A stretch of DNA of 64,000 nt, from contig CAYOWP010000003.1 of assembly GCA_964407715.1 (NCBI GenBank), positions 1 to 64,000 of the forward strand. Direction: 5' to 3'. The DNA comes from an uncultured archaeon. GTDB taxonomy: Archaea > EX4484-52 > JAADEF01. Each line of letters opens with the position of its first letter. Position 1 is the stretch's first letter. Under the pieces are notes generated by a model, which saw only the letters and a list, made by a program, of their open reading frames with translations, had not been told where the DNA came from and did not search any database. Shown in pieces: positions 1-64,000 of the stretch. Made by a program: the position numbers and the translations under genes.

Positions 1-64
1 AGTATAGAGAGGTAGTTCCACTTTTTGCTGCTCCTACTATTAGGAAGTTTGGAAATTTGTTCAT
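1..64 (-). CDS. Sulfotransferase, N-terminal fragment (runs off the window edge)
   Basis: Manual translation from ATG at 64: MNKFPNFLIVGAAKSGTTSLY, matching the sulfotransferase 5'-PSB motif (GxxKSGTT). Confidence 0.8.
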   Translation of the reverse strand, partial: MNKFPNFLIVGAAKSGTTSLY

Positions 65-101
65 AATTTTTACCCCCACAGATTATTATATAAAATGAGG
101 A

Positions 102-959
102 TCATCTTTTTCTCTTAACAAAAACAGCAAATAAGTTGAGCCCTTTTTTGGTTTGACTCTCCACTAGTTTGCCAAATGTTTTATCTAGTATCTTCAATAG
201 GATTTGAGAATTTATGGCAAAGAATCTATTAGATAGCAAACGTATATATAACTCAAAAGGAAATTTTCTTATATGATAATACCATTCCTGAATTTCAAAG
301 AACTTATTAACTTGCTCGCGTAAAAGATTATAATTGTAATGTCTATAATGCTTCTTAGGCTTCCTCATGAAAATTGAAGGAACAGTAATAATGAATATTT
401 CCTTATCATCCAACAATTTATGAAGCGCCTCAATGGTGGATTCTATATCTTTGTCTGGGATATGTTCAAGCACTTCCATAGCTACTATCACATCAAATTT
501 ATCTTTTAATTTTAATTTTCTCAAATCCTTGTCATATAACTCAACTATATCTCTGTTGTCATAAGTAAATGCTTTAGCAAATAATATTGCTCGCTCACTA
601 AGATCAACTCCAACTATCTTCTTTATTTTTAACATACCTTGATTATAAAGCTTAAGAATCTCCCATATAAGTCTTCCATCACCACACCCAAAATCTAAAA
701 TTCTTAAAGGTTTTCCAGTTTCATGATGATATTCTATAATCCTGCTCAAAACCTTCTTTAAGAGTATAGCAGAATATAACCGCAGATTATTAGAGAGATT
801 TACTTTATATGGAGAAAATGAGAATATATAATGATAAGGAAAACGATATTCTTGATCCTGCAATATAAACTTATCTATTTCTTCAGATGTGGTTCGCTTA
901 ACTCTTCTCATTATCTCACCATTTCTCTCATATCTAAATATCATCAAATTACCAAACAT
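102..959 (-). CDS. Class I SAM-dependent methyltransferase
   Basis: ILDFGCGDG motif I, GVDLS, FDVIVAMEVLEH; true start probably the ATG at 911 after GGTGAG. Confidence 0.85.
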   Translation of the reverse strand: MFGNLMIFRYERNGEIMRRVKRTTSEEIDKFILQDQEYRFPYHYIFSFSPYKVNLSNNLRLYSAILLKKVLSRIIEYHHETGKPLRILDFGCGDGRLIWEILKLYNQGMLKIKKIVGVDLSERAILFAKAFTYDNRDIVELYDKDLRKLKLKDKFDVIVAMEVLEHIPDKDIESTIEALHKLLDDKEIFIITVPSIFMRKPKKHYRHYNYNLLREQVNKFFEIQEWYYHIRKFPFELYIRLLSNRFFAINSQILLKILDKTFGKLVESQTKKGLNLFAVFVKRKR

Positions 960-1000
960 ATTTAAAATTTTAAAATAAAATGTTATATTTAGTGGTGCTT

Positions 1001-3430
1001 ATGAGTGGGAAGGAATCTGCTTTGGTATTGTGGTTTGATGAAATAGGTATCAAAGATGTTCCATTAGTAGGAGGAAAAAATGCATCCTTAGGAGAGATGT
1101 ACTCTAATCTAACAAAAAGAGGAATAAGAATTCCTAATGGCTTTGCAATTACAGCAACTGCTTACAGATATTTCCTGAAAGAGAACAACTTAGTAGAAAA
1201 AATAAAAGACATATTAAAGGATCTCGATACAAAAGATGTGGATAATTTACGTGAGAGGGGAAGAAAGGTAAGAGATGCTATACTCCATGCAGAATTTCCA
1301 CCGCGATTAAGAGATGTCATTGTTGATGCATATCTCAAGTTATCTCAAGAGTATAACACAGATTATGTAGATGTTGCTGTAAGAAGCTCTGCAACTGCAG
1401 AGGATTTGCCAGATGCAAGTTTCGCAGGTCAACAAGAGACATATCTTAACATACGCGGAATTCCTGCATTGTTAGATGCAGTAAAGAAATGCTTTGCATC
1501 TTTGTTCACTGACCGTGCCATAAGCTATAGAGAGGACAAAGGCTTTGATCACTTCTCAATTGCATTATCTGTTGGTGTGCAAAAGATGGTTAGATCAGAT
1601 TTAGGTGCAAGTGGAGTCATGTTTACCTTAGATACTGAGAGTGGATTTAGGGATGTGATATTAATAAATGCTGCATATGGCTTGGGGGAAAATGTGGTTA
1701 AAGGAGCTGTAAATCCTGACCAATATTATGTGTTTAAGCCAACTTTGCTTAAAGGTTATAAAGCTATTATCTCTAAAAGATTAGGAAAAAAGGAAAAGAA
1801 GATGATATATGCGCAAGACAGCATGCATCCAACAAAAAACATTGAAACTACTGAAAAAGAGAGAAATTCCTTTGCACTCACGGATGATGAGATTTTGGAG
1901 TTGGCAAGATGGGGAATAGAGATAGAAAAGTATTACTCCAAAAAATATGGTAGAGAGATGCCAATGGACATAGAATGGGCTAAAGATGGAGTTGATGGCG
2001 ATCTTTATATAGTACAGGCAAGACCAGAAACAGTACATAGTGTTAAAGATACCACAAAAATTGTGCAATACAAACTCAAAGGAAGTGGAAAAGTTCTTGT
2101 TAAAGGTTTAGCAGTTGGAGATAAAATAGCAAACGGTAAAGTCCATGTTATAGAAGATGTCTCAAAGATTAATGAATTCAGGGAAGGAGAAATTCTGGTA
2201 ACTGATATCACTGATCCAGATTGGGAACCAATCATGAAAATTGCATCTGCTATAATAACAAATAAAGGAGGAAGAACATCTCATGCTGCTATTGTGGCAA
2301 GAGAACTTGGTATCCCAGCGATTGTTGGCACAGGCAATGCAACAAAGATATTGAAAACTAATCAAGAAGTTACTGTTGACTGCTCCTCTGGTTATGAGGG
2401 TTATGTATATGATGGATTGATTGATTATGTCAAGGAAGAGATAGATGTTAGCGTTATACCAAAAACTAAAACAAAGATTATGATGAATATTGCAAATCCT
2501 GAACAGGCATTCAAATTGAGTTTCTTACCAAATGATGGAGTTGGATTAGCAAGGGAGGAGTTCATAATTAATTCTCATATTCGCATACATCCAAATGCCC
2601 TTTTAGATTATGAAAAATTAAAAAAGGATCCTAGTTATAGAGGCTTAGTAATGCAAATTGATGAGATTACTAAGGGATATGAAGATAAGGTGCAGTTCTA
2701 TATAGATAAGTTAGCAGAAGGAATTGCTTTAATTGCATCTGCCTTTTATCCAAAAGATGTGATTGTAAGATTCTCTGATTTTAAATCCAATGAGTATAAA
2801 AATTTGATTGGTGGACATTTATATGAGCCTGATGAAGAGAATCCCATGATTGGATGGAGAGGTGCTAGCAGATATTATGATGAACGATTTAAAAAAGCAT
2901 TTGCTTTAGAGATATTGGCAATAAAGAAAGTACGAGAGGAAATGGGATTGGATAATGTGATAGTAATGATACCTTTCTGTAGAACTGTAGAGGAAGGTAA
3001 AAAGGTTTTGGAGATAATGAAAGAATATGGGCTCGAGAGAGGTGCTAATGGTTTAAAGGTATATGTGATGGTTGAGATTCCAAGCAATGTTCTTCTCATA
3101 GATGAATTCAGCAAATATTTTGATGGTTTCTCTATCGGTAGCAACGACCTAACACAGCTTGTTTTGGGAGTGGATAGAGACTCAGCACTGGTTAGTCATG
3201 TATATAACGAAAGAAACACGGCAGTTAAAGAAATGATTTCCTTGGCGATTAAGGGAGCAAAAAGAAATGGAAGAAAAATTGGTATTTGTGGGCAAGCACC
3301 AAGCGATTTTCCTGAAATTGCTGAGTTTCTCGTAAGAGAGGGAATCGATAGCATCTCATTGAATCCAGATACTGTTGTGAAAACGAGATTCAGGATTAAA
3401 GAGGTTGAGGATAGTTTATCATCAAATTAA
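1001..3430 (+). CDS. ppsA: Phosphoenolpyruvate synthase
   Basis: VGGKNASLGEM, AVRSSATAEDLPDASFAGQQET, TSHAAIVARELG phospho-His motif, FSIGSNDLTQ; ORF track starts at 980 but ATG 1001 is more likely. Confidence 0.97.
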   Translation: MSGKESALVLWFDEIGIKDVPLVGGKNASLGEMYSNLTKRGIRIPNGFAITATAYRYFLKENNLVEKIKDILKDLDTKDVDNLRERGRKVRDAILHAEFPPRLRDVIVDAYLKLSQEYNTDYVDVAVRSSATAEDLPDASFAGQQETYLNIRGIPALLDAVKKCFASLFTDRAISYREDKGFDHFSIALSVGVQKMVRSDLGASGVMFTLDTESGFRDVILINAAYGLGENVVKGAVNPDQYYVFKPTLLKGYKAIISKRLGKKEKKMIYAQDSMHPTKNIETTEKERNSFALTDDEILELARWGIEIEKYYSKKYGREMPMDIEWAKDGVDGDLYIVQARPETVHSVKDTTKIVQYKLKGSGKVLVKGLAVGDKIANGKVHVIEDVSKINEFREGEILVTDITDPDWEPIMKIASAIITNKGGRTSHAAIVARELGIPAIVGTGNATKILKTNQEVTVDCSSGYEGYVYDGLIDYVKEEIDVSVIPKTKTKIMMNIANPEQAFKLSFLPNDGVGLAREEFIINSHIRIHPNALLDYEKLKKDPSYRGLVMQIDEITKGYEDKVQFYIDKLAEGIALIASAFYPKDVIVRFSDFKSNEYKNLIGGHLYEPDEENPMIGWRGASRYYDERFKKAFALEILAIKKVREEMGLDNVIVMIPFCRTVEEGKKVLEIMKEYGLERGANGLKVYVMVEIPSNVLLIDEFSKYFDGFSIGSNDLTQLVLGVDRDSALVSHVYNERNTAVKEMISLAIKGAKRNGRKIGICGQAPSDFPEIAEFLVREGIDSISLNPDTVVKTRFRIKEVEDSLSSN

Positions 3431-3446
3431 TGGAGCGTGACAAATT

Positions 3447-4103
3447 ATGGCAATAATTGATGAACAAACCAAGCAGCACTTAAAAAAAGATTTTGAAACA
3501 AAATTAAAAAATAACGTTAAAATCATATTTGTTAGTGGAAAGGATTGTGCCTCATGTGATAAGATTAGAGAGATATTAAAACTCTTGGATGAGGTTTCCA
3601 ATGGAAAAATAAACATAGAGGAATATGATTTTGATGAGAACAAAAAGATTGTTGAAGAATATAATGTAGAGATGTATCCTGCTTTGATTATAATCTCTGA
3701 ATATAACAAAACAGGAAACATAAAATTTTATGGTATCCCTGCTGGATATGAATTTATAAGTTTAATAGAGAGCATTTTTATGGTATCTCTTGGAAGAACA
3801 GCACTCTCTGATAACACAAAAAGCATAATCAAGGAGATAAGGAAACCTGTAAAGATACAGGTATTTGTTACTCCAACATGTCCGCATTGTCCAAGAGCTG
3901 TTATTATGGCACATCAATTGGCTATGGAAAACAAAAATATAGAATCTCATATGATAGAGGCAACAGAGTTTAGCGAGCTTTCTATGAAATATCATGTAAT
4001 GACAGTACCAAAAATAGTAATCAATGAGGGAAAAAGTGTATTTGAAGGCGCTTTACCTGAGCCATATTTTGTTCAAAAAGTAATTGAGGCTGTGAATGGA
4101 TGA
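3447..4103 (+). CDS. Protein disulfide oxidoreductase (two thioredoxin folds)
   Basis: CASC and CPHC motifs, FYGIPAGYEF, VPKIVIN, FEGALPE. Confidence 0.92.
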   Translation: MAIIDEQTKQHLKKDFETKLKNNVKIIFVSGKDCASCDKIREILKLLDEVSNGKINIEEYDFDENKKIVEEYNVEMYPALIIISEYNKTGNIKFYGIPAGYEFISLIESIFMVSLGRTALSDNTKSIIKEIRKPVKIQVFVTPTCPHCPRAVIMAHQLAMENKNIESHMIEATEFSELSMKYHVMTVPKIVINEGKSVFEGALPEPYFVQKVIEAVNG

Positions 4104-5122
4104 TTATCTTTCTTTTAATTTAAAAAATATAAACCCAAGAGCAAAACCAATGAAGGTATAACATGCAAAAATCAAAAATACTTCATTAAAAGAAAAAAAT
4201 TTCAATAGAGTTCCTGTTATAAAAGCTGCTAATGCACCATGCGTAGTTTCTATCTTTGCAATTGAAACACCATTAAATGTTTTACCTATGGACAGCAATA
4301 AACCACCTATCAAGAATATTAAAAAAGCATTTGCAAAAGCAAGAAGAAATAAAGAAACTACATAAAAAATATATGTAACTAAAAGACCTCGTATGGGTGA
4401 AGTTTTGTCCACAAATCTACCTGCTAAAGGTAACATAAACATTGCTATTGCCCCCATCATACCAAACACAAAACCTGTAGAGATATCTTTGTGAGTTAAG
4501 GAATATAACGCTAAAGGAAAGAGAATAGGCTCCATTGCCCAATGTGATTGGGTTACACCCTCGGTAAATATTCGGATAAATAAATATGGGTTATTAAATA
4601 TATGCTTAATAGTTCCCATGAAATTTGTTCGTATTTTTCTCTTGTTTCTACTAGCTGTAATAGGCTTTTTTATCAAGTATGGATGCACCTTAATCATAAA
4701 TAATAAAAGAATGACAACATATAGAACAAGTACTCCATAATATGGCCATCTTAATGTTCCATAATCTGATAACGCTCCTCCCATCATTGCACCACATGTT
4801 CCAGATATTGATCCAACAGAATACCGATATCCAGAAATCTCAGCAATATTTTTTCTCTTTGAAATTATATCTTGAAATATTGCATTGAAAACCACACCCA
4901 AAGATGCACCACCAAATGCCCATGCAAACTTTCCGATCACATATTGATACAGATTTATTGAGGTAGATGCCAATAAAGGAAACAATAAACCTATAAGAAG
5001 ACCGAAAATAAATGCTCTATCTTTTCCCCATAACACACTGATCCTGCCATAACTCCAAGACCAGAAATCAAAATAAGATATATAATTACCTTTGTATCTC
5101 TCCTTAATACTCTATGAGCCAT
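4104..5122 (-). pseudogene. MFS transporter, frameshifted and internally deleted
   Basis: MFS motifs (GGALSD, AGRFVDK) in 4104-5036; an upstream ATG at 5122 encodes a TM1-like segment (MAHRVLRRDTKVIIYLILISGLGVMAGSV) out of frame at GTGTG near 5036. Confidence 0.6.
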
Positions 5123-5145
5123 GAAATATTTACCTCCGCAATGAT

Positions 5146-6609
5146 TTATTCAGAAGACTCTTGACATGTCCTAAGCGCAGGGAATGCCATTATCTCTCTT
5201 ATTGTGCGCTGGTTCGTTAATATCAGAATTAATCTTTCTATGCCAATACCACATCCACCAGCAGGTGGCATACCATATTCCAATGCCTTGATGAAATCCT
5301 CATCTAATGGATGTTTCTCCTCAATCTCAGCTTTTTTTCTCATCTCCTCCTCAAATCTTTTCCTTTGCTCTATTGGATCATTAAGCTCTGAAAAAGCATT
5401 TGCTATCTCTAATCCGCCAATAAAAAGCTCAAATCTTTCCACAAAGCCCTCTTTTTCTCGATGATCCTTAGCCAATGGAGAAATCTCCTTAGGATAATCC
5501 AATATAAATGTTGGTTGAATCAATTTTTCCTCCACTTCTTCCTCAAATAATTTGGCTATAAGATAATTTCTACTTTCCTCTCTCAACAAAATATCTTTTT
5601 TCTCAAGAAGTTCTCTTATCTCCTCATTGGTCATATTTCTTACATCTATATCGCTGTACTTTAATAAAGCCTCTTCAAGACTCATTTTAGCAAACCTATT
5701 GAGGTTTATCTCATGCTCTTGATATTGAATCTTTAATGATCCATTAACCTTTTTTGTAACATGTTTAATTAGGTTTTCAGTAATCTTCATTATATCATAT
5801 AAATCGCTATATGCTTGATAAAACTCAAGGCTTAAAAACTCTGGGTTATGTGTTGCATCCATTCCCTCATTTCTAAAATTCTTTCCTATTTCATAAACTT
5901 TTTCAAATCCACCAATGAGCAATCTTTTTAGATATAACTCTGGTGCAATCCTGAGATAAAAATTCCTTTCTAATGCATTGTAATATGTAATAAAAGGTCT
6001 GGCATATGCTCCTCCATAAACAGGTTGAAGAACAGGAGTATCAATCTCGATGAATCCACGTTCATCCAAAAAATTTCTCATCTCCTTTATTATTTTATAT
6101 CTCTTTTTGAGAATTTCTCTCTTCTCAGGGTTAAATATAAAATCCAAGTATCTATGCCTATACTTATATTCAGGATCCTGAATTCCATGATATTTCTCAG
6201 GCAATGCTCTTATTGCCTTTGCTAAGATTTCAAAGGAACGTATTTCTATACTTTTTTCCCCTGTTTTTGTTAATGTACAAATCCCTTCTACACCTATGAA
6301 ATCTCCTCTATTCACATATTTCTTAAATATCTCAAATTTATCTGTAATATTTTTTCTTGCTATTAATTGTATTTCTCCTTCTTCATCTTGCAATTTCACA
6401 AATATAATGCTACCAAGATCTCTATAAGAAATTATTCTTCCTGCAGTTTTTACGGTTTTTTGAGATTTCATCAATTCTTTAAATGACAAAAGAATATACT
6501 TAACAGAATGTGTCTTTTCATATCTATAAGGATATGGATTAATGCCTTTTTCTCGCAGTTCCATTATTTTTCTAATATTGCTCTCTCTAACAAACTTTTC
6601 TCGGCTCAT
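5146..6609 (-). CDS. lysS: Lysyl-tRNA synthetase, class II
   Basis: OB fold, YLRIAPELYLKRL, FRNEGMDATHNPEF, ERFELF, GMPPAGGCGIGIERL. Confidence 0.97.
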   Translation of the reverse strand: MSREKFVRESNIRKIMELREKGINPYPYRYEKTHSVKYILLSFKELMKSQKTVKTAGRIISYRDLGSIIFVKLQDEEGEIQLIARKNITDKFEIFKKYVNRGDFIGVEGICTLTKTGEKSIEIRSFEILAKAIRALPEKYHGIQDPEYKYRHRYLDFIFNPEKREILKKRYKIIKEMRNFLDERGFIEIDTPVLQPVYGGAYARPFITYYNALERNFYLRIAPELYLKRLLIGGFEKVYEIGKNFRNEGMDATHNPEFLSLEFYQAYSDLYDIMKITENLIKHVTKKVNGSLKIQYQEHEINLNRFAKMSLEEALLKYSDIDVRNMTNEEIRELLEKKDILLREESRNYLIAKLFEEEVEEKLIQPTFILDYPKEISPLAKDHREKEGFVERFELFIGGLEIANAFSELNDPIEQRKRFEEEMRKKAEIEEKHPLDEDFIKALEYGMPPAGGCGIGIERLILILTNQRTIREIMAFPALRTCQESSE

Positions 6610-6692
6610 ATTAGGATATTTGAGAAATTATTTTTAAATATTTTTTTAAATTTTCGCATGTCTCTAATAATATTTTAAGGAGTCTTAAAAAT

Positions 6693-6763
6693 GCGCCGGT
6701 GGTCTAGAGGTATGATCCTGGCCTTCCAAGCCAGTGGCCCGGGTTCGAATCCCGGCCGGCGCA
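6693..6763 (+). tRNA. tRNA-Gly(TCC)
   Basis: Acceptor stem GCGCCGG/CCGGCGC, anticodon arm CTGGC-CTTCCAA-GCCAG, T loop GGTTCGAATCC; CCA not encoded. Confidence 0.96.
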
Positions 6764-6805
6764 TTGGATATGCTTGCTTTTGATCAGTAAGCAATCTCAA
6801 ATGTT

Positions 6806-8446
6806 TCATCTCAAACTTTTGTTCTTAAGTAAGTAAATCTCGAACATATGTTTATCTTTTACCTTTATAATAGTATATAGTTCTAAATGTTCCTTATTTT
6901 TTTGTTTAAATAATTGATAATTCTTGACAATGTCTTCTGAGTTAGGATCACGCAATGTGTTGTTAGTGGTAAATATGATGTATATGTGGTACATATTTAT
7001 AGATTCACCAAGATGTTTCAATACGCTATCGAAATATGAAAGAGGAAAAATATAATATCCTTTATAAACATATTTTCCTATATGCCAACTCTCCAAGAAG
7101 AAATTCATGCTCTCATCATAGAAAATTATAGTATTCTTATCATTCGAGAAAATATTATCAATGGATTTATCCAATGCTCTATATCCCATATCCCTAAAGA
7201 AATTAGATAAATATGAAGAAGAATCTATATTTAAATATATAAAATAGGCGATTACACAACCAACCGAGAAAATAAATAAGATATAATAAATACACCGCAT
7301 CTTATGAGATGTAAAAATTGTGTTTACTTTACTAAAAGCAAGTAAAATTAAAAGAAATAATGAAAAATTAAAAGGCAATAGATATCTATATGGAGAACCT
7401 ACAATAGCAAAAAACAATACAAAGAGAAAAAACAAACTAATTCCAAAAATATGAAAATAGTTTCTATATCCTCTAAACAAAAGATATAACAAAAATATTA
7501 AAGAGATAATAGATATGAGAAATATAGCAATGTCATTTTTAATATATCTAACAATCAGATTTTTTAAATTTGTTATATACATCGGAGAAAGGTTCTTAAA
7601 AAATATAGCATCTGGTCTCTTTGATTGTAAATGAAAAAGTCTACTAAATTGTAAATCCATATATCCTTTATGGATGTATAACAGGATATTATATATGTAG
7701 ATTGGGGAAATAATAGAAAGAAAAATAAAAATAGATTTGAAAAAAAGTTTAATATCTCTACTAAATACTAAATACAAAGAATAAAAATAAAAAGGAATTA
7801 AAATAAAGGAAGTATATTTCGTTAATATACTTAATGATAAAAAAAGAGTAGATAAAAGTAAATATTTATCTTTCCTTGTCTTAATAAAGGAAAAGTGATA
7901 ATAAGTAAATGCAGACATTAAACCAAAAAGTATTGGCTCTATAAATGCTGTTGTACAAAAACAGTAAAAAAATGTTGAGAGAATTAAAATAATAGATAAA
8001 AATATAGATTGAAATGGAGTAAAATTTAAAAATCGTGTCATAATAAGCAAGAGATAGTAAATTCCTATTAAAATAAAGAGCACACTCACATATCTCGAGG
8101 CCTCTATTGTAGGAGAGAATAATAATCCAAAATGTCGCACTAAGAAAGAGAAAATTGGATGATCATGATAATGTATCTTTCCCCACCAAGGAATGTCTCC
8201 ATTAAATATTACATAATTTGTGGCTTGACCGGCTGAGTAGATTCTATCAACCAAAAAGAGAGAACGTAATGTGTAATGTCCTTCATCAGATATAATATCA
8301 TAAGAATTTAGTTTAAAAGAAAAAAGAATAAACAAAACGAACAAATAAGAAAAAAAGATCAAAGTTTCCTTTTTTATTTTCAATTTTTTGATGTTTGATG
8401 GAGATTTAGAAGTCTTTCTTTTTTCTCTATCATTTGAATACTTCAT
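6806..8446 (-). CDS. GT-C fold membrane glycosyltransferase (ArnT/PMT-like)
   Basis: SDEGHY, DHP, LSILTKYT motifs and many TM helices; ATG 8446 preferred because the ORF-track start lies inside the MITE. Confidence 0.8.
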   Translation of the reverse strand: MKYSNDREKRKTSKSPSNIKKLKIKKETLIFFSYLFVLFILFSFKLNSYDIISDEGHYTLRSLFLVDRIYSAGQATNYVIFNGDIPWWGKIHYHDHPIFSFLVRHFGLLFSPTIEASRYVSVLFILIGIYYLLLIMTRFLNFTPFQSIFLSIILILSTFFYCFCTTAFIEPILFGLMSAFTYYHFSFIKTRKDKYLLLSTLFLSLSILTKYTSFILIPFYFYSLYLVFSRDIKLFFKSIFIFLSIISPIYIYNILLYIHKGYMDLQFSRLFHLQSKRPDAIFFKNLSPMYITNLKNLIVRYIKNDIAIFLISIISLIFLLYLLFRGYRNYFHIFGISLFFLFVLFFAIVGSPYRYLLPFNFSLFLLILLAFSKVNTIFTSHKMRCIYYILFIFSVGCVIAYFIYLNIDSSSYLSNFFRDMGYRALDKSIDNIFSNDKNTIIFYDESMNFFLESWHIGKYVYKGYYIFPLSYFDSVLKHLGESINMYHIYIIFTTNNTLRDPNSEDIVKNYQLFKQKNKEHLELYTIIKVKDKHMFEIYLLKNKSLR

Positions 8447-8515
8447 ATATAAAAACAAATAACAAAATTTTATAAATATTGAAAGGCATTTTGTAATGTT
8501 GACCCAAGCTTTATT

Positions 8516-8765
8516 GGCATTGTCCAATAATCCAATTATTTTTTGTTAAGCGAAAAGGTAACCTCTTAAAGAAGCGTATTAGAGCAGTTAATCTTATAGA
8601 GCTAATGCGATTGTGGGAGCAAATTTTTTCGTTAACAAATCTTCATCAAAAATTATTGGACAATTTGTTAACAGGAAGCATAGCCCTATTCAAAGGTTAA
8701 ACCGCTATAAATGCTATTTGCGTGTTAAGTTTCCGCTTAACAATAAAGAATTATCGGACAATGCT
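8516..8765. mobile_element. MITE, long form (250 bp), inverted relative to the 33417 copy
   Basis: Ends GGCATTGTCCAATAAT...ATTATCGGACAATGCT; flanks AGCTTTATT/AGTTTTATT (8/9 match); internal TIR copy. Confidence 0.85.
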
Positions 8766-8788
8766 AGTTTTATTTGAAATTCTTTATT

Positions 8789-9889
8789 TTATTTATTTTT
8801 ACTCAATATATAATATTTGTAGTATTCTGCAATAACTGTGGCTCCCATTATCATTATAATTGGCCCTAAAATAAATCCGGCTATACCAAAGACCATTGGA
8901 CCACCAAAGAAGCCTAAGAAGATTAGTAAAGGATGAACTTTGCTTTTATATGATCCCAGCACAGGTCTCAATACAACATCAGGGAATATATTCAAAACAA
9001 CAAGACCATAAATCAAAACTATGATTGAACTTATCACTTTTCCCTTAAGATATAAATAAAAGCTTACACCACCATAAACCATCCAACATCCCAAAATAGG
9101 AAGAAGTCCAAATAGACCAGTGAGCACAGCCCATACAATGGCATAGGGTATAGAAAAAGCATAATAGATAATATAAGCAAGAACTGTAATAATAATTGTA
9201 AGAGTGATATATGATATCACTAAAACATCTAAAGCATTTTTTAAGCCTTTAAAAATTGCATTTAACATTATTTGTCTTCTCTTGCTAAGACTTGAAACTA
9301 TCATTTCATAATGCTTATTAAATGAATCTCCCTCAATAATAAAATAATAAGTTGCTAAAAGATAAACCAAAACACTAATTAATATTTTTGGAATGTTCTG
9401 GAAAACATCAATTAGTGATATCTTAAAGGAATTTATCACCTCTGTAATCAAAGATTGTAAACTCATTATATGCTCAGGAACATTTAGACTTTGAAGTATA
9501 GGAATTTGACTTGCTTTATCACTTATCACATATAAAAGATTATTTAAAGAAAGCATAATCTCATTTGTTTTTTCAATAATGGATGCTGTACCAGATGCTG
9601 CATAATAAACAAATACTCCTGTAGGTATAATAATAAGCATAATTGTTAATAATAAAGACAAAACATATGACTTAACAACCTTTTTTATTAAATCAACTAA
9701 AGGTTTAAGAGAATATGCTGTTAGCAGAGCAAAAAGAAGTGCCGTAAAAAATGGCTTTATTATAATAAAAATTAAAACAGAAATTGCTATGAAAAGAATA
9801 AAGTCCATTAAGAAATCAAATTTATTTTCTTTTTTCTCTGAATATCTATTTTGGGATGGATTATCACTCATAAAATTTATAATATTCAC
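8789..9889 (-). CDS. AI-2E family (PerM-like) transporter
   Basis: AYSLKPL, GLLPILG, VLRP, HPLLIFLGFFGGPMVFGIAGFILGP. Confidence 0.9.
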   Translation of the reverse strand: MNIINFMSDNPSQNRYSEKKENKFDFLMDFILFIAISVLIFIIIKPFFTALLFALLTAYSLKPLVDLIKKVVKSYVLSLLLTIMLIIIPTGVFVYYAASGTASIIEKTNEIMLSLNNLLYVISDKASQIPILQSLNVPEHIMSLQSLITEVINSFKISLIDVFQNIPKILISVLVYLLATYYFIIEGDSFNKHYEMIVSSLSKRRQIMLNAIFKGLKNALDVLVISYITLTIIITVLAYIIYYAFSIPYAIVWAVLTGLFGLLPILGCWMVYGGVSFYLYLKGKVISSIIVLIYGLVVLNIFPDVVLRPVLGSYKSKVHPLLIFLGFFGGPMVFGIAGFILGPIIMIMGATVIAEYYKYYILSKNK

Positions 9890-9908
9890 TTAAATTATAT
9901 AAAATTTT

Positions 9909-11840
9909 ATGAAAATAGCCATAGTCGGAGATTTTGGAAGTGGAAAGACAACAAAACTTAAAGAGTTATGCAAAAAATATAATATGGAATATCTCTCCCA
10001 TATCAACTTTAAAAAAATGCTATACTCTACAAATTATAAAAATTTTTATTTGATGAACAGATTTTTAAGGGATTATGTAGCTTATATCATCTATAAGAGA
10101 AAAATACACATATATTATAAATCCTATACTGATTTTTTAAATGATCTCTCTGAGCTCTTTATTTTTATATTAAATACACCAATATGGCTTGAAAATATTC
10201 AAACTGCCAATAAAGTTTTCAATGATTTTTTTGAAATTTACAAGCAACTATCCTATTCACTCATAAAGAATAAAATAATTGATACGTATAATTATCTTAA
10301 ATTATTATTAACGCAAAAAGATTTCTCGCATATTAAAGATAACATAGCCATTGATGACTTTGATATGCTATATTTTAAAGAGGCACAAATTGCATCTCAA
10401 CTTCAAAATCTCATGATAAGCATTACAAACAAAGATTTTCTTGAAAAGATGAAATTTAGTGTTGATGATTTTATCATGTTAAAGGAAAGAAAAAAAGAAA
10501 AAATAATAGAAAGTAAAAAGGTTGAAAATAAATATATCTTTATAAAGGATCATCTGAATTTGCCGGATGTGGCATTTATAATAAGTAAGAGGGACAGAAT
10601 AATCATTGAGAAATATATCAACAAAAATACAAATAAGTCAATAATTGATCTCCTAAACTATATTATATATCGAAAATATAATATCTCAAAGGGAGAAACA
10701 AATTCTAAGGAAAAGATTCCTCATTTATATATCAAAATGAAGGAAATCAATGAAACGCTCAATGAAGAGGAAAGCTCAATTTATGAATTTCTCAATACAT
10801 ATGAGAGAATAAAATTTGAAAGTATCGATAATATATTTACCTCTCCATATCACTTAGTAAATAAATATTATAAAACGATATATATCGATAAAAAATATTA
10901 TACTCAGAGCAGAGTTAAGGAAATAAAAAATAAATTATTTCCATATGATTTTTTTACTCCATCTTCTCTGCTTTATGAATTTGAAGACAAATATGACCTA
11001 AAAAAGTTTCTAAATAGCAAGGCTGAAAAGGTTATATTCTTTGAGGAATTTGAACCTAACACATCAAAAATACACGAGGAAGAAAGAGATTACAAGGAAA
11101 TCATAAAATTAAAAGAGAAAAAGATAGATGTAATAAGTTATTCCCAACTCTCCTTATATAACTCATGTCCATACAGATATAAATTGCGATATATCTATGG
11201 ATTAGAAGAAGATATAAAACCTTATTGGATTTTTGGAAATATAATTCATGAAATACTTGAATATGCATTTAAGAACCACATTCCTCTCCAAAAAATAGAA
11301 GATATTTTCCTAGAGCGAATTCAGCAACAAAGTTATATCTTAAAGGACACATATGAATATTATCTAAAAAGAGGTTTAAGCATCCTTAAAAAATTCATAA
11401 AAAAAGAAGAGGAAGAGTTTAAAGATGTGTCAACAATTGATGTCGAGCATCCTGTAAGAATAAAAATAGATGATAAAGAGTTTGTTGGCATAATAGATAG
11501 AATAATAAAGAAAGATGGAGAGATATGCTTAATAGACTATAAAACCTCAAAACCTTCAAACGAAATAGAGACCATAGAAAATGCAAAAAAACAATTGTCA
11601 TTATATGCTTATTTATTAAAAATGCAGCATATATTTCCAAAGAAAGGGTATATCTGGCTCTTATCTCAAGATAAAGTAATTGAGGTTGATTTTGATGATT
11701 CTCTCATAGAAAAAGAAATTAAAAATATAAAGGAAACAATAAATAAAATAGCTAAAGGAGAATTTCCACCAAAACCATCATATCATTGCAAATCATGTAG
11801 TTTCAGAATGATTTGCAAATATTGGAGGTACCATCCATAA
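9909..11840 (+). CDS. AddB/RecB-like protein: degenerate P-loop N-terminus plus PD-(D/E)XK nuclease
   Basis: GDFGSGKT; SYSQLSLYNSCPYRY, GNIIHEILE, GIIDRI, IDYKTS, QLSLYA, CKSCSFRMIC. Confidence 0.8.
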   Translation: MKIAIVGDFGSGKTTKLKELCKKYNMEYLSHINFKKMLYSTNYKNFYLMNRFLRDYVAYIIYKRKIHIYYKSYTDFLNDLSELFIFILNTPIWLENIQTANKVFNDFFEIYKQLSYSLIKNKIIDTYNYLKLLLTQKDFSHIKDNIAIDDFDMLYFKEAQIASQLQNLMISITNKDFLEKMKFSVDDFIMLKERKKEKIIESKKVENKYIFIKDHLNLPDVAFIISKRDRIIIEKYINKNTNKSIIDLLNYIIYRKYNISKGETNSKEKIPHLYIKMKEINETLNEEESSIYEFLNTYERIKFESIDNIFTSPYHLVNKYYKTIYIDKKYYTQSRVKEIKNKLFPYDFFTPSSLLYEFEDKYDLKKFLNSKAEKVIFFEEFEPNTSKIHEEERDYKEIIKLKEKKIDVISYSQLSLYNSCPYRYKLRYIYGLEEDIKPYWIFGNIIHEILEYAFKNHIPLQKIEDIFLERIQQQSYILKDTYEYYLKRGLSILKKFIKKEEEEFKDVSTIDVEHPVRIKIDDKEFVGIIDRIIKKDGEICLIDYKTSKPSNEIETIENAKKQLSLYAYLLKMQHIFPKKGYIWLLSQDKVIEVDFDDSLIEKEIKNIKETINKIAKGEFPPKPSYHCKSCSFRMICKYWRYHP

Positions 11841-11846
11841 AAACAA

Positions 11847-12431
11847 TTATTCTGTTGTAATAACAATAACTGGTATCTTTTTGATGAATTCCTTTTCTTC
11901 CTCTTCTATTTCTCTAATGATTTCCACATCCTCATTAGTAGAACTCTTTTTCTTAAGTTTTTCTTTATCCTCCTTTTCTTTACTCTCCTTATCTGAGGAT
12001 GAAGTATCTCCTTCAGAAAAGCTCTCAATATTAAATGAATAACCATGCGTTAGTTTTAATTCCAACACATCTCCAAAAAATGTTTTTATATATATCAATA
12101 TAACTATCACAGTAAAGAGTATCTGCTCAGCCAAAAACATATAATCTCCAAAAGATGCATTAGAGATTGTCTGGTTCAATATATAAAGGTTATGCAAGCT
12201 CTCATAAATCACATAAAAAACAAAAGAAGAAATTACAAGGAACCAAGGAAGTTTTATTTCCTTTTTAAATAAATATCCGCTTTTATCATTTCCCATGCTA
12301 TATTCAACCTTTGTATACAAAAGAATCGCTATAAAAAACAAATCCATTATAAATGTGTAATAAAATGTTAGATTCTCTATATACTCCCTCAAAAATACAT
12401 AACCCAAAAATAAAAACATTAAATAATACAT
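11847..12431 (-). CDS. Membrane protein with charged C-terminal tail
   Basis: Four hydrophobic segments; last gene of a co-directional cluster. Confidence 0.65.
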   Translation of the reverse strand: MYYLMFLFLGYVFLREYIENLTFYYTFIMDLFFIAILLYTKVEYSMGNDKSGYLFKKEIKLPWFLVISSFVFYVIYESLHNLYILNQTISNASFGDYMFLAEQILFTVIVILIYIKTFFGDVLELKLTHGYSFNIESFSEGDTSSSDKESKEKEDKEKLKKKSSTNEDVEIIREIEEEEKEFIKKIPVIVITTE

Positions 12432-12469
12432 AACTTATTCACCTCCTTAACAAAAATAATCTCTATAAT

Positions 12470-12913
12470 CTATTTTAAGGTACCTTCCTTAATATATAAT
12501 TTATTATCCTTTGAAATTATAAATATCATATACTTAGTTCTTTCATTTTCAATCTTTGATAGATATTTTTCTCCTCTTTTTAAATGGATTTTATAGTACT
12601 CACCTTCCAATTTAATATCTTCAATAATGTTTGAGGGATCGCATATTTTATACTTATTATCATTAAAAACCAAATACGCAAAATCTATATTTCCATACAC
12701 AAGATTAACAATAGCATTAAGATTGTTGCAGGAAATATTATATCCTGAGTATATGACATCAAGGAGAGTGTCCAAAACATAATACTCTTGATAAGAAGGA
12801 ATTTCATTCTCAAAGTTTGAATTCCAAATAACATACAACATTAACCCTAACACAATAAAAGTGGTAATGATATAAAATTGTCCTTTTTTCTTAAAACATA
12901 TCTCTTTGCTCAT
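12470..12913 (-). CDS. Class III signal peptide (pilin-like) protein
   Basis: KKKG|QFYIITTFIV prepilin-type cleavage motif. Confidence 0.7.
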   Translation of the reverse strand: MSKEICFKKKGQFYIITTFIVLGLMLYVIWNSNFENEIPSYQEYYVLDTLLDVIYSGYNISCNNLNAIVNLVYGNIDFAYLVFNDNKYKICDPSNIIEDIKLEGEYYKIHLKRGEKYLSKIENERTKYMIFIISKDNKLYIKEGTLK

Positions 12914-13428
12914 TATTCTATCACCACATATGCAGTCTCATTATTATAAAATATAATATATTGAAGCACAACTTTTTCTAGTGGCTTTGGAAGTAAAAGT
13001 ATATCATACGTGCAAGTTAAGCATCTAAAAAATACCTCAACATAAGTATCATTTACATATCTGTACAAAGAATAATATGCCTCATTTCCTTTACTATCAA
13101 AAAAGGGAAAGACTTCTATAATGTTCCCATTATCTATAACATAAGCATATGGAAATTCAGAAGAGTTAAAAAGAAAATGATCCTTATTAACAATATGCCT
13201 CATAATACCAATCTTGTGAGATATAAATAAATAAGATGTGTTCCCAATGAATATATCCCCTTCCTTTTCAAGAACCTCATAATTATTGTGCAAAGATGCT
13301 CTTTGGGAAGTATCTGAAATAAAGTATATAAAGATAATGAGCAAAATAAATGAAGACAATAAGCTCTCTATAATATGTATTGTCCCTTTTTTATATGACT
13401 TTCCTATAAACATTCCCGCAACCATCAT
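12913..13428 (-). CDS. Class III signal peptide (pilin-like) protein
   Basis: KKG|TIHIIESLLSSFILL. Confidence 0.65.
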   Translation of the reverse strand: MMVAGMFIGKSYKKGTIHIIESLLSSFILLIIFIYFISDTSQRASLHNNYEVLEKEGDIFIGNTSYLFISHKIGIMRHIVNKDHFLFNSSEFPYAYVIDNGNIIEVFPFFDSKGNEAYYSLYRYVNDTYVEVFFRCLTCTYDILLLPKPLEKVVLQYIIFYNNETAYVVIE

Positions 13429-14383
13429 ATCCTTTCACCTCAATATCATATAAAATGGAATCTCTTAAAGGAGATAAGCAAGCATCATCATAAATATAAT
13501 AAAAGCCTACAGGTTGAAATATTTCCTCATCTACACATTTCTCATATTCACTTCCAATAACAAAACTCGCAAATAGATTATATGGCTCTATCTCAACACT
13601 TATATCGAAGGTATTGTTAGATGTATAATTATACACCTTTACCCTCATATATGAATTTGATATCACACATATTTCTGATGATGTCTTTAAACAAAATCCT
13701 TCAAGCGTATCTTCATACACCTTTCCAGTACCATTGATATATGTGGTCTTTCCATCATGATAGATATAATTAAATGGTTCTGTAATATTTAACAAAATGC
13801 TTTTTGAAGAAAAAATAATTATCTGAGGTGCAAAAGGAGGAAAAATTATCTTCTCATTTTTAAATAAATTTTTTAGAATTTTATACCAATCCACATGATT
13901 GTTTTCATAGGCATATGTTGAGTTATACACTTTAAGCACCTCGCTATCATTGTAAAATAAAGAGCCATTAATCAAATCAAATGAAATCAAACTATTATTT
14001 ATATATGCAGAAGAGAACACAATATCGCTTTTGTTGGATAGGTTGCATTTCTTTATTGAATATACCTGAGATGAATTGGCATATACAAAATAAAATTGCT
14101 TTCCTGCATATTTATATCTAGATGCATATGAACTGGATGAGTATAATGGATCCTCAAGCACAACAAAGATTTTATTGCATACTGGAACATAGAGCAAGTA
14201 TCTTTCCTTACAAAGAAGAATAGCTGCAGGATCCTCATTTTTAGAACCTAAATGAAGAGAAGACGGGTAAAGATTCATAAAATTAAAAATTACAAAAAAT
14301 AGAACAGATAAAAAAATCAAACCACTTAAAATCCAGTCCAAAGCAACTCCTGCCTTGAATATAATCTCTTCTATATCCTTCAT
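13391..14383 (-). CDS. Probable class III signal peptide surface protein
   Basis: KAG|VALDWILSGLIFL followed by an N-glycosylation-sequon-rich region. Confidence 0.55.
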   Translation of the reverse strand: MKDIEEIIFKAGVALDWILSGLIFLSVLFFVIFNFMNLYPSSLHLGSKNEDPAAILLCKERYLLYVPVCNKIFVVLEDPLYSSSSYASRYKYAGKQFYFVYANSSQVYSIKKCNLSNKSDIVFSSAYINNSLISFDLINGSLFYNDSEVLKVYNSTYAYENNHVDWYKILKNLFKNEKIIFPPFAPQIIIFSSKSILLNITEPFNYIYHDGKTTYINGTGKVYEDTLEGFCLKTSSEICVISNSYMRVKVYNYTSNNTFDISVEIEPYNLFASFVIGSEYEKCVDEEIFQPVGFYYIYDDACLSPLRDSILYDIEVKGYDGCGNVYRKVI

Positions 14384-17300
14384 GTAGAATCTACCTCATC
14401 CTCCTCTCGAAACATCATTTGCAAATATTTTTTCTCATCAGATATCTTTACTTTATCCTTATGCTCAACTTTTAAATGCATCTTTGGCTCAGTAACTAAT
14501 ATCCTAATAAGGTCCTTCTCTACCTCTTTTAATCTCGTTTTTCCTTTTTTGAATATTGCACATATGATTTCTTTTATCTTGGAATATGCTCTTTCAAAAA
14601 TATTTCTTTTCTCTTTATATGAACTAAGCGCATATCTATATGGAATAGAAGGCTGTTCCTCTATAACTTGTTTTTTCTTCTTACGGAAGAGATGTAACTT
14701 CATATAATTAATAAGGTTAAATCTTATTAATAATTTGTATGCCTCCCTCACAGATTCCAACTCTTTTCTACTTTTTATAAGCTCATCTTGCTGCTTTTCC
14801 ATAATTCTTCTAAATGTTACCTCATCTATTTTACGCTGGAAAAACTGCTTTTCAGTTTCAATCCTACTGCTTATAATAAGGCGTATCCTTCTTTGCAAAT
14901 ATTTTATCTTAAATCCATAATACAACAAAGGAATAAGATAAAAGTATAAAAACATTCCAACCAAACTTCCGATTAAGGCACCTAAAAGTATTCTATTCTT
15001 ATTTCTTATAAAAAAGACTTCCCAATATTTTGATTTTAACATTCTCTCAAGTTTTTGTATTTCATGCGAGAGGTAATCTACATTTGTAGCATATGTTTCA
15101 TAGTCATTTGAATAAAACGCTTGATACGTTTCATTAATTTTCTTTATTATTCTTTCATACAGTTCTTTTTCTTTTTTTAGATTTATCCCTAATCTTTCAT
15201 AAAGCTTCATTTTAGTACTTAAATCTCTAAATAAGTTCAAAGATTTCATAAGGGATTCGTATTTCTCATCATAATCTATTTCCAAATATAGCACGACAGC
15301 TTGTAAGAAATCAACTTTTTTATCCTCTGCAAATATCTGTATCTCATAAGTTTTCCCAACTTCTTGCGAAAGAGGAACAGTAACATTTAATGCAATACTT
15401 TGTGCCTCCCCTTTATCCAAATGAAGCTTCTTAGGAATAACCTCAACTGTACAATTTTCACATGTTGTTCCTACACTAAAAGTAATATCTAATGGGATGT
15501 CTCCTTCATTAATTATATTTCCATCATACACAGAACTTGAATGTCTCTTCATACGCAAAGTATTATCTTTGAACATTATTCTTATCTTTGGTATCTTCTC
15601 AATTTCTGGAAGGGTATAATTAAGATATGGAAATGAAAAAGAACCTCCTGCAGAGGCTCCGCCACCACCTCCTGATCCTCCTCCTCCACCTGAAGTTGTG
15701 GAAGTTGTTGGTGAAGATGTTGAGAGAGATATTGTTTTTTGTAGATATCCCGTATTATTGCGATAGGTTGCATTAACTATTACAAGAGTAGGTGTTGGAC
15801 ATAGAATATTAGAAGATGGTTTAAAACATCCATTATCATCATTATATTCAAGAGAATATAAAGCATCACCACATTTAAATGTTCCATAATCCAATTCGGT
15901 TATAGGATCAAAATTATTCATGTGAGAAATACAAACATCAACATATGAAAGATCCCCTTGAGCATTAAATAATAAATTCTCTAAGGTGACATTCAATTTA
16001 TTTGTAGTTGTAAACTCAAAAATCTTATTGCCTCTATTTTTATAATAAAATAGTGTTATGTTCATATTGTATTGAGATGGTGTCTCATTAAGTGAAATAG
16101 AATAGTTTAAATTATTATAAGTATAAACAAGATTGCTAAAATTACATAAACCAACAACCTCATTGCACTCAATATAATATGATTTATTATGAGATAAGTC
16201 ATCCAAGATAATTGTAGCATTTGTTTTCTCTGTTATAAGTAAACCATTTGATAAATTAAATAATATTTCAAATGATTGTCCTCTATTGTATATCCCAGCC
16301 TCTTTATATATAACCACTATTATTCTATCTACAATTGGTATGTCTCTCACCATAGAAGAAGAGTTTGAATAGTTGCCACCATAATCTTTTACATATAGTA
16401 TGATAGAATAGTTACCAGTCTCATTAAGATATTTTCTTGGAACCTTTATCCAAAAGGTTCCGTTCGCATAATCACCGTAGAATATTGTGAAATCTGAAGA
16501 GGAAATAGAGACATTAGAGAAGATCCCCGAAGGATAAGTGATCTCAACCACTGCCTCTGATATAGCAGTATCGTCACTTGCATTAAACACAATACCTAAT
16601 TCATAATCCACATTAGATGTATTGTAAAGGAAATATTTTCTATTATCTCCAGAATCCCATCCAAAAGCCCACCATGAAAGTGTTGGAGGTTGTGTATCAG
16701 TAGGTTTTAAGATGATGTAGCCAGTATCATTATATATCTTCTCAGAGGTTGCACCATGTAAAACAGATACATTTATTGGCACTATTGTATCATTAATGAT
16801 AGTAGTGGAGGTAAGGTTATAAGGTATTAATAAGCAATTATCATGATAGTTGTAATAGGAAAGGTATTTTACATGTTTTTCTGGAGATTCTGTATAATTA
16901 CCAATAGAGGTAAAGTTGATATATGTAGTATTGGTTATGTTCAAAATGACAGTTACGTTATATAGATCACCATTTTTTGGGCATAGATGAATATAGGATA
17001 AGTTCTTAATCTCATTAGATAAAAATACGTTACCAACTCCTCCCTCTGCACTAAGCACAATCTCTGGTTTTCCAAAGTTCACAAAGAAAGAGCTTTTTAC
17101 TGTGAGATTCTTATCTTTTTGTGTGAAAATTGACTTTAAAGTATATTCTCCTGAGATGTTTATATTAAACAGATAACTTGGAAAGGAATAATTATAACAT
17201 GTATAATTAGAAAGTATTTTTGCAAGATAGAATGTGATTTCATGTATATAATCCGTACCGCTCCCCTCTATGGCAATGAGAATCTTGTTTGTTCTTATAG

Positions 17301-19587
17301 GATTTATAAATGTAAGATTGAGATATTGTGGTGTTGAATTATAGGGAATGTAGATGTTTTGGGTTGATGTATCCTCAGTTTCAACATATTTTCCTTGTTT
17401 TAAATCATAGTAATAAACTCGAAGAATCTCATTGGGGCCATAGGGAGATTCTCCATACAAGCTAATGCCGCTAAAGACATATATATTATCAAATATATAT
17501 GTAAGATTGGCATTTCCTGTAATGTATGTATTGAATGTTGCATATGTCTCTAAATTACCATCATAAGATTGCTCTCCATAATCCACATAGCTTACATTAG
17601 TAATTCCTATAGGAACCTTAAAAACATCTGATTGAGATTCATCAGCATAACACAAGTTCTCGGTAGTTGTGGAAAAGGAATAATAATCTATCTCATCAAT
17701 ATATCCGAATAATGTTCTGTTAATAAAAAGAGATAAATCATGTATAGGGGTAAGATTTCCTACAACACGAATCTCAGCATAGTTATTATCTGTTATATTT
17801 ATGACCTCTTTATTTATAACAAATTTTGGAATTACAATCTCTAAAGGAAATCTTTTTGAAATCATGCTTTTTGTGGTATAGTTAAATGTGTAGTTGTACT
17901 TATAAAGATATGTCAACAAACCTGTTTTATTTGTGGTGATATTAATACGTAACGTTATTGTTGTTCCATTAGTCAAATTGCCCAAGTCAATATAAGGATT
18001 ATCATAACTTATCTCCACATACTTCTTTATGATTCCTGTACCATTATCTATCTCAACAATGATATTATTGTTCATTTTGATTTTTGATGGATCTGAAAAT
18101 GAAAAGTTAAGTGTTGCTGAATGCAAATCTCCATCTAAAACCTTTAAAGTCACATTAAAAAATCCAGTTTGATTGGCAAGAATCCTATAAACTGGAGAGG
18201 ATGCTATTTTAATCAACTTGCCCGGTAAAACATAGAATTTCTTATGCGCTGTTAGAGGAGAAAAGTATGAATTCGTAGAAGCATTATAGTTTTTTAACTT
18301 TACTAAAGCATCAGCATAATAAACACCTGAAGAATTAAGTGGAAGAGATAAAGTATAGTTTACCATAAATATCATATTTTGCTTATCCTCTACAATACCT
18401 TCTAACTCAAAGTTAGAAAGATTATAAAAAAGAGTTTGGTTAACCACTTTTCCACTTTCATTAATTATTTCTCGTGTAATATTAAGATAAACTTCCTCAA
18501 CATCTGTGGCGTTGTTATGTATAACTATCTTCAAATCACTATTATTTCCATAAGGATATATCTCTTTAGATATAAAAATCTCAATATATGGGTTTAGCAC
18601 ATATGTATAATATGCCATAGAATCATTATATTTTCCTGAGTAATCTGAGATATTCGCATAAACCAAGGTTTTTCCAGGAGAAGAAGCATTAACATATAGG
18701 AATATAGGATGATTAAGAGGCGTAGAGAGATTTGGCAATGTCTCCCCTGATCTCACATCACCTACACATACATTCAGGTTAGTTATAGGTGTCAAAATAG
18801 ATTCATTAAAAATCGTAAAATTCCTCCAAACATCAAATGCCCTTCCATTATGCGTGGCATCATTAACATTTCTTATATGTGGAAACAAAGCCAACACATC
18901 TCCCACATAAGCATATGGATATTCTCTTATCCCCAATGTCCAATTAACCTCCTTATTTTTAGTGTATTTGTTCTGAAGAACAAGTTTTGGTGCCAAAATG
19001 TATGTGGAGGTTGAAGGCGAGCCGCATGATCCCCATCCCCACCCCACATTTCTCCAGTAATATAAACTCGCATTAAAATCTATAGAGATATCTCTTTCTT
19101 TGTAGGGTAAGGTATGAACGAAAGAGATATTTAAAAATGTGACTCCTGATGAATCTCCATCAAGATGGTCACAAATAAACTGATCATTTTCGTATGTACA
19201 AGCTCCAATAGAATCTGAAGGGCAATATCCTGCAAAATATTTGCAATCATACCCATTAGTACTACTATTATAATAACACATAGTAATGCATAAAGAATTA
19301 TCGTACAAGGATCTAAACATTATTTTTTTAGGATAGTTCATCTCCTTCAAAGGTAATTTTATCTCATATTTACAATCATTATCACATCCACATCCTCCCT
19401 CATCACTTACTATGCTACTATAATTCACAAATCTTTCTAAAGTATTTGCATCTCCACTCGTGATTTTGTTTGCATCTGTAGAATTAGTTGTTACTTTTAT
19501 ATATTGTGAATATGAAGGAGTTAAAAAAATATAAAGCAGTACAATAAGAATAACCAAACCAAATGGATTAGATAATATCTTACGCAT
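14380..19587 (-). CDS. Giant (1735 aa) membrane-anchored surface protein
   Basis: Signal peptide, many NxS/T sequons, beta-rich region, S/T/G linker (SPTTSTTSGGGGGSGGGGG), C-terminal TM and basic cytoplasmic tail. Confidence 0.8.
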   Translation of the reverse strand: MRKILSNPFGLVILIVLLYIFLTPSYSQYIKVTTNSTDANKITSGDANTLERFVNYSSIVSDEGGCGCDNDCKYEIKLPLKEMNYPKKIMFRSLYDNSLCITMCYYNSSTNGYDCKYFAGYCPSDSIGACTYENDQFICDHLDGDSSGVTFLNISFVHTLPYKERDISIDFNASLYYWRNVGWGWGSCGSPSTSTYILAPKLVLQNKYTKNKEVNWTLGIREYPYAYVGDVLALFPHIRNVNDATHNGRAFDVWRNFTIFNESILTPITNLNVCVGDVRSGETLPNLSTPLNHPIFLYVNASSPGKTLVYANISDYSGKYNDSMAYYTYVLNPYIEIFISKEIYPYGNNSDLKIVIHNNATDVEEVYLNITREIINESGKVVNQTLFYNLSNFELEGIVEDKQNMIFMVNYTLSLPLNSSGVYYADALVKLKNYNASTNSYFSPLTAHKKFYVLPGKLIKIASSPVYRILANQTGFFNVTLKVLDGDLHSATLNFSFSDPSKIKMNNNIIVEIDNGTGIIKKYVEISYDNPYIDLGNLTNGTTITLRINITTNKTGLLTYLYKYNYTFNYTTKSMISKRFPLEIVIPKFVINKEVINITDNNYAEIRVVGNLTPIHDLSLFINRTLFGYIDEIDYYSFSTTTENLCYADESQSDVFKVPIGITNVSYVDYGEQSYDGNLETYATFNTYITGNANLTYIFDNIYVFSGISLYGESPYGPNEILRVYYYDLKQGKYVETEDTSTQNIYIPYNSTPQYLNLTFINPIRTNKILIAIEGSGTDYIHEITFYLAKILSNYTCYNYSFPSYLFNINISGEYTLKSIFTQKDKNLTVKSSFFVNFGKPEIVLSAEGGVGNVFLSNEIKNLSYIHLCPKNGDLYNVTVILNITNTTYINFTSIGNYTESPEKHVKYLSYYNYHDNCLLIPYNLTSTTIINDTIVPINVSVLHGATSEKIYNDTGYIILKPTDTQPPTLSWWAFGWDSGDNRKYFLYNTSNVDYELGIVFNASDDTAISEAVVEITYPSGIFSNVSISSSDFTIFYGDYANGTFWIKVPRKYLNETGNYSIILYVKDYGGNYSNSSSMVRDIPIVDRIIVVIYKEAGIYNRGQSFEILFNLSNGLLITEKTNATIILDDLSHNKSYYIECNEVVGLCNFSNLVYTYNNLNYSISLNETPSQYNMNITLFYYKNRGNKIFEFTTTNKLNVTLENLLFNAQGDLSYVDVCISHMNNFDPITELDYGTFKCGDALYSLEYNDDNGCFKPSSNILCPTPTLVIVNATYRNNTGYLQKTISLSTSSPTTSTTSGGGGGSGGGGGASAGGSFSFPYLNYTLPEIEKIPKIRIMFKDNTLRMKRHSSSVYDGNIINEGDIPLDITFSVGTTCENCTVEVIPKKLHLDKGEAQSIALNVTVPLSQEVGKTYEIQIFAEDKKVDFLQAVVLYLEIDYDEKYESLMKSLNLFRDLSTKMKLYERLGINLKKEKELYERIIKKINETYQAFYSNDYETYATNVDYLSHEIQKLERMLKSKYWEVFFIRNKNRILLGALIGSLVGMFLYFYLIPLLYYGFKIKYLQRRIRLIISSRIETEKQFFQRKIDEVTFRRIMEKQQDELIKSRKELESVREAYKLLIRFNLINYMKLHLFRKKKKQVIEEQPSIPYRYALSSYKEKRNIFERAYSKIKEIICAIFKKGKTRLKEVEKDLIRILVTEPKMHLKVEHKDKVKISDEKKYLQMMFREEDEVDST

Positions 19588-19639
19588 ATAAAATATTTAA
19601 CTCCAAACTTTAATAAAAATTTTGCCTTTCTTTTTCTTC

Positions 19640-19807
19640 TGGAGAAGAAAATCGCTGTTACCAAATACCTTTAGCATGCTATCTTTTTCAATGATTAGCC
19701 GCTGCAATGCTCTCTAATAAGAGTTATGGTTCCCATTAACCATTTATCCTTTTTAAGGTTAGCTGCTGTAATGTAGCGCATTGATAAGGTATGCTTTCCC
19801 TTAACCA
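19640..19807. repeat. Palindromic module array (degenerate, about 1.5 units)
   Basis: AATCGCT...AGCATGCTA...GTTATGGTTCCCATTAACCA; AGGTTAGCTGCT...TTCCCTTAACCA. Confidence 0.75.
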
Positions 19808-19885
19808 TTTTATAAGAAATAATCAACGGAAAGATTAGGAGGCTAATTGCTTCAAAATGTCTTTGTAACAGATGTATCTCTCATT

Positions 19886-20018
19886 AAATCCTCATCAAAA
19901 AATTATTGGACAATTTGTTCACGGGAAATATAGCCATATTCAAAGGGTTAACCGCTCTAATGCGCTTCTTTAAAGGGTTATGTTTCCGCTTAACAATAAA
20001 GAATTATTGGACAATGCC
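19886..20018. mobile_element. MITE, truncated copy (one terminal TIR plus the internal TIR)
   Basis: Colinear with about 8635-8765; ends GAATTATTGGACAATGCC. Confidence 0.8.
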
Positions 20019-20075
20019 ATGATTTTTCAAAATCCAAAAAATTTTAAATTTTTCTAAATAAGATAATATATACTT

Positions 20076-21290
20076 ATGAAAGAGATTTTTCAAAAGCTCT
20101 ATAAAAACATAAAAAATGTTACATATAAATTTGCACTTCCTGTTGCGCTTTCTTGGTATTGCTTAGTTGGAAATCCACAAGGATTGCCATTCTATAATAT
20201 AAAAAATGCCTATGCAGAGATTAAACATATCAAAATTAAAGATGAGATCAGATTATCAGAAAAAGAATATATATGTTCAAGTGATAAGGTTTATGATCAT
20301 AATAATGGCACAATACTATATACTAGATTTGAATGTTTAAATTCAGAAGATAATGACGACGCAAGAACAATTTTGATGTTTATCATTAATAAAGATAAAG
20401 TAAAAAAGGAAATAGATGAATATCTTGAACATGTGGGTGACAAAACATATAATTCTACTGCTGATGAAATAATGTTACCATCGAAATGGACATATTTTCC
20501 ATCTACTCCAGGATATGCCTTTGATTTACTACAAGGAGAAGAGTATCCAGACATAATAAGACAGGGTGAAAGAGATAGAGTATTTGCACGTCAACTTGCT
20601 GAAAATACTATATTTACGTTTGAAGTAGTTTATTATCCATATAGCAATAAACTTGATTTTATATTGGGTTTTTTATCATCTGAAATGTGGAAATTAATTC
20701 CAAAAAGCAATCCTCGGATTGATTATATCAAAAGAAGAGAGAAAATACCTGTATCCTTATGTGTATCTTCTCCTTGCTTAGAAGATGAAAATTCTGTTAT
20801 TGAAGGTCGAATATTAGTGGATCCTTTCGTAAATAACATGGAATTTATTGAAGAAATAAAAAAGCATGTTCCTTATTTTATGTGCATAGATATTGGATAT
20901 CTTTCCCCATATCTTGAGGATCAGCCAAAAGAAATCATAGAAAAAGCAAGAGACATAGTGGAGAAGAGTCTAGTGGTAGTTATTCCTCAGTATTATTATA
21001 GATTTGTGTGTTCTGATACAGATAAAAAAGATAATTTTTATTTTGATGTTGAAATAAGCAGAGATTATTATACCTACACCGATACTTCCAAGTTTTATGT
21101 AGTAGTAAAATTGGAAGAAGGAAGCACAATAAAGGAAATTGTTAAAAAGGCAAGAAGAACTTTCACATATGAAAATGTAAAAACGGGAGCTGAGATAACA
21201 AAATACTTCTTTAAAATCCTATGGGATACTATAAAAGAAAGCGTCACAACCAAATCTAATGAAAATAAGGATGAAAACTCTTCTCAATGA
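20076..21290 (+). CDS. Hypothetical protein, probably secreted
   Basis: 404-aa ORF with signal-like N-terminus (KNAYAE); no motif recognised; bracketed by repeat arrays. Confidence 0.65.
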   Translation: MKEIFQKLYKNIKNVTYKFALPVALSWYCLVGNPQGLPFYNIKNAYAEIKHIKIKDEIRLSEKEYICSSDKVYDHNNGTILYTRFECLNSEDNDDARTILMFIINKDKVKKEIDEYLEHVGDKTYNSTADEIMLPSKWTYFPSTPGYAFDLLQGEEYPDIIRQGERDRVFARQLAENTIFTFEVVYYPYSNKLDFILGFLSSEMWKLIPKSNPRIDYIKRREKIPVSLCVSSPCLEDENSVIEGRILVDPFVNNMEFIEEIKKHVPYFMCIDIGYLSPYLEDQPKEIIEKARDIVEKSLVVVIPQYYYRFVCSDTDKKDNFYFDVEISRDYYTYTDTSKFYVVVKLEEGSTIKEIVKKARRTFTYENVKTGAEITKYFFKILWDTIKESVTTKSNENKDENSSQ

Positions 21291-21316
21291 TATTTACCCT
21301 TCAAAAATAAGTATAA

Positions 21317-21765
21317 TGGTTAAGGGAAATCATATCCTCTAAAAAAATCGCATAACAGGATAGTAACCTTCAAGAGAAGGATAGCCGCTTCAAACTGCTT
21401 TGAGAGACCACATCTTCCACTCAACCATTTTAAATAAAATTTTGTTAACGTGAAAAATTGCTCCCTAAACCACATTATTGCATTGTAACCTCTATGAAAA
21501 GTTACCTGCTTTAATGTGCTTTTTTAGAGGGTTATGCTTCCCCTTAACCATTCTCTCATTTTGAAATATGGTTACCGGGAAGATATCGCTCTTTTAAGGT
21601 ACATTGCAGCATGCTAACCTTTTTTTGAGGTTAGCTGCTTCGGAACCTCATCAAAAGGTTAGCTGCTTTGACATGCTGAACAAAAAGGTTATACTGCCTG
21701 TTAACCATTCTTTATTTTTTAGAAATAATTGGTTAACGCGAGGAATAGCCATCACAAAAGATACC
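21317..21765. repeat. Palindromic module array (3 units plus a partial)
   Basis: Units include 21442-21550 (109 bp) and 21569-21707 (139 bp). Confidence 0.9.
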
Positions 21766-21852
21766 GCTCCTAAAGTTTTATAGCATAACTATTTTCTATA
21801 CCTAATCTTTTTATGCAAACTTAATAAAATTTTTTGTATCAAATATATTGTT

Positions 21853-22542
21853 ATGAAAATAAATCGTACATTATCACAAATCGAAATTGATAAAGGCGTG
21901 GGAAAGGAGATAGAAAAGAAATTACTCAATGCAAAGGATAGAATCATAGTTATCTCTCCATGGATATCAAAAAGATATATAAGCATATTACACAAAAAAA
22001 CTCATGAAATCAAAGATCTTAGAATTTTTACATATGAAAATGAGGAAAATTATTACTCCATAAATCCATTTGTTGAAAAGAAACTGCATTTAAAAGAATT
22101 TGTATTAAATGGCATTCTTACTCTTGTCTCCTTTTCTCTTTTCATTTACTTGCTATTATACTTCCTTGAATCATATAAATTTATCTTCCTTATCCTAAGC
22201 ATTTTGGTATTTATATCTTTTTTATTATTCTTCATAAATCTAAAGGAAAGCTATACTATCCAGTGTAACATGAACATCATAATTCAATCAGAGAATGATG
22301 AAAACTTTTTGCATTTAAAGGCATATTTGATAGACAAGGAGCTATACATCTCATCAGCAAATTTAACAGAAAATGGGATGAGTAAAAATATTGAAAGTAT
22401 GGTGAGATTCGATGATAATATAGTCATAGAGGAGTTCCTAAGATATGCTGATCATCTAACCAAAAAAGTAAACATGATTCCTTTAGAAAATTTCATAAAG
22501 AAATACTCTATAAAGACAAAGTTTTTTGGATTTATAAGATAA
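21853..22542 (+). CDS. Phospholipase D-like domain protein with an internal TM hairpin
   Basis: VISPWI, HLKAYLID (HxKxxxxD), SSANLT, NIES. Confidence 0.8.
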   Translation: MKINRTLSQIEIDKGVGKEIEKKLLNAKDRIIVISPWISKRYISILHKKTHEIKDLRIFTYENEENYYSINPFVEKKLHLKEFVLNGILTLVSFSLFIYLLLYFLESYKFIFLILSILVFISFLLFFINLKESYTIQCNMNIIIQSENDENFLHLKAYLIDKELYISSANLTENGMSKNIESMVRFDDNIVIEEFLRYADHLTKKVNMIPLENFIKKYSIKTKFFGFIR

Positions 22543-22554
22543 AGAGGAGATAAA

Positions 22555-23331
22555 ATGGAAATGTTAGAAAAAATACTTTATCTATATTCCTCGGAGAAAT
22601 ATACCATAACAACAACTCTTATAAATGTAATTATCGGAATAGCGCTTTTTTATATTGCTCTATTTGTACAAAAACAAAAAAAGATACCTCTAAAGGAATT
22701 GTATTATGCTACATTATCATGGGGGATATTGGGGATAACAATAAGATTCTCAGCTGATATCTTTAATATACAAATGCCTCTCAGATTGTTCTTTATTACT
22801 CCTTTTATATACATAGAAATATTCCTTCTTGCTTTGTGTTTTCTTTATATCAATAGGAAGATATGGACTCATGTTCCTATCTTTATAAGCATCCCTTGTC
22901 TCTTATTCCTAATTATAAATGCAAACCACTTTAGGTTCATGCATGGATTAATAATTATGATATTTACATACGTGGTATATTTATTTGCCAAAAGAAGATA
23001 TTCACAAAAAGAATTCTCCTTACCAATAACTTTTCAAAGTTTTGATGGTTTCACAACCTTTATAGCCACAACATATCTTGCTTTTTATGAGGAGCATTTG
23101 CTTGCAAATAAAATAACAAAATTAGCAAGTAATTATCTATTCACAATAAACAACTCAGGAGCATGGTTATTTCTTCTTATAAAGATTTTGATTCCTGTAC
23201 TATTAATAGAAATAATAAGGAAAAGCGATTATTTAAGAGAAAACAACAACATAAAATTTGTGTTATGGTTCATTGCCTTTCTTGGCTTCTTAACCGGAAC
23301 AAGAAATTTACTTAACATCCTCTTCATATGA
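22555..23331 (+). CDS. DUF63-like archaeal membrane protein
   Basis: FITPFIY, DGFTTF, YEEHLL, LGFLTGTRN; multiple TM helices. Confidence 0.7.
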   Translation: MEMLEKILYLYSSEKYTITTTLINVIIGIALFYIALFVQKQKKIPLKELYYATLSWGILGITIRFSADIFNIQMPLRLFFITPFIYIEIFLLALCFLYINRKIWTHVPIFISIPCLLFLIINANHFRFMHGLIIMIFTYVVYLFAKRRYSQKEFSLPITFQSFDGFTTFIATTYLAFYEEHLLANKITKLASNYLFTINNSGAWLFLLIKILIPVLLIEIIRKSDYLRENNNIKFVLWFIAFLGFLTGTRNLLNILFI

Positions 23332-23335
23332 GCTT

Positions 23336-24140
23336 TGGTTAACGCAACAAAAATCATCCCAGGAGTATTGGAGAAGCTAACCTCTTTTTAAGGTTAGCTT
23401 CTCTAATGTGTCTCATTTAGAATGTACGCTTCCGCTTAACAATTTTCTAATAAATGGTTAACGTGAAAAAATCACTTTCATCCAGGTATTACAGGATCCT
23501 AACCTGGTTAAAAGTAGGTGTCTCACAAACCGCTTAGAGAGGTTAGCTGTTTTGATATGTCTTGTTGATAAGGTATCCTTCCTCTTAACCATTCTTTCAT
23601 TTTGAAAAATGGTTAACGCGAGGAATAACCATTCTAAAAGGTTTGCGGCATGCTAACCCTTTAAAAAAGTCAGCTGCTCACAAACCCCTCTAAAAGGTTA
23701 CCTGCTCTAATGTGCTTTTTAAGAGGGTTATGTTCCCGTTAACCATTTTTTTTATTTTTGAAAAATGGTTAACGCGAAGAATAGCCCTCACGAAAAGGTT
23801 CATGGCATTGTAACCGCTTTAAAAAAGGTTAGCTGCTTCCAAAACGCTCATAAAGGTTAGCTGCTCTAATGTGGTTTTTTAGAGGTTACATCTCCCCTTA
23901 ACCATTTTTTATTTTAAAAAATTGTTAACGGGAAAAATAACCATTCTGAAGGGTTTTGCGGCATTGTAACCTCTATGAAAAGTTACCTGCTTTAATGTGG
24001 CTTTTTAGAGGGTTATGTTTCCCCTTAACCATCTCTTATTTTAAAATGATGGTTAACGGGAAAATATCGCTTTCAAAAACACATCGCAGCATTGTAATCA
24101 CACAACCGGTTAGCTGCTCCACAAACCACTTAAAAAGGTC
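23336..24140. repeat. Palindromic module array (5 units plus a partial)
   Basis: Units include 23610-23745, 23766-23904 and 23922-24031, separated by AT-rich linkers of about 12-20 bp. Confidence 0.92.
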
Positions 24141-24211
24141 ATCATATTGTGAGGTGGATTACTTATATAAAGTCTCCACTTCAATTAACTCTCTCTTATA
24201 CCAAGTCATTC

Positions 24212-26173
24212 TCATCTTAATCGAACGCTTTCAAGATTCTTTGGTAAGCTGACATTCATGTTAAAGAATTTTCTGGCTGCATCTGCGAGATCAGCGGATT
24301 TTTTGGGCTCACCATGATTGATAATCAAATGCTTAGGCTTGGATTTTAAATTGTTGAGATATGCCAATAATTGTCTTCTATCACTATGACCAGAAAAGCC
24401 TTCTACAGTAACCACTTCCATTTCCACTTTAACTCCATTTCCATCATATGGCAATGACACCTCAGCAATGCCCTTCTGAATCTTTGATCCTAAGGTTCCT
24501 TGAGCTTGATATCCTATAAATACCAAGGTATTCTTCTTATCTGATGCTAATTCCTTAAAGTATTCCAATACAGGACCTCCATTCATCATTCCTGATGTTG
24601 ATAATATAACACATGGCTCTGGATTATCTATAACATTTCTCCTATCACCTGAGCTCTTAATGGGTATAAAAATCTCTTCCCCAAATGGATTATATTCCTC
24701 GCGTAAAATCATTTTCTGCATATAAGGAGACATATATTCAGGGTATGTTGTATGTATTGCGGTTACCTCATATATCATACCATCCAAATATACTGGAATA
24801 TTGAAATCAGGATTTCTCCTTTTGTACTCTGCAATGGTCATCATTACCTCCTGACTTCTACCAACAGCAAATACAGGTATCAAAACTTTACCTTTTCTCT
24901 CAGCTGTCTTTAATATGATATCCATCAATTTCTCATCAGCCTCTTTTCGTGAAGGAAGAACATCCTCTTTACCACCATAAGTTGACTCTATAAGCATGGA
25001 CTCTACCCTTGAATAATTTACAAACGCAGGCTCCAATAACTTACTTGGCCCAAATTTTATGTCTCCAGTATATACAAAATTGTGAAATCCTTGGCCTATA
25101 TGTATATGAACAGAAGCACTTCCAAGTATATGTCCAGCATTGAAGAAAGTTAATCTCATATCTGGTGTTATATCAAAAACTTCACCATAGTTAAGCGTGA
25201 CCGTATGTCTCAAAGCCTCTTTTATGCCTTTAGATGTATATGGAGCTACTTCACCAATATTTTTGGACACGTCAATATAATCAAGTTGTAAAAGAGTTGA
25301 TAAATCCCTTGTGGGCTCTGTCATATACACTGGCCCGCGATAACCTAATTCATAGAGCATGGGTATCATGCCACAATGATCAGTATGAGCATGAGACAAT
25401 ATAACAGCATCCAAATCATCTAAGGAGAACTCAGGCGCATCTATATAAGGAAATCTCGCAGAGTGATTCATTCCAGCACCGAAATCCAACAAAACTCTTG
25501 ATGTTTTTGTTTGTAAAAGAATAGCTGACCTACCAATCTCCTCAAAACTTCCTAAGGCAGTAATTCTTACCCATCCTATAGATTTTCCTCCTTTCTTAAG
25601 TTGAATCCTCTCTCCTATCTTTTCAAGAAACTTCTTTCTATATGTTCTCTCCTCATGTATTATTTCTCTTGCCTTATTTACAATTGGCGATGGTATCAAT
25701 GGCACCCTTTGAAATTCAACATCCCACAATGTCTCTCTTTTTATTTTTTTTATTATCTCTCCTTCCTTCCCAATCACCATCCCTGGTCTCTTTGCAAAGA
25801 TAATCATCTTAGAGAATTCAGGCTCAAAAAGAATCTCTTTTATCTCTGCCTCTTCTGGAGCTAACTTCATAACCAATTCCTTAGCTTTTTCAGGTGGCAT
25901 AGAAATTGAAGGATCAGGTCTTACATGTATTCTCTTTTTTATTGCCTTTGCTAAAGGTCTTAATTTATTTAATCCCTCAATAAAGAAATCCTTATTCTTT
26001 GTATATACCACAATATCCGGCCCTTCAAAACTCAATTTAAATGGTTTTGCTTCCTCAGGAATATATTTTTTTATACTATCCAAATCCATAACTTCTTCAT
26101 CCAATTTGATATCCAACATCTCATTATTAGAATCCTCTTTCTTGTTTACATTATCTCCTTTTTCTTTTTTCAT
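24212..26173 (-). CDS. fttA: Beta-CASP ribonuclease aCPSF1 / transcription termination factor FttA
   Basis: N-terminal KH domains, SHAHTDH, AGHILGS, FSGHSDRRQL; adjacent to psmB as is typical. Confidence 0.95.
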   Translation of the reverse strand: MKKEKGDNVNKKEDSNNEMLDIKLDEEVMDLDSIKKYIPEEAKPFKLSFEGPDIVVYTKNKDFFIEGLNKLRPLAKAIKKRIHVRPDPSISMPPEKAKELVMKLAPEEAEIKEILFEPEFSKMIIFAKRPGMVIGKEGEIIKKIKRETLWDVEFQRVPLIPSPIVNKAREIIHEERTYRKKFLEKIGERIQLKKGGKSIGWVRITALGSFEEIGRSAILLQTKTSRVLLDFGAGMNHSARFPYIDAPEFSLDDLDAVILSHAHTDHCGMIPMLYELGYRGPVYMTEPTRDLSTLLQLDYIDVSKNIGEVAPYTSKGIKEALRHTVTLNYGEVFDITPDMRLTFFNAGHILGSASVHIHIGQGFHNFVYTGDIKFGPSKLLEPAFVNYSRVESMLIESTYGGKEDVLPSRKEADEKLMDIILKTAERKGKVLIPVFAVGRSQEVMMTIAEYKRRNPDFNIPVYLDGMIYEVTAIHTTYPEYMSPYMQKMILREEYNPFGEEIFIPIKSSGDRRNVIDNPEPCVILSTSGMMNGGPVLEYFKELASDKKNTLVFIGYQAQGTLGSKIQKGIAEVSLPYDGNGVKVEMEVVTVEGFSGHSDRRQLLAYLNNLKSKPKHLIINHGEPKKSADLADAARKFFNMNVSLPKNLESVRLR

Positions 26174-26262
26174 ATATCTCTACCTTCAGTGTTATCAATG
26201 AGATAAGCAAAATTATATGAAACATCAACAAAAAGAAGATTCATAAGAGCAAAATCATGAAT

Positions 26263-26937
26263 TTACATAAGAATATTCCTTAAAATTTCATCAACCTCCT
26301 TATCTGTTAATCTTCTATATCCATCTTTATTCATAACAACCACATCAATGCCTTTTCCTCCACTAGCAGTATCACGTTCTGCTGCTGCTTTTATGCTTCT
26401 TATCGCAAGCTCTATTGCCTCACTCTCTTTGAGATCTTTTCTATAGCCATTCTCCAATACTCCTACAGCTATAACGCTCCCTGATCCAGAAAATGTATAT
26501 TCAGATGCCTCATCAATCCCACCAGCAGCATCTATGCTATATAGATGAGGTTTTGAATCATACCCTCCAACAATAAGCTGCACTAATTCAGGATGAAAGC
26601 TCTTATAAGAGGCTCTCAAGATATTAGCAAGCAAAACAACAGCTGCTTTAACAGGTACATATCCATGCTCATATTTGTACAACTCCAACTCAGCCCTTAA
26701 TAATCTAATCATTGCCTGAGCATCACCCACACTACCTGCAATTGTCATACAAATAGAATCAATGATATGATGTATCTTATTTGCTTCCTTTGATGCCACT
26801 AAATGTCCCATTGTAGCCTTTTTATCTGCTGCCAAAACAACACCATCCTTATACAATATCCCAACTGTGGTTGTACCTGTCTTTAAGATGTTCATATCTT
26901 TATTCTCTGAAATAATGATCACCTTATCATCCAACAA
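26263..26937 (-). CDS. psmB: Proteasome beta subunit
   Basis: KTG|TTTVG, AADKKAT, AGSVGDAQ, SGSGS, ERDTASG. Confidence 0.96.
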   Translation of the reverse strand: MLDDKVIIISENKDMNILKTGTTTVGILYKDGVVLAADKKATMGHLVASKEANKIHHIIDSICMTIAGSVGDAQAMIRLLRAELELYKYEHGYVPVKAAVVLLANILRASYKSFHPELVQLIVGGYDSKPHLYSIDAAGGIDEASEYTFSGSGSVIAVGVLENGYRKDLKESEAIELAIRSIKAAAERDTASGGKGIDVVVMNKDGYRRLTDKEVDEILRNILM

Positions 26938-27238
26938 GTTTTATCTCAACATTAACATTATGAGGTATATCTATTCTCATTATATGTTTTAGAGTCCTCT
27001 CATCCACCGCGATATCCAACACTCTTTTATGTATCCTCATCTCCCATCTATCCCATGTCTCAGTTCCATCTCCTGAAACAGCCTTTCTAACAACCACTCT
27101 CAAACGTTTTGTAGGTAGTGGAATGGGTCCCGAAACCTTAGTACCATGTGACAAAGCAATCTCTTTTATCTCCATAGCAATCTTATCCAAAAGTTTATGA
27201 TCAGTAGAAGTTAATTTAATCCTTGCAACTTGCATCAA
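26927..27238 (-). CDS. rpsJ: 30S ribosomal protein S10 (uS10)
   Basis: ARIKLTS, GPIPLPTK, WEMRIHKR. Confidence 0.97.
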   Translation of the reverse strand: MMQVARIKLTSTDHKLLDKIAMEIKEIALSHGTKVSGPIPLPTKRLRVVVRKAVSGDGTETWDRWEMRIHKRVLDIAVDERTLKHIMRIDIPHNVNVEIKLVG

Positions 27239-27285
27239 ATATCACCATAAATATAAAATAATAAAGGAAATAAAAATTCAAAATC

Positions 27286-28560
27286 TTACTTATTTGCAGG
27301 TACAAGATCCAATACAACTCCAGCAGCAATTGTCATACCCATATCCCTAATAGCAAACCTCGCCAATTGTGGGAAATCGCTTTGCTTTTCTAAAACAATT
27401 GGCTTTATAGGTACCAATTTAACAACAGCAGCATCTCCAGGTTTAATAAAGTCTGGATTCTCTTCAACTGCTGCACCGGTTTTTGGATCAATCTTCTTTA
27501 ATATCTCCTCAAATCTACATGCTACATGAGCTGTGTGGGCATGAACCACAGGAGTGTAGCCTTTTGTTATAACAGATGGATGTTGTAATACAATTATTTG
27601 CGCAGTAAATTCCTTAACAACTGTTGGAGGATTATCTGGCTTACCAATAACATCTCCTCTATCAACATCATCCTTGGTGATTCCTCTTATGTTCACTCCT
27701 ATGTTATCTCCTGCCTTTGCTTCTTTTAGTGGCTCATGGTGCATCTCAATACTTTTGACCTCTCCTTCTTTATGTGGAGGTTCTATAATTACTTTATCTC
27801 CTGGTCTTAGAATTCCTGTCTCCACTCTCCCAACAACAACAGTACCTACCCCCTTTATGTTATATACATCCTGAATAGGCATTCTGAAAGGCTTATCAAT
27901 AGGCAACTCTGGAGGCTCTATCATGTCAAGAGCCTCTATCACTGTTGGCCCAGTATACCATGGCATATTTTGTGATTTGTTTACCACATTATCTCCATAC
28001 CATGCAGATATAGGAATAAATAGCATCTTCGAAACATCATACCCTACTGTCCTAAGTAAATTTTCCAAATTCTTTTTAACCTCTTCATATTTCTTTTGAT
28101 CCCAATTAACCTCATCCATTTTATTTATCACAACAATCATATTTTTAATTCCCATCGTTCTTGCTAAGAACACATGTTCCTTTGTTTGTGGCATTATTCC
28201 CTCTTTTGCACCAACTACAAGAATAGCAACATCAGCTTGTGAAGCACCAGTTATCATGTTCTTAACGAAATCTCTGTGTCCAGGAGCATCAATAATTGTA
28301 TAATAATACTTGGAAGTATCAAATCTTTGATGCATAATGTCTATAGTAACTCCTCTTTCCCTTTCTTCCTTCATTCTATCCATCAGAAATGCAAATTTAA
28401 AACTCTCTTTCTTCAACTCCTTTGCTTTTTCCTCTATCTTTCTCATTTCCTGTTCAGGAATATTACCAGTGTCCCATAACAACCTTCCAACTAATGTTGA
28501 CTTTCCATGATCCACGTGCCCTATTGTCACCAAGTTTATATGTGGTTTCTCTGCTGCCAT
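27286..28560 (-). CDS. tuf: Elongation factor 1-alpha
   Basis: [36 protein letters not shown]. Confidence 0.98.
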
Positions 28561-28647
28561 GTTTATTCACCTCTCTTGGAAATAATTAATGTACGGATAT
28601 AAACATAATAAATAATAAAATTTTAAAAAAGTAACGGTAAATAAAGG

Positions 28648-28914
28648 TCAATCTATTTTAATTCTCTTTCCTATCTCTATTCCTAAAGATTTAAAACTTT
28701 CAATTATTTTTTTGTTATCATTTAAAGCATTCTCAGGAATCTTCTTTTCTGGGATAGGAATAACATGTTTGATATTTGTTTTTTTGTTTTTGATGATTTT
28801 TTCATTTAGAGGAATGCCTATTATTAAAAATTTATCATCTATCTTTTCTTTAACAAAACCATAATATCCAGCAAATCTCCCATTTAACTTCACAACCACT
28901 TGCCCAATATCCAT
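28648..28914 (-). CDS. rpl14e: 50S ribosomal protein L14e
   Basis: IGQVVVKLNGRFAG KOW motif, NIKHV; position after L34e. Confidence 0.8.
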   Translation of the reverse strand: MDIGQVVVKLNGRFAGYYGFVKEKIDDKFLIIGIPLNEKIIKNKKTNIKHVIPIPEKKIPENALNDNKKIIESFKSLGIEIGKRIKID

Positions 28915-28928
28915 AAATCTCACCTTTT

Positions 28929-29204
28929 TTATTCAATCAACTTTGCAATGGCATTTATAATTCTCCTCTTTAATCCTCTTGGAGATAAAACTCCTCCATA
29001 ATATCTTGTTGGTCTTTTCTCAGTCTTCGAATAATTTCTCAAATCTCTTTTTCTTCCATATAGTGTGCCATTTAATATCTCACCTGTCTCTGGGCAATGC
29101 ATCTTAGATGTCTTTGATTTTCTAAATATTATCCCAACAACCCCAGAAGGCAATCTTCTTTTCTTAATACGCCACTTATTTGTCCTTAAATGCCTCTTTA
29201 CCAT
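28929..29204 (-). CDS. rpl34e: 50S ribosomal protein L34e
   Basis: RLPSG, SKTEKRPTRYYGGVLS. Confidence 0.9.
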   Translation of the reverse strand: MVKRHLRTNKWRIKKRRLPSGVVGIIFRKSKTSKMHCPETGEILNGTLYGRKRDLRNYSKTEKRPTRYYGGVLSPRGLKRRIINAIAKLIE

Positions 29205-29239
29205 TCCAAATCACCACATGATAATTTATTTTTAATGAA

Positions 29240-29686
29240 TTAATACTCCAATTTTAAAAGTTTTTTTATAAGAAAAGAAAACAATATTGAGTAAAATATA
29301 TACAACCATATCCACGAGATATCGCTTCCAACAAACAGCATCTTAAAAGGCAATGCAAAATGCACATCTCCTATAACCTTTTTAAGATAATAATATAGTG
29401 GTAGCAAAAACAAAAGGTTGATCATCATGGTTTTAAATGTCAATCTGAACTGTTCATTAAGCAAAGAATATTGCTCATTCAAAAGGTCTTTGTATTTCTC
29501 AGGATCCTTCTGAAAGTCTTTATGCTTCATTTTTTCTCTCAATTTCTCCATTCTCTCTTTTAAATTTTTCATCTTATGATGATCCAAAGTAAACTTCATA
29601 ACCAAATTGCTAAATAATGAAACTAAAAAAGCAATCACGGTTAATGTAACTATAGGGGAATAAATCATGTAAAACATTTGCATCAC
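29240..29686 (-). CDS. EMC3/TMCO1 (DUF106) family membrane protein
   Basis: TM, coiled coil, TM and WIWLYI; conserved position after secY. Confidence 0.85.
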   Translation of the reverse strand: MMQMFYMIYSPIVTLTVIAFLVSLFSNLVMKFTLDHHKMKNLKERMEKLREKMKHKDFQKDPEKYKDLLNEQYSLLNEQFRLTFKTMMINLLFLLPLYYYLKKVIGDVHFALPFKMLFVGSDISWIWLYIFYSILFSFLIKKLLKLEY

Positions 29687-29687
29687 C

Positions 29688-31064
29688 TCACTTTATAAAT
29701 CTCCTCAATAGGGAAGGCATTTCCTCTATGTTGTATTGCACTATAAGCTCATACATATTGTGAGCAATCATAACCGCTAACAATAATCCAGTACCGCTTG
29801 TTAAAGCTCCAAGGAGATCAGCAAACGCAGCAAGTAATCCTACAAAGCCACCACCAAGAACTGTTAAAGGAGGAATATATCTCTCCAAAACCTTTTCCAT
29901 CACCCTTGGATCACGTCTAAATCCTGGAATTTGCATTCCTGCATTTACAATTTGATTCGCAACACTTCTAGCATCCATTCCAGATGTATTAACCCAAAAT
30001 ACAGCAAAGATAACACTAAAGATTATCATATACAAAGTATAAGACAGTGCTCTCAAGGCTTCTGTCATGGATATGTTGGAAGTGAATACATCAATGATAA
30101 ATGTTCTTGGAGGTGTTAAATAATAGACAACTCCTCCTATAGGTTGGCCGTTAGCAGAGAATGATCCAAGCAAAGAGATTCCACGATTATACAACATTTG
30201 ACCCCACAATTGAAGATTTATAAGAAGCGCAGACGCCAAGATTACAGGCATATTGCTCGTGTAGATAAACTTTAATGGCCATTTTCTACCAAAACCACGA
30301 AAACTTGACAATACCAAGGGAATCTCAACCCTCAATGATTGTGCATATACTACAGAGATAAAAATAATAAGAGTTGTTAAAAGAGGAATTATATATGCTG
30401 ATATAAACACAGATATATTCTCAATACCATTAACAATGCTATATATTATTTGAGGAATAACTCCAACAAATCCTTCTCCCACTCTTGTAAAACTAAAAGA
30501 TCTTATAAATAATCCTTTAGATACTCCTGCCAAAATAAATAAAGATACTCCAGAGCCAATACCCCACTTTGATATGAGATCATCCAAGTAAATAATTATA
30601 ATACTTCCCAATGCAACCTGAAAGATAATGAATAAGCTCCATTCTAAGGTTGGAATCTCAGGTTTTAATGCACCAAAAACCACCATGGAAGTGCTCTCTA
30701 AAAAGGAAAATATTATAGCCAAAAGTTTCTGCATACCTTGAAACCATGCTCTTCCTTCGAATGTATTGAGATCAACCTTAATTAATCCAGAACCAACGAG
30801 AAGCTGCATGATAATACTTGCCGTAACTATAGGTCCAATACCTAACATGGCAAAAGTGCCCATTGCAGCACCAAAAATTATAGAAATCTGCTCAAAATAT
30901 GCAAGAGATTCTGATGATACACCAATGAGAGGTAAATTGGACAACATAAAGTATATGATCAGAGAAATCAAAGTCCAAACAAGACGCTCCTTAAATATTA
31001 CCTGCCTTTCTGGATATCTTATTGTCGGAATATAATTCAATATCTCACTAAACATCATCCCCAT
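29688..31064 (-). CDS. secY: Preprotein translocase SecY
   Basis: LGIGPIVTASII, SKWGIGSG, YTSNMPVIL, QIPGFRRD; ORF-track start is 31106. Confidence 0.97.
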   Translation of the reverse strand: MGMMFSEILNYIPTIRYPERQVIFKERLVWTLISLIIYFMLSNLPLIGVSSESLAYFEQISIIFGAAMGTFAMLGIGPIVTASIIMQLLVGSGLIKVDLNTFEGRAWFQGMQKLLAIIFSFLESTSMVVFGALKPEIPTLEWSLFIIFQVALGSIIIIYLDDLISKWGIGSGVSLFILAGVSKGLFIRSFSFTRVGEGFVGVIPQIIYSIVNGIENISVFISAYIIPLLTTLIIFISVVYAQSLRVEIPLVLSSFRGFGRKWPLKFIYTSNMPVILASALLINLQLWGQMLYNRGISLLGSFSANGQPIGGVVYYLTPPRTFIIDVFTSNISMTEALRALSYTLYMIIFSVIFAVFWVNTSGMDARSVANQIVNAGMQIPGFRRDPRVMEKVLERYIPPLTVLGGGFVGLLAAFADLLGALTSGTGLLLAVMIAHNMYELIVQYNIEEMPSLLRRFIK

Positions 31065-31102
31065 ATATGAACCCTCTTTTCTTATAATCATCAAGAAAAG
31101 GA

Positions 31103-31594
31103 TCAAGATTCCGCAATAGCATTTCCTTTAACATTTACATTTATACCATTATTTTCAAGATATTCCTTTGCCTTATCTGTGATATTATAAACAGATATCT
31201 CTATCTTATATCCTTTGTATTCGCTATTTATTCCTTCAAATGATTTCTGATATATTATTTTCACATCTTTATCAAAGGATAAAGCAATCACCTTGTTTTT
31301 ATCATCAATAGAGCCATCATAAAGATGAACAATATCTCCTAACTTTTCCAAGAGGATTCTCGTAGTGATGACATCCTTCTTTTTATATTTTGCAAGAGGT
31401 GTTTTAAACCCTCTTTTTCCAATCATATATCCCTTAAGCATTAAACCAATCTTTTTATGCTGTCCTTTTTTACCTGATCCTGCCAAACCCTTTCCTCCTC
31501 TACTTCCCTTGCCTCTATGTTTCTTTGAACTTCCATATCCATATGTCCTTGATCCTCTTCTCTTTATAACTTTTTTCCTAAATCTTACAACCAT
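31103..31594 (-). CDS. rplO: 50S ribosomal protein L15
   Basis: RGSRTYGYG, HRGKGSRGGKGLAG, GKRGF. Confidence 0.95.
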   Translation of the reverse strand: MVVRFRKKVIKRRGSRTYGYGSSKKHRGKGSRGGKGLAGSGKKGQHKKIGLMLKGYMIGKRGFKTPLAKYKKKDVITTRILLEKLGDIVHLYDGSIDDKNKVIALSFDKDVKIIYQKSFEGINSEYKGYKIEISVYNITDKAKEYLENNGINVNVKGNAIAES

Positions 31595-32004
31595 TATAAA
31601 TCACCATGTTGTCTCCTCGGAAACATTCTCTCAATTAATGATTCTATGTCCCTTCCCATATATCCCAATGCACCGCCTTGGGCATAGGTGTATTTAATTC
31701 CTCTTCTCCCCCATCCTTTTCTTGGAGGTTGAAGACGATATAAATTTTCATCTTCCTTAGTAGCGTATTTCTCTATGGTTTCTATGAATTTATCGCTAAC
31801 CTCTCCCCATGTAACATAATCTTTTACCTTTTTAATCATACCTCTTATCACAGGATCATCTTTATATATCACTAAATGATTAGGTTTGGTTAACTTTAAT
31901 CTCCTTAAAGTGTTCTCTATATCTTCTCTAACCCCAACCCTGCCTCTAACCCTTATTATAGCAATTTTCATATTTGTGGTCTGCTTATTTTTAAGATTTT
32001 CCAT
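31594..32004 (-). CDS. rpmD: 50S ribosomal protein L30
   Basis: AIIRVRG, VKDYVTWGE, RLQPPRKG, GGALGY; start uncertain (32004 follows GAGGGA). Confidence 0.95.
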   Translation of the reverse strand: MENLKNKQTTNMKIAIIRVRGRVGVREDIENTLRRLKLTKPNHLVIYKDDPVIRGMIKKVKDYVTWGEVSDKFIETIEKYATKEDENLYRLQPPRKGWGRRGIKYTYAQGGALGYMGRDIESLIERMFPRRQHGDL

Positions 32005-32020
32005 ATTTAACTCCCTCATA

Positions 32021-32767
32021 TTATTTTGATAAACCCTCAACAATACCTAAATCCTTCTTAACATCCTCTGGCACTCTTATTTTTGCAAGATTTTTCAAAG
32101 CATTAAAAACAGCATAAATATGATTTATTCTTGTACGTGTCTGCCCAAACGATTGCATCCACACATCCTTAATGCCTGCTAAAGATAGAACTTTCTTAAC
32201 CTCTGAAGATGCCACTAATCCAAGACCTCTTGGACCAGGAATTAGCTTTACTCTCACGGATCCTGCTTTACCCTCAACCTTAAAAGGAATTGTATGATTC
32301 CCATGACAATGACATTCCCAAGAACCACAGCCACGTATAATGGGTGTGATATTTAACCTTGCCTTTTTTGCTGCTTTTATTATTGTTTCTCTTGCATCCT
32401 TTCCCTTTGCATATCCTATCCCTAAATATCCATCCTCATTTCCTACTACAACCATTGCATGCAAACTTCTTTTTCTTCCAGATTTGTGCATTCTCACAGT
32501 GGATCTTATAGGAATTCTCTTAATACCTCCTCCTTTTCCAGAGCTACCTCCAATAAGTATAATTTCCTCTTTTAAATCTGGTAAAAGAATATCAACAATC
32601 TCTGGCTCACGGATTATATATCCCTTCTTGAAAACCTCCTCTATATTTGTTATCTCTCCATTATACACTTTCCTACCTAATTCTGTCTTTGGAACCCATG
32701 TCTTCAATATCCTCTCAACCTTATTAACTTCTATTTGAGGTACATCATTTTCTGTCAATCCAATCAC
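32021..32767 (-). CDS. rpsE: 30S ribosomal protein S5
   Basis: WVPKTELG, RGCGSWEC, GPRGLGL, GQTRT. Confidence 0.97.
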   Translation of the reverse strand: MIGLTENDVPQIEVNKVERILKTWVPKTELGRKVYNGEITNIEEVFKKGYIIREPEIVDILLPDLKEEIILIGGSSGKGGGIKRIPIRSTVRMHKSGRKRSLHAMVVVGNEDGYLGIGYAKGKDARETIIKAAKKARLNITPIIRGCGSWECHCHGNHTIPFKVEGKAGSVRVKLIPGPRGLGLVASSEVKKVLSLAGIKDVWMQSFGQTRTRINHIYAVFNALKNLAKIRVPEDVKKDLGIVEGLSK

Positions 32768-33307
32768 CTATTTCTTTTTACTCTTGCTCTTTTTAAAAGA
32801 TTCTTCTATTTTTTTCTTTATCTCCTCAAATCTTTTTGATATCTCCTTATTCAAATACTTCTCTATATGTGTTCCTTTTAATCTCTCCTCATCAGGTAAA
32901 ATACTTGGATCATGGGGTATATATACTCCAGCATCAAGTACTCCTTTGACCAAGGCATATATTCTACCTTTTCTATGAGGCTTTCTTAATCCAACATCCA
33001 AAATAACCTCCTCAATACCCTTCTCCTTTGCCAAGTGTCCAAGAACATATCCTGTAAGATACGCAGATGGCAAATTCTTAACATTATACTCCCATCCATA
33101 TTTCCTTCTTAAAGATGAGGAATTAAACTGGGCCTCTGTAATATCTCCTTCAGGATGATATCTTACAATCTGCGCTATAAACTGTGTATTTGTTATTCTC
33201 ACCACTAACCTCGGTTTATTCGACATCAAATATGCCAACCTCTTCCTATAGTTTGTCTTTCCTTCCCTTCTTCTCCTAAATGCTAAAATATAACCTGCAT
33301 GTGCCAT
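32768..33307 (-). CDS. rplR: 50S ribosomal protein L18
   Basis: RRRREGKTNYRKR, RLVVR, NLPSAYLTG. Confidence 0.97.
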   Translation of the reverse strand: MAHAGYILAFRRRREGKTNYRKRLAYLMSNKPRLVVRITNTQFIAQIVRYHPEGDITEAQFNSSSLRRKYGWEYNVKNLPSAYLTGYVLGHLAKEKGIEEVILDVGLRKPHRKGRIYALVKGVLDAGVYIPHDPSILPDEERLKGTHIEKYLNKEISKRFEEIKKKIEESFKKSKSKKK

Positions 33308-33416
33308 ACCAATCACCCCTCATGTTATGATATCTTTTAGATGCTTCTTAACAATACACAACATACATATAAAAAGTAGAAAATTTTTTAAATTTAACGG
33401 TCATTTTTCCTTTAAA

Positions 33417-33675
33417 GGCATTGTCCAATAATTCTTTATTGTTAAGCGGAAACATAACCTCTCAAAGAAGCGTATGAGAGCAGTTAACCCTTTGAATAGG
33501 GCTATGCTTCCCGTTAACAAATTGTCCAACAATTTTTTAATGAGGATTTGTTAACGAAAAAATTCGTTCTTATCATTGCATTAGCTCTCTAAGGTTTGCT
33601 GCTCTGATGCGCTTCTTTAAAAGGCTATTTTTCCGCTTAACAAATTTTGTTAATAGGGAATTATTGGACAATGCC
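33417..33675. mobile_element. MITE, long form (259 bp)
   Basis: 18-bp perfect TIR GGCATTGTCCAATAATTC/GAATTATTGGACAATGCC; flanks TCCTTTAAA/GACTTTAAA (7/9 match); internal TIR at about 33521. Confidence 0.88.
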
Positions 33676-33720
33676 GACTTTAAAATACAGCAAATCTCGT
33701 AAGAGCTAAAGTTCCTTAAA

Positions 33721-33794
33721 AGCGAGGGGCGGGATTTGAACCCGCGTAAATGGGGTCTGCAGCCCCACGCCAAACCGGGCTAGGCGACCCTCGC
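33721..33794 (-). tRNA. tRNA-Cys(GCA)
   Basis: GCGAGGG/CCCTCGC stem, TGGGG-CTGCAGA-CCCCA anticodon arm, GGTTCAAATCC, U discriminator. Confidence 0.95.
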
Positions 33795-33870
33795 ATCCTC
33801 CATATCTCTATAGAGATAAAGGATAGAACAAAATTTTAAAAATTTTTAATCGATTTGTTAACAAAAAATT

Positions 33871-33936
33871 TGGTTAACGAAAAAGATCACTATTATCAAA
33901 GATTTTGCAGCATGCTAACCCCTCTTAAAGGTTATT
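33871..33936. repeat. Solo half-module
   Basis: TGGTTAACG...TTTTGCAGCATGCTAACC...AGGTTA. Confidence 0.75.
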
Positions 33937-34035
33937 TCCATTGACGATATTTATTTTAAAATAAAGAAATTTTTAAAATTTTTAAATCTAAAAATTACTA
34001 TGAGATGTTCAAAATTATTATAAGGTGGTCCTAAT

Positions 34036-34773
34036 ATGAGAATCTTAGAGGAAAAATCAGCAAAGGATAAGGAATTAGTGATCAGTTTAGGTGGAAGTGT
34101 AATAACAAAAGATAACTATAGCAATGTGGACAAAATCCTTTCCCAATTACTAACCTTATCACGAAAATATCATCTGTTTGTGGTTACTGGCGGTGGTACA
34201 TTGGCAAGAAATTTGATAGAAATCGTCAAAAATAAAAATAATATGTCATATAAAAAATACTACACACCCAAAAAAATAGAATCCATGAAGGAATATATAT
34301 TGGATGAGATAGGAATCGCAGCCACTCATTTACATGCAAAATTGTTTGCTGCGCTTTTAGGGTATAAAAAATATCCTGTACCACCTCAAATAAAAAATGC
34401 CATTAATTTAAGGAATCATTACAGAATTGTTTTTATGGGAGGCACATTACCAGGAAGATCAACTGACACAGTTGCTGCAGAATTAGCAGCAAAAGTAAAA
34501 GCAGAATGCTTAATCAATGTAAGTGATATAAAAGGAGTATACGATAAGGATCCTGACAAGCATAAAGATGCAAAGCTTTTAAGGAAAATATCATATGAAG
34601 AATTATGGAAAATTATAAAACATTATCCTCAATCACCAGGTGAATATAAGCTCTTTGATCACAAAGCATTAGAAATCGTTAAAAAACATAGAATACCTGT
34701 CAAGTTCGTTCATTTTGAAGATATCTCAAACTTTGATGATGATAATATAGGGACATTGGTTTGTAATAGCTAA
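34036..34773 (+). CDS. pyrH: Uridylate kinase
   Basis: VISLGGS, VTGGGTLAR, DEIGIAAT, PGRSTDTVAA, GVYDKDP. Confidence 0.95.
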   Translation: MRILEEKSAKDKELVISLGGSVITKDNYSNVDKILSQLLTLSRKYHLFVVTGGGTLARNLIEIVKNKNNMSYKKYYTPKKIESMKEYILDEIGIAATHLHAKLFAALLGYKKYPVPPQIKNAINLRNHYRIVFMGGTLPGRSTDTVAAELAAKVKAECLINVSDIKGVYDKDPDKHKDAKLLRKISYEELWKIIKHYPQSPGEYKLFDHKALEIVKKHRIPVKFVHFEDISNFDDDNIGTLVCNS

Positions 34774-36524
34774 TGAGTTGAAAGTCCTACATCAACATTA
34801 AGTTGTTTACAGATAATTTGAAGATTGATTATAGCAGGTATTTTTTTCACATCTAAATCTCCCCAATCCATCTTTGCCTCATCAACAACATCTTCAAATT
34901 CAATTTTCACTCCTGTCATTACATACCCTGGAGGACATTGAAGTGTATTTACTGCTTCATCTTCTATCCTATAGGGTGATATTATTCTATTATCAGTAAG
35001 CTCAACTTGCTTAGAAATGGCAATTTCTTTACATTCAAATTTACCATCTTTATAAACCAAAACCTCTCCATCAGAGCAGGAAGGTTTACGGATGAAATTA
35101 TATTCTACCCAATCCTTAGATGCCATACCTTCCATTTTTAATTTCTCTATTAGATTACCATGGCTTATAAGTCGTGAAGATAGACCAGCATAACTATAGC
35201 ATTCATATCCATCAGATGTTTTTACCACTACTCCATCACTTCCACAATTAATTCCTTTATCAATGATTTCTTTTTTGCTTACACATTCAAATTCATTTGA
35301 GTTCACATCATAAACCAAAACATCTCCATCTGAGCAGGATGTTTTTACTACAACTACTCCATTATCTTTTAAACGATGTAATAAATTGGAATATGTCTCA
35401 CATGAAATATCCGCATTCTCATTAAAGCCTTTCATAATACCATTATAGCACTTCTTATTCTTAAGTTTCTCCACAATCTTATCTCTCACCATATCATCAA
35501 AATATTTGCACTCTACTATCAAATTACCACTACTATCTCTTCTAAGTAGCAAAACATTATTCTCATTGCTTTCACACATAGAAACTTGAATAAACCCCTT
35601 TTCTTTTAAGTAGTCCTCTATCTCATTCTTAACATATGGTGTAAGACCCTCAAGCACTATGCTTTCCTTATCATCAAGCTCAGACAAAATTGCTTGGATT
35701 TTATCCCATAACAATGTATTCGAACTCTTTAAATCATTAATATCTAATATAGCATAAGTTAATGATTCATTAACTCTATCTAATGTTGAAATTACATCTT
35801 TTGCTTTAATCCCATTAACATAAAAAGTATCGTTAGCATATGAAGAAAAGGAGGCATAGCCAACCTTTAAGTTATCATATGTGATAGAGGGATCTATTAT
35901 AGGAATGTCTGAAATATTTGATCCTATCATATGCCCATTTAATGAAACTGCATCTATTCCAAGAGAGCAAATTCCATTTATACAATAGTTCTTTAGATTA
36001 ATCAAGTTTAAAAGATCCTCTTTATTAATTCCAATCAAATTATATGCATAATATGAGGAATTGACATTCAATAGATTCTCCATTAGACTTATTTGCTCTT
36101 CTACAATGGATCTTACAGCATCCTCATCTAAAGAATTTGTATTTTGAGGTAATATATCGCTCCAAGAAGATATGCATTCCCCATTTAAACATAATTTTTT
36201 AAAGTTTGACTTATAGCTTGGGTCAATATAATAAGAAGGATTATCAAGATCCACAATCTTTCCAACACCATAATAAAGAAATAATACTCCTTTTAAGGTT
36301 CCTCCGTTTATTTTAAGGAAATCATTAGCATTATACCCTCCTAATTTTTCTGCATTATCTACTATACCATTCCTGTTCTCATCAATTGAGACATCAGATT
36401 CGCTGTTGATTGCTATTTGTTGAAGAGGCAACCAGTTTTGTGTTTTATCAACAAGAGCATATGCAAAAGAGAAAGTAAATAAACCAAACAACATAATCAT
36501 AACCACATATCTTTCTGTTCTCAT
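34770..36524 (-). CDS. Secreted fibre/adhesin-like protein with Cys repeats
   Basis: Signal peptide; DNAEKLGG..DFL..GGTL; repeated SCSDG(D/E)VLVY..FEC; C-terminal CPPGYVMTGV. Confidence 0.65.
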   Translation of the reverse strand: MRTERYVVMIMLFGLFTFSFAYALVDKTQNWLPLQQIAINSESDVSIDENRNGIVDNAEKLGGYNANDFLKINGGTLKGVLFLYYGVGKIVDLDNPSYYIDPSYKSNFKKLCLNGECISSWSDILPQNTNSLDEDAVRSIVEEQISLMENLLNVNSSYYAYNLIGINKEDLLNLINLKNYCINGICSLGIDAVSLNGHMIGSNISDIPIIDPSITYDNLKVGYASFSSYANDTFYVNGIKAKDVISTLDRVNESLTYAILDINDLKSSNTLLWDKIQAILSELDDKESIVLEGLTPYVKNEIEDYLKEKGFIQVSMCESNENNVLLLRRDSSGNLIVECKYFDDMVRDKIVEKLKNKKCYNGIMKGFNENADISCETYSNLLHRLKDNGVVVVKTSCSDGDVLVYDVNSNEFECVSKKEIIDKGINCGSDGVVVKTSDGYECYSYAGLSSRLISHGNLIEKLKMEGMASKDWVEYNFIRKPSCSDGEVLVYKDGKFECKEIAISKQVELTDNRIISPYRIEDEAVNTLQCPPGYVMTGVKIEFEDVVDEAKMDWGDLDVKKIPAIINLQIICKQLNVDVGLSTH

Positions 36525-36539
36525 TTATCTTACCTCCTT

Positions 36540-37025
36540 CTATTGCTCTCCTATATAATCATTATATAAATTATTACAAATATATTTTTTGTCTTTATCT
36601 GGTAATATAGAACATTTATTTTGGTGTGTTGTGATAGAAAAATATAATACACAACCCAATATATATGACTCCTCTCCATATGCTTTAATATTTAAACATT
36701 CCGCAGGATCTTTTTTATTAAGAGCTTTAAGGGTATAATAATGGGCTATACATGCCTTTCTATAATCCTCTTTCTTTATCCTTTGGCATATATCTATGGT
36801 ATTTTTATTCTCCATCTCACTATAGATTTCCTGGAGATAGCGTACCTCCTCTATCGGAGATGTGAAAGATACTTGCGATTCCTTTTTAATTTCATTATTT
36901 CTGAGCGTGTCGTTTATATCATTAACTATATTATGAGATATAATCAAAGAAGTTCCAATAATACATCCAACCATAAAACATAGCACCACATAGAAGACAA
37001 ATCTCTTTTGATCTTCTTTTTCCAT
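36540..37025 (-). CDS. Membrane-anchored Cys-repeat protein
   Basis: N-terminal TM and CxxIx(5-7)C repeats; ATG 37025 preferred. Confidence 0.65.
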   Translation of the reverse strand: MEKEDQKRFVFYVVLCFMVGCIIGTSLIISHNIVNDINDTLRNNEIKKESQVSFTSPIEEVRYLQEIYSEMENKNTIDICQRIKKEDYRKACIAHYYTLKALNKKDPAECLNIKAYGEESYILGCVLYFSITTHQNKCSILPDKDKKYICNNLYNDYIGEQ

Positions 37026-37083
37026 AAATAGAATATATTTGTGACAATAGAATATATATTTTGATATCTTAACCTCTAACATT

Positions 37084-37231
37084 GGAATTGTCCAATAATT
37101 TTTTAATGAGAATTTATTAACGAAAAAATTCGTTCTTACAATCGCATCAGCTCTACAAGGTTCGCTACTCTAAGCGCTTCTTTAAGAGGCTACCTTTCCG
37201 CTTAACAAATAGAGAATTATTGGACAATGCC
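37084..37231. mobile_element. MITE, short form (148 bp)
   Basis: GGAATTGTCCAATAATT...AATTATTGGACAATGCC; flanks TCTAACATT/TCTAACATC (8/9 match). Confidence 0.88.
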
Positions 37232-37240
37232 TCTAACATC

Positions 37241-39127
37241 TTAATAACATCTCAAAATCTTATTCCTTATAGGATGATCTGATAGCTTATCTTTCACTCC
37301 ACAAGTAGTCTCAACTATTATGTCTTTTATCTCATTACATAGTATATTGCAAGGTATCCTAAAAATACCTATTCCTCCAGGATGTAAAACATATACCTTC
37401 GAGAGATTTGTATAGCATACCTTCTTATAATCATTGCTATAGATGGTTATGTTCTTTATCCCTGCTCTTTCAGAAAGTATATTCCTTATCCTTACTTTAT
37501 ATCCCTCAGAAGATCCAGAGATATTCATAGAAGTGATTATTCCTCCATGAGAATCTGCTCTATATGTGATTGGAACTATACAAGGTACTATACCAAAGCA
37601 TTTATTGTTAATATAACCTAAAATGTAAGAGGTTATATCTGCACTTGAGCTTTCATTAAAGAATCCCTCATGCTTCCATACCAATTGCTCACCAACATAG
37701 ATTTTTGGATTTAAAGGATATGTTTTTGATAATGCCAAAGGATAATAATCTACATTTCCTGATGCTATTGTATAAGGGGAATCGCATATCCCATCATGAT
37801 TCGCATCATCGCAAGTTTCTGAGTAACCATTTCCTGAAGGCGTAGCATACACATTACCACCAATGAAAGGTCTCCCCACTATGTTTGGTCCAAGTTGTAG
37901 GGAGGTGTTCCAGTGGTTTGATGAAGAAGAAATATAAATGTTGTTTGTATTATTAAGGAGGTTATTGTAAAAGAAATTGTTATCTGTTGAGTATAGATAA
38001 ATCCCATATCGATTATATGATATAATTGAGTTTGTTAGGATATTTTGAGATGAATCAGACCAAAAGTAAATTCCTTTAATACCATTATTATTAGCGGAAA
38101 TATTAGTGATGATATTATAAGATGAGTCTGAAAGAAAAGATATCCCAGTAAGATGATTATTATTAGCAGAGATATTAGTCATCTTGTTATAGGATGATTC
38201 CCACAGATAGAGTCCATACCAACGGTTATTATTAGCAAAGATATTAGTAATTTTATTATAGGATGAATCCTCAACACGTATTCCATCTCGATTCCAGCGT
38301 GAATCTATATTTCTTAATGTTGAGTTATTTGTTCCAACAATTAAGATACCATTGTTGTTTAAGATATCTGATCCCTTTATGGTAATATTAGTAAAGTTGC
38401 TACAGTCAGCATTACATAAAATTAATTCAGAAAAGATTTTATTTGAGATATTTATAGGAGAATTATAATACATTATAGGTCTGTTTCCTGATCCTTTTGC
38501 ATTGATTATTACACTAGAACACGAAGAAGGATACTCAATCATAATATCCCACATTCTATTCTCCTGAGCGATAATATCAGTAAGAATATTATCTGAAGAC
38601 CCAGAAAGCTCAATTCCATGCCAATCGTTATTATTAACTGTAATATTAGTGAGAGTATTAGAAGATGATCCTGAGAGAACAATTCCATGCCAATCGTTAT
38701 TATTGGCTGTAATATCTTCCAAGGTATTATATGAAGAAGTGGAGAGGTAGATACCATACCAATCATTGTTTTTACTCACAACATTCTCTATCTTGCTATC
38801 ATGAACTCCATTATCGAAGTAAATTCCATGATAAAATTCTTGGATTTCACAGTTTCTTATGGAGATGTTGCTTAAGGAGCCGCTTGCATATACACCATAA
38901 GTCTCCTCTGTTTTGTTTCCATCAATCATATGCCATTGACAATCCAAAATCACATTGGAGGTTGTGATGTTAAAACACGTACTACTAGAGTTCCAAATAT
39001 CGGTTGTGAGATAATACACACCAGGAGAGGAAATGGTGGTGCAGGAGTTGAGAGAGGTGGCTGCATAGGAAAAAGGTAATGTGAAAAGTATGAGTAAAAG
39101 CATCGCGATGAACAATAGATATCTCAT
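37241..39127 (-). CDS. NosD/CASH parallel beta-helix surface protein with a pilin-like C-terminal region
   Basis: Signal peptide, SCTTISSPGVYYL, tandem NNxxxGIxLxxSSxNxLxNI repeats, GPNIVG..IGGN..DGICDSPY..DYYPL. Confidence 0.85.
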   Translation of the reverse strand: MRYLLFIAMLLLILFTLPFSYAATSLNSCTTISSPGVYYLTTDIWNSSSTCFNITTSNVILDCQWHMIDGNKTEETYGVYASGSLSNISIRNCEIQEFYHGIYFDNGVHDSKIENVVSKNNDWYGIYLSTSSYNTLEDITANNNDWHGIVLSGSSSNTLTNITVNNNDWHGIELSGSSDNILTDIIAQENRMWDIMIEYPSSCSSVIINAKGSGNRPIMYYNSPINISNKIFSELILCNADCSNFTNITIKGSDILNNNGILIVGTNNSTLRNIDSRWNRDGIRVEDSSYNKITNIFANNNRWYGLYLWESSYNKMTNISANNNHLTGISFLSDSSYNIITNISANNNGIKGIYFWSDSSQNILTNSIISYNRYGIYLYSTDNNFFYNNLLNNTNNIYISSSSNHWNTSLQLGPNIVGRPFIGGNVYATPSGNGYSETCDDANHDGICDSPYTIASGNVDYYPLALSKTYPLNPKIYVGEQLVWKHEGFFNESSSADITSYILGYINNKCFGIVPCIVPITYRADSHGGIITSMNISGSSEGYKVRIRNILSERAGIKNITIYSNDYKKVCYTNLSKVYVLHPGGIGIFRIPCNILCNEIKDIIVETTCGVKDKLSDHPIRNKILRCY

Positions 39128-39136
39128 GTTATCACC

Positions 39137-39469
39137 TTAATAAGGTATGGGTGTTAAATCTATGGTGACTTCAACATTGCTATTGTTTAGGGTTAGATTG
39201 AAAGTACTTTCCTCATATGCTTTGTCATGGAGAAAAGTTTTGTTGATATAGCTCTCTAATTTGTCTACTACTCCATAAGTTACTTTTTGGATGGAGACTT
39301 TTACTTTATCGCAGTTAACAGGTAAGTCCTGTTTTTCTGCTGATTCTGAGATGCTCCTTATGAATGATTTGAACCACCCACTATATAGCGCAGCTATAGC
39401 AGTAACAAACACAACAAGAAGCACAGCTGAGATGGTTATGGATACTGCTTTTTTTGTTTTAGTTCTCAT
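39137..39469 (-). CDS. Archaeal type IV pilin-like protein (N-terminal part)
   Basis: KKA|VSITISAVLLVVFVTAIAALYSGW. Confidence 0.8.
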   Translation of the reverse strand: MRTKTKKAVSITISAVLLVVFVTAIAALYSGWFKSFIRSISESAEKQDLPVNCDKVKVSIQKVTYGVVDKLESYINKTFLHDKAYEESTFNLTLNNSNVEVTIDLTPIPY

Positions 39470-39509
39470 AAAGAGTAATTATGTATCATAAAGGTTTATA
39501 AAGATTTTG

Positions 39510-40817
39510 TTATATCCTATATCTTGCGATATTCCATAACAATCTAAGTGCTATATCATATGCGCTCTCTCTATATGAGAGATTATTTTTTTGTGCATAG
39601 AAACATACTTTCTTAGAGATATTTATCATATGATTTTCAAGACGTTGGAGTGTTTTGTGTCTGCTCCACCTTTCCCATGATCTATTCTGAAGCCATTCAT
39701 AATAACTAACCACAACACCACCGCCATTTGCTAAAATATCAGGGATTATTATTTTGTTCCTTTCCTTAAGTATGTTATCAGCGGTATAAGTTACTGGCCC
39801 ATTTGCTATTTCCAATATCATCTCTGCCTTTATGTTATCTGCGTTTCTTTTAGTTATCTGGTTTTCTGTTGCTGCCAATACAAGCACATCCACATTCATC
39901 TCAAGCAATTCCTCATTCTCTATGATTTTATATTCTTCATTATTATGTACAAGATTCAGTTGCTCTTCTGAGGAATAATCCTTTATATATTTTCCTCCCC
40001 TCTTATACTTATAGAGATTCTCTACATTTATTCCCTTCTCGCTATATATTGCACCTGAGGAATCTGAGATCCCAACTATTTTATATCCGCTCTCCGATAT
40101 ATATCTCGAAAAATAATATCCTACATTACCAAAACCCTGAACTGCAATTTTGATTTTATCTTTTGGCTTATTGATATGTTTCTTAATAAAATACTCAAAC
40201 ACATATCCTGCTCCATATCCTGTTGCCTCCCTTCTTCCAGGTATACCATAAAGAGAAATTGGTTTCCCTGTCACAACCCCAGGCTCAAATTTGCCAGAGA
40301 TTCTGGAGTATTCATCTACTATCCATGCCATTACTTGCTCATCGGTATACATATCAGGGGCAGGAATATCTTTATCAATACCTATTTGATCAGCAATTGC
40401 ACGTGTAAAGGATCTTGTTAAATTTTCCAATTCCCATTTTTCAAGTTCTTTTACGTTAACTATTACACCCCCCTTTGCACCCCCAAAAGGAAGTTGATGA
40501 AGAGCATTTTTCCATGTCATTATGGCAGCAAGACCTATTATCTCATCAATATTTACATAAGGTGAAAACCTTATTCCTCCTTTTCCAGGGCCTAATAGAT
40601 CACTATGCAAAACTCTATACCCTTTGAATAATCTTATCTCATGGTTTCTCAATCTTACTGGAAAAGAGACCTCTGTAACCTTTTTTGGATTTCTAAGAAA
40701 ATTTCTCTTTTGCTCATCAAATTTCGCTCTATCAAATGTATCCTCTTGAAAGTTGGTTACGCTATACAACAAATTTTCCTCATTTATGATTTTCTCCATA
40801 TCTCCCTTAAGTGTCAT
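39510..40817 (-). CDS. gdhA: Glutamate dehydrogenase
   Basis: GPGKGGIRF, LPFGGAKGG, DIPAPD, VQGFGNVG, PDILANGGGV. Confidence 0.95.
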   Translation of the reverse strand: MTLKGDMEKIINEENLLYSVTNFQEDTFDRAKFDEQKRNFLRNPKKVTEVSFPVRLRNHEIRLFKGYRVLHSDLLGPGKGGIRFSPYVNIDEIIGLAAIMTWKNALHQLPFGGAKGGVIVNVKELEKWELENLTRSFTRAIADQIGIDKDIPAPDMYTDEQVMAWIVDEYSRISGKFEPGVVTGKPISLYGIPGRREATGYGAGYVFEYFIKKHINKPKDKIKIAVQGFGNVGYYFSRYISESGYKIVGISDSSGAIYSEKGINVENLYKYKRGGKYIKDYSSEEQLNLVHNNEEYKIIENEELLEMNVDVLVLAATENQITKRNADNIKAEMILEIANGPVTYTADNILKERNKIIIPDILANGGGVVVSYYEWLQNRSWERWSRHKTLQRLENHMINISKKVCFYAQKNNLSYRESAYDIALRLLWNIARYRI

Positions 40818-40868
40818 ATAAGAATTTAAAAAGTTAGTTTTCTCAGCTTTTCTTACATCTCCTCATAG

Positions 40869-41222
40869 CTATAGCAATTTTAGATCTCCCGTGATTTCAT
40901 CTATCTCTCTCTCATAATATGGGCCAATTCCAACCGCGGTATAATCTGGAGCTTTAAGTTGAGTCTTAGCAGCATCTTTTATTATACATGTCGGAAGTCC
41001 TCTTTTTCTTGCCAATTTATATACCTCAATAAGTTTTTCTTTGCTATTGACTTTAAGCACTATTTTCTCAGCACCTTGTGAGAGCCATCTCTCACGTATT
41101 TTCTTGCATGACTTTAAGAATGCACAAAGAGATGCATGGGCAACTTGTGATGCTATTTTTCCTTTTCCCATCTTTAAATCCACTCTAACCACTATAACCT
41201 GTTTCAACAGCTCCTCTACCAT
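40869..41222 (-). CDS. pth2: Peptidyl-tRNA hydrolase Pth2
   Basis: KQVIVVRVDLKMGKGKIASQVAHAS, IKDAAKTQ, GIGP. Confidence 0.96.
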   Translation of the reverse strand: MVEELLKQVIVVRVDLKMGKGKIASQVAHASLCAFLKSCKKIRERWLSQGAEKIVLKVNSKEKLIEVYKLARKRGLPTCIIKDAAKTQLKAPDYTAVGIGPYYEREIDEITGDLKLL

Positions 41223-41234
41223 ACCAATACTCCC

Positions 41235-42794
41235 CTAACCCAAAAAATCCTTAACAAAGAATTCTCTTGTATGCAAATCAATAATAGTAACCTTTCCGGG
41301 GTTTGCCTTATGCCCAACTCTATCCTGAAATGTAGTTTGAGATTGCCATGTACTTGAAGATATTAATGTGACTCCTTTATAATTTGAAACATCATGGCTG
41401 TGAAGATCTCCAGAAGCAAATATATCAGGAACAATATCTATCACATGCATATCTATTTTCTTAGGTGCTATCAATGTTGAACCATAAATAGGTGCAAGAT
41501 GTCTCCTCTTAAGGAGCTCTCTTATAACTACAGTTGGCTTATCCCTTGCTACTTTCCTTATCTCTGTAATAGCATCTATCATTGCATTGAAACTATATCC
41601 ATGATATAGCAAAACCTTTACCTCTTTTTCATCATCTTTCAATCCAATCAGGCATGGATTCGTTTCTAAATGAATATTCTTCATTTTTGCTGCCTCAGGA
41701 ATCAATTTCTCTGTAAGAGGAGGTTGTGGTTCTGCTAACCTAACAGCATCATGATTTCCAGGGATGACTATTACCTGGATATGCTCAGGAATCTTTAGAA
41801 GAAAATCCTCAAATGCCTTATATTGATCATAAATATTGGTAATTTCAAGCTCATTTATTTGCTCTGGATAAATGCCTATTCCATCCACGTTATCCCCTGC
41901 AATAAATAAGAACTTTAAGCGGGAAGCCAACTCATCGCCACTTTTTAACCATTTAAAGAATTTATTCATTATATCTTTAATAAAAAGTTTGCTGCCAAAA
42001 TGAAGATCAGAGATGAATGCTGCAGTTAGAGGAACATCAAGCTTTGCTATATTATCAGAGGAAGGCATGGGTATGTCAGGATATAAAATATTGCTGATTA
42101 TAAAATTACCCTTTGAATTTACCTTTCCCTTAAATGCTAATACATCATCATTAACAATATTTTCTGCCTCTTTTTTTATTTCTTCGCGAGGTATTGCAAG
42201 AATGCGATCAGTCTCATCCTCTATTATAAATCTCAAGAATCCGCTACGAGAGAGAAGTTTTTCTCTAACGATTGCTATTACTGTCACTTCCCTATCCCTC
42301 ATATTATTTCTTTTTAAATTCTCAATACTCACAACATTCCTAACCCCATTCCTTTGCAAAAGTAATGACCTCAACTTCCTATATCTATCATTAAAGTACT
42401 CAATAAAGTTTTGTACTGTAATCTTGGACTCATAATCTGTATTTAGATTCCATATCTTGTTAATCTCAACACTATAATTCTTTGCCTCATAATACATTGA
42501 TGCCCTTATGATTTCTATTTTCTCCGCAATATCTCTTTTTATGCTCTCCAATTCCTCTTCTATCATATCGCGGGTAATGATGGTATCGTGATATTTCCTT
42601 ATAATAAAAATAAACTTATCTTTTTTTGACTCATGCATTAGCATGTATTCAACAGCATCTTTTGTAATAAGAAGATTTCTTTCGAGGGAAATCTCAATTA
42701 TTTGATCTATGAAATCCTTATTTGTTTTATGATGCTTATCATAATAAACATCATCAGAGTTCTGAATAATCTCAGAAGAAGAATTTGTATCCAT
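41235..42794 (-). CDS. DNA polymerase D small subunit DP1
   Basis: OB fold plus phosphoesterase motifs: ISDLHFGS, GDNVDGIGIYP, PGNHDAVRLAEPQP, RRHLAP. Confidence 0.95.
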   Translation of the reverse strand: MDTNSSSEIIQNSDDVYYDKHHKTNKDFIDQIIEISLERNLLITKDAVEYMLMHESKKDKFIFIIRKYHDTIITRDMIEEELESIKRDIAEKIEIIRASMYYEAKNYSVEINKIWNLNTDYESKITVQNFIEYFNDRYRKLRSLLLQRNGVRNVVSIENLKRNNMRDREVTVIAIVREKLLSRSGFLRFIIEDETDRILAIPREEIKKEAENIVNDDVLAFKGKVNSKGNFIISNILYPDIPMPSSDNIAKLDVPLTAAFISDLHFGSKLFIKDIMNKFFKWLKSGDELASRLKFLFIAGDNVDGIGIYPEQINELEITNIYDQYKAFEDFLLKIPEHIQVIVIPGNHDAVRLAEPQPPLTEKLIPEAAKMKNIHLETNPCLIGLKDDEKEVKVLLYHGYSFNAMIDAITEIRKVARDKPTVVIRELLKRRHLAPIYGSTLIAPKKIDMHVIDIVPDIFASGDLHSHDVSNYKGVTLISSSTWQSQTTFQDRVGHKANPGKVTIIDLHTREFFVKDFLG

Positions 42795-42831
42795 AAAGTT
42801 ATTTAAATTACAATAAATATTTTAAAAGATT

Positions 42832-43641
42832 ATGGCGACAAAAAGAGGAAGTATAAAAAGGAAAGCATTAATCTTTGAGATATATTTTTATATATTGGCA
42901 TTTCTCTTTACAATTGCATTAGCAATGCTTTATTATATCACGAGTCATCCACCAACAAGTGATCATCATGTCAGAATCATAAATGTATTTTCCAAGGAAA
43001 TTGGGACATTTAAAATACCTACAAGCGAAATAATAGGATATTCTTATCTAAAAATACCTGCTGTCATGAATAATAGCAAACCTGTATATGTTATAGCAAA
43101 AATGTTTATAACTCCAGGTAGCGGAAACATATTTATTAATATAAAGGATACGCTATTAGGTGAGGATACGCAACATAGTATAAGAAAAGCTATAAGATAT
43201 GCCTTACAGCATGAAAAAATACCTCAAAACATATATGACTTTTATGTAAACATAGAAAGTGATGCATCTGTCTTAATAGGCCCAAGTGCTGGTGGGTCTT
43301 TTGGAGTATTATCTATAGCAGCATTAAGAAATAAAATGCCAAGACAAGATGTCATGATGACAGGGACTTTAAGTAAAGATGGTAGAATAGGATTAAGCGG
43401 GAAAATATATGAAAAGGCATTAGCATCAAAGATAAGTGGTGCAAAAATCTTCTTAGTGCCAAAAGGACTAAGCAAAATTGAGAAAGTTGATGTACAAGAA
43501 GAATGTGACTATTATGGAGGTAAAAGATATTGCGAGGTTATTGAGTATATAAACATAAAGGATTTGGCAAATGAGACAGGTATGGAGGTTCATGAAATAG
43601 AGACATTAGATGATGCACTGAAATATTTTGGAATAGAATAA
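42832..43641 (+). CDS. Membrane-anchored S16 (Lon-like) serine protease
   Basis: GPSAG catalytic Ser, MMTGTL..DGRIG..GKIYEK, FLVP. Confidence 0.85.
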   Translation: MATKRGSIKRKALIFEIYFYILAFLFTIALAMLYYITSHPPTSDHHVRIINVFSKEIGTFKIPTSEIIGYSYLKIPAVMNNSKPVYVIAKMFITPGSGNIFINIKDTLLGEDTQHSIRKAIRYALQHEKIPQNIYDFYVNIESDASVLIGPSAGGSFGVLSIAALRNKMPRQDVMMTGTLSKDGRIGLSGKIYEKALASKISGAKIFLVPKGLSKIEKVDVQEECDYYGGKRYCEVIEYINIKDLANETGMEVHEIETLDDALKYFGIE

Positions 43642-43687
43642 GATTTAAAATATCCAAAAATTATATTTAATTATTTAAGGTGATAAA

Positions 43688-43954
43688 ATGCCAGAATTTG
43701 AAGGATTAGATAGAGGATGGAAACAAGCAAAACATAGGGGAAAATCCACAATGGTCACTTGTGGGTTTTGCGGAAGACAGTTCCCAAGATTCAAAGCATT
43801 CGTTATTTACAGGGGTTTTAGGATAACAGACCCCGCTCTAAAGAGATTGCTTGATAAGAAAGTATTTACTGGAGGATTTGATAGAAAAATGTATGTATGC
43901 CCAAAATGCGCAAGATTCTATGGTGTGGTACAAAAAGGTAAGAATAAACTGTAA
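43688..43954 (+). CDS. rps26e: 30S ribosomal protein S26e (eS26) homologue
   Basis: RG..MVTCGFCGRQFPRFKA ... D..L ... YVCPKCARFYGVV matches the eS26 zinc-finger pattern. Confidence 0.75.
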   Translation: MPEFEGLDRGWKQAKHRGKSTMVTCGFCGRQFPRFKAFVIYRGFRITDPALKRLLDKKVFTGGFDRKMYVCPKCARFYGVVQKGKNKL

Positions 43955-43967
43955 ATGAGGGATAAAT

Positions 43968-44339
43968 ATGGGAATCATCACGTTATCTTATGCAACACAG
44001 GATATGAAAGTTAAACAAACAATTGAGGAAATAGAAAATAAAAAAGTAAGAGTATCTATTTATAGGATTTATAGTGATGGAGATATACATGAATTATGTT
44101 TTGATACATATGCAGAAAGCTTAAAAGATTACATGAAAAATCTAATCAAATATATTGAGTTTGAGATAAAGGAGATAGAAAAAATCAAAGAATTCTCAAT
44201 AACTTATTCCTCTAAAGAGGGTAAGATTACATATAAAGCACAAAAAGATATTCGTGATGCTCTACAACAAATATATACTAAAATCACATCTGAATCACCT
44301 AAGAAAATCTATAACCTAAAAAGATACTATAGAAGGTGA
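43968..44339 (+). CDS. Hypothetical protein
   Basis: 123-aa ORF with RBS, inside a co-directional cluster. Confidence 0.65.
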   Translation: MGIITLSYATQDMKVKQTIEEIENKKVRVSIYRIYSDGDIHELCFDTYAESLKDYMKNLIKYIEFEIKEIEKIKEFSITYSSKEGKITYKAQKDIRDALQQIYTKITSESPKKIYNLKRYYRR

Positions 44340-44346
44340 TAATAGT

Positions 44347-45315
44347 ATGGTAAGCGTAAATGAGGTGTGGACAGAGAAATATAGACCAAAAACTTTAAGC
44401 GAAATTGTTGATCAAGAGCATGTAATCAAAAGGTTAAAAGCATTTGTTGAAGAAAAAAACATCCCAAATTTATTATTTGCTGGCCCTCCAGGAACTGGTA
44501 AAACCACAACAGCAATAGCATTGGCAAGGGATCTTTATGGTGAAGAATGGAGACACAACTTCTTAGAGTTAAACGCATCTGATGAAAGAGGAATAGATGT
44601 TGTGAGAGGAAAAATAAAGGATTTTGCAAGAACAAAACCAATGAATGTAGATTTTAAAATCATCTTTTTAGATGAGGCTGATGCTCTAACTCAGGATGCG
44701 CAACAGGCATTAAGGAGAACCATGGAAAAATACGCGAATATCACGCGATTTATACTCTCATGTAACTACTCCTCCAAAATAATCTCTCCTATTCAATCGC
44801 GATGTGCAGTATTTAGATTTAAACCTCTTCCAGATGATGCTGCGAAAGGATTGCTTAAAAGAATAGCGGAAAAGGAAGGTGTAGAGGTGAATGACAAAGC
44901 TCTTGATGCATTAATAAATCTTTCTGAGGGAGATTTAAGAAAAGCAATCAACATACTTCAATCACTTGCTATATTACATAAGGCAATTAATGAGGATGCT
45001 GTATATGAATTAGCAGCATCTTTGAAGCCAAAAGAGGTTGAGGAAATCATAACCTTGGCTATGAATGGCAAATTCACAGAGGCAAGGGAGAAACTATTGC
45101 GCCTTATGGCTTATAGAGGTATGTCAGGAAGTGATGTAATAAGAGACTTCCATGCAGCAGTAAGAAACTTGGACATAGATGAGAAGTTAAAGATAAAGCT
45201 TATAGATAAACTTGCAGAATATGAGTTCCGCATATCTGAAGGTGCAAGTGAGGATGTGCAAATCGAAGCCATGCTTGCTCAATTCGCTTTAATTTCATCC
45301 CAGCAAAAGGAATGA
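44347..45315 (+). CDS. rfcS: Replication factor C small subunit
   Basis: WTEKYRP, GPPGTGKTT, ELNASDERG, LDEADAL, IQSRC; no intein. Confidence 0.97.
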   Translation: MVSVNEVWTEKYRPKTLSEIVDQEHVIKRLKAFVEEKNIPNLLFAGPPGTGKTTTAIALARDLYGEEWRHNFLELNASDERGIDVVRGKIKDFARTKPMNVDFKIIFLDEADALTQDAQQALRRTMEKYANITRFILSCNYSSKIISPIQSRCAVFRFKPLPDDAAKGLLKRIAEKEGVEVNDKALDALINLSEGDLRKAINILQSLAILHKAINEDAVYELAASLKPKEVEEIITLAMNGKFTEAREKLLRLMAYRGMSGSDVIRDFHAAVRNLDIDEKLKIKLIDKLAEYEFRISEGASEDVQIEAMLAQFALISSQQKE

Positions 45316-45321
45316 TGCCAA

Positions 45322-45864
45322 ATGTCAAAAAAGATAATCGCTGAGATAACTACAAATAGAAATTTCAAATTTGATAAAAATGCAATGTTCAATGCATTGA
45401 TCAAAACAAGCCATATGAAAAGTAATGAATTGAAGATCTCGCTCGAGATAAACTCTCCAAAGTTTGATTCCCTATTAATTCATCTTATAGAGAAGCAACC
45501 CCGTGAGAAACTTGAAATTTTATATCCAGTCAATATAAATGAAAATAAAGGCGGCAATTTAAGATGGATCAAATTGAATTTTATATTTTTTGTTTTTAAT
45601 CCTCAGACAAAGGTTAATATCACGCCTATATTAAGTACATCACATAATAACCTAAACAAGGAAGTGCATATACGAAAGGTAATATTTTGTGAGTCATCAA
45701 AACATAATATTCATTTTTCTATTAAATATCTCCATGACTCAATAAGAGAAAACACAATTTTTGAAGAATCTTTTATAGATTTACGTGAGTATAAAGATGT
45801 AAAGGATATCATCTTCCAAGACTATCTTTCTTATGTGCATCCAAACTCTCAAAAACTTCCATAA
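45322..45864 (+). CDS. Hypothetical protein
   Basis: 180-aa ORF directly after rfcS. Confidence 0.55.
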   Translation: MSKKIIAEITTNRNFKFDKNAMFNALIKTSHMKSNELKISLEINSPKFDSLLIHLIEKQPREKLEILYPVNINENKGGNLRWIKLNFIFFVFNPQTKVNITPILSTSHNNLNKEVHIRKVIFCESSKHNIHFSIKYLHDSIRENTIFEESFIDLREYKDVKDIIFQDYLSYVHPNSQKLP

Positions 45865-46957
45865 GTTTGTTTAGATGGTTACGAGCTGAAAAAATCTTGC
45901 TCAACTTATCTAATTTATTTATTTTAGCTTTCCTTGTTCTGATTTCCTTTAAAATTCTTTGGAAATCTCTCTCATTTTCAAAAAAATATATATCTTTGCT
46001 ATCAATAACCCTTGCTAATTCCTCAACACCTCTATTTCTATACGCTATAACAGGCACTCCCAATTTTAAAGATTCCAAAACAATAAAAGGTATGCCCTCA
46101 TAATTACTTGGTAAAACTATACATAAAGCATTAGCTACAAGATTCCTCAACTCTTTTTTGTTTTTCTTGCCTAAAAAAAGAATCCTATCACCATAAGGAG
46201 AAAGTATCTTCTCATAAACTTCTCTTAAATACCCATCACCCACAATATATAACTTAATATCGCTATTCAATAAGCAGTTAAGATAACATTTAATCAATCT
46301 ATCCAACCTTTTTAAAGAGATTATTCTTCCAACAAAAAGCAGATATTTTTCCTTTTTTCTAGTTGTTATCCTGCTCTCTGGCAGATTGATGAAATTTTCT
46401 ATAATCCTTATTTTATCAGGATTGATTTTGTAATATTCAATTAATGTGTTTTTGAGATGTTTTGCAGGTGTAATTATCATTAATGCCCTCTTAAATATCA
46501 GATATGATAGCAATCTCCTAATTATCCCATGCTTTGTGTGATATAGAAACTCCTCATAAGGCACAGAAAAAATCTTTTTATCATAATAACTCTCATATGC
46601 CCAATCTCCAACAAACCTTAGGAGATATCTTTTAAACGATAAAAAACATGATAATCCGCTAATACCAACATCCTGAGCATACACTATCTTATTCTTAGAC
46701 ATCTTTCTTATGAAATATGCCATAATCAATATCCTTATAGGATAACTTATTTTTGTGCTATTAAAGTATACTTTCCTCAAGAGATAATACTTCTTTCCAT
46801 TTTCTATTCTAACCTCAGATCTTGTTGTATTATAGAAATTAAATGAAAGAACCTCGATATTTTGGAGGTGCTTTGTTAAAAAATCTACATAGTTGCTTAC
46901 TCCTCCTATTTCTGGGAATACAATACCAGACACAACTAGAACATCTCTTTTTGTCAT
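45809..46957 (-). CDS. Glycosyltransferase family 4
   Basis: FPEIGG, FVGRI..K, VGDG, EGIPFIVLES..LGVPVI. Confidence 0.92.
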   Translation of the reverse strand: MTKRDVLVVSGIVFPEIGGVSNYVDFLTKHLQNIEVLSFNFYNTTRSEVRIENGKKYYLLRKVYFNSTKISYPIRILIMAYFIRKMSKNKIVYAQDVGISGLSCFLSFKRYLLRFVGDWAYESYYDKKIFSVPYEEFLYHTKHGIIRRLLSYLIFKRALMIITPAKHLKNTLIEYYKINPDKIRIIENFINLPESRITTRKKEKYLLFVGRIISLKRLDRLIKCYLNCLLNSDIKLYIVGDGYLREVYEKILSPYGDRILFLGKKNKKELRNLVANALCIVLPSNYEGIPFIVLESLKLGVPVIAYRNRGVEELARVIDSKDIYFFENERDFQRILKEIRTRKAKINKLDKLSKIFSARNHLNKLMEVFESLDAHKKDSLGR

Positions 46958-46978
46958 AATTGAGTTCCTCTTACATTA

Positions 46979-47152
46979 TCATTGCTTCTTTGCTTTAGTA
47001 CCTCTTTTTATTGGCCTGAGTTTTTTATAACCACACTTTCTGCATCTTGTTTTATGAGGTTTTGTGGTTCTTATTCTGGCATTGCATCTCATACATATAT
47101 AAACATTCTTATACATTCTATCCAAAACCTCTTGAGGAATCATACCTGCCAT
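46979..47152 (-). CDS. rpl40e: 50S ribosomal protein L40e
   Basis: ICMRCNAR, CRKCGYKKLRP; ATG 47152 follows GGTGA. Confidence 0.92.
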   Translation of the reverse strand: MAGMIPQEVLDRMYKNVYICMRCNARIRTTKPHKTRCRKCGYKKLRPIKRGTKAKKQ

Positions 47153-47223
47153 TTTGATCACCAAGAATATTTTTAAATACATACCGTTAATTTTAAAAAA
47201 TTTAAGAGATTTAAATTAGTGTA

Positions 47224-47496
47224 GTGATGATTATGAAAGAGGAAAGGATAAGAGGAAAGGAGCTATTGGGCAAGATGGTCGTTAGTGATGAAACTGGTAG
47301 AAGCTTTGGAAAGGTCGGGGATTTCTCTTTTATTGCAGAGACAGGTGAGCTTCTCAATTTAGTCCTTGTAGAGCCTACAAAGATAGTGTCTGAGCTAAAC
47401 CTGAATGTAGATGAGAAAGGAAGAATCTTAATCTCCTTCTCTGCTGTGAAGTCCATAGGCGATTTTATTATAGTAAGTGAAAAGGACATCTATTAG
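47224..47496 (+). CDS. PRC-barrel domain protein (CdpB-like)
   Basis: LLGKMVV..TG..FGKV.D..F..ETGEL, AVKSIGDFIIV. Confidence 0.85.
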   Translation: MMIMKEERIRGKELLGKMVVSDETGRSFGKVGDFSFIAETGELLNLVLVEPTKIVSELNLNVDEKGRILISFSAVKSIGDFIIVSEKDIY

Positions 47497-48234
47497 TTAT
47501 TTTTTTATTTCCCATATCTTTGCTATCTCCTCCTCATAAAACTCCATATTTGCGGGAATAACAATACACTGCGCATAATCATCCCAATACTTAACCTCTT
47601 TTTTTAAAGAACTCAATTTTCCATACAGAATCTTTTCTTTTTCCCCTCCTAATCCATAGCAAACGAATATCTTTTTATTAGTTAATTCAGGAAGATAGCG
47701 TGATATAAGATCCAATGCATCATAGCACCTAAGATGTATATCCAATAAAACCAAAGAGTGTAAATTGCTCTTATAATTGTTTCTTATGTTCTCAAATGGT
47801 GTTTGAGGATATGTAGGAAAGCTTTCTGGATGAGGTAAAGAAACAACTCTACCAAATCTATATAATGAGAGACCTGTTTTTGCAATAGATGTAAAGATAG
47901 ATGAGCCATGAATTACCTTGCATTGCACGTTTTTTTCATAACACAATCTAAGAAAATACACATGTGTAGTTGCGCTGAGAATGTCTCCTTGTGCGCATAA
48001 ACATATATCTTTTATAGAAGCTTCATCAACAATCTTCTCAGCCATGTTCTCCACTTCCTCACGTGAAAGCAAGATTACTTTTCTCCCTAAGCATCTCTCC
48101 AAGGATTCCTTAGAATGCAAAGTATTTGAGGTATATCTCTCAAAATATACTTTATCCGCTCTTGTAAGAATATCATATGCTCTCAAGCTCATATCTTTAA
48201 CATCCCATATGCCTAAGGATACCAAATAAAGCAT
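47497..48234 (-). CDS. dph5: Diphthine synthase
   Basis: LYLVSLGI, ERYTS, GD..SATTH, TGLSLYRFG, HSLVLLDI. Confidence 0.93.
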   Translation of the reverse strand: MLYLVSLGIWDVKDMSLRAYDILTRADKVYFERYTSNTLHSKESLERCLGRKVILLSREEVENMAEKIVDEASIKDICLCAQGDILSATTHVYFLRLCYEKNVQCKVIHGSSIFTSIAKTGLSLYRFGRVVSLPHPESFPTYPQTPFENIRNNYKSNLHSLVLLDIHLRCYDALDLISRYLPELTNKKIFVCYGLGGEKEKILYGKLSSLKKEVKYWDDYAQCIVIPANMEFYEEEIAKIWEIKK

Positions 48235-48284
48235 AATCTTAGATATCCCAATAAAAAATTTAAAAAGAATAAAAAGTGTGAAAG

Positions 48285-48334
48285 TGGAGGCTCATCGTGT
48301 ACTCATCGGAAATGCCTTTCCTCACTTACCTCCA
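48285..48334 (-). other. GC-rich stem-loop directly after a stop codon (terminator or K-turn RNA)
   Basis: TGGAGGT...GCCTCCA outer stem, GGAAA/TTTCC inner stem, followed by a T-rich tract. Confidence 0.5.
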
Positions 48335-48336
48335 TC

Positions 48337-49416
48337 TTAAAATGTATCTGCAATAACAGTCAAATAACCTGTATATCCTGCTGCAACAACTCCATAAGGC
48401 ACACGTGTTTCTATTTGCATAACAATTCCTTGCCCTGGCAACAATCCTTGCGATGGATTGCTCGTGCTGAACACATATCCATTATTGCTTAACAAACCAT
48501 CTGCTCCTGATGGTATTGCATCTCTATTCCACTTCACCAATCTTACATGACTACAATCGCCTGATATTAACATCAAATATTCCTCTCCTGATACAGGATA
48601 TTCAACAGCTCTTGTTGGATACACATATCCTGTTGTTGCATCATAGCTAGTATATTTTATAACGATTTCATCTCCATCCCTCAAATTGATATCTCCAGTA
48701 TCAGTTACATTGTGTGGTTCATTTGGATTACCTAATACCAACCAAATAGGTGTTGTGGTTGAGGCTGCCGAACATGGTGAAGTAGGATCAGTAGCATTTA
48801 TTGCCCAGAAATACTCCTTGTTAGCAAACCTCAACCTACCATAACTTACAGTGTTAAGTGGTGTGTTTAAATACACCAATTCCTTGGATTCATTAAACTC
48901 AATCCTATCCACATAGCTCATACTATTATTGTATGTAGGTGCATTTCCTTTACTCTTTATCCATGTTACATTTACAGCAATCCAGTTTCCTGGATCATAA
49001 TATGATGCAAAACCACTACCAAATGGATTCTGTGCTGGCTGTGTCACATTTAGCCATACATGGGTTATATTTGTTGAACCCATGTTCTCAATTTCAAAGG
49101 AACTTAACTGGACTGCATCATTTGTTCCATCTGTCACATTGTATACCTTTCCTATGCTTCCTGGATCCAGCAATCCGAAATCCATATTCTCTGGTGTAAT
49201 ATCAATAATTGTCTTTTGATTTATGCTCACCTCAATCAAAGATTCGTCTGCAGAATATGTTGCATTTGAAAAGCTTCCATATACAAGAGCGCCTTGCTTA
49301 TAAGCAATACCAATTATAAACAAAAAGCCTATAAGCAAAGCGCTCACTACTCCTATACCCAATTTCGCCTTTTTATATCTCGAAGCCTTCTTTAAGTTCA
49401 ACCACATTTCCTCCAT
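48337..49416 (-). CDS. Secreted surface protein, paralogue A
   Basis: N-terminal TM/signal; shares IENxGSxNIT, PFGxG, YDxGN, GRxR..EYFW, DTGD and VPYGV with its neighbour. Confidence 0.8.
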   Translation of the reverse strand: MEEMWLNLKKASRYKKAKLGIGVVSALLIGFLFIIGIAYKQGALVYGSFSNATYSADESLIEVSINQKTIIDITPENMDFGLLDPGSIGKVYNVTDGTNDAVQLSSFEIENMGSTNITHVWLNVTQPAQNPFGSGFASYYDPGNWIAVNVTWIKSKGNAPTYNNSMSYVDRIEFNESKELVYLNTPLNTVSYGRLRFANKEYFWAINATDPTSPCSAASTTTPIWLVLGNPNEPHNVTDTGDINLRDGDEIVIKYTSYDATTGYVYPTRAVEYPVSGEEYLMLISGDCSHVRLVKWNRDAIPSGADGLLSNNGYVFSTSNPSQGLLPGQGIVMQIETRVPYGVVAAGYTGYLTVIADTF

Positions 49417-49455
49417 ATTTCCTCACCTCCACTTTCAATTCATAATTGATCATGA

Positions 49456-50448
49456 TTATTCAGTTCTTACGAAAACAGTTAGTTTTCCCTGCTTTACTGG
49501 ACCATAGGGTACGCCATAAGGCACGTATACTTGTATATATGCCTTAGCCACCCCTCCAGGATAAACATATGTCCCATTCAAAAAATAGCCATGGTTAATT
49601 TGACTGCATATTGAGGTATCAGCACCAGGGAGATCAGCATTGTATCTATTGAAAATCACCTTTGAGCAATCCTCAGGTATTACAATACAGTATTTATCAG
49701 TTCCATTTACATCAACTAATGCAACCCCATAGTAATCAAGAAGATACTTTACTGGCGTAACTAATATAGCAGAGTTATCTGTTAAGTCAGAATCTCCTGT
49801 GTCTTCTTGAGTTTTTGGGGTATCTGAAATATAAAAATTGCCATAACTACAATTTTGACCACCTGCTAATGTATTAAATTCCCAAAAGTATTCATAAGAA
49901 TTATTCCTAAATCTTCCAAAGATTATTCCATAAAGATATGAGCTGTCATTTATTGCCTTATGTGTCTTAACATACATGGAATCTGATTCAGGATACTCAA
50001 CTCTATTCACAAAGTAAAATTTGGAAGAATCATTAGAAAGTACAACAAAATTTCCTGCATCATATTTATCTGGATCCCCTGTTCCAAATGGAAAAGAAGA
50101 AGGATATGTAGCATTAAACCATATAGAAGTTATGTTCACTGATCCAATATTTTCAATCCATATTGCCTCATAATTGTTTTCCTCTAAGGAGCTGTCACCA
50201 ACACCTCCGGGAGGAACATTACTCCATGCAAGTTGTGATGGATTGATATCAACCAAACTTACCTGAGAAACATTAACAATTATTGTGATGGTATCGTTTG
50301 CGGTATTTTGTGCATAAGAAAGAAAAGATCCTGCTTTAAAAATCATAAATAGATAAATTGAACCAATCAAAGTTCCCAATACATAACTCCACAAAAATAC
50401 CTTCTTTTTTCTTTTTAGATAATTATAACTAGGTCTTCTAACACTCAT
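49456..50448 (-). CDS. Secreted surface protein, paralogue B
   Basis: Same motif series as 48337-49416. Confidence 0.8.
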   Translation of the reverse strand: MSVRRPSYNYLKRKKKVFLWSYVLGTLIGSIYLFMIFKAGSFLSYAQNTANDTITIIVNVSQVSLVDINPSQLAWSNVPPGGVGDSSLEENNYEAIWIENIGSVNITSIWFNATYPSSFPFGTGDPDKYDAGNFVVLSNDSSKFYFVNRVEYPESDSMYVKTHKAINDSSYLYGIIFGRFRNNSYEYFWEFNTLAGGQNCSYGNFYISDTPKTQEDTGDSDLTDNSAILVTPVKYLLDYYGVALVDVNGTDKYCIVIPEDCSKVIFNRYNADLPGADTSICSQINHGYFLNGTYVYPGGVAKAYIQVYVPYGVPYGPVKQGKLTVFVRTE

Positions 50449-50656
50449 GTTTTATCTCCCTTCTTGTCTTATCTCCCTTCTAAAAATGAAAAATAAAAAT
50501 AAAAGCAAATTACTTCAATGCCTGAACGGGGTGGTGGATACCAATATCAATAAAATAACCATTATACGGTATTATTAGATATGTCCTCAGAGAATATATA
50601 TGCTTTTCTATACTTAAGTTGTGAAAATATAACTACATAAAAAGATATTGATATAA

Positions 50657-50676
50657 AAAGATATCGAGATATCTTT
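50657..50676. promoter_or_regulatory. Palindrome, candidate operator
   Basis: AAAGATATC-GA-GATATCTTT, with an extra half-site AAAGATAT at 50641. Confidence 0.35.
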
Positions 50677-50688
50677 CTTCTTAGTATA

Positions 50689-51567
50689 TCATGGATACCT
50701 TTCTAATATCTCGAAATCTTCCATTTTTCCATCGCTATCTCTGTCAACTCCTTCAATAATTATGTATGCTTCATCACGGCTCATAATTTCATCATAAATG
50801 GATTTAAATGCATTTATTGAGATTTCTGTAGAAATTATGTTAATACCGCTCAAAAGAACATAAGGCACTTTATTAGCGATAATCTTGCATATAAGAGCCA
50901 TGCTCTCTTCATTATATTGATTTTTTGTGATCGAAGATCTTATACCTCTATAATGCACTTCCTCATCATAATATACTTTCATCTTTTTGTTTAATTTATA
51001 AGTGAGCATATTGGTTAATGGACCTCCTATCACAAAAACATATGTTCCATCTTTAATATCTTCCTCACTGAATAAAGTATCAAAAGTAACATCTATGTTC
51101 CATCCTTTGCTTCCAAGAAAACTTCCCAATACACCTGCTAAATATCCGTCTCTTGCACGAAGATTGAACTTGCCATGTGCATCTGGGGATCCAACCACTA
51201 TAATTCCACGAAGCAATGATCCTTCTGAAATAGGTGCCTTGCTTTTAAATTCATCATTGAGAAATAAAACGAGTGCATCTGCATCAAAGGAATATCTTTT
51301 CTCCTCAAAATTTCTTATACGAGTCTGATTTTTAAGATGCACCAATCTTGCTTTTTCTAGCTTTCTAAGGTGGTAATATATTGAGAAAACGTCCTCCTTC
51401 ATTATAGATGCTATTTCTTCTCCTGATAATAACTCATGCTTAGATAGCAGTTCTAAGATTCTTATTCTTTTAAGATTTGAAACCTCCTTTATCTGTGCCT
51501 CATCAATTATCTTCCCTCTAAATACATACCTTTTCCCCTTCTCCTCATAATAAAAAAGATTTGCCAT
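50689..51567 (-). CDS. ArsR-like HTH regulator fused to an S-layer-C-like domain
   Basis: RIRILELL...IYYHLRKLEKARLV; IVVGSPDAHG; VIGGPLTNMLT. Confidence 0.8.
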   Translation of the reverse strand: MANLFYYEEKGKRYVFRGKIIDEAQIKEVSNLKRIRILELLSKHELLSGEEIASIMKEDVFSIYYHLRKLEKARLVHLKNQTRIRNFEEKRYSFDADALVLFLNDEFKSKAPISEGSLLRGIIVVGSPDAHGKFNLRARDGYLAGVLGSFLGSKGWNIDVTFDTLFSEEDIKDGTYVFVIGGPLTNMLTYKLNKKMKVYYDEEVHYRGIRSSITKNQYNEESMALICKIIANKVPYVLLSGINIISTEISINAFKSIYDEIMSRDEAYIIIEGVDRDSDGKMEDFEILERYP

Positions 51568-51630
51568 ATCATTTAAATTTATTTTTAAACATTTTAAATA
51601 TTTTTATGTTTAGAAGTTTAGAATCAAATC

Positions 51631-52298
51631 ACCTTTAAAAAAAGGTTAGTTGCTTCAATGCGGTTTTGATAGCAATATTTCCCGTTAACCATGTTCTTAT
51701 TTTGGAAAATATGGTTAAAGGGAAGCATACCATCTCAATAGCGCGTTAGAGCAGCTAACCTTTCTAATGGATTAGTGAGCAGCTAACCTTTAATTAGGTT
51801 AGTATGCTGCAATGTGGTTGTGAAAGCGATATCTTCCCGTTAACCATATCATTTATTTTAAAAAATGGTTAAAGGGAAACATACCTCTCTCATTCAGCAC
51901 ATTAGAGCAGCTAACCTTTTTATGCGGTTACCATGCTTCAAGACCTTAGTGATAGACGATTTCTTCCCGTTAACCATGTTCTTATTTTGGAAAATATGGT
52001 TAAAGGGAAGCTTACCCCATCAACAGCACATTAGAGCATCTAACCTATTGCAAAGGGTTACCATGCTACAAAACCTTTGTGAAAGAGATTTCCTCCCGTT
52101 AACCATATTTCAAAATAAAAATTTGGTTAACGAAACACCTACCCATATACCCAAAGCGCATTACAGCATCTAACCTGTTTAAGCGGTTAGCATGCTCTAA
52201 GAGCTGTGGTAATAAGGGAATTCTTCCTGTTAACCATTTTAAAAATGGTTAGCGAGATATATACTAATTCATTTTGCGTATCAAATCATCTAACCTTT
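51631..52298. repeat. Palindromic module array (4 units plus 2 partials, mostly reverse orientation)
   Basis: TGGTTAAAGGGAA...AGAGCAGCTAACC...GGTTA(G/C)(C/T)ATGCT...TTCCCGTTAACCA. Confidence 0.92.
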
Positions 52299-52387
52299 CT
52301 AAGCAGACAATAAGAATAAAATTTATATATAGTTGGTTTTGTTAATATATTATTATAATTGGGTTCCGAATAGGAGGTGAAGGAAGG

Positions 52388-52969
52388 ATGGGACATAAAA
52401 TATTATGGCATCCTGCGAAGTTTATAGATGAGAGAACAAAGAAAGATTTTGCAAGAGATGGCTATTGGTTCAGTTTATGGAGCAGCATAATTGTAGGGCT
52501 AACAGTAATCTTGTTATCTCTAATATTTACAAAAAGCGGATATTATGTAGAAGAGCTAACAATAAAAAAAGGGATAGTCATTTTTCTTGTATCATTCTCA
52601 GTGTATTATCTTTTAAACATATTGAGCGCATTTCTCACCCGTGAAATTGTTGGAATGCTAAAAAAGGATATTCTCTTTTATAAAGCATTAGCTGCAGTAT
52701 CATATCCTTATTTCCTTTTAAGTGTTGGCTTTGCATTAATGACAATCTTCGCGATTTTCCCTGGAATCAATATACTAACCCCTATAATAGGGATAATATT
52801 CATTGCAAGAAGTTATGGAATCTATATTAGATTTTTACATGAATATGCTAAGTTGGACAATATAGAGGCATATGTTGCAAGTGTTATCCTGATAAGTGCA
52901 TTAACATTTGGATTCATCATTGGAGTAAACATCTTATCTGCTGTTCCAGGAAATGTATTTGGCATGTAA
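52388..52969 (+). CDS. Yip1-like membrane protein
   Basis: ILWHPAKF at the N-terminus and five TM helices; GGAGGTGA RBS. Confidence 0.65.
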   Translation: MGHKILWHPAKFIDERTKKDFARDGYWFSLWSSIIVGLTVILLSLIFTKSGYYVEELTIKKGIVIFLVSFSVYYLLNILSAFLTREIVGMLKKDILFYKALAAVSYPYFLLSVGFALMTIFAIFPGINILTPIIGIIFIARSYGIYIRFLHEYAKLDNIEAYVASVILISALTFGFIIGVNILSAVPGNVFGM

Positions 52970-53033
52970 GATGATTTAAAATAAGAGAAATCACTATAAA
53001 AACGCGAAGAGATATCAAACTTTGAAGTATTGT

Positions 53034-55607
53034 TTATCTATATTCCTCTCCCCTCCATTTATCAAGTCTTCCCTTTTCACGAGCAGCGCTACCCAAAAAT
53101 GTATGTGTCTCCTCTGGATGAAGAAGCATACCCTCAAGTGGATCATATGCATGCTCTATAATTACTCTTTTTTGCTCAGCAAGTAATGCCTCATTTATAC
53201 CATAGAACTCTGGTGGTAATTTATCTGGAGGAATATCATTCTCCAAAGCAATCACCATATTCCTAAACACTAATGCACTTTGATAAATCCCATAACTCCC
53301 CATTTCCCATATAAAATATGCATCCTTCATACCCTTCTGCCTCAAAAGATACATCCATTCGTATAATGTATACATCTCCTCATTTAACATAAACAACGGC
53401 CCATGTTGCCCACCATAGGGTCTTGGAGCATTAACATGTAGCATCCTTATATACTTAGCCTCTCCATCATCTAATGTTTTCATATCTTCAACAGGGTCTA
53501 TTAAATTAAGGGAAAGATGCTCAAAATCCATAGTATAAGCAAATAAATCCTTATATGGTCCTTGAGACCTTGGAATGATATCCTTATCAGGATTCTCAAG
53601 CAATTTTGATGCATATTCAACTACGCTCTTAATTAGTATTATATGATCCTTTGCTTTCATAATTCTCAATCTACCTACTAAGCTCTCTCTAGAAGGCTGG
53701 TCAGTTTCTATAAACATCATAATTGGCTTTCCATCTGTTTTGCTTCCACCACGTTCTATATAATCCCATACACTATCATTATTAAATCTAACACCTTCAA
53801 TATTAAGGGCCCCTATTTTATATAACCACTCTGGTAATGTATCCATCGCCCACTCATCCTTAATAAATAAATGCCCTTGGATGTATTTTGCTGCTACTGC
53901 AGTAACAATATCCTCAGCAATCTGCAATGGTGTTCTTTGCTCCTTTGTGTAGATATAATCCTGAAATTCTCTTGTATATTTGTTAAGCCTATCCTTAAAT
54001 GGCTTCTCTCCCATCCCATCAACATATTCATAGAAATCCTTCATTCTTTTGAACCCAAAATTTGTAGCTAAGATAACATCATCTGGGTCATATGCATCAT
54101 CTATCTTAGTTTCGTATCTTTTTCCAACGATTTCTTGCCATAAGTAATCCTTATACTTATACATAAATTTAGCTGTTAAGATATATGCAACCTCCTCGCT
54201 TGCTTCACATCCTTTAATTACTGTCCAATATTCAAATGCGTCATCATAATCCATTCCTGATCGCGTAACAATATATAATGCTCTAAGTGCTTTTCTCTCC
54301 ATGTGTGTTATATCAAACTGGTAATATTCTTTATGTGTACCAGAAGATGCAATCTCCATTTCTTTTGAGTTAACTAGATTTGTTAGATGAATTTGTATAG
54401 TATGGATATTCAATCTATCTATATCCTCTGTTACAGGGTCAAATTCTGGAAGTATCCTTGGTAATAAGTTCCTTAATATTCCAAACTCCTCTGGTGCAAG
54501 AGATAACATGTGAAGTTTATCAGTGGTATCAACTTTCTTTGCTTTCTTTTCTATATCTTCTAATATCTCAATACTTCTTTCTAATATGCTCTTACTATCT
54601 TCCAATCTCTTCTTATCTTCCTCTGATATTCCTTTTCTCTGTAGCATCTTAATAACATTCAAAAGATCCTTCTTTAATGCCTCTTTATGGTCTTCTATAT
54701 TCTTAATCATTCTCTTTATATAATATCTCAAGATTTTCTTTCTAACATTCTCACGAAGCTCCTGTGCTCTCTTTATTCCCTCATCAAAGCTATCAAAATA
54801 ATAGAAGTAAAGTCCTATTTCTGGTTCAATAGCCTGACCTCTCATCTCAAAAAATATACTTAGGAATCTTGCCTTAAAATAATCCTTAAACCTAAAATTC
54901 TTTAGAGGTTTGTATATTTTTCTATAGCATGGATCAACAAAATAATTATATGTTTTACCTTCAAATATTGTTTTTTCCTCTCCATCCAATTGCTTTATCC
55001 ATATCCCCAAAGGAATACCTGTGTATGAAAAAAGCTGTCCTCTCATATAATATCTCTCCTCTCCTGAAATACCAAACACTATATTAGGTCTTGGAGAGGA
55101 AGATGAGTGAAATAAAAAATATTTTGCTCCTAATATATCACCAGCCGCATATGCTGATCTCTGTATGCTTCTGTGATGTAATGTCCATTGATTTGCATAT
55201 GCTATACATAAATCCACGCCTGCCTCTCCAACAACAGGAGCATGTAATCCAACTTCCAATCCCTGATATCTCTTTGCCTCTTCTATCATCTTCCAGAGAT
55301 ATCTCTCGTTAATTTCTGATATTGCCTCAAAGTCTAATTGAATAAATTCAAATCCATAAAGTGCACCTTTCATATATTTTCTCATTAATCCCAAATCCTT
55401 AAATCCTTCAGGGGATCTTTTTATTTGAGCAAATCCAGGAGTTACCCCAATTATATATCCCACAGGTCTATTGAGATCATCCCATCTCTTTTCTTTTTTA
55501 TAATATAACCAATTAAAATCTATCTTTGCATTTTGATCTTTACTTCCTTTCTCCTGCTCTTTCTTGTTTTTATTTTTTTTATTGAACAAAAAGGAAAAGA
55601 TACCCAT
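53034..55607 (-). CDS. Large TIM-barrel protein of the AP-endonuclease-2/xylose isomerase-like superfamily with a long insertion
   Basis: GLHAP, FHSS, FIET, MDFEH, LHVN, HGP, WEMG metal-ligand series; central coiled coil. Confidence 0.6.
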   Translation of the reverse strand: MGIFSFLFNKKNKNKKEQEKGSKDQNAKIDFNWLYYKKEKRWDDLNRPVGYIIGVTPGFAQIKRSPEGFKDLGLMRKYMKGALYGFEFIQLDFEAISEINERYLWKMIEEAKRYQGLEVGLHAPVVGEAGVDLCIAYANQWTLHHRSIQRSAYAAGDILGAKYFLFHSSSSPRPNIVFGISGEERYYMRGQLFSYTGIPLGIWIKQLDGEEKTIFEGKTYNYFVDPCYRKIYKPLKNFRFKDYFKARFLSIFFEMRGQAIEPEIGLYFYYFDSFDEGIKRAQELRENVRKKILRYYIKRMIKNIEDHKEALKKDLLNVIKMLQRKGISEEDKKRLEDSKSILERSIEILEDIEKKAKKVDTTDKLHMLSLAPEEFGILRNLLPRILPEFDPVTEDIDRLNIHTIQIHLTNLVNSKEMEIASSGTHKEYYQFDITHMERKALRALYIVTRSGMDYDDAFEYWTVIKGCEASEEVAYILTAKFMYKYKDYLWQEIVGKRYETKIDDAYDPDDVILATNFGFKRMKDFYEYVDGMGEKPFKDRLNKYTREFQDYIYTKEQRTPLQIAEDIVTAVAAKYIQGHLFIKDEWAMDTLPEWLYKIGALNIEGVRFNNDSVWDYIERGGSKTDGKPIMMFIETDQPSRESLVGRLRIMKAKDHIILIKSVVEYASKLLENPDKDIIPRSQGPYKDLFAYTMDFEHLSLNLIDPVEDMKTLDDGEAKYIRMLHVNAPRPYGGQHGPLFMLNEEMYTLYEWMYLLRQKGMKDAYFIWEMGSYGIYQSALVFRNMVIALENDIPPDKLPPEFYGINEALLAEQKRVIIEHAYDPLEGMLLHPEETHTFLGSAAREKGRLDKWRGEEYR

Positions 55608-55710
55608 ATAATTATAGATATATCCTTGGGATAAATATATTTTTGGTTAACTGAGAGAGTAGTCTCTTATATTAGCAGATATCTTCTCAAAATAAGCAAC
55701 ATTTGATCTT

Positions 55711-56268
55711 CTAAACAGGTATCTTTACACATCCCTGTTCTTGACAAAGAGTAAGTAAATAATTAACAGCATATTTATTTCCTAATATCACCCCATTAGG
55801 TAGTTTACAAAATGAATATTCGTTATTAAGGTATATTTTCTCACCTTTCATATTGTCACACATCTTTTTTTCATATTCCTTTCCCATGAAATATCCATTT
55901 TTCTCTTGTGAGTCTGTAGGATATCCCTTTATTAAAATTAAAGTCCCATTTCTTAATATGCCAAATAATAATGGTACTCCTCCATCCCATTTGTAACCAT
56001 AATGATCCTCTAAATACTTAGCATATTCACTTCCATCTTCTATTTTTACAACAGAAATACTTGGATATTTATCATGCATATCTTCCAGATAAGACATCAT
56101 ATAATGACAGTGAGGACAAAAAGAAGAATAAATGAGATAGATGACACTACCATTGACATTTTCTTCATTTTCTTTTGGTAAGTTTTCCTCATTAACACAA
56201 CCAGATAGAAATATAAAATTAACCAATAAAAACACAATGGATAAGTTAAGAATATCTCTTTTCTTCAT
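55711..56268 (-). CDS. Thioredoxin-fold lipoprotein
   Basis: Lipobox LSGC, CPHC, GVP. Confidence 0.8.
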   Translation of the reverse strand: MKKRDILNLSIVFLLVNFIFLSGCVNEENLPKENEENVNGSVIYLIYSSFCPHCHYMMSYLEDMHDKYPSISVVKIEDGSEYAKYLEDHYGYKWDGGVPLLFGILRNGTLILIKGYPTDSQEKNGYFMGKEYEKKMCDNMKGEKIYLNNEYSFCKLPNGVILGNKYAVNYLLTLCQEQGCVKIPV

Positions 56269-56280
56269 ACTTCTCTCACC

Positions 56281-56934
56281 TTATATCATGAAAAATACAG
56301 CAATCAATAGCAGACCAGCTATTAAATGCAAATATCTTATATTTTTTTCTCTCCACATAAGAATCTTTCGTGGCATTGTACCAAATCCTATAATCAAAGT
56401 AATAAGTATCATAGGTAATACAAAAATCAAGTTATAATATGCTAAATATATAAATTTGGACAATGAGAATCTCATCAATATCAATGCACTAAGATAAGGT
56501 CCTGAAGAACAAGGCAACAATAGAAGAGAGCACAACATAGCTACAGGAATAGCCATAAAAGGACTTGTAGTAGCTTTTATAACTTTCTGCGCTATTGGTC
56601 GAAAACGCATAGGCATCTCCATAGCTATAAAGCCAGGTTTATATCTGAAGTATGCCTGTATTTCCATAAAAATCATTACAAGCAATAGAATTCTCAATAT
56701 CCACTTAAGTATGCTTTCCATTCCTATCACATATATTATGCTTAAAATCCCAAGACCATAAAGAAAGTACATAACATATATTGTCAATGTGAAAAATATA
56801 CCTCCTATTATTGCACTTCTCCTTCCTTTAGTTATTAAAAGAGCTGATAGTAAGAGAGCTTGCACTGCTATCGTACAAGGATTAACTGCATCAACCAACG
56901 CAAGAAGAGTAATATTCAAAAATTCATCAAACAT
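56281..56934 (-). CDS. CcdA/DsbD-like membrane electron transporter
   Basis: DAVNPC and LPCSSGPY, YNLIFVLP; six TM helices. Confidence 0.85.
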   Translation of the reverse strand: MFDEFLNITLLALVDAVNPCTIAVQALLLSALLITKGRRSAIIGGIFFTLTIYVMYFLYGLGILSIIYVIGMESILKWILRILLLVMIFMEIQAYFRYKPGFIAMEMPMRFRPIAQKVIKATTSPFMAIPVAMLCSLLLLPCSSGPYLSALILMRFSLSKFIYLAYYNLIFVLPMILITLIIGFGTMPRKILMWREKNIRYLHLIAGLLLIAVFFMI

Positions 56935-57068
56935 ATATAAAATTCCCTCTTATGCTATTTTAAAAAATTTTTTAATAACCTCATCTAAAAACTCTCTTTT
57001 TCTCTAAAAAATAAAGTAGCAATATATTCGTAGAAGCAACATCATCTTAACTAAAATTTTTATTAAAA

Positions 57069-57915
57069 TGGTTAACGAAAAGCAAATCTTGTCAATAGCA
57101 CATTACACCAGCTAACCTCAAAAAAGGTACCATGCTACAAAGCCTTCGTTGGAGGAATTCTTCCTGTTAACCATATCTCTTAATCTCTTAAAAAATAAAA
57201 AATTGGTTAACGGGAAACATAATCTCTTCATTCAGCATATTGAAGCAGCTATCCTTTTTAGAAAAGGTTAGCATGCTACGAAGCATTTGTGAGAGCGATA
57301 TCTTCCCGTTAACCATTATTTTAAAATAATTGGTTAACGGGAAACATACATTATCATAAAGCCATATCAGAGCAGCTAACCTTCAAAAGATGGTATCATG
57401 CTCCAAACCCTTTGGTAAGGCGATATCTTCCCGTTAACCAATTATTATTTTAAAAATTTGGTTAAGGGAAAAATAGCCAATTCATTTAGCATATCAGAGC
57501 ATCTAACCTTCTTAACCGGTTAGAAAGCAGCTAACCTTTAAAAGAGGTTAGCATGCTGCAAAACCTTTCGGAGAGATATTTTCTCCCCTTAACCATATCA
57601 TTTATTTTAAAAATGGTTAAGGGGAACCATACCTTTCTCCTTCAGCATATTGAAGCAGCTAACCTCATGAAGGCGTTTTGAAAGCAGCTATCCTTTTTAG
57701 AAAAGGTACCATGCTGCAAAGCCTTTCTGAGAGCGATATTCTCCCATTAACCAATTTTTATTTTTTTTTTAAAATTAGTTAACGGGAAAACATACCTCAT
57801 CGAGAACCACATTCCAGCAGCTATCCCTTTTTAAGAGGTTAGTGAGCCTCTAACCTTTCTAAGCAGTTATCATGCTACAAAGCCTTTGGTAATAGCGATT
57901 TTCTTGCGTTAACCA
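57069..57915. repeat. Palindromic module array (6 units, reverse orientation)
   Basis: Six successive T(G/A)GTTAA...TTAACCA units: three short, then three long. Confidence 0.93.
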
Positions 57916-57986
57916 GTTTTCATTTATTTATTGGAGATAATTGAAAGAGAAACTTTTTTAAATCCAAAAAATATATGGAAATATTA

Positions 57987-58045
57987 GCGATGATTAAGCC
58001 GTCCCAGGATGATAAAAAGATGATTATTTAGGGTAGCTCATGAGC
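57987..58045 (+). ncRNA. Box C/D-like sRNA 1
   Basis: GCGATGA-15nt-ATGA-5nt-AGATGA-16nt-ATGA-GC. Confidence 0.65.
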
Positions 58046-58079
58046 AGTACAATATCTTTTTCAAGAAATCTCATTAAAA

Positions 58080-58139
58080 AGGGCGATGATTAAAAGACCG
58101 TAAGATGATGTGTGATTATGTGAACACCCAATGAGCCCT
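58080..58139 (+). ncRNA. Box C/D-like sRNA 2
   Basis: Terminal stem AGGGC/GCCCT; GCGATGA-15nt-ATGA-TGTGTGA-15nt-ATGA. Confidence 0.7.
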
Positions 58140-58182
58140 CTTAACAATATTTTTAAACACAAATTAAGGATAAATATATTAT

Positions 58183-58917
58183 ATGGCATTGCCTAAAAGA
58201 CAAATAAAAGATGAAGAGCAAAGAAAAATTTTTGGAAAGATTTTTGATAATTTGGTAATCCAGGATCTCTTTAAATTAAAAGCAAAGGGCATATATGATA
58301 CCTATGGAGGACTCTTAGAAGAGGGAAAAGAAAGCAGAATACTCTTGGTTTATAAAGATGAAGAGCCAAGAATTATAAAGATATACAAAATAGAAGCCGG
58401 GAACTTTAAAAATATGCTTCGATATCTTGAAGGAGATGAAAGATTTAAAAAGATTAGAGAGAGAAGGAGAGATATAATATATGCATGGTGTAAAAAGGAA
58501 TATCATAATCTACTTATAGCAAAAAAAGTTGGTATATCTTCACCAGAACCTTATGATTATATTCATAATATAATTGCTATGGAGATGCTCGGAGAAAATG
58601 CTCCATATCCGCAGCTTAAGGATATCGTATTATCAAAACCTGAAAAAGTTCTTAAAAATATATTATCTCAAATTGAAATCTTACTAAAAAAAGGAAAACT
58701 TGTACATGGAGATATAAGCGAGTTTAATATTCTTATAGATTCAAAAGAAAGACCCTATTTTATAGATTTTGGTCAAGCAGTATTAACATCACATCCATTT
58801 GCCAAAGAATTCCTTAAAAGAGACATAAAAAATTTAATAAATTATTTTTATAAAGAATATAATATTGAAAATGATGCTGATGAAATATATGCAAGGATGT
58901 GTAACGGTGTATTTTAA
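58183..58917 (+). CDS. rio1: RIO1 family protein kinase
   Basis: GKES, KIYK, WCKKEYHNL, LVHGDISEFNIL, IDFGQAV. Confidence 0.93.
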   Translation: MALPKRQIKDEEQRKIFGKIFDNLVIQDLFKLKAKGIYDTYGGLLEEGKESRILLVYKDEEPRIIKIYKIEAGNFKNMLRYLEGDERFKKIRERRRDIIYAWCKKEYHNLLIAKKVGISSPEPYDYIHNIIAMEMLGENAPYPQLKDIVLSKPEKVLKNILSQIEILLKKGKLVHGDISEFNILIDSKERPYFIDFGQAVLTSHPFAKEFLKRDIKNLINYFYKEYNIENDADEIYARMCNGVF

Positions 58918-59462
58918 TGAGTTCTTATGAGATTGTATTCTCGGTACCCGAGGATAGAATAGGTGTATTTATAGGTAAAAAAGGAGAGACAAAGAGAATG
59001 TTAGAGAATTCTCTTGGTGTAAAGATAAAAATTGATACGCAAGATAGCAAAGTCATATTCATATTGGATCACGAAGATCCTTTAAAAGAGGTTAAAATAC
59101 AAGATATCATGGATGCCATATCTCATGGCTTTTCTCCAGAGGTTTCATTGAATCTATTAGATGATAGATATGTACTCTATAAAATAAATTTAAGGGAAAT
59201 ATATGGAAAAAACAATAAAAAGACCATTACAAGATATAAAGGCAGAGTAATAGGTGAAAAAGGATCATTTAAAAGGAAGATAGAAGAATATACCGATACT
59301 AATATATCTATCTATGATGACTATATTTATATTATAGGTAAATTAGAAGATGTATTAACTGCAAAAGAGGGAATTGAAATGATTTTACAAGGTGCAAAGC
59401 ATTCATCAGTGATTTCCTTTTTTGAGAAAAAAGCTTTTGAAAAAAATCTCATGTTAAGATGA
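58917..59462 (+). CDS. KH-domain RNA-processing protein (Dim2/Pno1-like)
   Basis: RIGVFIGKKG, GFSPE, KGRVIGEKG, GAKH; conserved linkage to rio1. Confidence 0.92.
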   Translation: MSSYEIVFSVPEDRIGVFIGKKGETKRMLENSLGVKIKIDTQDSKVIFILDHEDPLKEVKIQDIMDAISHGFSPEVSLNLLDDRYVLYKINLREIYGKNNKKTITRYKGRVIGEKGSFKRKIEEYTDTNISIYDDYIYIIGKLEDVLTAKEGIEMILQGAKHSSVISFFEKKAFEKNLMLR

Positions 59463-59472
59463 GGCGAATTAT

Positions 59473-60303
59473 ATGGCTAAAAAAGAAATATTTTCATTTT
59501 GGGGTCCTGTGATTGGAGCATTAAAAAATAAAAAAACAGCATTATATTTTGGATTGGCATTTGGAATTATTCAAATTCTTATCTCTCTAATCCTCTCTAC
59601 GCATTATAGCTCTATAGCTATGCTTGCTATAATAATTCTCTTTATTCTCTATATTTTATTGGATATAATGTTTTTAGGTGTCTTGGTCTCGTACATTCAT
59701 CTACTAATGAAGAAAAAATCATATGTATCTTTGGACGATGAAACTCTAAATCTTAGAGATGTTTTATCAAAAGGTTTTGGTGCTTTTATTGTTAGTCTTA
59801 TATGGGGAATATTAATAGTAGCAATTGGTGGAATCGTTATAGTGGCACTTTTTAGCTTACTCTTTTTTATTTTGCAATTATTAATCTCAACTCCCTCATT
59901 ACTAATGCTCAGCGGTTTATCTGCTCTATTATTAATTATCCTCATTTTAATGGGTATAGGAGGATATTATCTTCACTTCCTTATTAACGCATATTATTCC
60001 CTAAACTTCCGCGTTTCTGATGCTCTTAAATTCAAAGAGATAATACGTAAAGCATTTAGCGAAAAATATCTTGTTGTGGTATTAAAGTCTATTTTAATGG
60101 GCATCTGCATTATGATTGTATTATCTCCTTTTATGATGGGATATTCAACATTTGAAAGCACACCTTATAAAGAGAATTTTTTAAATAACATTTTAAATAT
60201 ATTTCTTTTATTAATATCTTCAATTATAGGTGTATTTTCATCCTTTATTTTTTCCTATTATTCATTTGAAGGATATGAAAGGACAAAAAGTAGCATGTCA
60301 TAA
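59473..60303 (+). CDS. Membrane protein (DUF4013-like)
   Basis: Multiple TM helices, ALKFKEI. Confidence 0.6.
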   Translation: MAKKEIFSFWGPVIGALKNKKTALYFGLAFGIIQILISLILSTHYSSIAMLAIIILFILYILLDIMFLGVLVSYIHLLMKKKSYVSLDDETLNLRDVLSKGFGAFIVSLIWGILIVAIGGIVIVALFSLLFFILQLLISTPSLLMLSGLSALLLIILILMGIGGYYLHFLINAYYSLNFRVSDALKFKEIIRKAFSEKYLVVVLKSILMGICIMIVLSPFMMGYSTFESTPYKENFLNNILNIFLLLISSIIGVFSSFIFSYYSFEGYERTKSSMS

Positions 60304-60317
60304 GAAGGTGAGTTTTA

Positions 60318-60626
60318 ATGGCTGAACACGCATTACAGATAAAACCACCTGAAGATGTCGTATTGGTTGTGATGGGCAAAAGCGGCCAACAATTTGAGTT
60401 GCCTGCTGGCAAATTCACATTAATAACATTTGATTATGAAGGAGATACATTGATATTTGAAGGCAAAACTATAAAACAAATAGCAACGCTAAAAACGATT
60501 TCAGATATGTTCTGGATGATATTGTCACTAACAGCAAAAGGTTTTGAGGTCAAACCTAATGAGCCTCTCGAAATCTTAAAAAAAGTTTTAAATGAAAATA
60601 CCTCTCAAAAGAAGAAGGAGCAGTGA
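60318..60626 (+). CDS. Hypothetical protein
   Basis: 102 aa with AGGTGA RBS. Confidence 0.7.
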   Translation: MAEHALQIKPPEDVVLVVMGKSGQQFELPAGKFTLITFDYEGDTLIFEGKTIKQIATLKTISDMFWMILSLTAKGFEVKPNEPLEILKKVLNENTSQKKKEQ

Positions 60627-61210
60627 AAGAAATGGTAGAGAAATGTAAGAATTGCGGTTATAAAATTAGTAAAGATTGGCATTATTGTCCACGATGTGGT
60701 TTTTGTATTGATAGATGGTATGATAAGATCAATTTTGGACTTGATGAAATAATAAATCATATTATCAGAGATATTCAGAATGTTCTATTCAAGAATGTGC
60801 TCAAAATAGATATAAAACCTCTCAACATAGAGGTTTCTTCTCAATCCCCTTCTACTCCACTTCACAAAGGCGCATATACGAGCAAGATGAAAAAAGAAAA
60901 TAAAGAGCCTTCCAAATTCATAAGAAATGTAAAGGAAATCGTAGAGCCAGAAGCAAATATAATAAAAGGAGAAGATTTCACAGAGGTTGAGATGGATGTT
61001 AAAGGCGTAAAAAGCATAGATGATGTGTTTATTGTGCTATATGACAACTCCGCTGAGATCAGAGCATATACAGAAAACAATGAAAAAATGTATTTTAAGA
61101 TTGTTGAGATTCCTCCATATGCAGATGTTGCAGACAAAGTTCTAAAGAAAGATGGTAAACTAATCTTAAGATTTGAAATAATGGATTATTATGATGAAGA
61201 TAGCCATTAA
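60623..61210 (+). CDS. Zinc-ribbon plus Hsp20-like domain protein
   Basis: CKNCG..W.YCPRCG; EPEA..., VKGVKSIDDV, EIRA, YFKIV, DGKLIL. Confidence 0.7.
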   Translation: MKEMVEKCKNCGYKISKDWHYCPRCGFCIDRWYDKINFGLDEIINHIIRDIQNVLFKNVLKIDIKPLNIEVSSQSPSTPLHKGAYTSKMKKENKEPSKFIRNVKEIVEPEANIIKGEDFTEVEMDVKGVKSIDDVFIVLYDNSAEIRAYTENNEKMYFKIVEIPPYADVADKVLKKDGKLILRFEIMDYYDEDSH

Positions 61211-61217
61211 AAATAGG

Positions 61218-62357
61218 TTAGCTATTTATTATGCTAATTATCGCATTCATATAATTCTCTACTGCTCTCTGAGTAGTCATCTCATGGAGCTTATGTTGAT
61301 AAATAGTAGGTATTTGTAATGTAATTCCTCTCACGTTAACTCCATTCTGAAGTAATCTTCCCAATTCTGTTTTCCCTTCTTTTTTATCATAAATCTCATA
61401 TGGAATGTTGTTATTCCTTAAGATTCTTACAATGTCTGAAACAAAATTCTGATCATACTCGCTAAGTGCATCTCTACTTCTGATTATCACCTCTCCTTCC
61501 TCAATCTTATCTTTCTCTTCTTTTCTATACGGACGTGTATCCAACACGATTAAAGGAACATCCTGAGTTTTGAGAATTTCCTCATAGAAATGCTTAAGGC
61601 ACTTCCAACTTTCACCTATCTCTTCACGAGTTGTGAATATCAAGGAAATCTTTTCTCTAAATAAAGAAGCATATTTTTTATCTTTAAGTAGAGCAAGAAT
61701 AACTGAGATCGATATAGCATTATCAATTTGTCCATATATGTATCCTGTTGGTGAAATAATAAGAAATGGTTCAAAGGCAACTGGAGTATCTTCTCTCAGT
61801 TTATCCTTTTTTTCAAACCATTGAACATAATAAGCGAGAGTTAACTTTATCCTATTATCATCTATATATGTTATATACTTTGGCGAACATGTACCTAGCA
61901 GTTTTCCTCTTGCTAAGATCTCTCCAGTTAATGGATTATAAGCATACACTTTCTCATTAGTATATCTATTACAAATCTCCCTAATGGAATAAGGAGAAAT
62001 TGTGTGAGATCTTGAAAACTCATCTTTATCAAATACAACAGCATCTTCATCAACAACATAAAATCCATGTCTATCTGTATGAATAGAGAATACTATCTCT
62101 GGTCGGGATGTGAGAATTGGGATTTTAGCAGGAATGTTATCAACTTCTGGAATTCTTAGAATGCCGTATACTGTCTCCGGTCGGGAAGGTAAAGCATAGA
62201 GATATTTTATTTCTTCTTTTTCAGTTATCCTACATTCCTGGTAGTTTCGTTTTATATCCTTATAGATGGATCTCAATAATACATCTTCATATTTCACAAC
62301 ACATGGAGTATTAATTATTTCTTTAAGGATTTTCTCAAATTGTCTCTCCTTTTTCAT
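61218..62357 (-). CDS. M42/M28-family metallopeptidase
   Basis: SIHTDRH, QIDN, TTREEIG, LDT, H..HE. Confidence 0.8.
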   Translation of the reverse strand: MKKERQFEKILKEIINTPCVVKYEDVLLRSIYKDIKRNYQECRITEKEEIKYLYALPSRPETVYGILRIPEVDNIPAKIPILTSRPEIVFSIHTDRHGFYVVDEDAVVFDKDEFSRSHTISPYSIREICNRYTNEKVYAYNPLTGEILARGKLLGTCSPKYITYIDDNRIKLTLAYYVQWFEKKDKLREDTPVAFEPFLIISPTGYIYGQIDNAISISVILALLKDKKYASLFREKISLIFTTREEIGESWKCLKHFYEEILKTQDVPLIVLDTRPYRKEEKDKIEEGEVIIRSRDALSEYDQNFVSDIVRILRNNNIPYEIYDKKEGKTELGRLLQNGVNVRGITLQIPTIYQHKLHEMTTQRAVENYMNAIISIINS

Positions 62358-62416
62358 ATTCCTTTATTATAAAATTCAGTAAATTTTAAAAAATTAACGC
62401 ATATAAACACATTCAA

Positions 62417-62679
62417 GACATTGTCCAATAATTCTTTATTGTTAAGTGAAAACATAACCTCTCACAGAAGCGCATGAGAGCAGTTAACCCTTTGAGTAAG
62501 GCTACGCTTCCCGTTAACAAATTATTTTGAATAGATAAAAATTGTTAACGGGAAGAAATCGCTATTACTACAGGTTTTGTAGCATGTCATCTTTAAGGTT
62601 CGCTACTTTAATGCGCTTCTTTAAAAGGTTACTTTTCCGCTTAACAAAATTTGTTGATATGGAATTATTGGACAATGTC
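62417..62679. mobile_element. MITE, long chimeric form (263 bp)
   Basis: TIR GACATTGTCCAATAATTC/GAATTATTGGACAATGTC; perfect 9-bp TSD CACATTCAA (62408-62416 and 62680-62688). Confidence 0.92.
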
Positions 62680-62699
62680 CACATTCAAGAGTCATATTA

Positions 62700-63227
62700 C
62701 AGCAGATAACCTTTTTTTGGCATATTACTTGCATTAACTAAACTCTTTATTTGGAAAATGGTTAAGGTAAAATATTCTCTCAATCAAGCACATTAGAGGG
62801 CAGATGATCTCTCTCTGAAAAATGATAGTGCGAGAAAAAACCTTCATAATGAGATCCTTAATAATTTTAGAATTTATTTTATAAAATCTGGTTAACAGGA
62901 AAATATCGCTAACATAAAGATTTTGCAGCATGGCATCTTTTTAGGTGGTTAGCCGCTCCAATGTAATTGCTTTAGTGGTATGTTTCTCGTTAACCAAATT
63001 TTTATTTTGAAAGATGGTTAACGCGAGGAAATCGTTTTCACAAAGGCTTTGCAGCATGCTAACTTTTTTTGGTTATCTGCTTTTGATATGGATCATCTCC
63101 TGTTTAATAAAATTGGTTAAGAAAAATTTAATCTCCTTCTTAGGAGTATTACAGCAGCTAACCTTTTTTTAGCAGGTTATCATGCTGCAAAAACTTTCGT
63201 AATAATGTTTTTTTCTTCTGTTAACCA
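62700..63227. repeat. Palindromic module array (mixed orientation, degenerate)
   Basis: Units at about 62889-62996 (forward) and 63113-63227 (reverse), plus partials. Confidence 0.85.
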
Positions 63228-63320
63228 GTTCTATCTTATTAAGATTCTATTGGAGCGGAAGAAAATTTTTAAATAAAATAAATAAAATCAATAATTATAA
63301 ATATATTTGAATTTTCTTTT

Positions 63321-63404
63321 GTCGGGGTCGCCTAGCCTGGTATGGCGCCAGCCTGCTAAGCTGGTTCCCGTAAGGGATCGAGGGTTCGAATCCCTCCCCC
63401 GACG
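63321..63404 (+). tRNA. tRNA-Ser(GCT)
   Basis: GTCGGGG/CCCCGAC stem, CCAGC-CTGCTAA-GCTGG, long variable arm TCCC-GTAA-GGGA, G discriminator. Confidence 0.96.
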
Positions 63405-63411
63405 TTTTTTG

Positions 63412-63569
63412 GGCATTGTCCAATAATTTTTTGATGAGGATTTGTTAACGAGAAAATTCGTTCTTACAATCGCATTAGCTCTACAAGGTTCGCTACTTTA
63501 ATGCGCTTCTTTAAAAGGTTACTTTTCTGCTTAACAAAATTTGTTGATATGGAATTATTGAACAATGCC
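63412..63569. mobile_element. MITE, short form (158 bp)
   Basis: GGCATTGTCCAATAATT...AATTATTGAACAATGCC; perfect 9-bp TSD CGTTTTTTG. Confidence 0.92.
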
Positions 63570-63623
63570 CGTTTTTTGAGATTTGCAATAATCCTTTTAA
63601 AAAATATTTTTTAAGATAATAAT

Positions 63624-64000
63624 ATGCAATTCAACGTGGTTATGCTCGGCTCAGATGACTCTGCAATAAGGAAAGAAAGTTATTTTAGGAAAGTTCTCCT
63701 ACATTTAAGAGAATATTGGAAAAGCATTCTTCTCCTCGTTCCATCTAAAGAAGGTAAGAAAGGATTTTATAAAGTAACAGATGGAGTATGGTATTATTAT
63801 TTTCCTTCTTTCTTTCATCTTCTCCTCTTTGCATTGAGCAGACATAAAATAAAAGCAAAATTGATTATCACAATGGATCCTTTTTTGTATGGTCTTGTAG
63901 GCATGCTATTAAAACATAAAAAACTTAAATTGGTTATGGAATTACATTCGCAAAATCTTTTTAATAAAAAGTGGTTACAATACAGAAGAAGAAATCTGTT
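63624..64000 (+). CDS. Probable glycosyltransferase family 4, N-terminal part (runs off the window edge)
   Basis: Manual translation MQFNVVMLGSD...LIITMDPFLYGLVG...VMELHS, open to the end of the window. Confidence 0.6.
   Translation, partial: MQFNVVMLGSDDSAIRKESYFRKVLLHLREYWKSILLLVPSKEGKKGFYKVTDGVWYYYFPSFFHLLLFALSRHKIKAKLIITMDPFLYGLVGMLLKHKKLKLVMELHSQNLFNKKWLQYRRRNL

Follow-up and report, generated by a model that had tools for sequence, protein, structure and literature searches.

Mosaic arrays of a species-restricted palindromic DNA module in a tiny vent archaeon

BOX elements of Streptococcus pneumoniae are modular repeats with a stable fold and no known transposase, in which the middle module varies in copy number. 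The palindromic repetitive elements of Methanocaldococcus jannaschii (MJRE; Suyama, Lathe and Bork, FEBS Lett 2005) are reportedly archaeal and mostly extragenic, with more than 100 diverged copies and no known enzyme; they are not known to have ordered tandem arrays, two size classes or a MITE carrier. BIMEs are built from REP sequences, and REPINs are paired with RAYT transposases (PMC3333891, PMC2817692, PMC3116915). REP sequences are GC-rich palindromes of 20-40 bp that carry a GTAG or CGTC tag (PMC3733652), and REPINs commonly show compensatory changes (PMC3116915). DPANN genomes are listed among the MITE-densest archaea, and the highest cMITE share given there is 1.23%, in endosymbiont genomes (PMC11602168).

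The arrays analyzed here, in a stretch of 64,000 nucleotides from an uncultured archaeon (the window), form a genuine family of palindromic, non-coding DNA modules that is restricted to one species, a tiny vent archaeon. Overall, we read them as MITE/BIME-like selfish repeats. The MJRE probably belong to a different sequence family. The variable middle module of BOX resembles the apical hairpin copies of the present units, whereas BOX elements are bacterial, unrelated in sequence and not known to form long head-to-tail arrays. Similar to attC sites, the units are imperfect palindromes in arrays of one orientation, and their conserved extrahelical base may be a further likeness, but there is no integron integrase, no cassette and no single platform, the loci being dispersed and more than 60 in number. 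Compared to BIMEs and REPINs, the modules are likewise intergenic, high-copy, mosaic and clustered in tandem; as in BIMEs, palindromic arms of two types follow one another in alternating orientation, joined by short linkers of two kinds, and a REPIN is likewise an inverted doublet with a hairpin of ~100 nt. However, the host is archaeal, the family lacks a RAYT/Y1 gene and the GTAG/CGTC tag, the arms are ~50 bp instead of the 20-40 bp of REP, compensatory changes are absent, and the units are ~67-72% alike whereas REPIN tandem clusters hold near-identical copies. Like MITEs in the cited survey, the module is short, non-coding, intergenic and species-specific, with 13-14-bp terminal inverted repeats (TIRs) and without its own transposase. 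It differs in its bare modules and arrays without target duplications, its long head-to-tail arrays, its re-assorting arms and its share of 4.4% of the genome against the top cMITE share of 1.23% given there (PMC11602168).

In each unit, two distinct arm types of ~50 bp are joined as an inverted pair. They are built on GGTTA(A/G)C boxes, of which the 110-bp form has four and the 138-bp form six. The consensus unit starts with TGGTTAAC, and the TIRs are TGGTTAACGGGAAG ... CTTCCCGTTAACCA; the consensus arms agree with those read earlier from the window. Arms of the left and right types alternate; the apical loop is ~9 nt long and the AT-rich junction linker 8-30 nt, and the inverted box pairs are 9-14 nt apart at the apex and ~20 nt apart at the junctions. 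The long form gains its extra 28 nt from a tandem duplicate of the apical hairpin CTAACC-loop-GGTTAGCTGCT, of which a unit holds one or two copies (possibly three), in line with the optional ~28-bp box duplication first suggested. Genome-wide, 159 non-redundant complete units were counted in 69 arrays once a duplicated contig was removed, comprising 89 units of 105-113 bp, 66 of 134-141 bp and four of other sizes (174 units with the duplicated contig, namely 100, 69 and five), and the two size classes noticed in the window are thus tight across the genome. Family DNA totals 37.5 kb, corresponding to 4.4% of the genome and, by crude ORF calls, 29.5% of the intergenic bases. About half of it lies outside complete units, many copies being decayed, and the ORFs inside arrays are spurious ones only.

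In the window, the end motif TGGTTAACGGGAA occurs 46 times with at most two mismatches, against 0.79 expected, a count reached in none of 100 shuffles. Sequence reading combined with an nhmmer map essentially reproduced the array positions of the earlier note (Table 1), with the second array mapped to 21317-21707 (or to 21765) and the last to 62889-63227. Under strict ends 15 units are complete, and the degenerate ones bring the number to ~20, so that the earlier count was fair. The array at 23336-24165 begins 5 bases past the last base of the ORF at 22555-23331. In addition, nhmmer recovered six loci of MITE-enclosed module DNA absent from the first reading (8544-8636, 19933-19995, 33439-33643, 37117-37208, 62439-62646 and 63444-63536).

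Table 1. Module arrays and MITE composites mapped in the window
Coordinates	Strand	Feature	Composition and surroundings	Basis
8518-8800	.	Composite	MITE ends and modules	
19645-19807	+	Two degenerate module units	Adjoining a MITE end at ~19890-19920	nhmmer locus, sequence reading
21317-21765	+	Array	One degenerate unit; short 21442-21550; long 21569-21707; partial left arm from 21730	
23336-24165	+	Array	Degenerate 23336-23446; long 23455-23591, 23610-23745, 23766-23904; short 23922-24031; truncated final unit from 24050	
33400-33673	.	Composite	MITE ends and two modules, beside tRNA-Cys	
33871-33935	+	Solo half unit	Left arm only	End-motif count, nhmmer map
37086-37229	.	144-bp MITE	One module; 10-nt target duplication (CCTCTAACAT)	
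51613-52298	-	Array, divergent gap	Long 51712-51846; short 51866-51976, 51997-52105; partial or degenerate at both edges	
57069-57915	-	Array, divergent gap	Short 57069-57173, 57204-57315, 57331-57440; long 57459-57595, 57614-57753; degenerate long 57776-57915	
62419-62677	.	MITE with GGCATTGTCCAATAAT-type TIRs	Two modules in opposite orientation; 11-nt flanking direct repeat (CACATTCAAGA); inserted into a decayed module arm	
62680-63227	.	Mixed-orientation cluster	Decayed arm pieces 62680-62830; complete short unit 62889-62996 (+); partial unit from 63015 (+); reversed degenerate unit ~63115-63227	
63414-63567	.	MITE	One module; 9-nt target duplication (CGTTTTTTG); begins ~9 bases past the end of tRNA-Ser	

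The units run head to tail, and a single orientation is kept in 43 of the 44 multi-unit arrays. Unit identity is 0.72 within the same array compared to 0.665 elsewhere, and one array contains three units with 100% identical left segments. The single orientation, the higher same-array identity and the 28-nt apical duplication point to local growth. Further analysis revealed that the two arms of a unit assort independently, with similarity correlations between left and right arms of 0.12 and 0.06, and of 0.06 between a right arm and the left arm of the next unit; only 9 of 77 units have their nearest neighbour within their own array. Independent assortment of this kind is a measurable sign that dispersed copies recombine over short patches.

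The hairpin is a property of the family as a whole and not of the single copies. The consensus folds as a long hairpin of -46 kcal/mol (RNA parameters), in which the extra T reported earlier (T43 in AGCA-T-GCTAACC) forms a bulge and is at least 90% conserved across units; since left and right arms represent separate lineages, this T may simply be inherited. The alternative junction hairpins proposed from the window are real and represent the best-defined ssDNA folds (z -6.4 and -7.5). Covariation was not found: 79.3% of cells are paired against 79.8 ± 0.3% after shuffling, and 56 double changes are observed against 70.9 in shuffled data. Beyond the boxes, ungapped complementarity equals the shuffled value within units and across junctions alike, and the mean MFE is -36.6 for real units and -36.6 to -37.9 for left/right chimeras. 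Folding shows no strand preference (difference -1.1 ± 0.7), and the common variants in the two best stems are uncompensated (C.C 28/78, G.G 23/78). As there is no selection on pairing in each copy, we take the arrays to be neither structured RNA genes nor attC- or REP-type folded-strand sites.

The module is carried as cargo by a MITE with GGCATTGTCCAATAAT ends and target duplications of roughly 9 bp, the ends presumably resembling those of IS5/IS903. A total of 49 TIR pairs enclose one to three modules, 15 of them flanked by perfect direct repeats of 6-11 nt, and only at this carrier were target duplications found. At the 13 clean-edged arrays the best direct repeat is at most 4 nt (mean 1.54 vs 2.01 shuffled). 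Among 61 long loci, a total that takes in the duplicated contig, a MITE end abuts 14, and the other 47 have none within 80 bp. Because of these clean edges and of the 47 loci without a nearby MITE end, seeding of the arrays by the MITE is something that we infer. This genome (assembly 92% complete) yielded no transposase able to move either MITE or module, and searches of it for DDE_Tnp_1 and for reverse transcriptase found neither. DDE_Tnp_1 is common in the order, being above cut-off in 21 of 41 relatives, and none of the eight transposase loci inspected in relatives has the MITE ends; ends common to an autonomous insertion sequence were thus not found. With no matching enzyme encoded in the assembly, any movement must take place in trans. 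Accordingly, the earlier idea of an undescribed hairpin system acted on in trans holds in that respect if the module is mobile, but its analogy with enzymes that read the bulge is not supported.

The family is confined to this species among the genomes searched. BLAST gave no real match in 40 relatives, two of which returned weak 26-28-nt AT-rich matches, and the covariance model built on the unit matched none of 41, including a same-genus genome whose genes are 72-76% identical. Exact-pattern scans of species genomes (two) and of viral contigs (two) yielded no family match, and the only two matches from a metagenome scan of the same kind were chance ones in GC-rich coding DNA of no relation. 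In a second and a third vent metagenome, contigs match 23396-23814, 23491-23641 and 23634-23778 with 0-1 differences, the independent-run contig over 23396-23814 having one. In the likely source run, one contig of 2,379 nt extends over 21612-23990 with zero differences. The arrays are nearly identical and stable between independent vent samples.

Altogether, we lean towards lineage-specific selfish or near-neutral mosaic intergenic DNA, distinct from RNA genes and from attC/REP-type sites. We propose that the module reaches new sites as MITE cargo, moved in trans by a transposase that would lie outside this assembly, and that, once there, slippage or unequal exchange at the conserved boxes may multiply it into a head-to-tail array. 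The observed re-assortment of arms would then come from gene conversion or short-patch recombination among copies, and the hairpin potential would be a consequence of the inverted-arm design instead of being selected copy by copy. Against this reading, the boxes are at least 90% conserved and the intervening segments only ~50-60% alike, a contrast that neutral decay does not predict; the units are ~67% alike (67-72%), yet the same-genus genome has none; and the genome holds no mobilizing transposase, with clean-edged arrays free of target duplications.

The conservation of the boxes could also reflect host-maintained binding sites, in which GGTTA(A/G)C inverted pairs would recruit a putative dimeric chromatin, nucleoid or regulatory protein and selection would act on the boxes, not on pairing. 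TTAA is invariant in 77 of 77 units and the box positions are at least 90% conserved, a value partly inflated because units were selected on their ends; the intervening segments have an identity of 0.51-0.59. The lack of selection on pairing and the stability of the arrays across samples fit this reading as well, as does the excess in divergent, promoter-bearing gaps, of which 56 of 146 hold repeats, compared to 40 of 448 tandem and 17 of 148 convergent gaps. This distribution bears out the earlier observation that the arrays sit in all three kinds of gap and are not simply terminators. However, the placement follows available non-coding space, the orientation relative to genes is unbiased (11 co-directional and 7 opposed in tandem gaps), and the box words are ordinary elsewhere in the genome (observed/expected 0.72-1.19). 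Moreover, many copies are decayed, and a host binding function would have to be brand new because the family is absent from all 41 relatives. We therefore regard maintenance by the host as rather unlikely.

More doubtful still, the module might be neither junk nor the passenger of a classical transposon, but the substrate of an undescribed box-specific DNA-binding or -processing activity. By copying single arms from locus to locus, such an activity would account for their free re-assortment, and it would keep the GGTTA boxes intact while the intervening segments drift.

Less probable again is a REP/BIME/REPIN-like or IS200/IS605-derived (PATE-like) origin, in which the module folds as ssDNA for cleavage and joining by an HUH (Y1) enzyme, or by an integrase reading the bulged T, whose gene would lie on an extrachromosomal element or in genome sequence missing from the assembly. 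The alternating arm types and two linker kinds mirror BIME architecture, the bulged T is conserved, array edges without target duplications fit HUH-type insertion, and some sequence is missing from the assembly, since 9 of 30 contig ends stop in repeats and completeness is 92%. Nevertheless, Y1_Tnp (PF01797; RAYT/HUH) has no match in this genome, whereas six control genomes match, and TnpB is not found above cut-off, the two zinc-ribbon matches scoring 16-17 bits against 26.3. The sole tyrosine recombinase is the housekeeping archaeal XerA (XerA_Arch equivalog, 261 bits, cut-off 220), which scores 200 bits with the integron-integrase model, under the cut-off of 265, and no cassettes or ORFs lie between units because the linkers are only 8-30 nt. 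The parallel with HUH and IntI enzymes drawn in the earlier note is therefore not borne out. At its foot, the consensus hairpin lacks a GTAG or CGTC tag, and the compensatory changes described as common in REPINs are missing (PMC3116915). As a candidate class, PATEs were rejected on the lack of Y1 and of TnpB above cut-off, and the units do have terminal inverted repeats, whereas PATEs have subterminal hairpins and no such repeats.

That the arrays are transcribed and processed into structured RNAs of 110-140 nt, as also considered at the outset, is highly improbable. The consensus hairpin and the overall excess of G.T over A.C in stems (267 vs 192) are what it has in its favour. However, rare stem transitions comprise 29 wobble and 25 A.C changes and are thus without strand bias, both strands fold equally, chimeras equal real units, and covariation is absent, as is any bias of orientation to flanking genes or any trace of the family in relatives. 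Consistent with the earlier failure to recognize the family, no Rfam model reached its gathering score; Rfam 15 found three tRNAs only in the window, and permissive scans of two arrays gave generic hairpin noise (13-23 bits against cut-offs of 50-208). An assembly artefact is practically out of the question: contig C9 exactly duplicates part of C8 and nine contig ends stop in repeats, but contigs of other samples and studies reproduce the array sequence with 0-1 differences, that of the likely source run matches without difference, and collapse or expansion would not yield the mutual differences of 20-35% between units of one array.

Genomes of such size are thought to be under strong compaction pressure, and in the same-genus relative the gaps are only 3-9 bp at the one orthologous locus read. 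A single repeat family at 4.4% of the genome and ~30% of its intergenic DNA makes a clear case in which to ask how repeats, selfish or structural, persist in reduced archaeal genomes. The family also breaks assemblies, as seen from the 9 of 30 contig ends inside repeats, and its arrays yield long spurious ORFs, which annotation of such genomes should mask. A CRISPR array, with its direct repeats and unique spacers, was rejected as a candidate, in that the boxes stand in inverted rather than direct orientation and variable segments are shared among loci. A canonical CRISPR array is present elsewhere in the genome (C4:76561-77828).

The short form of the module, a bulged palindromic repeat of ~110 bp, is bounded by a 13-14-bp terminal inverted repeat (TGGTTAACGGGAAG / CTTCCCGTTAACCA), and each of its arms holds one variable segment. 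The apical stem of the short consensus, AGCA-T-GCTAACC / GGTTAGC-TGCT, is closed by a loop of ~9 nt, and its extra T, described as a conserved feature in an earlier note made from the sequence alone, is indeed conserved at 90% or more. The left and right arms represent two distinct arm types. GGTTA is present in every conserved element with alternating orientation, with four copies per short unit. In units of the long form (~138 bp) the apical hairpin (28 nt; CTAACC, loop, GGTTAGCTGCT) is present in two tandem copies, in agreement with the optional duplication reported earlier, and owing to this duplicated hairpin they have six boxes, as we term the GGTTA(A/G)C motifs. A third copy of the hairpin, in decayed form, may be present in one unit of 162 bp. 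The units are arranged head to tail, with a single orientation in 43 of the 44 arrays of at least two units, and are connected by linkers of 8-30 nt (n = 90, median 18, 93% A+T). Because the unit ends are inverted repeats, the junctions between adjacent units also form hairpins, as the earlier note had proposed. Two junctions tested gave the best-defined single-stranded DNA folds (z of -6.4 and -7.5); for six whole units z ranged from -1.9 to -4.4, and the ensembles were ill-defined.

The assembly comprises 16 contigs totalling 898,521 bp with 32% G+C, the window being the first 64 kb of contig C3. Since C9:262-43957 is a 100% identical reverse complement of C8:7161-50856 (43.7 kb), the assembly is redundant: ~855 kb of it is unique, and repeat counts made without correction come out too high. 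C9 was left out of later counts unless stated. Matching every forward end in the genome to the reverse end that follows it yielded 174 complete units with C9 and 159 without it. The latter fall into the two size classes recognized previously, 89 units of 105-113 bp and 66 of 134-141 bp, in addition to four of other sizes. Within the window, 46 occurrences of the 13-nt end motif were counted where chance predicts 0.79, and the array positions first read from the sequence agree with both our sequence reading and a profile search. The profile search assigned 37.5 kb in 133 loci to the family, equal to 4.4% of the genome and, by crude ORF calls of at least 70 aa, to 29.5% of intergenic bases; about half of this DNA consists of decayed or partial units or modules within miniature elements (MITEs, see below). 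Nine of the 30 contig ends (on C1, C3, C5, C7, C8, C10, C11, C12 and C14) lie inside the family, indicating that arrays break the assembly and that the true copy number is higher than counted. Two further hydrothermal-vent metagenomes contain contigs that match the array sequence with 0-1 differences; as these independent contigs reproduce the arrays, the latter are real DNA, stable at that timescale, rather than the assembly artefacts once considered. Arrays of this family can yield false gene calls; a 102-aa ORF at 51865-52173 (+) of the window, lying wholly within the 51613-52298 array, is almost certainly spurious.

Comparison of the copies revealed that the arm variants are recurring types, each scattered across many arrays. 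Left and right types combine freely, with a segment-similarity correlation of 0.12 over 77 units and 0.06 over 143 units, and where the left segments of two units agree at 85% or more, the similarity of their right segments is 0.656 against a background of 0.636. Across 79 junctions, a right arm and the left arm of the following unit are correlated at 0.06; whether the replicating unit is taken to centre on the junction hairpin or on the unit hairpin, the arms show no linkage. Only nine of 77 units have their nearest relative in the same array, and same-array pairs are slightly more similar (0.72 vs 0.665). In one seven-unit array, three units share identical left segments and differ in their right arms. 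This mosaic pattern fits neither whole-unit transposition nor simple recent tandem duplication; it does fit local growth combined with short-patch exchange at the conserved boxes.

None of the tests run shows selection of the hairpin copy by copy. RNAalifold on MAFFT alignments returned almost no structure, so pairs were counted on a named structure in 77 distinct short units, long-form units being set aside. Standard pairs filled 79.3% of cells, compared to 79.8 ± 0.3 with partners shuffled, a level reached or exceeded in 458 of 500 shuffles, and double changes numbered 56 against 70.9 in the shuffles; the covariation to which the earlier note looked for support of a folded element did not appear. 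The commonest variants within the two best stems are uncompensated, namely C.C at terminal-stem position 8 (28 of 78 units) and G.G at one apical-stem position (23 of 78). Overall, G.T exceeds A.C (267 vs 192), and the split of 29 to 25 among rare, probably independent transitions indicates that this excess is inherited, not selected. Ungapped complementarity beyond the boxes was no different from the shuffled level, at 10.5 vs 10.8 shuffled within units and 11.1 vs 11.0 shuffled across junctions. The mean fold of real units (-36.6 kcal/mol) is no better than that of chimeras joining the left half of one unit to the right half of another (-36.6 to -37.9 kcal/mol), and both strands of units fold equally well. 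Rfam gave nothing at the gathering score, and permissive scans gave only generic hairpin noise.

A second element, a MITE bounded by GGCATTGTCCAATAAT-type ends, also carries the module as cargo. Its 49 end pairs fall into size clusters near 144, 154, 250 and 350 bp and enclose one to three modules, which may point either way. Of the 49, 15 are bordered by perfect direct repeats of 6-11 nt and several more by imperfect ones; the target duplications of this MITE family are roughly 9 bp. By contrast with the MITEs, the bare arrays lack the target duplication, none being found at 13 arrays with clean edges, and no MITE end lies within 80 bp of 47 of 61 long loci (C9 included). One of the copies listed below interrupts a module arm, so this insertion is younger than the array.

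Copies of the carrier MITE in the window
Element	Position in window	Feature
MITE	8518-8665	GGCATTGTCCAATAAT-type ends
MITE	33520-33673	GGCATTGTCCAATAAT-type ends
MITE	37086-37229	GGCATTGTCCAATAAT-type ends
MITE	62419-62677	inside older, decayed module arm
MITE	63414-63567	starts ~9 bases past tRNA-Ser end

Four enzyme models that might act on such a repeat were searched in the assembly, which is 92% complete. No Y1/HUH transposase (Y1_Tnp), a class suspected in the earlier note, was found, nor any match to DDE_Tnp_1 or reverse transcriptase (RVT_1), and nothing scored above the cut-off of the TnpB zinc-ribbon model. The tyrosine recombinase suggested as another candidate is represented solely by an archaeal XerA equivalog. 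ORFs enclosed by module or MITE end pairs were rejected as mobility genes, being ordinary host genes such as NIF3, seryl-tRNA synthetase and RIO kinase. DDE_Tnp_1 is above cut-off in 21 of 41 relatives from the same order, and neither MITE ends nor module ends occur at eight DDE transposase loci inspected there.

Repeats occupy 56 of 146 divergent, 40 of 448 tandem and 17 of 148 convergent gaps, which roughly follows the non-coding space available per class. In tandem gaps, 11 are co-directional and seven opposed, and the adjoining genes are ordinary. A search with a covariance model of the family (77 units) was negative in all 41 other genomes of the order, including the same-genus genome G001. 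A 422-bp array queried by BLAST against 40 relatives likewise had no real match, two of them giving weak AT-rich matches of 26-28 nt. G001 (genes 72-76% identical) is too diverged, and not syntenic at the gene adjoining the 23336 array, for an empty site to be defined. The large collections were scanned by exact pattern only, which misses diverged relatives: two patterns gave no match in species genomes or viral contigs, and the two metagenome matches are due to chance, within unrelated GC-rich coding DNA.

Altogether, the best-supported reading is that the arrays are a mosaic repeat, restricted to the species and either selfish or near-neutral. A transposase acting in trans would seed the module as MITE cargo, local growth would follow by slippage or unequal exchange, and recombination between copies would cause the observed re-assortment of arms. 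This reading does not account for three observations: the boxes are strongly conserved compared with the inter-box segments, no enzyme was found among the classes searched, and the family is absent from the sister genome although its copies are already ~33% diverged. These three points keep alive a host function or an unknown enzyme for the module, to which we assign a low probability. Among known systems, BIME/REPIN and MITEs are the closest to the module family in architecture. The tests that define REP-RAYT, attC and IS200/IS605 derivatives were negative for it, and its bare arrays also lack the target duplications that mark MITEs. The MJRE elements of M. jannaschii were also considered for comparison, and a literature search found no description of the module family. 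The literature consulted includes the REPIN (PMC3116915) and RepRanger (PMC12306157) papers, and a prokaryotic MITE census places DPANN genomes among the MITE-densest archaea (PMC11602168). A role as restriction sites was dismissed, with GTTAAC, GCATGC and box words neither avoided nor enriched outside the repeats, and a CRISPR-like reading of the arrays was likewise rejected.

Several neighbouring features were recorded. The gene at 21853-22542 (+) of the window lies between two arrays; its 229-aa product shows a PLD-like nuclease/phospholipase D motif (PLDc_2, E 2.9e-9) as well as apparent membrane segments, and in the four closest relatives no DNA-level homologue was seen. Two adjacent C/D-box small RNA candidates at 57990-58140, in the stretch separating the 57069 array from the RIO-kinase gene, have C boxes of the GATGATT type, ATGAG close to the 3' end and short terminal stems; their only Rfam match is a weak one to sR39 (58082-58136, 15.6 bits vs a cut-off of 50). 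On contig C4, positions 76561-77828 hold a canonical CRISPR array of ~20 repeats, the repeat containing GTCTTAATAAGATCATAGTGGGATTGAAAT.
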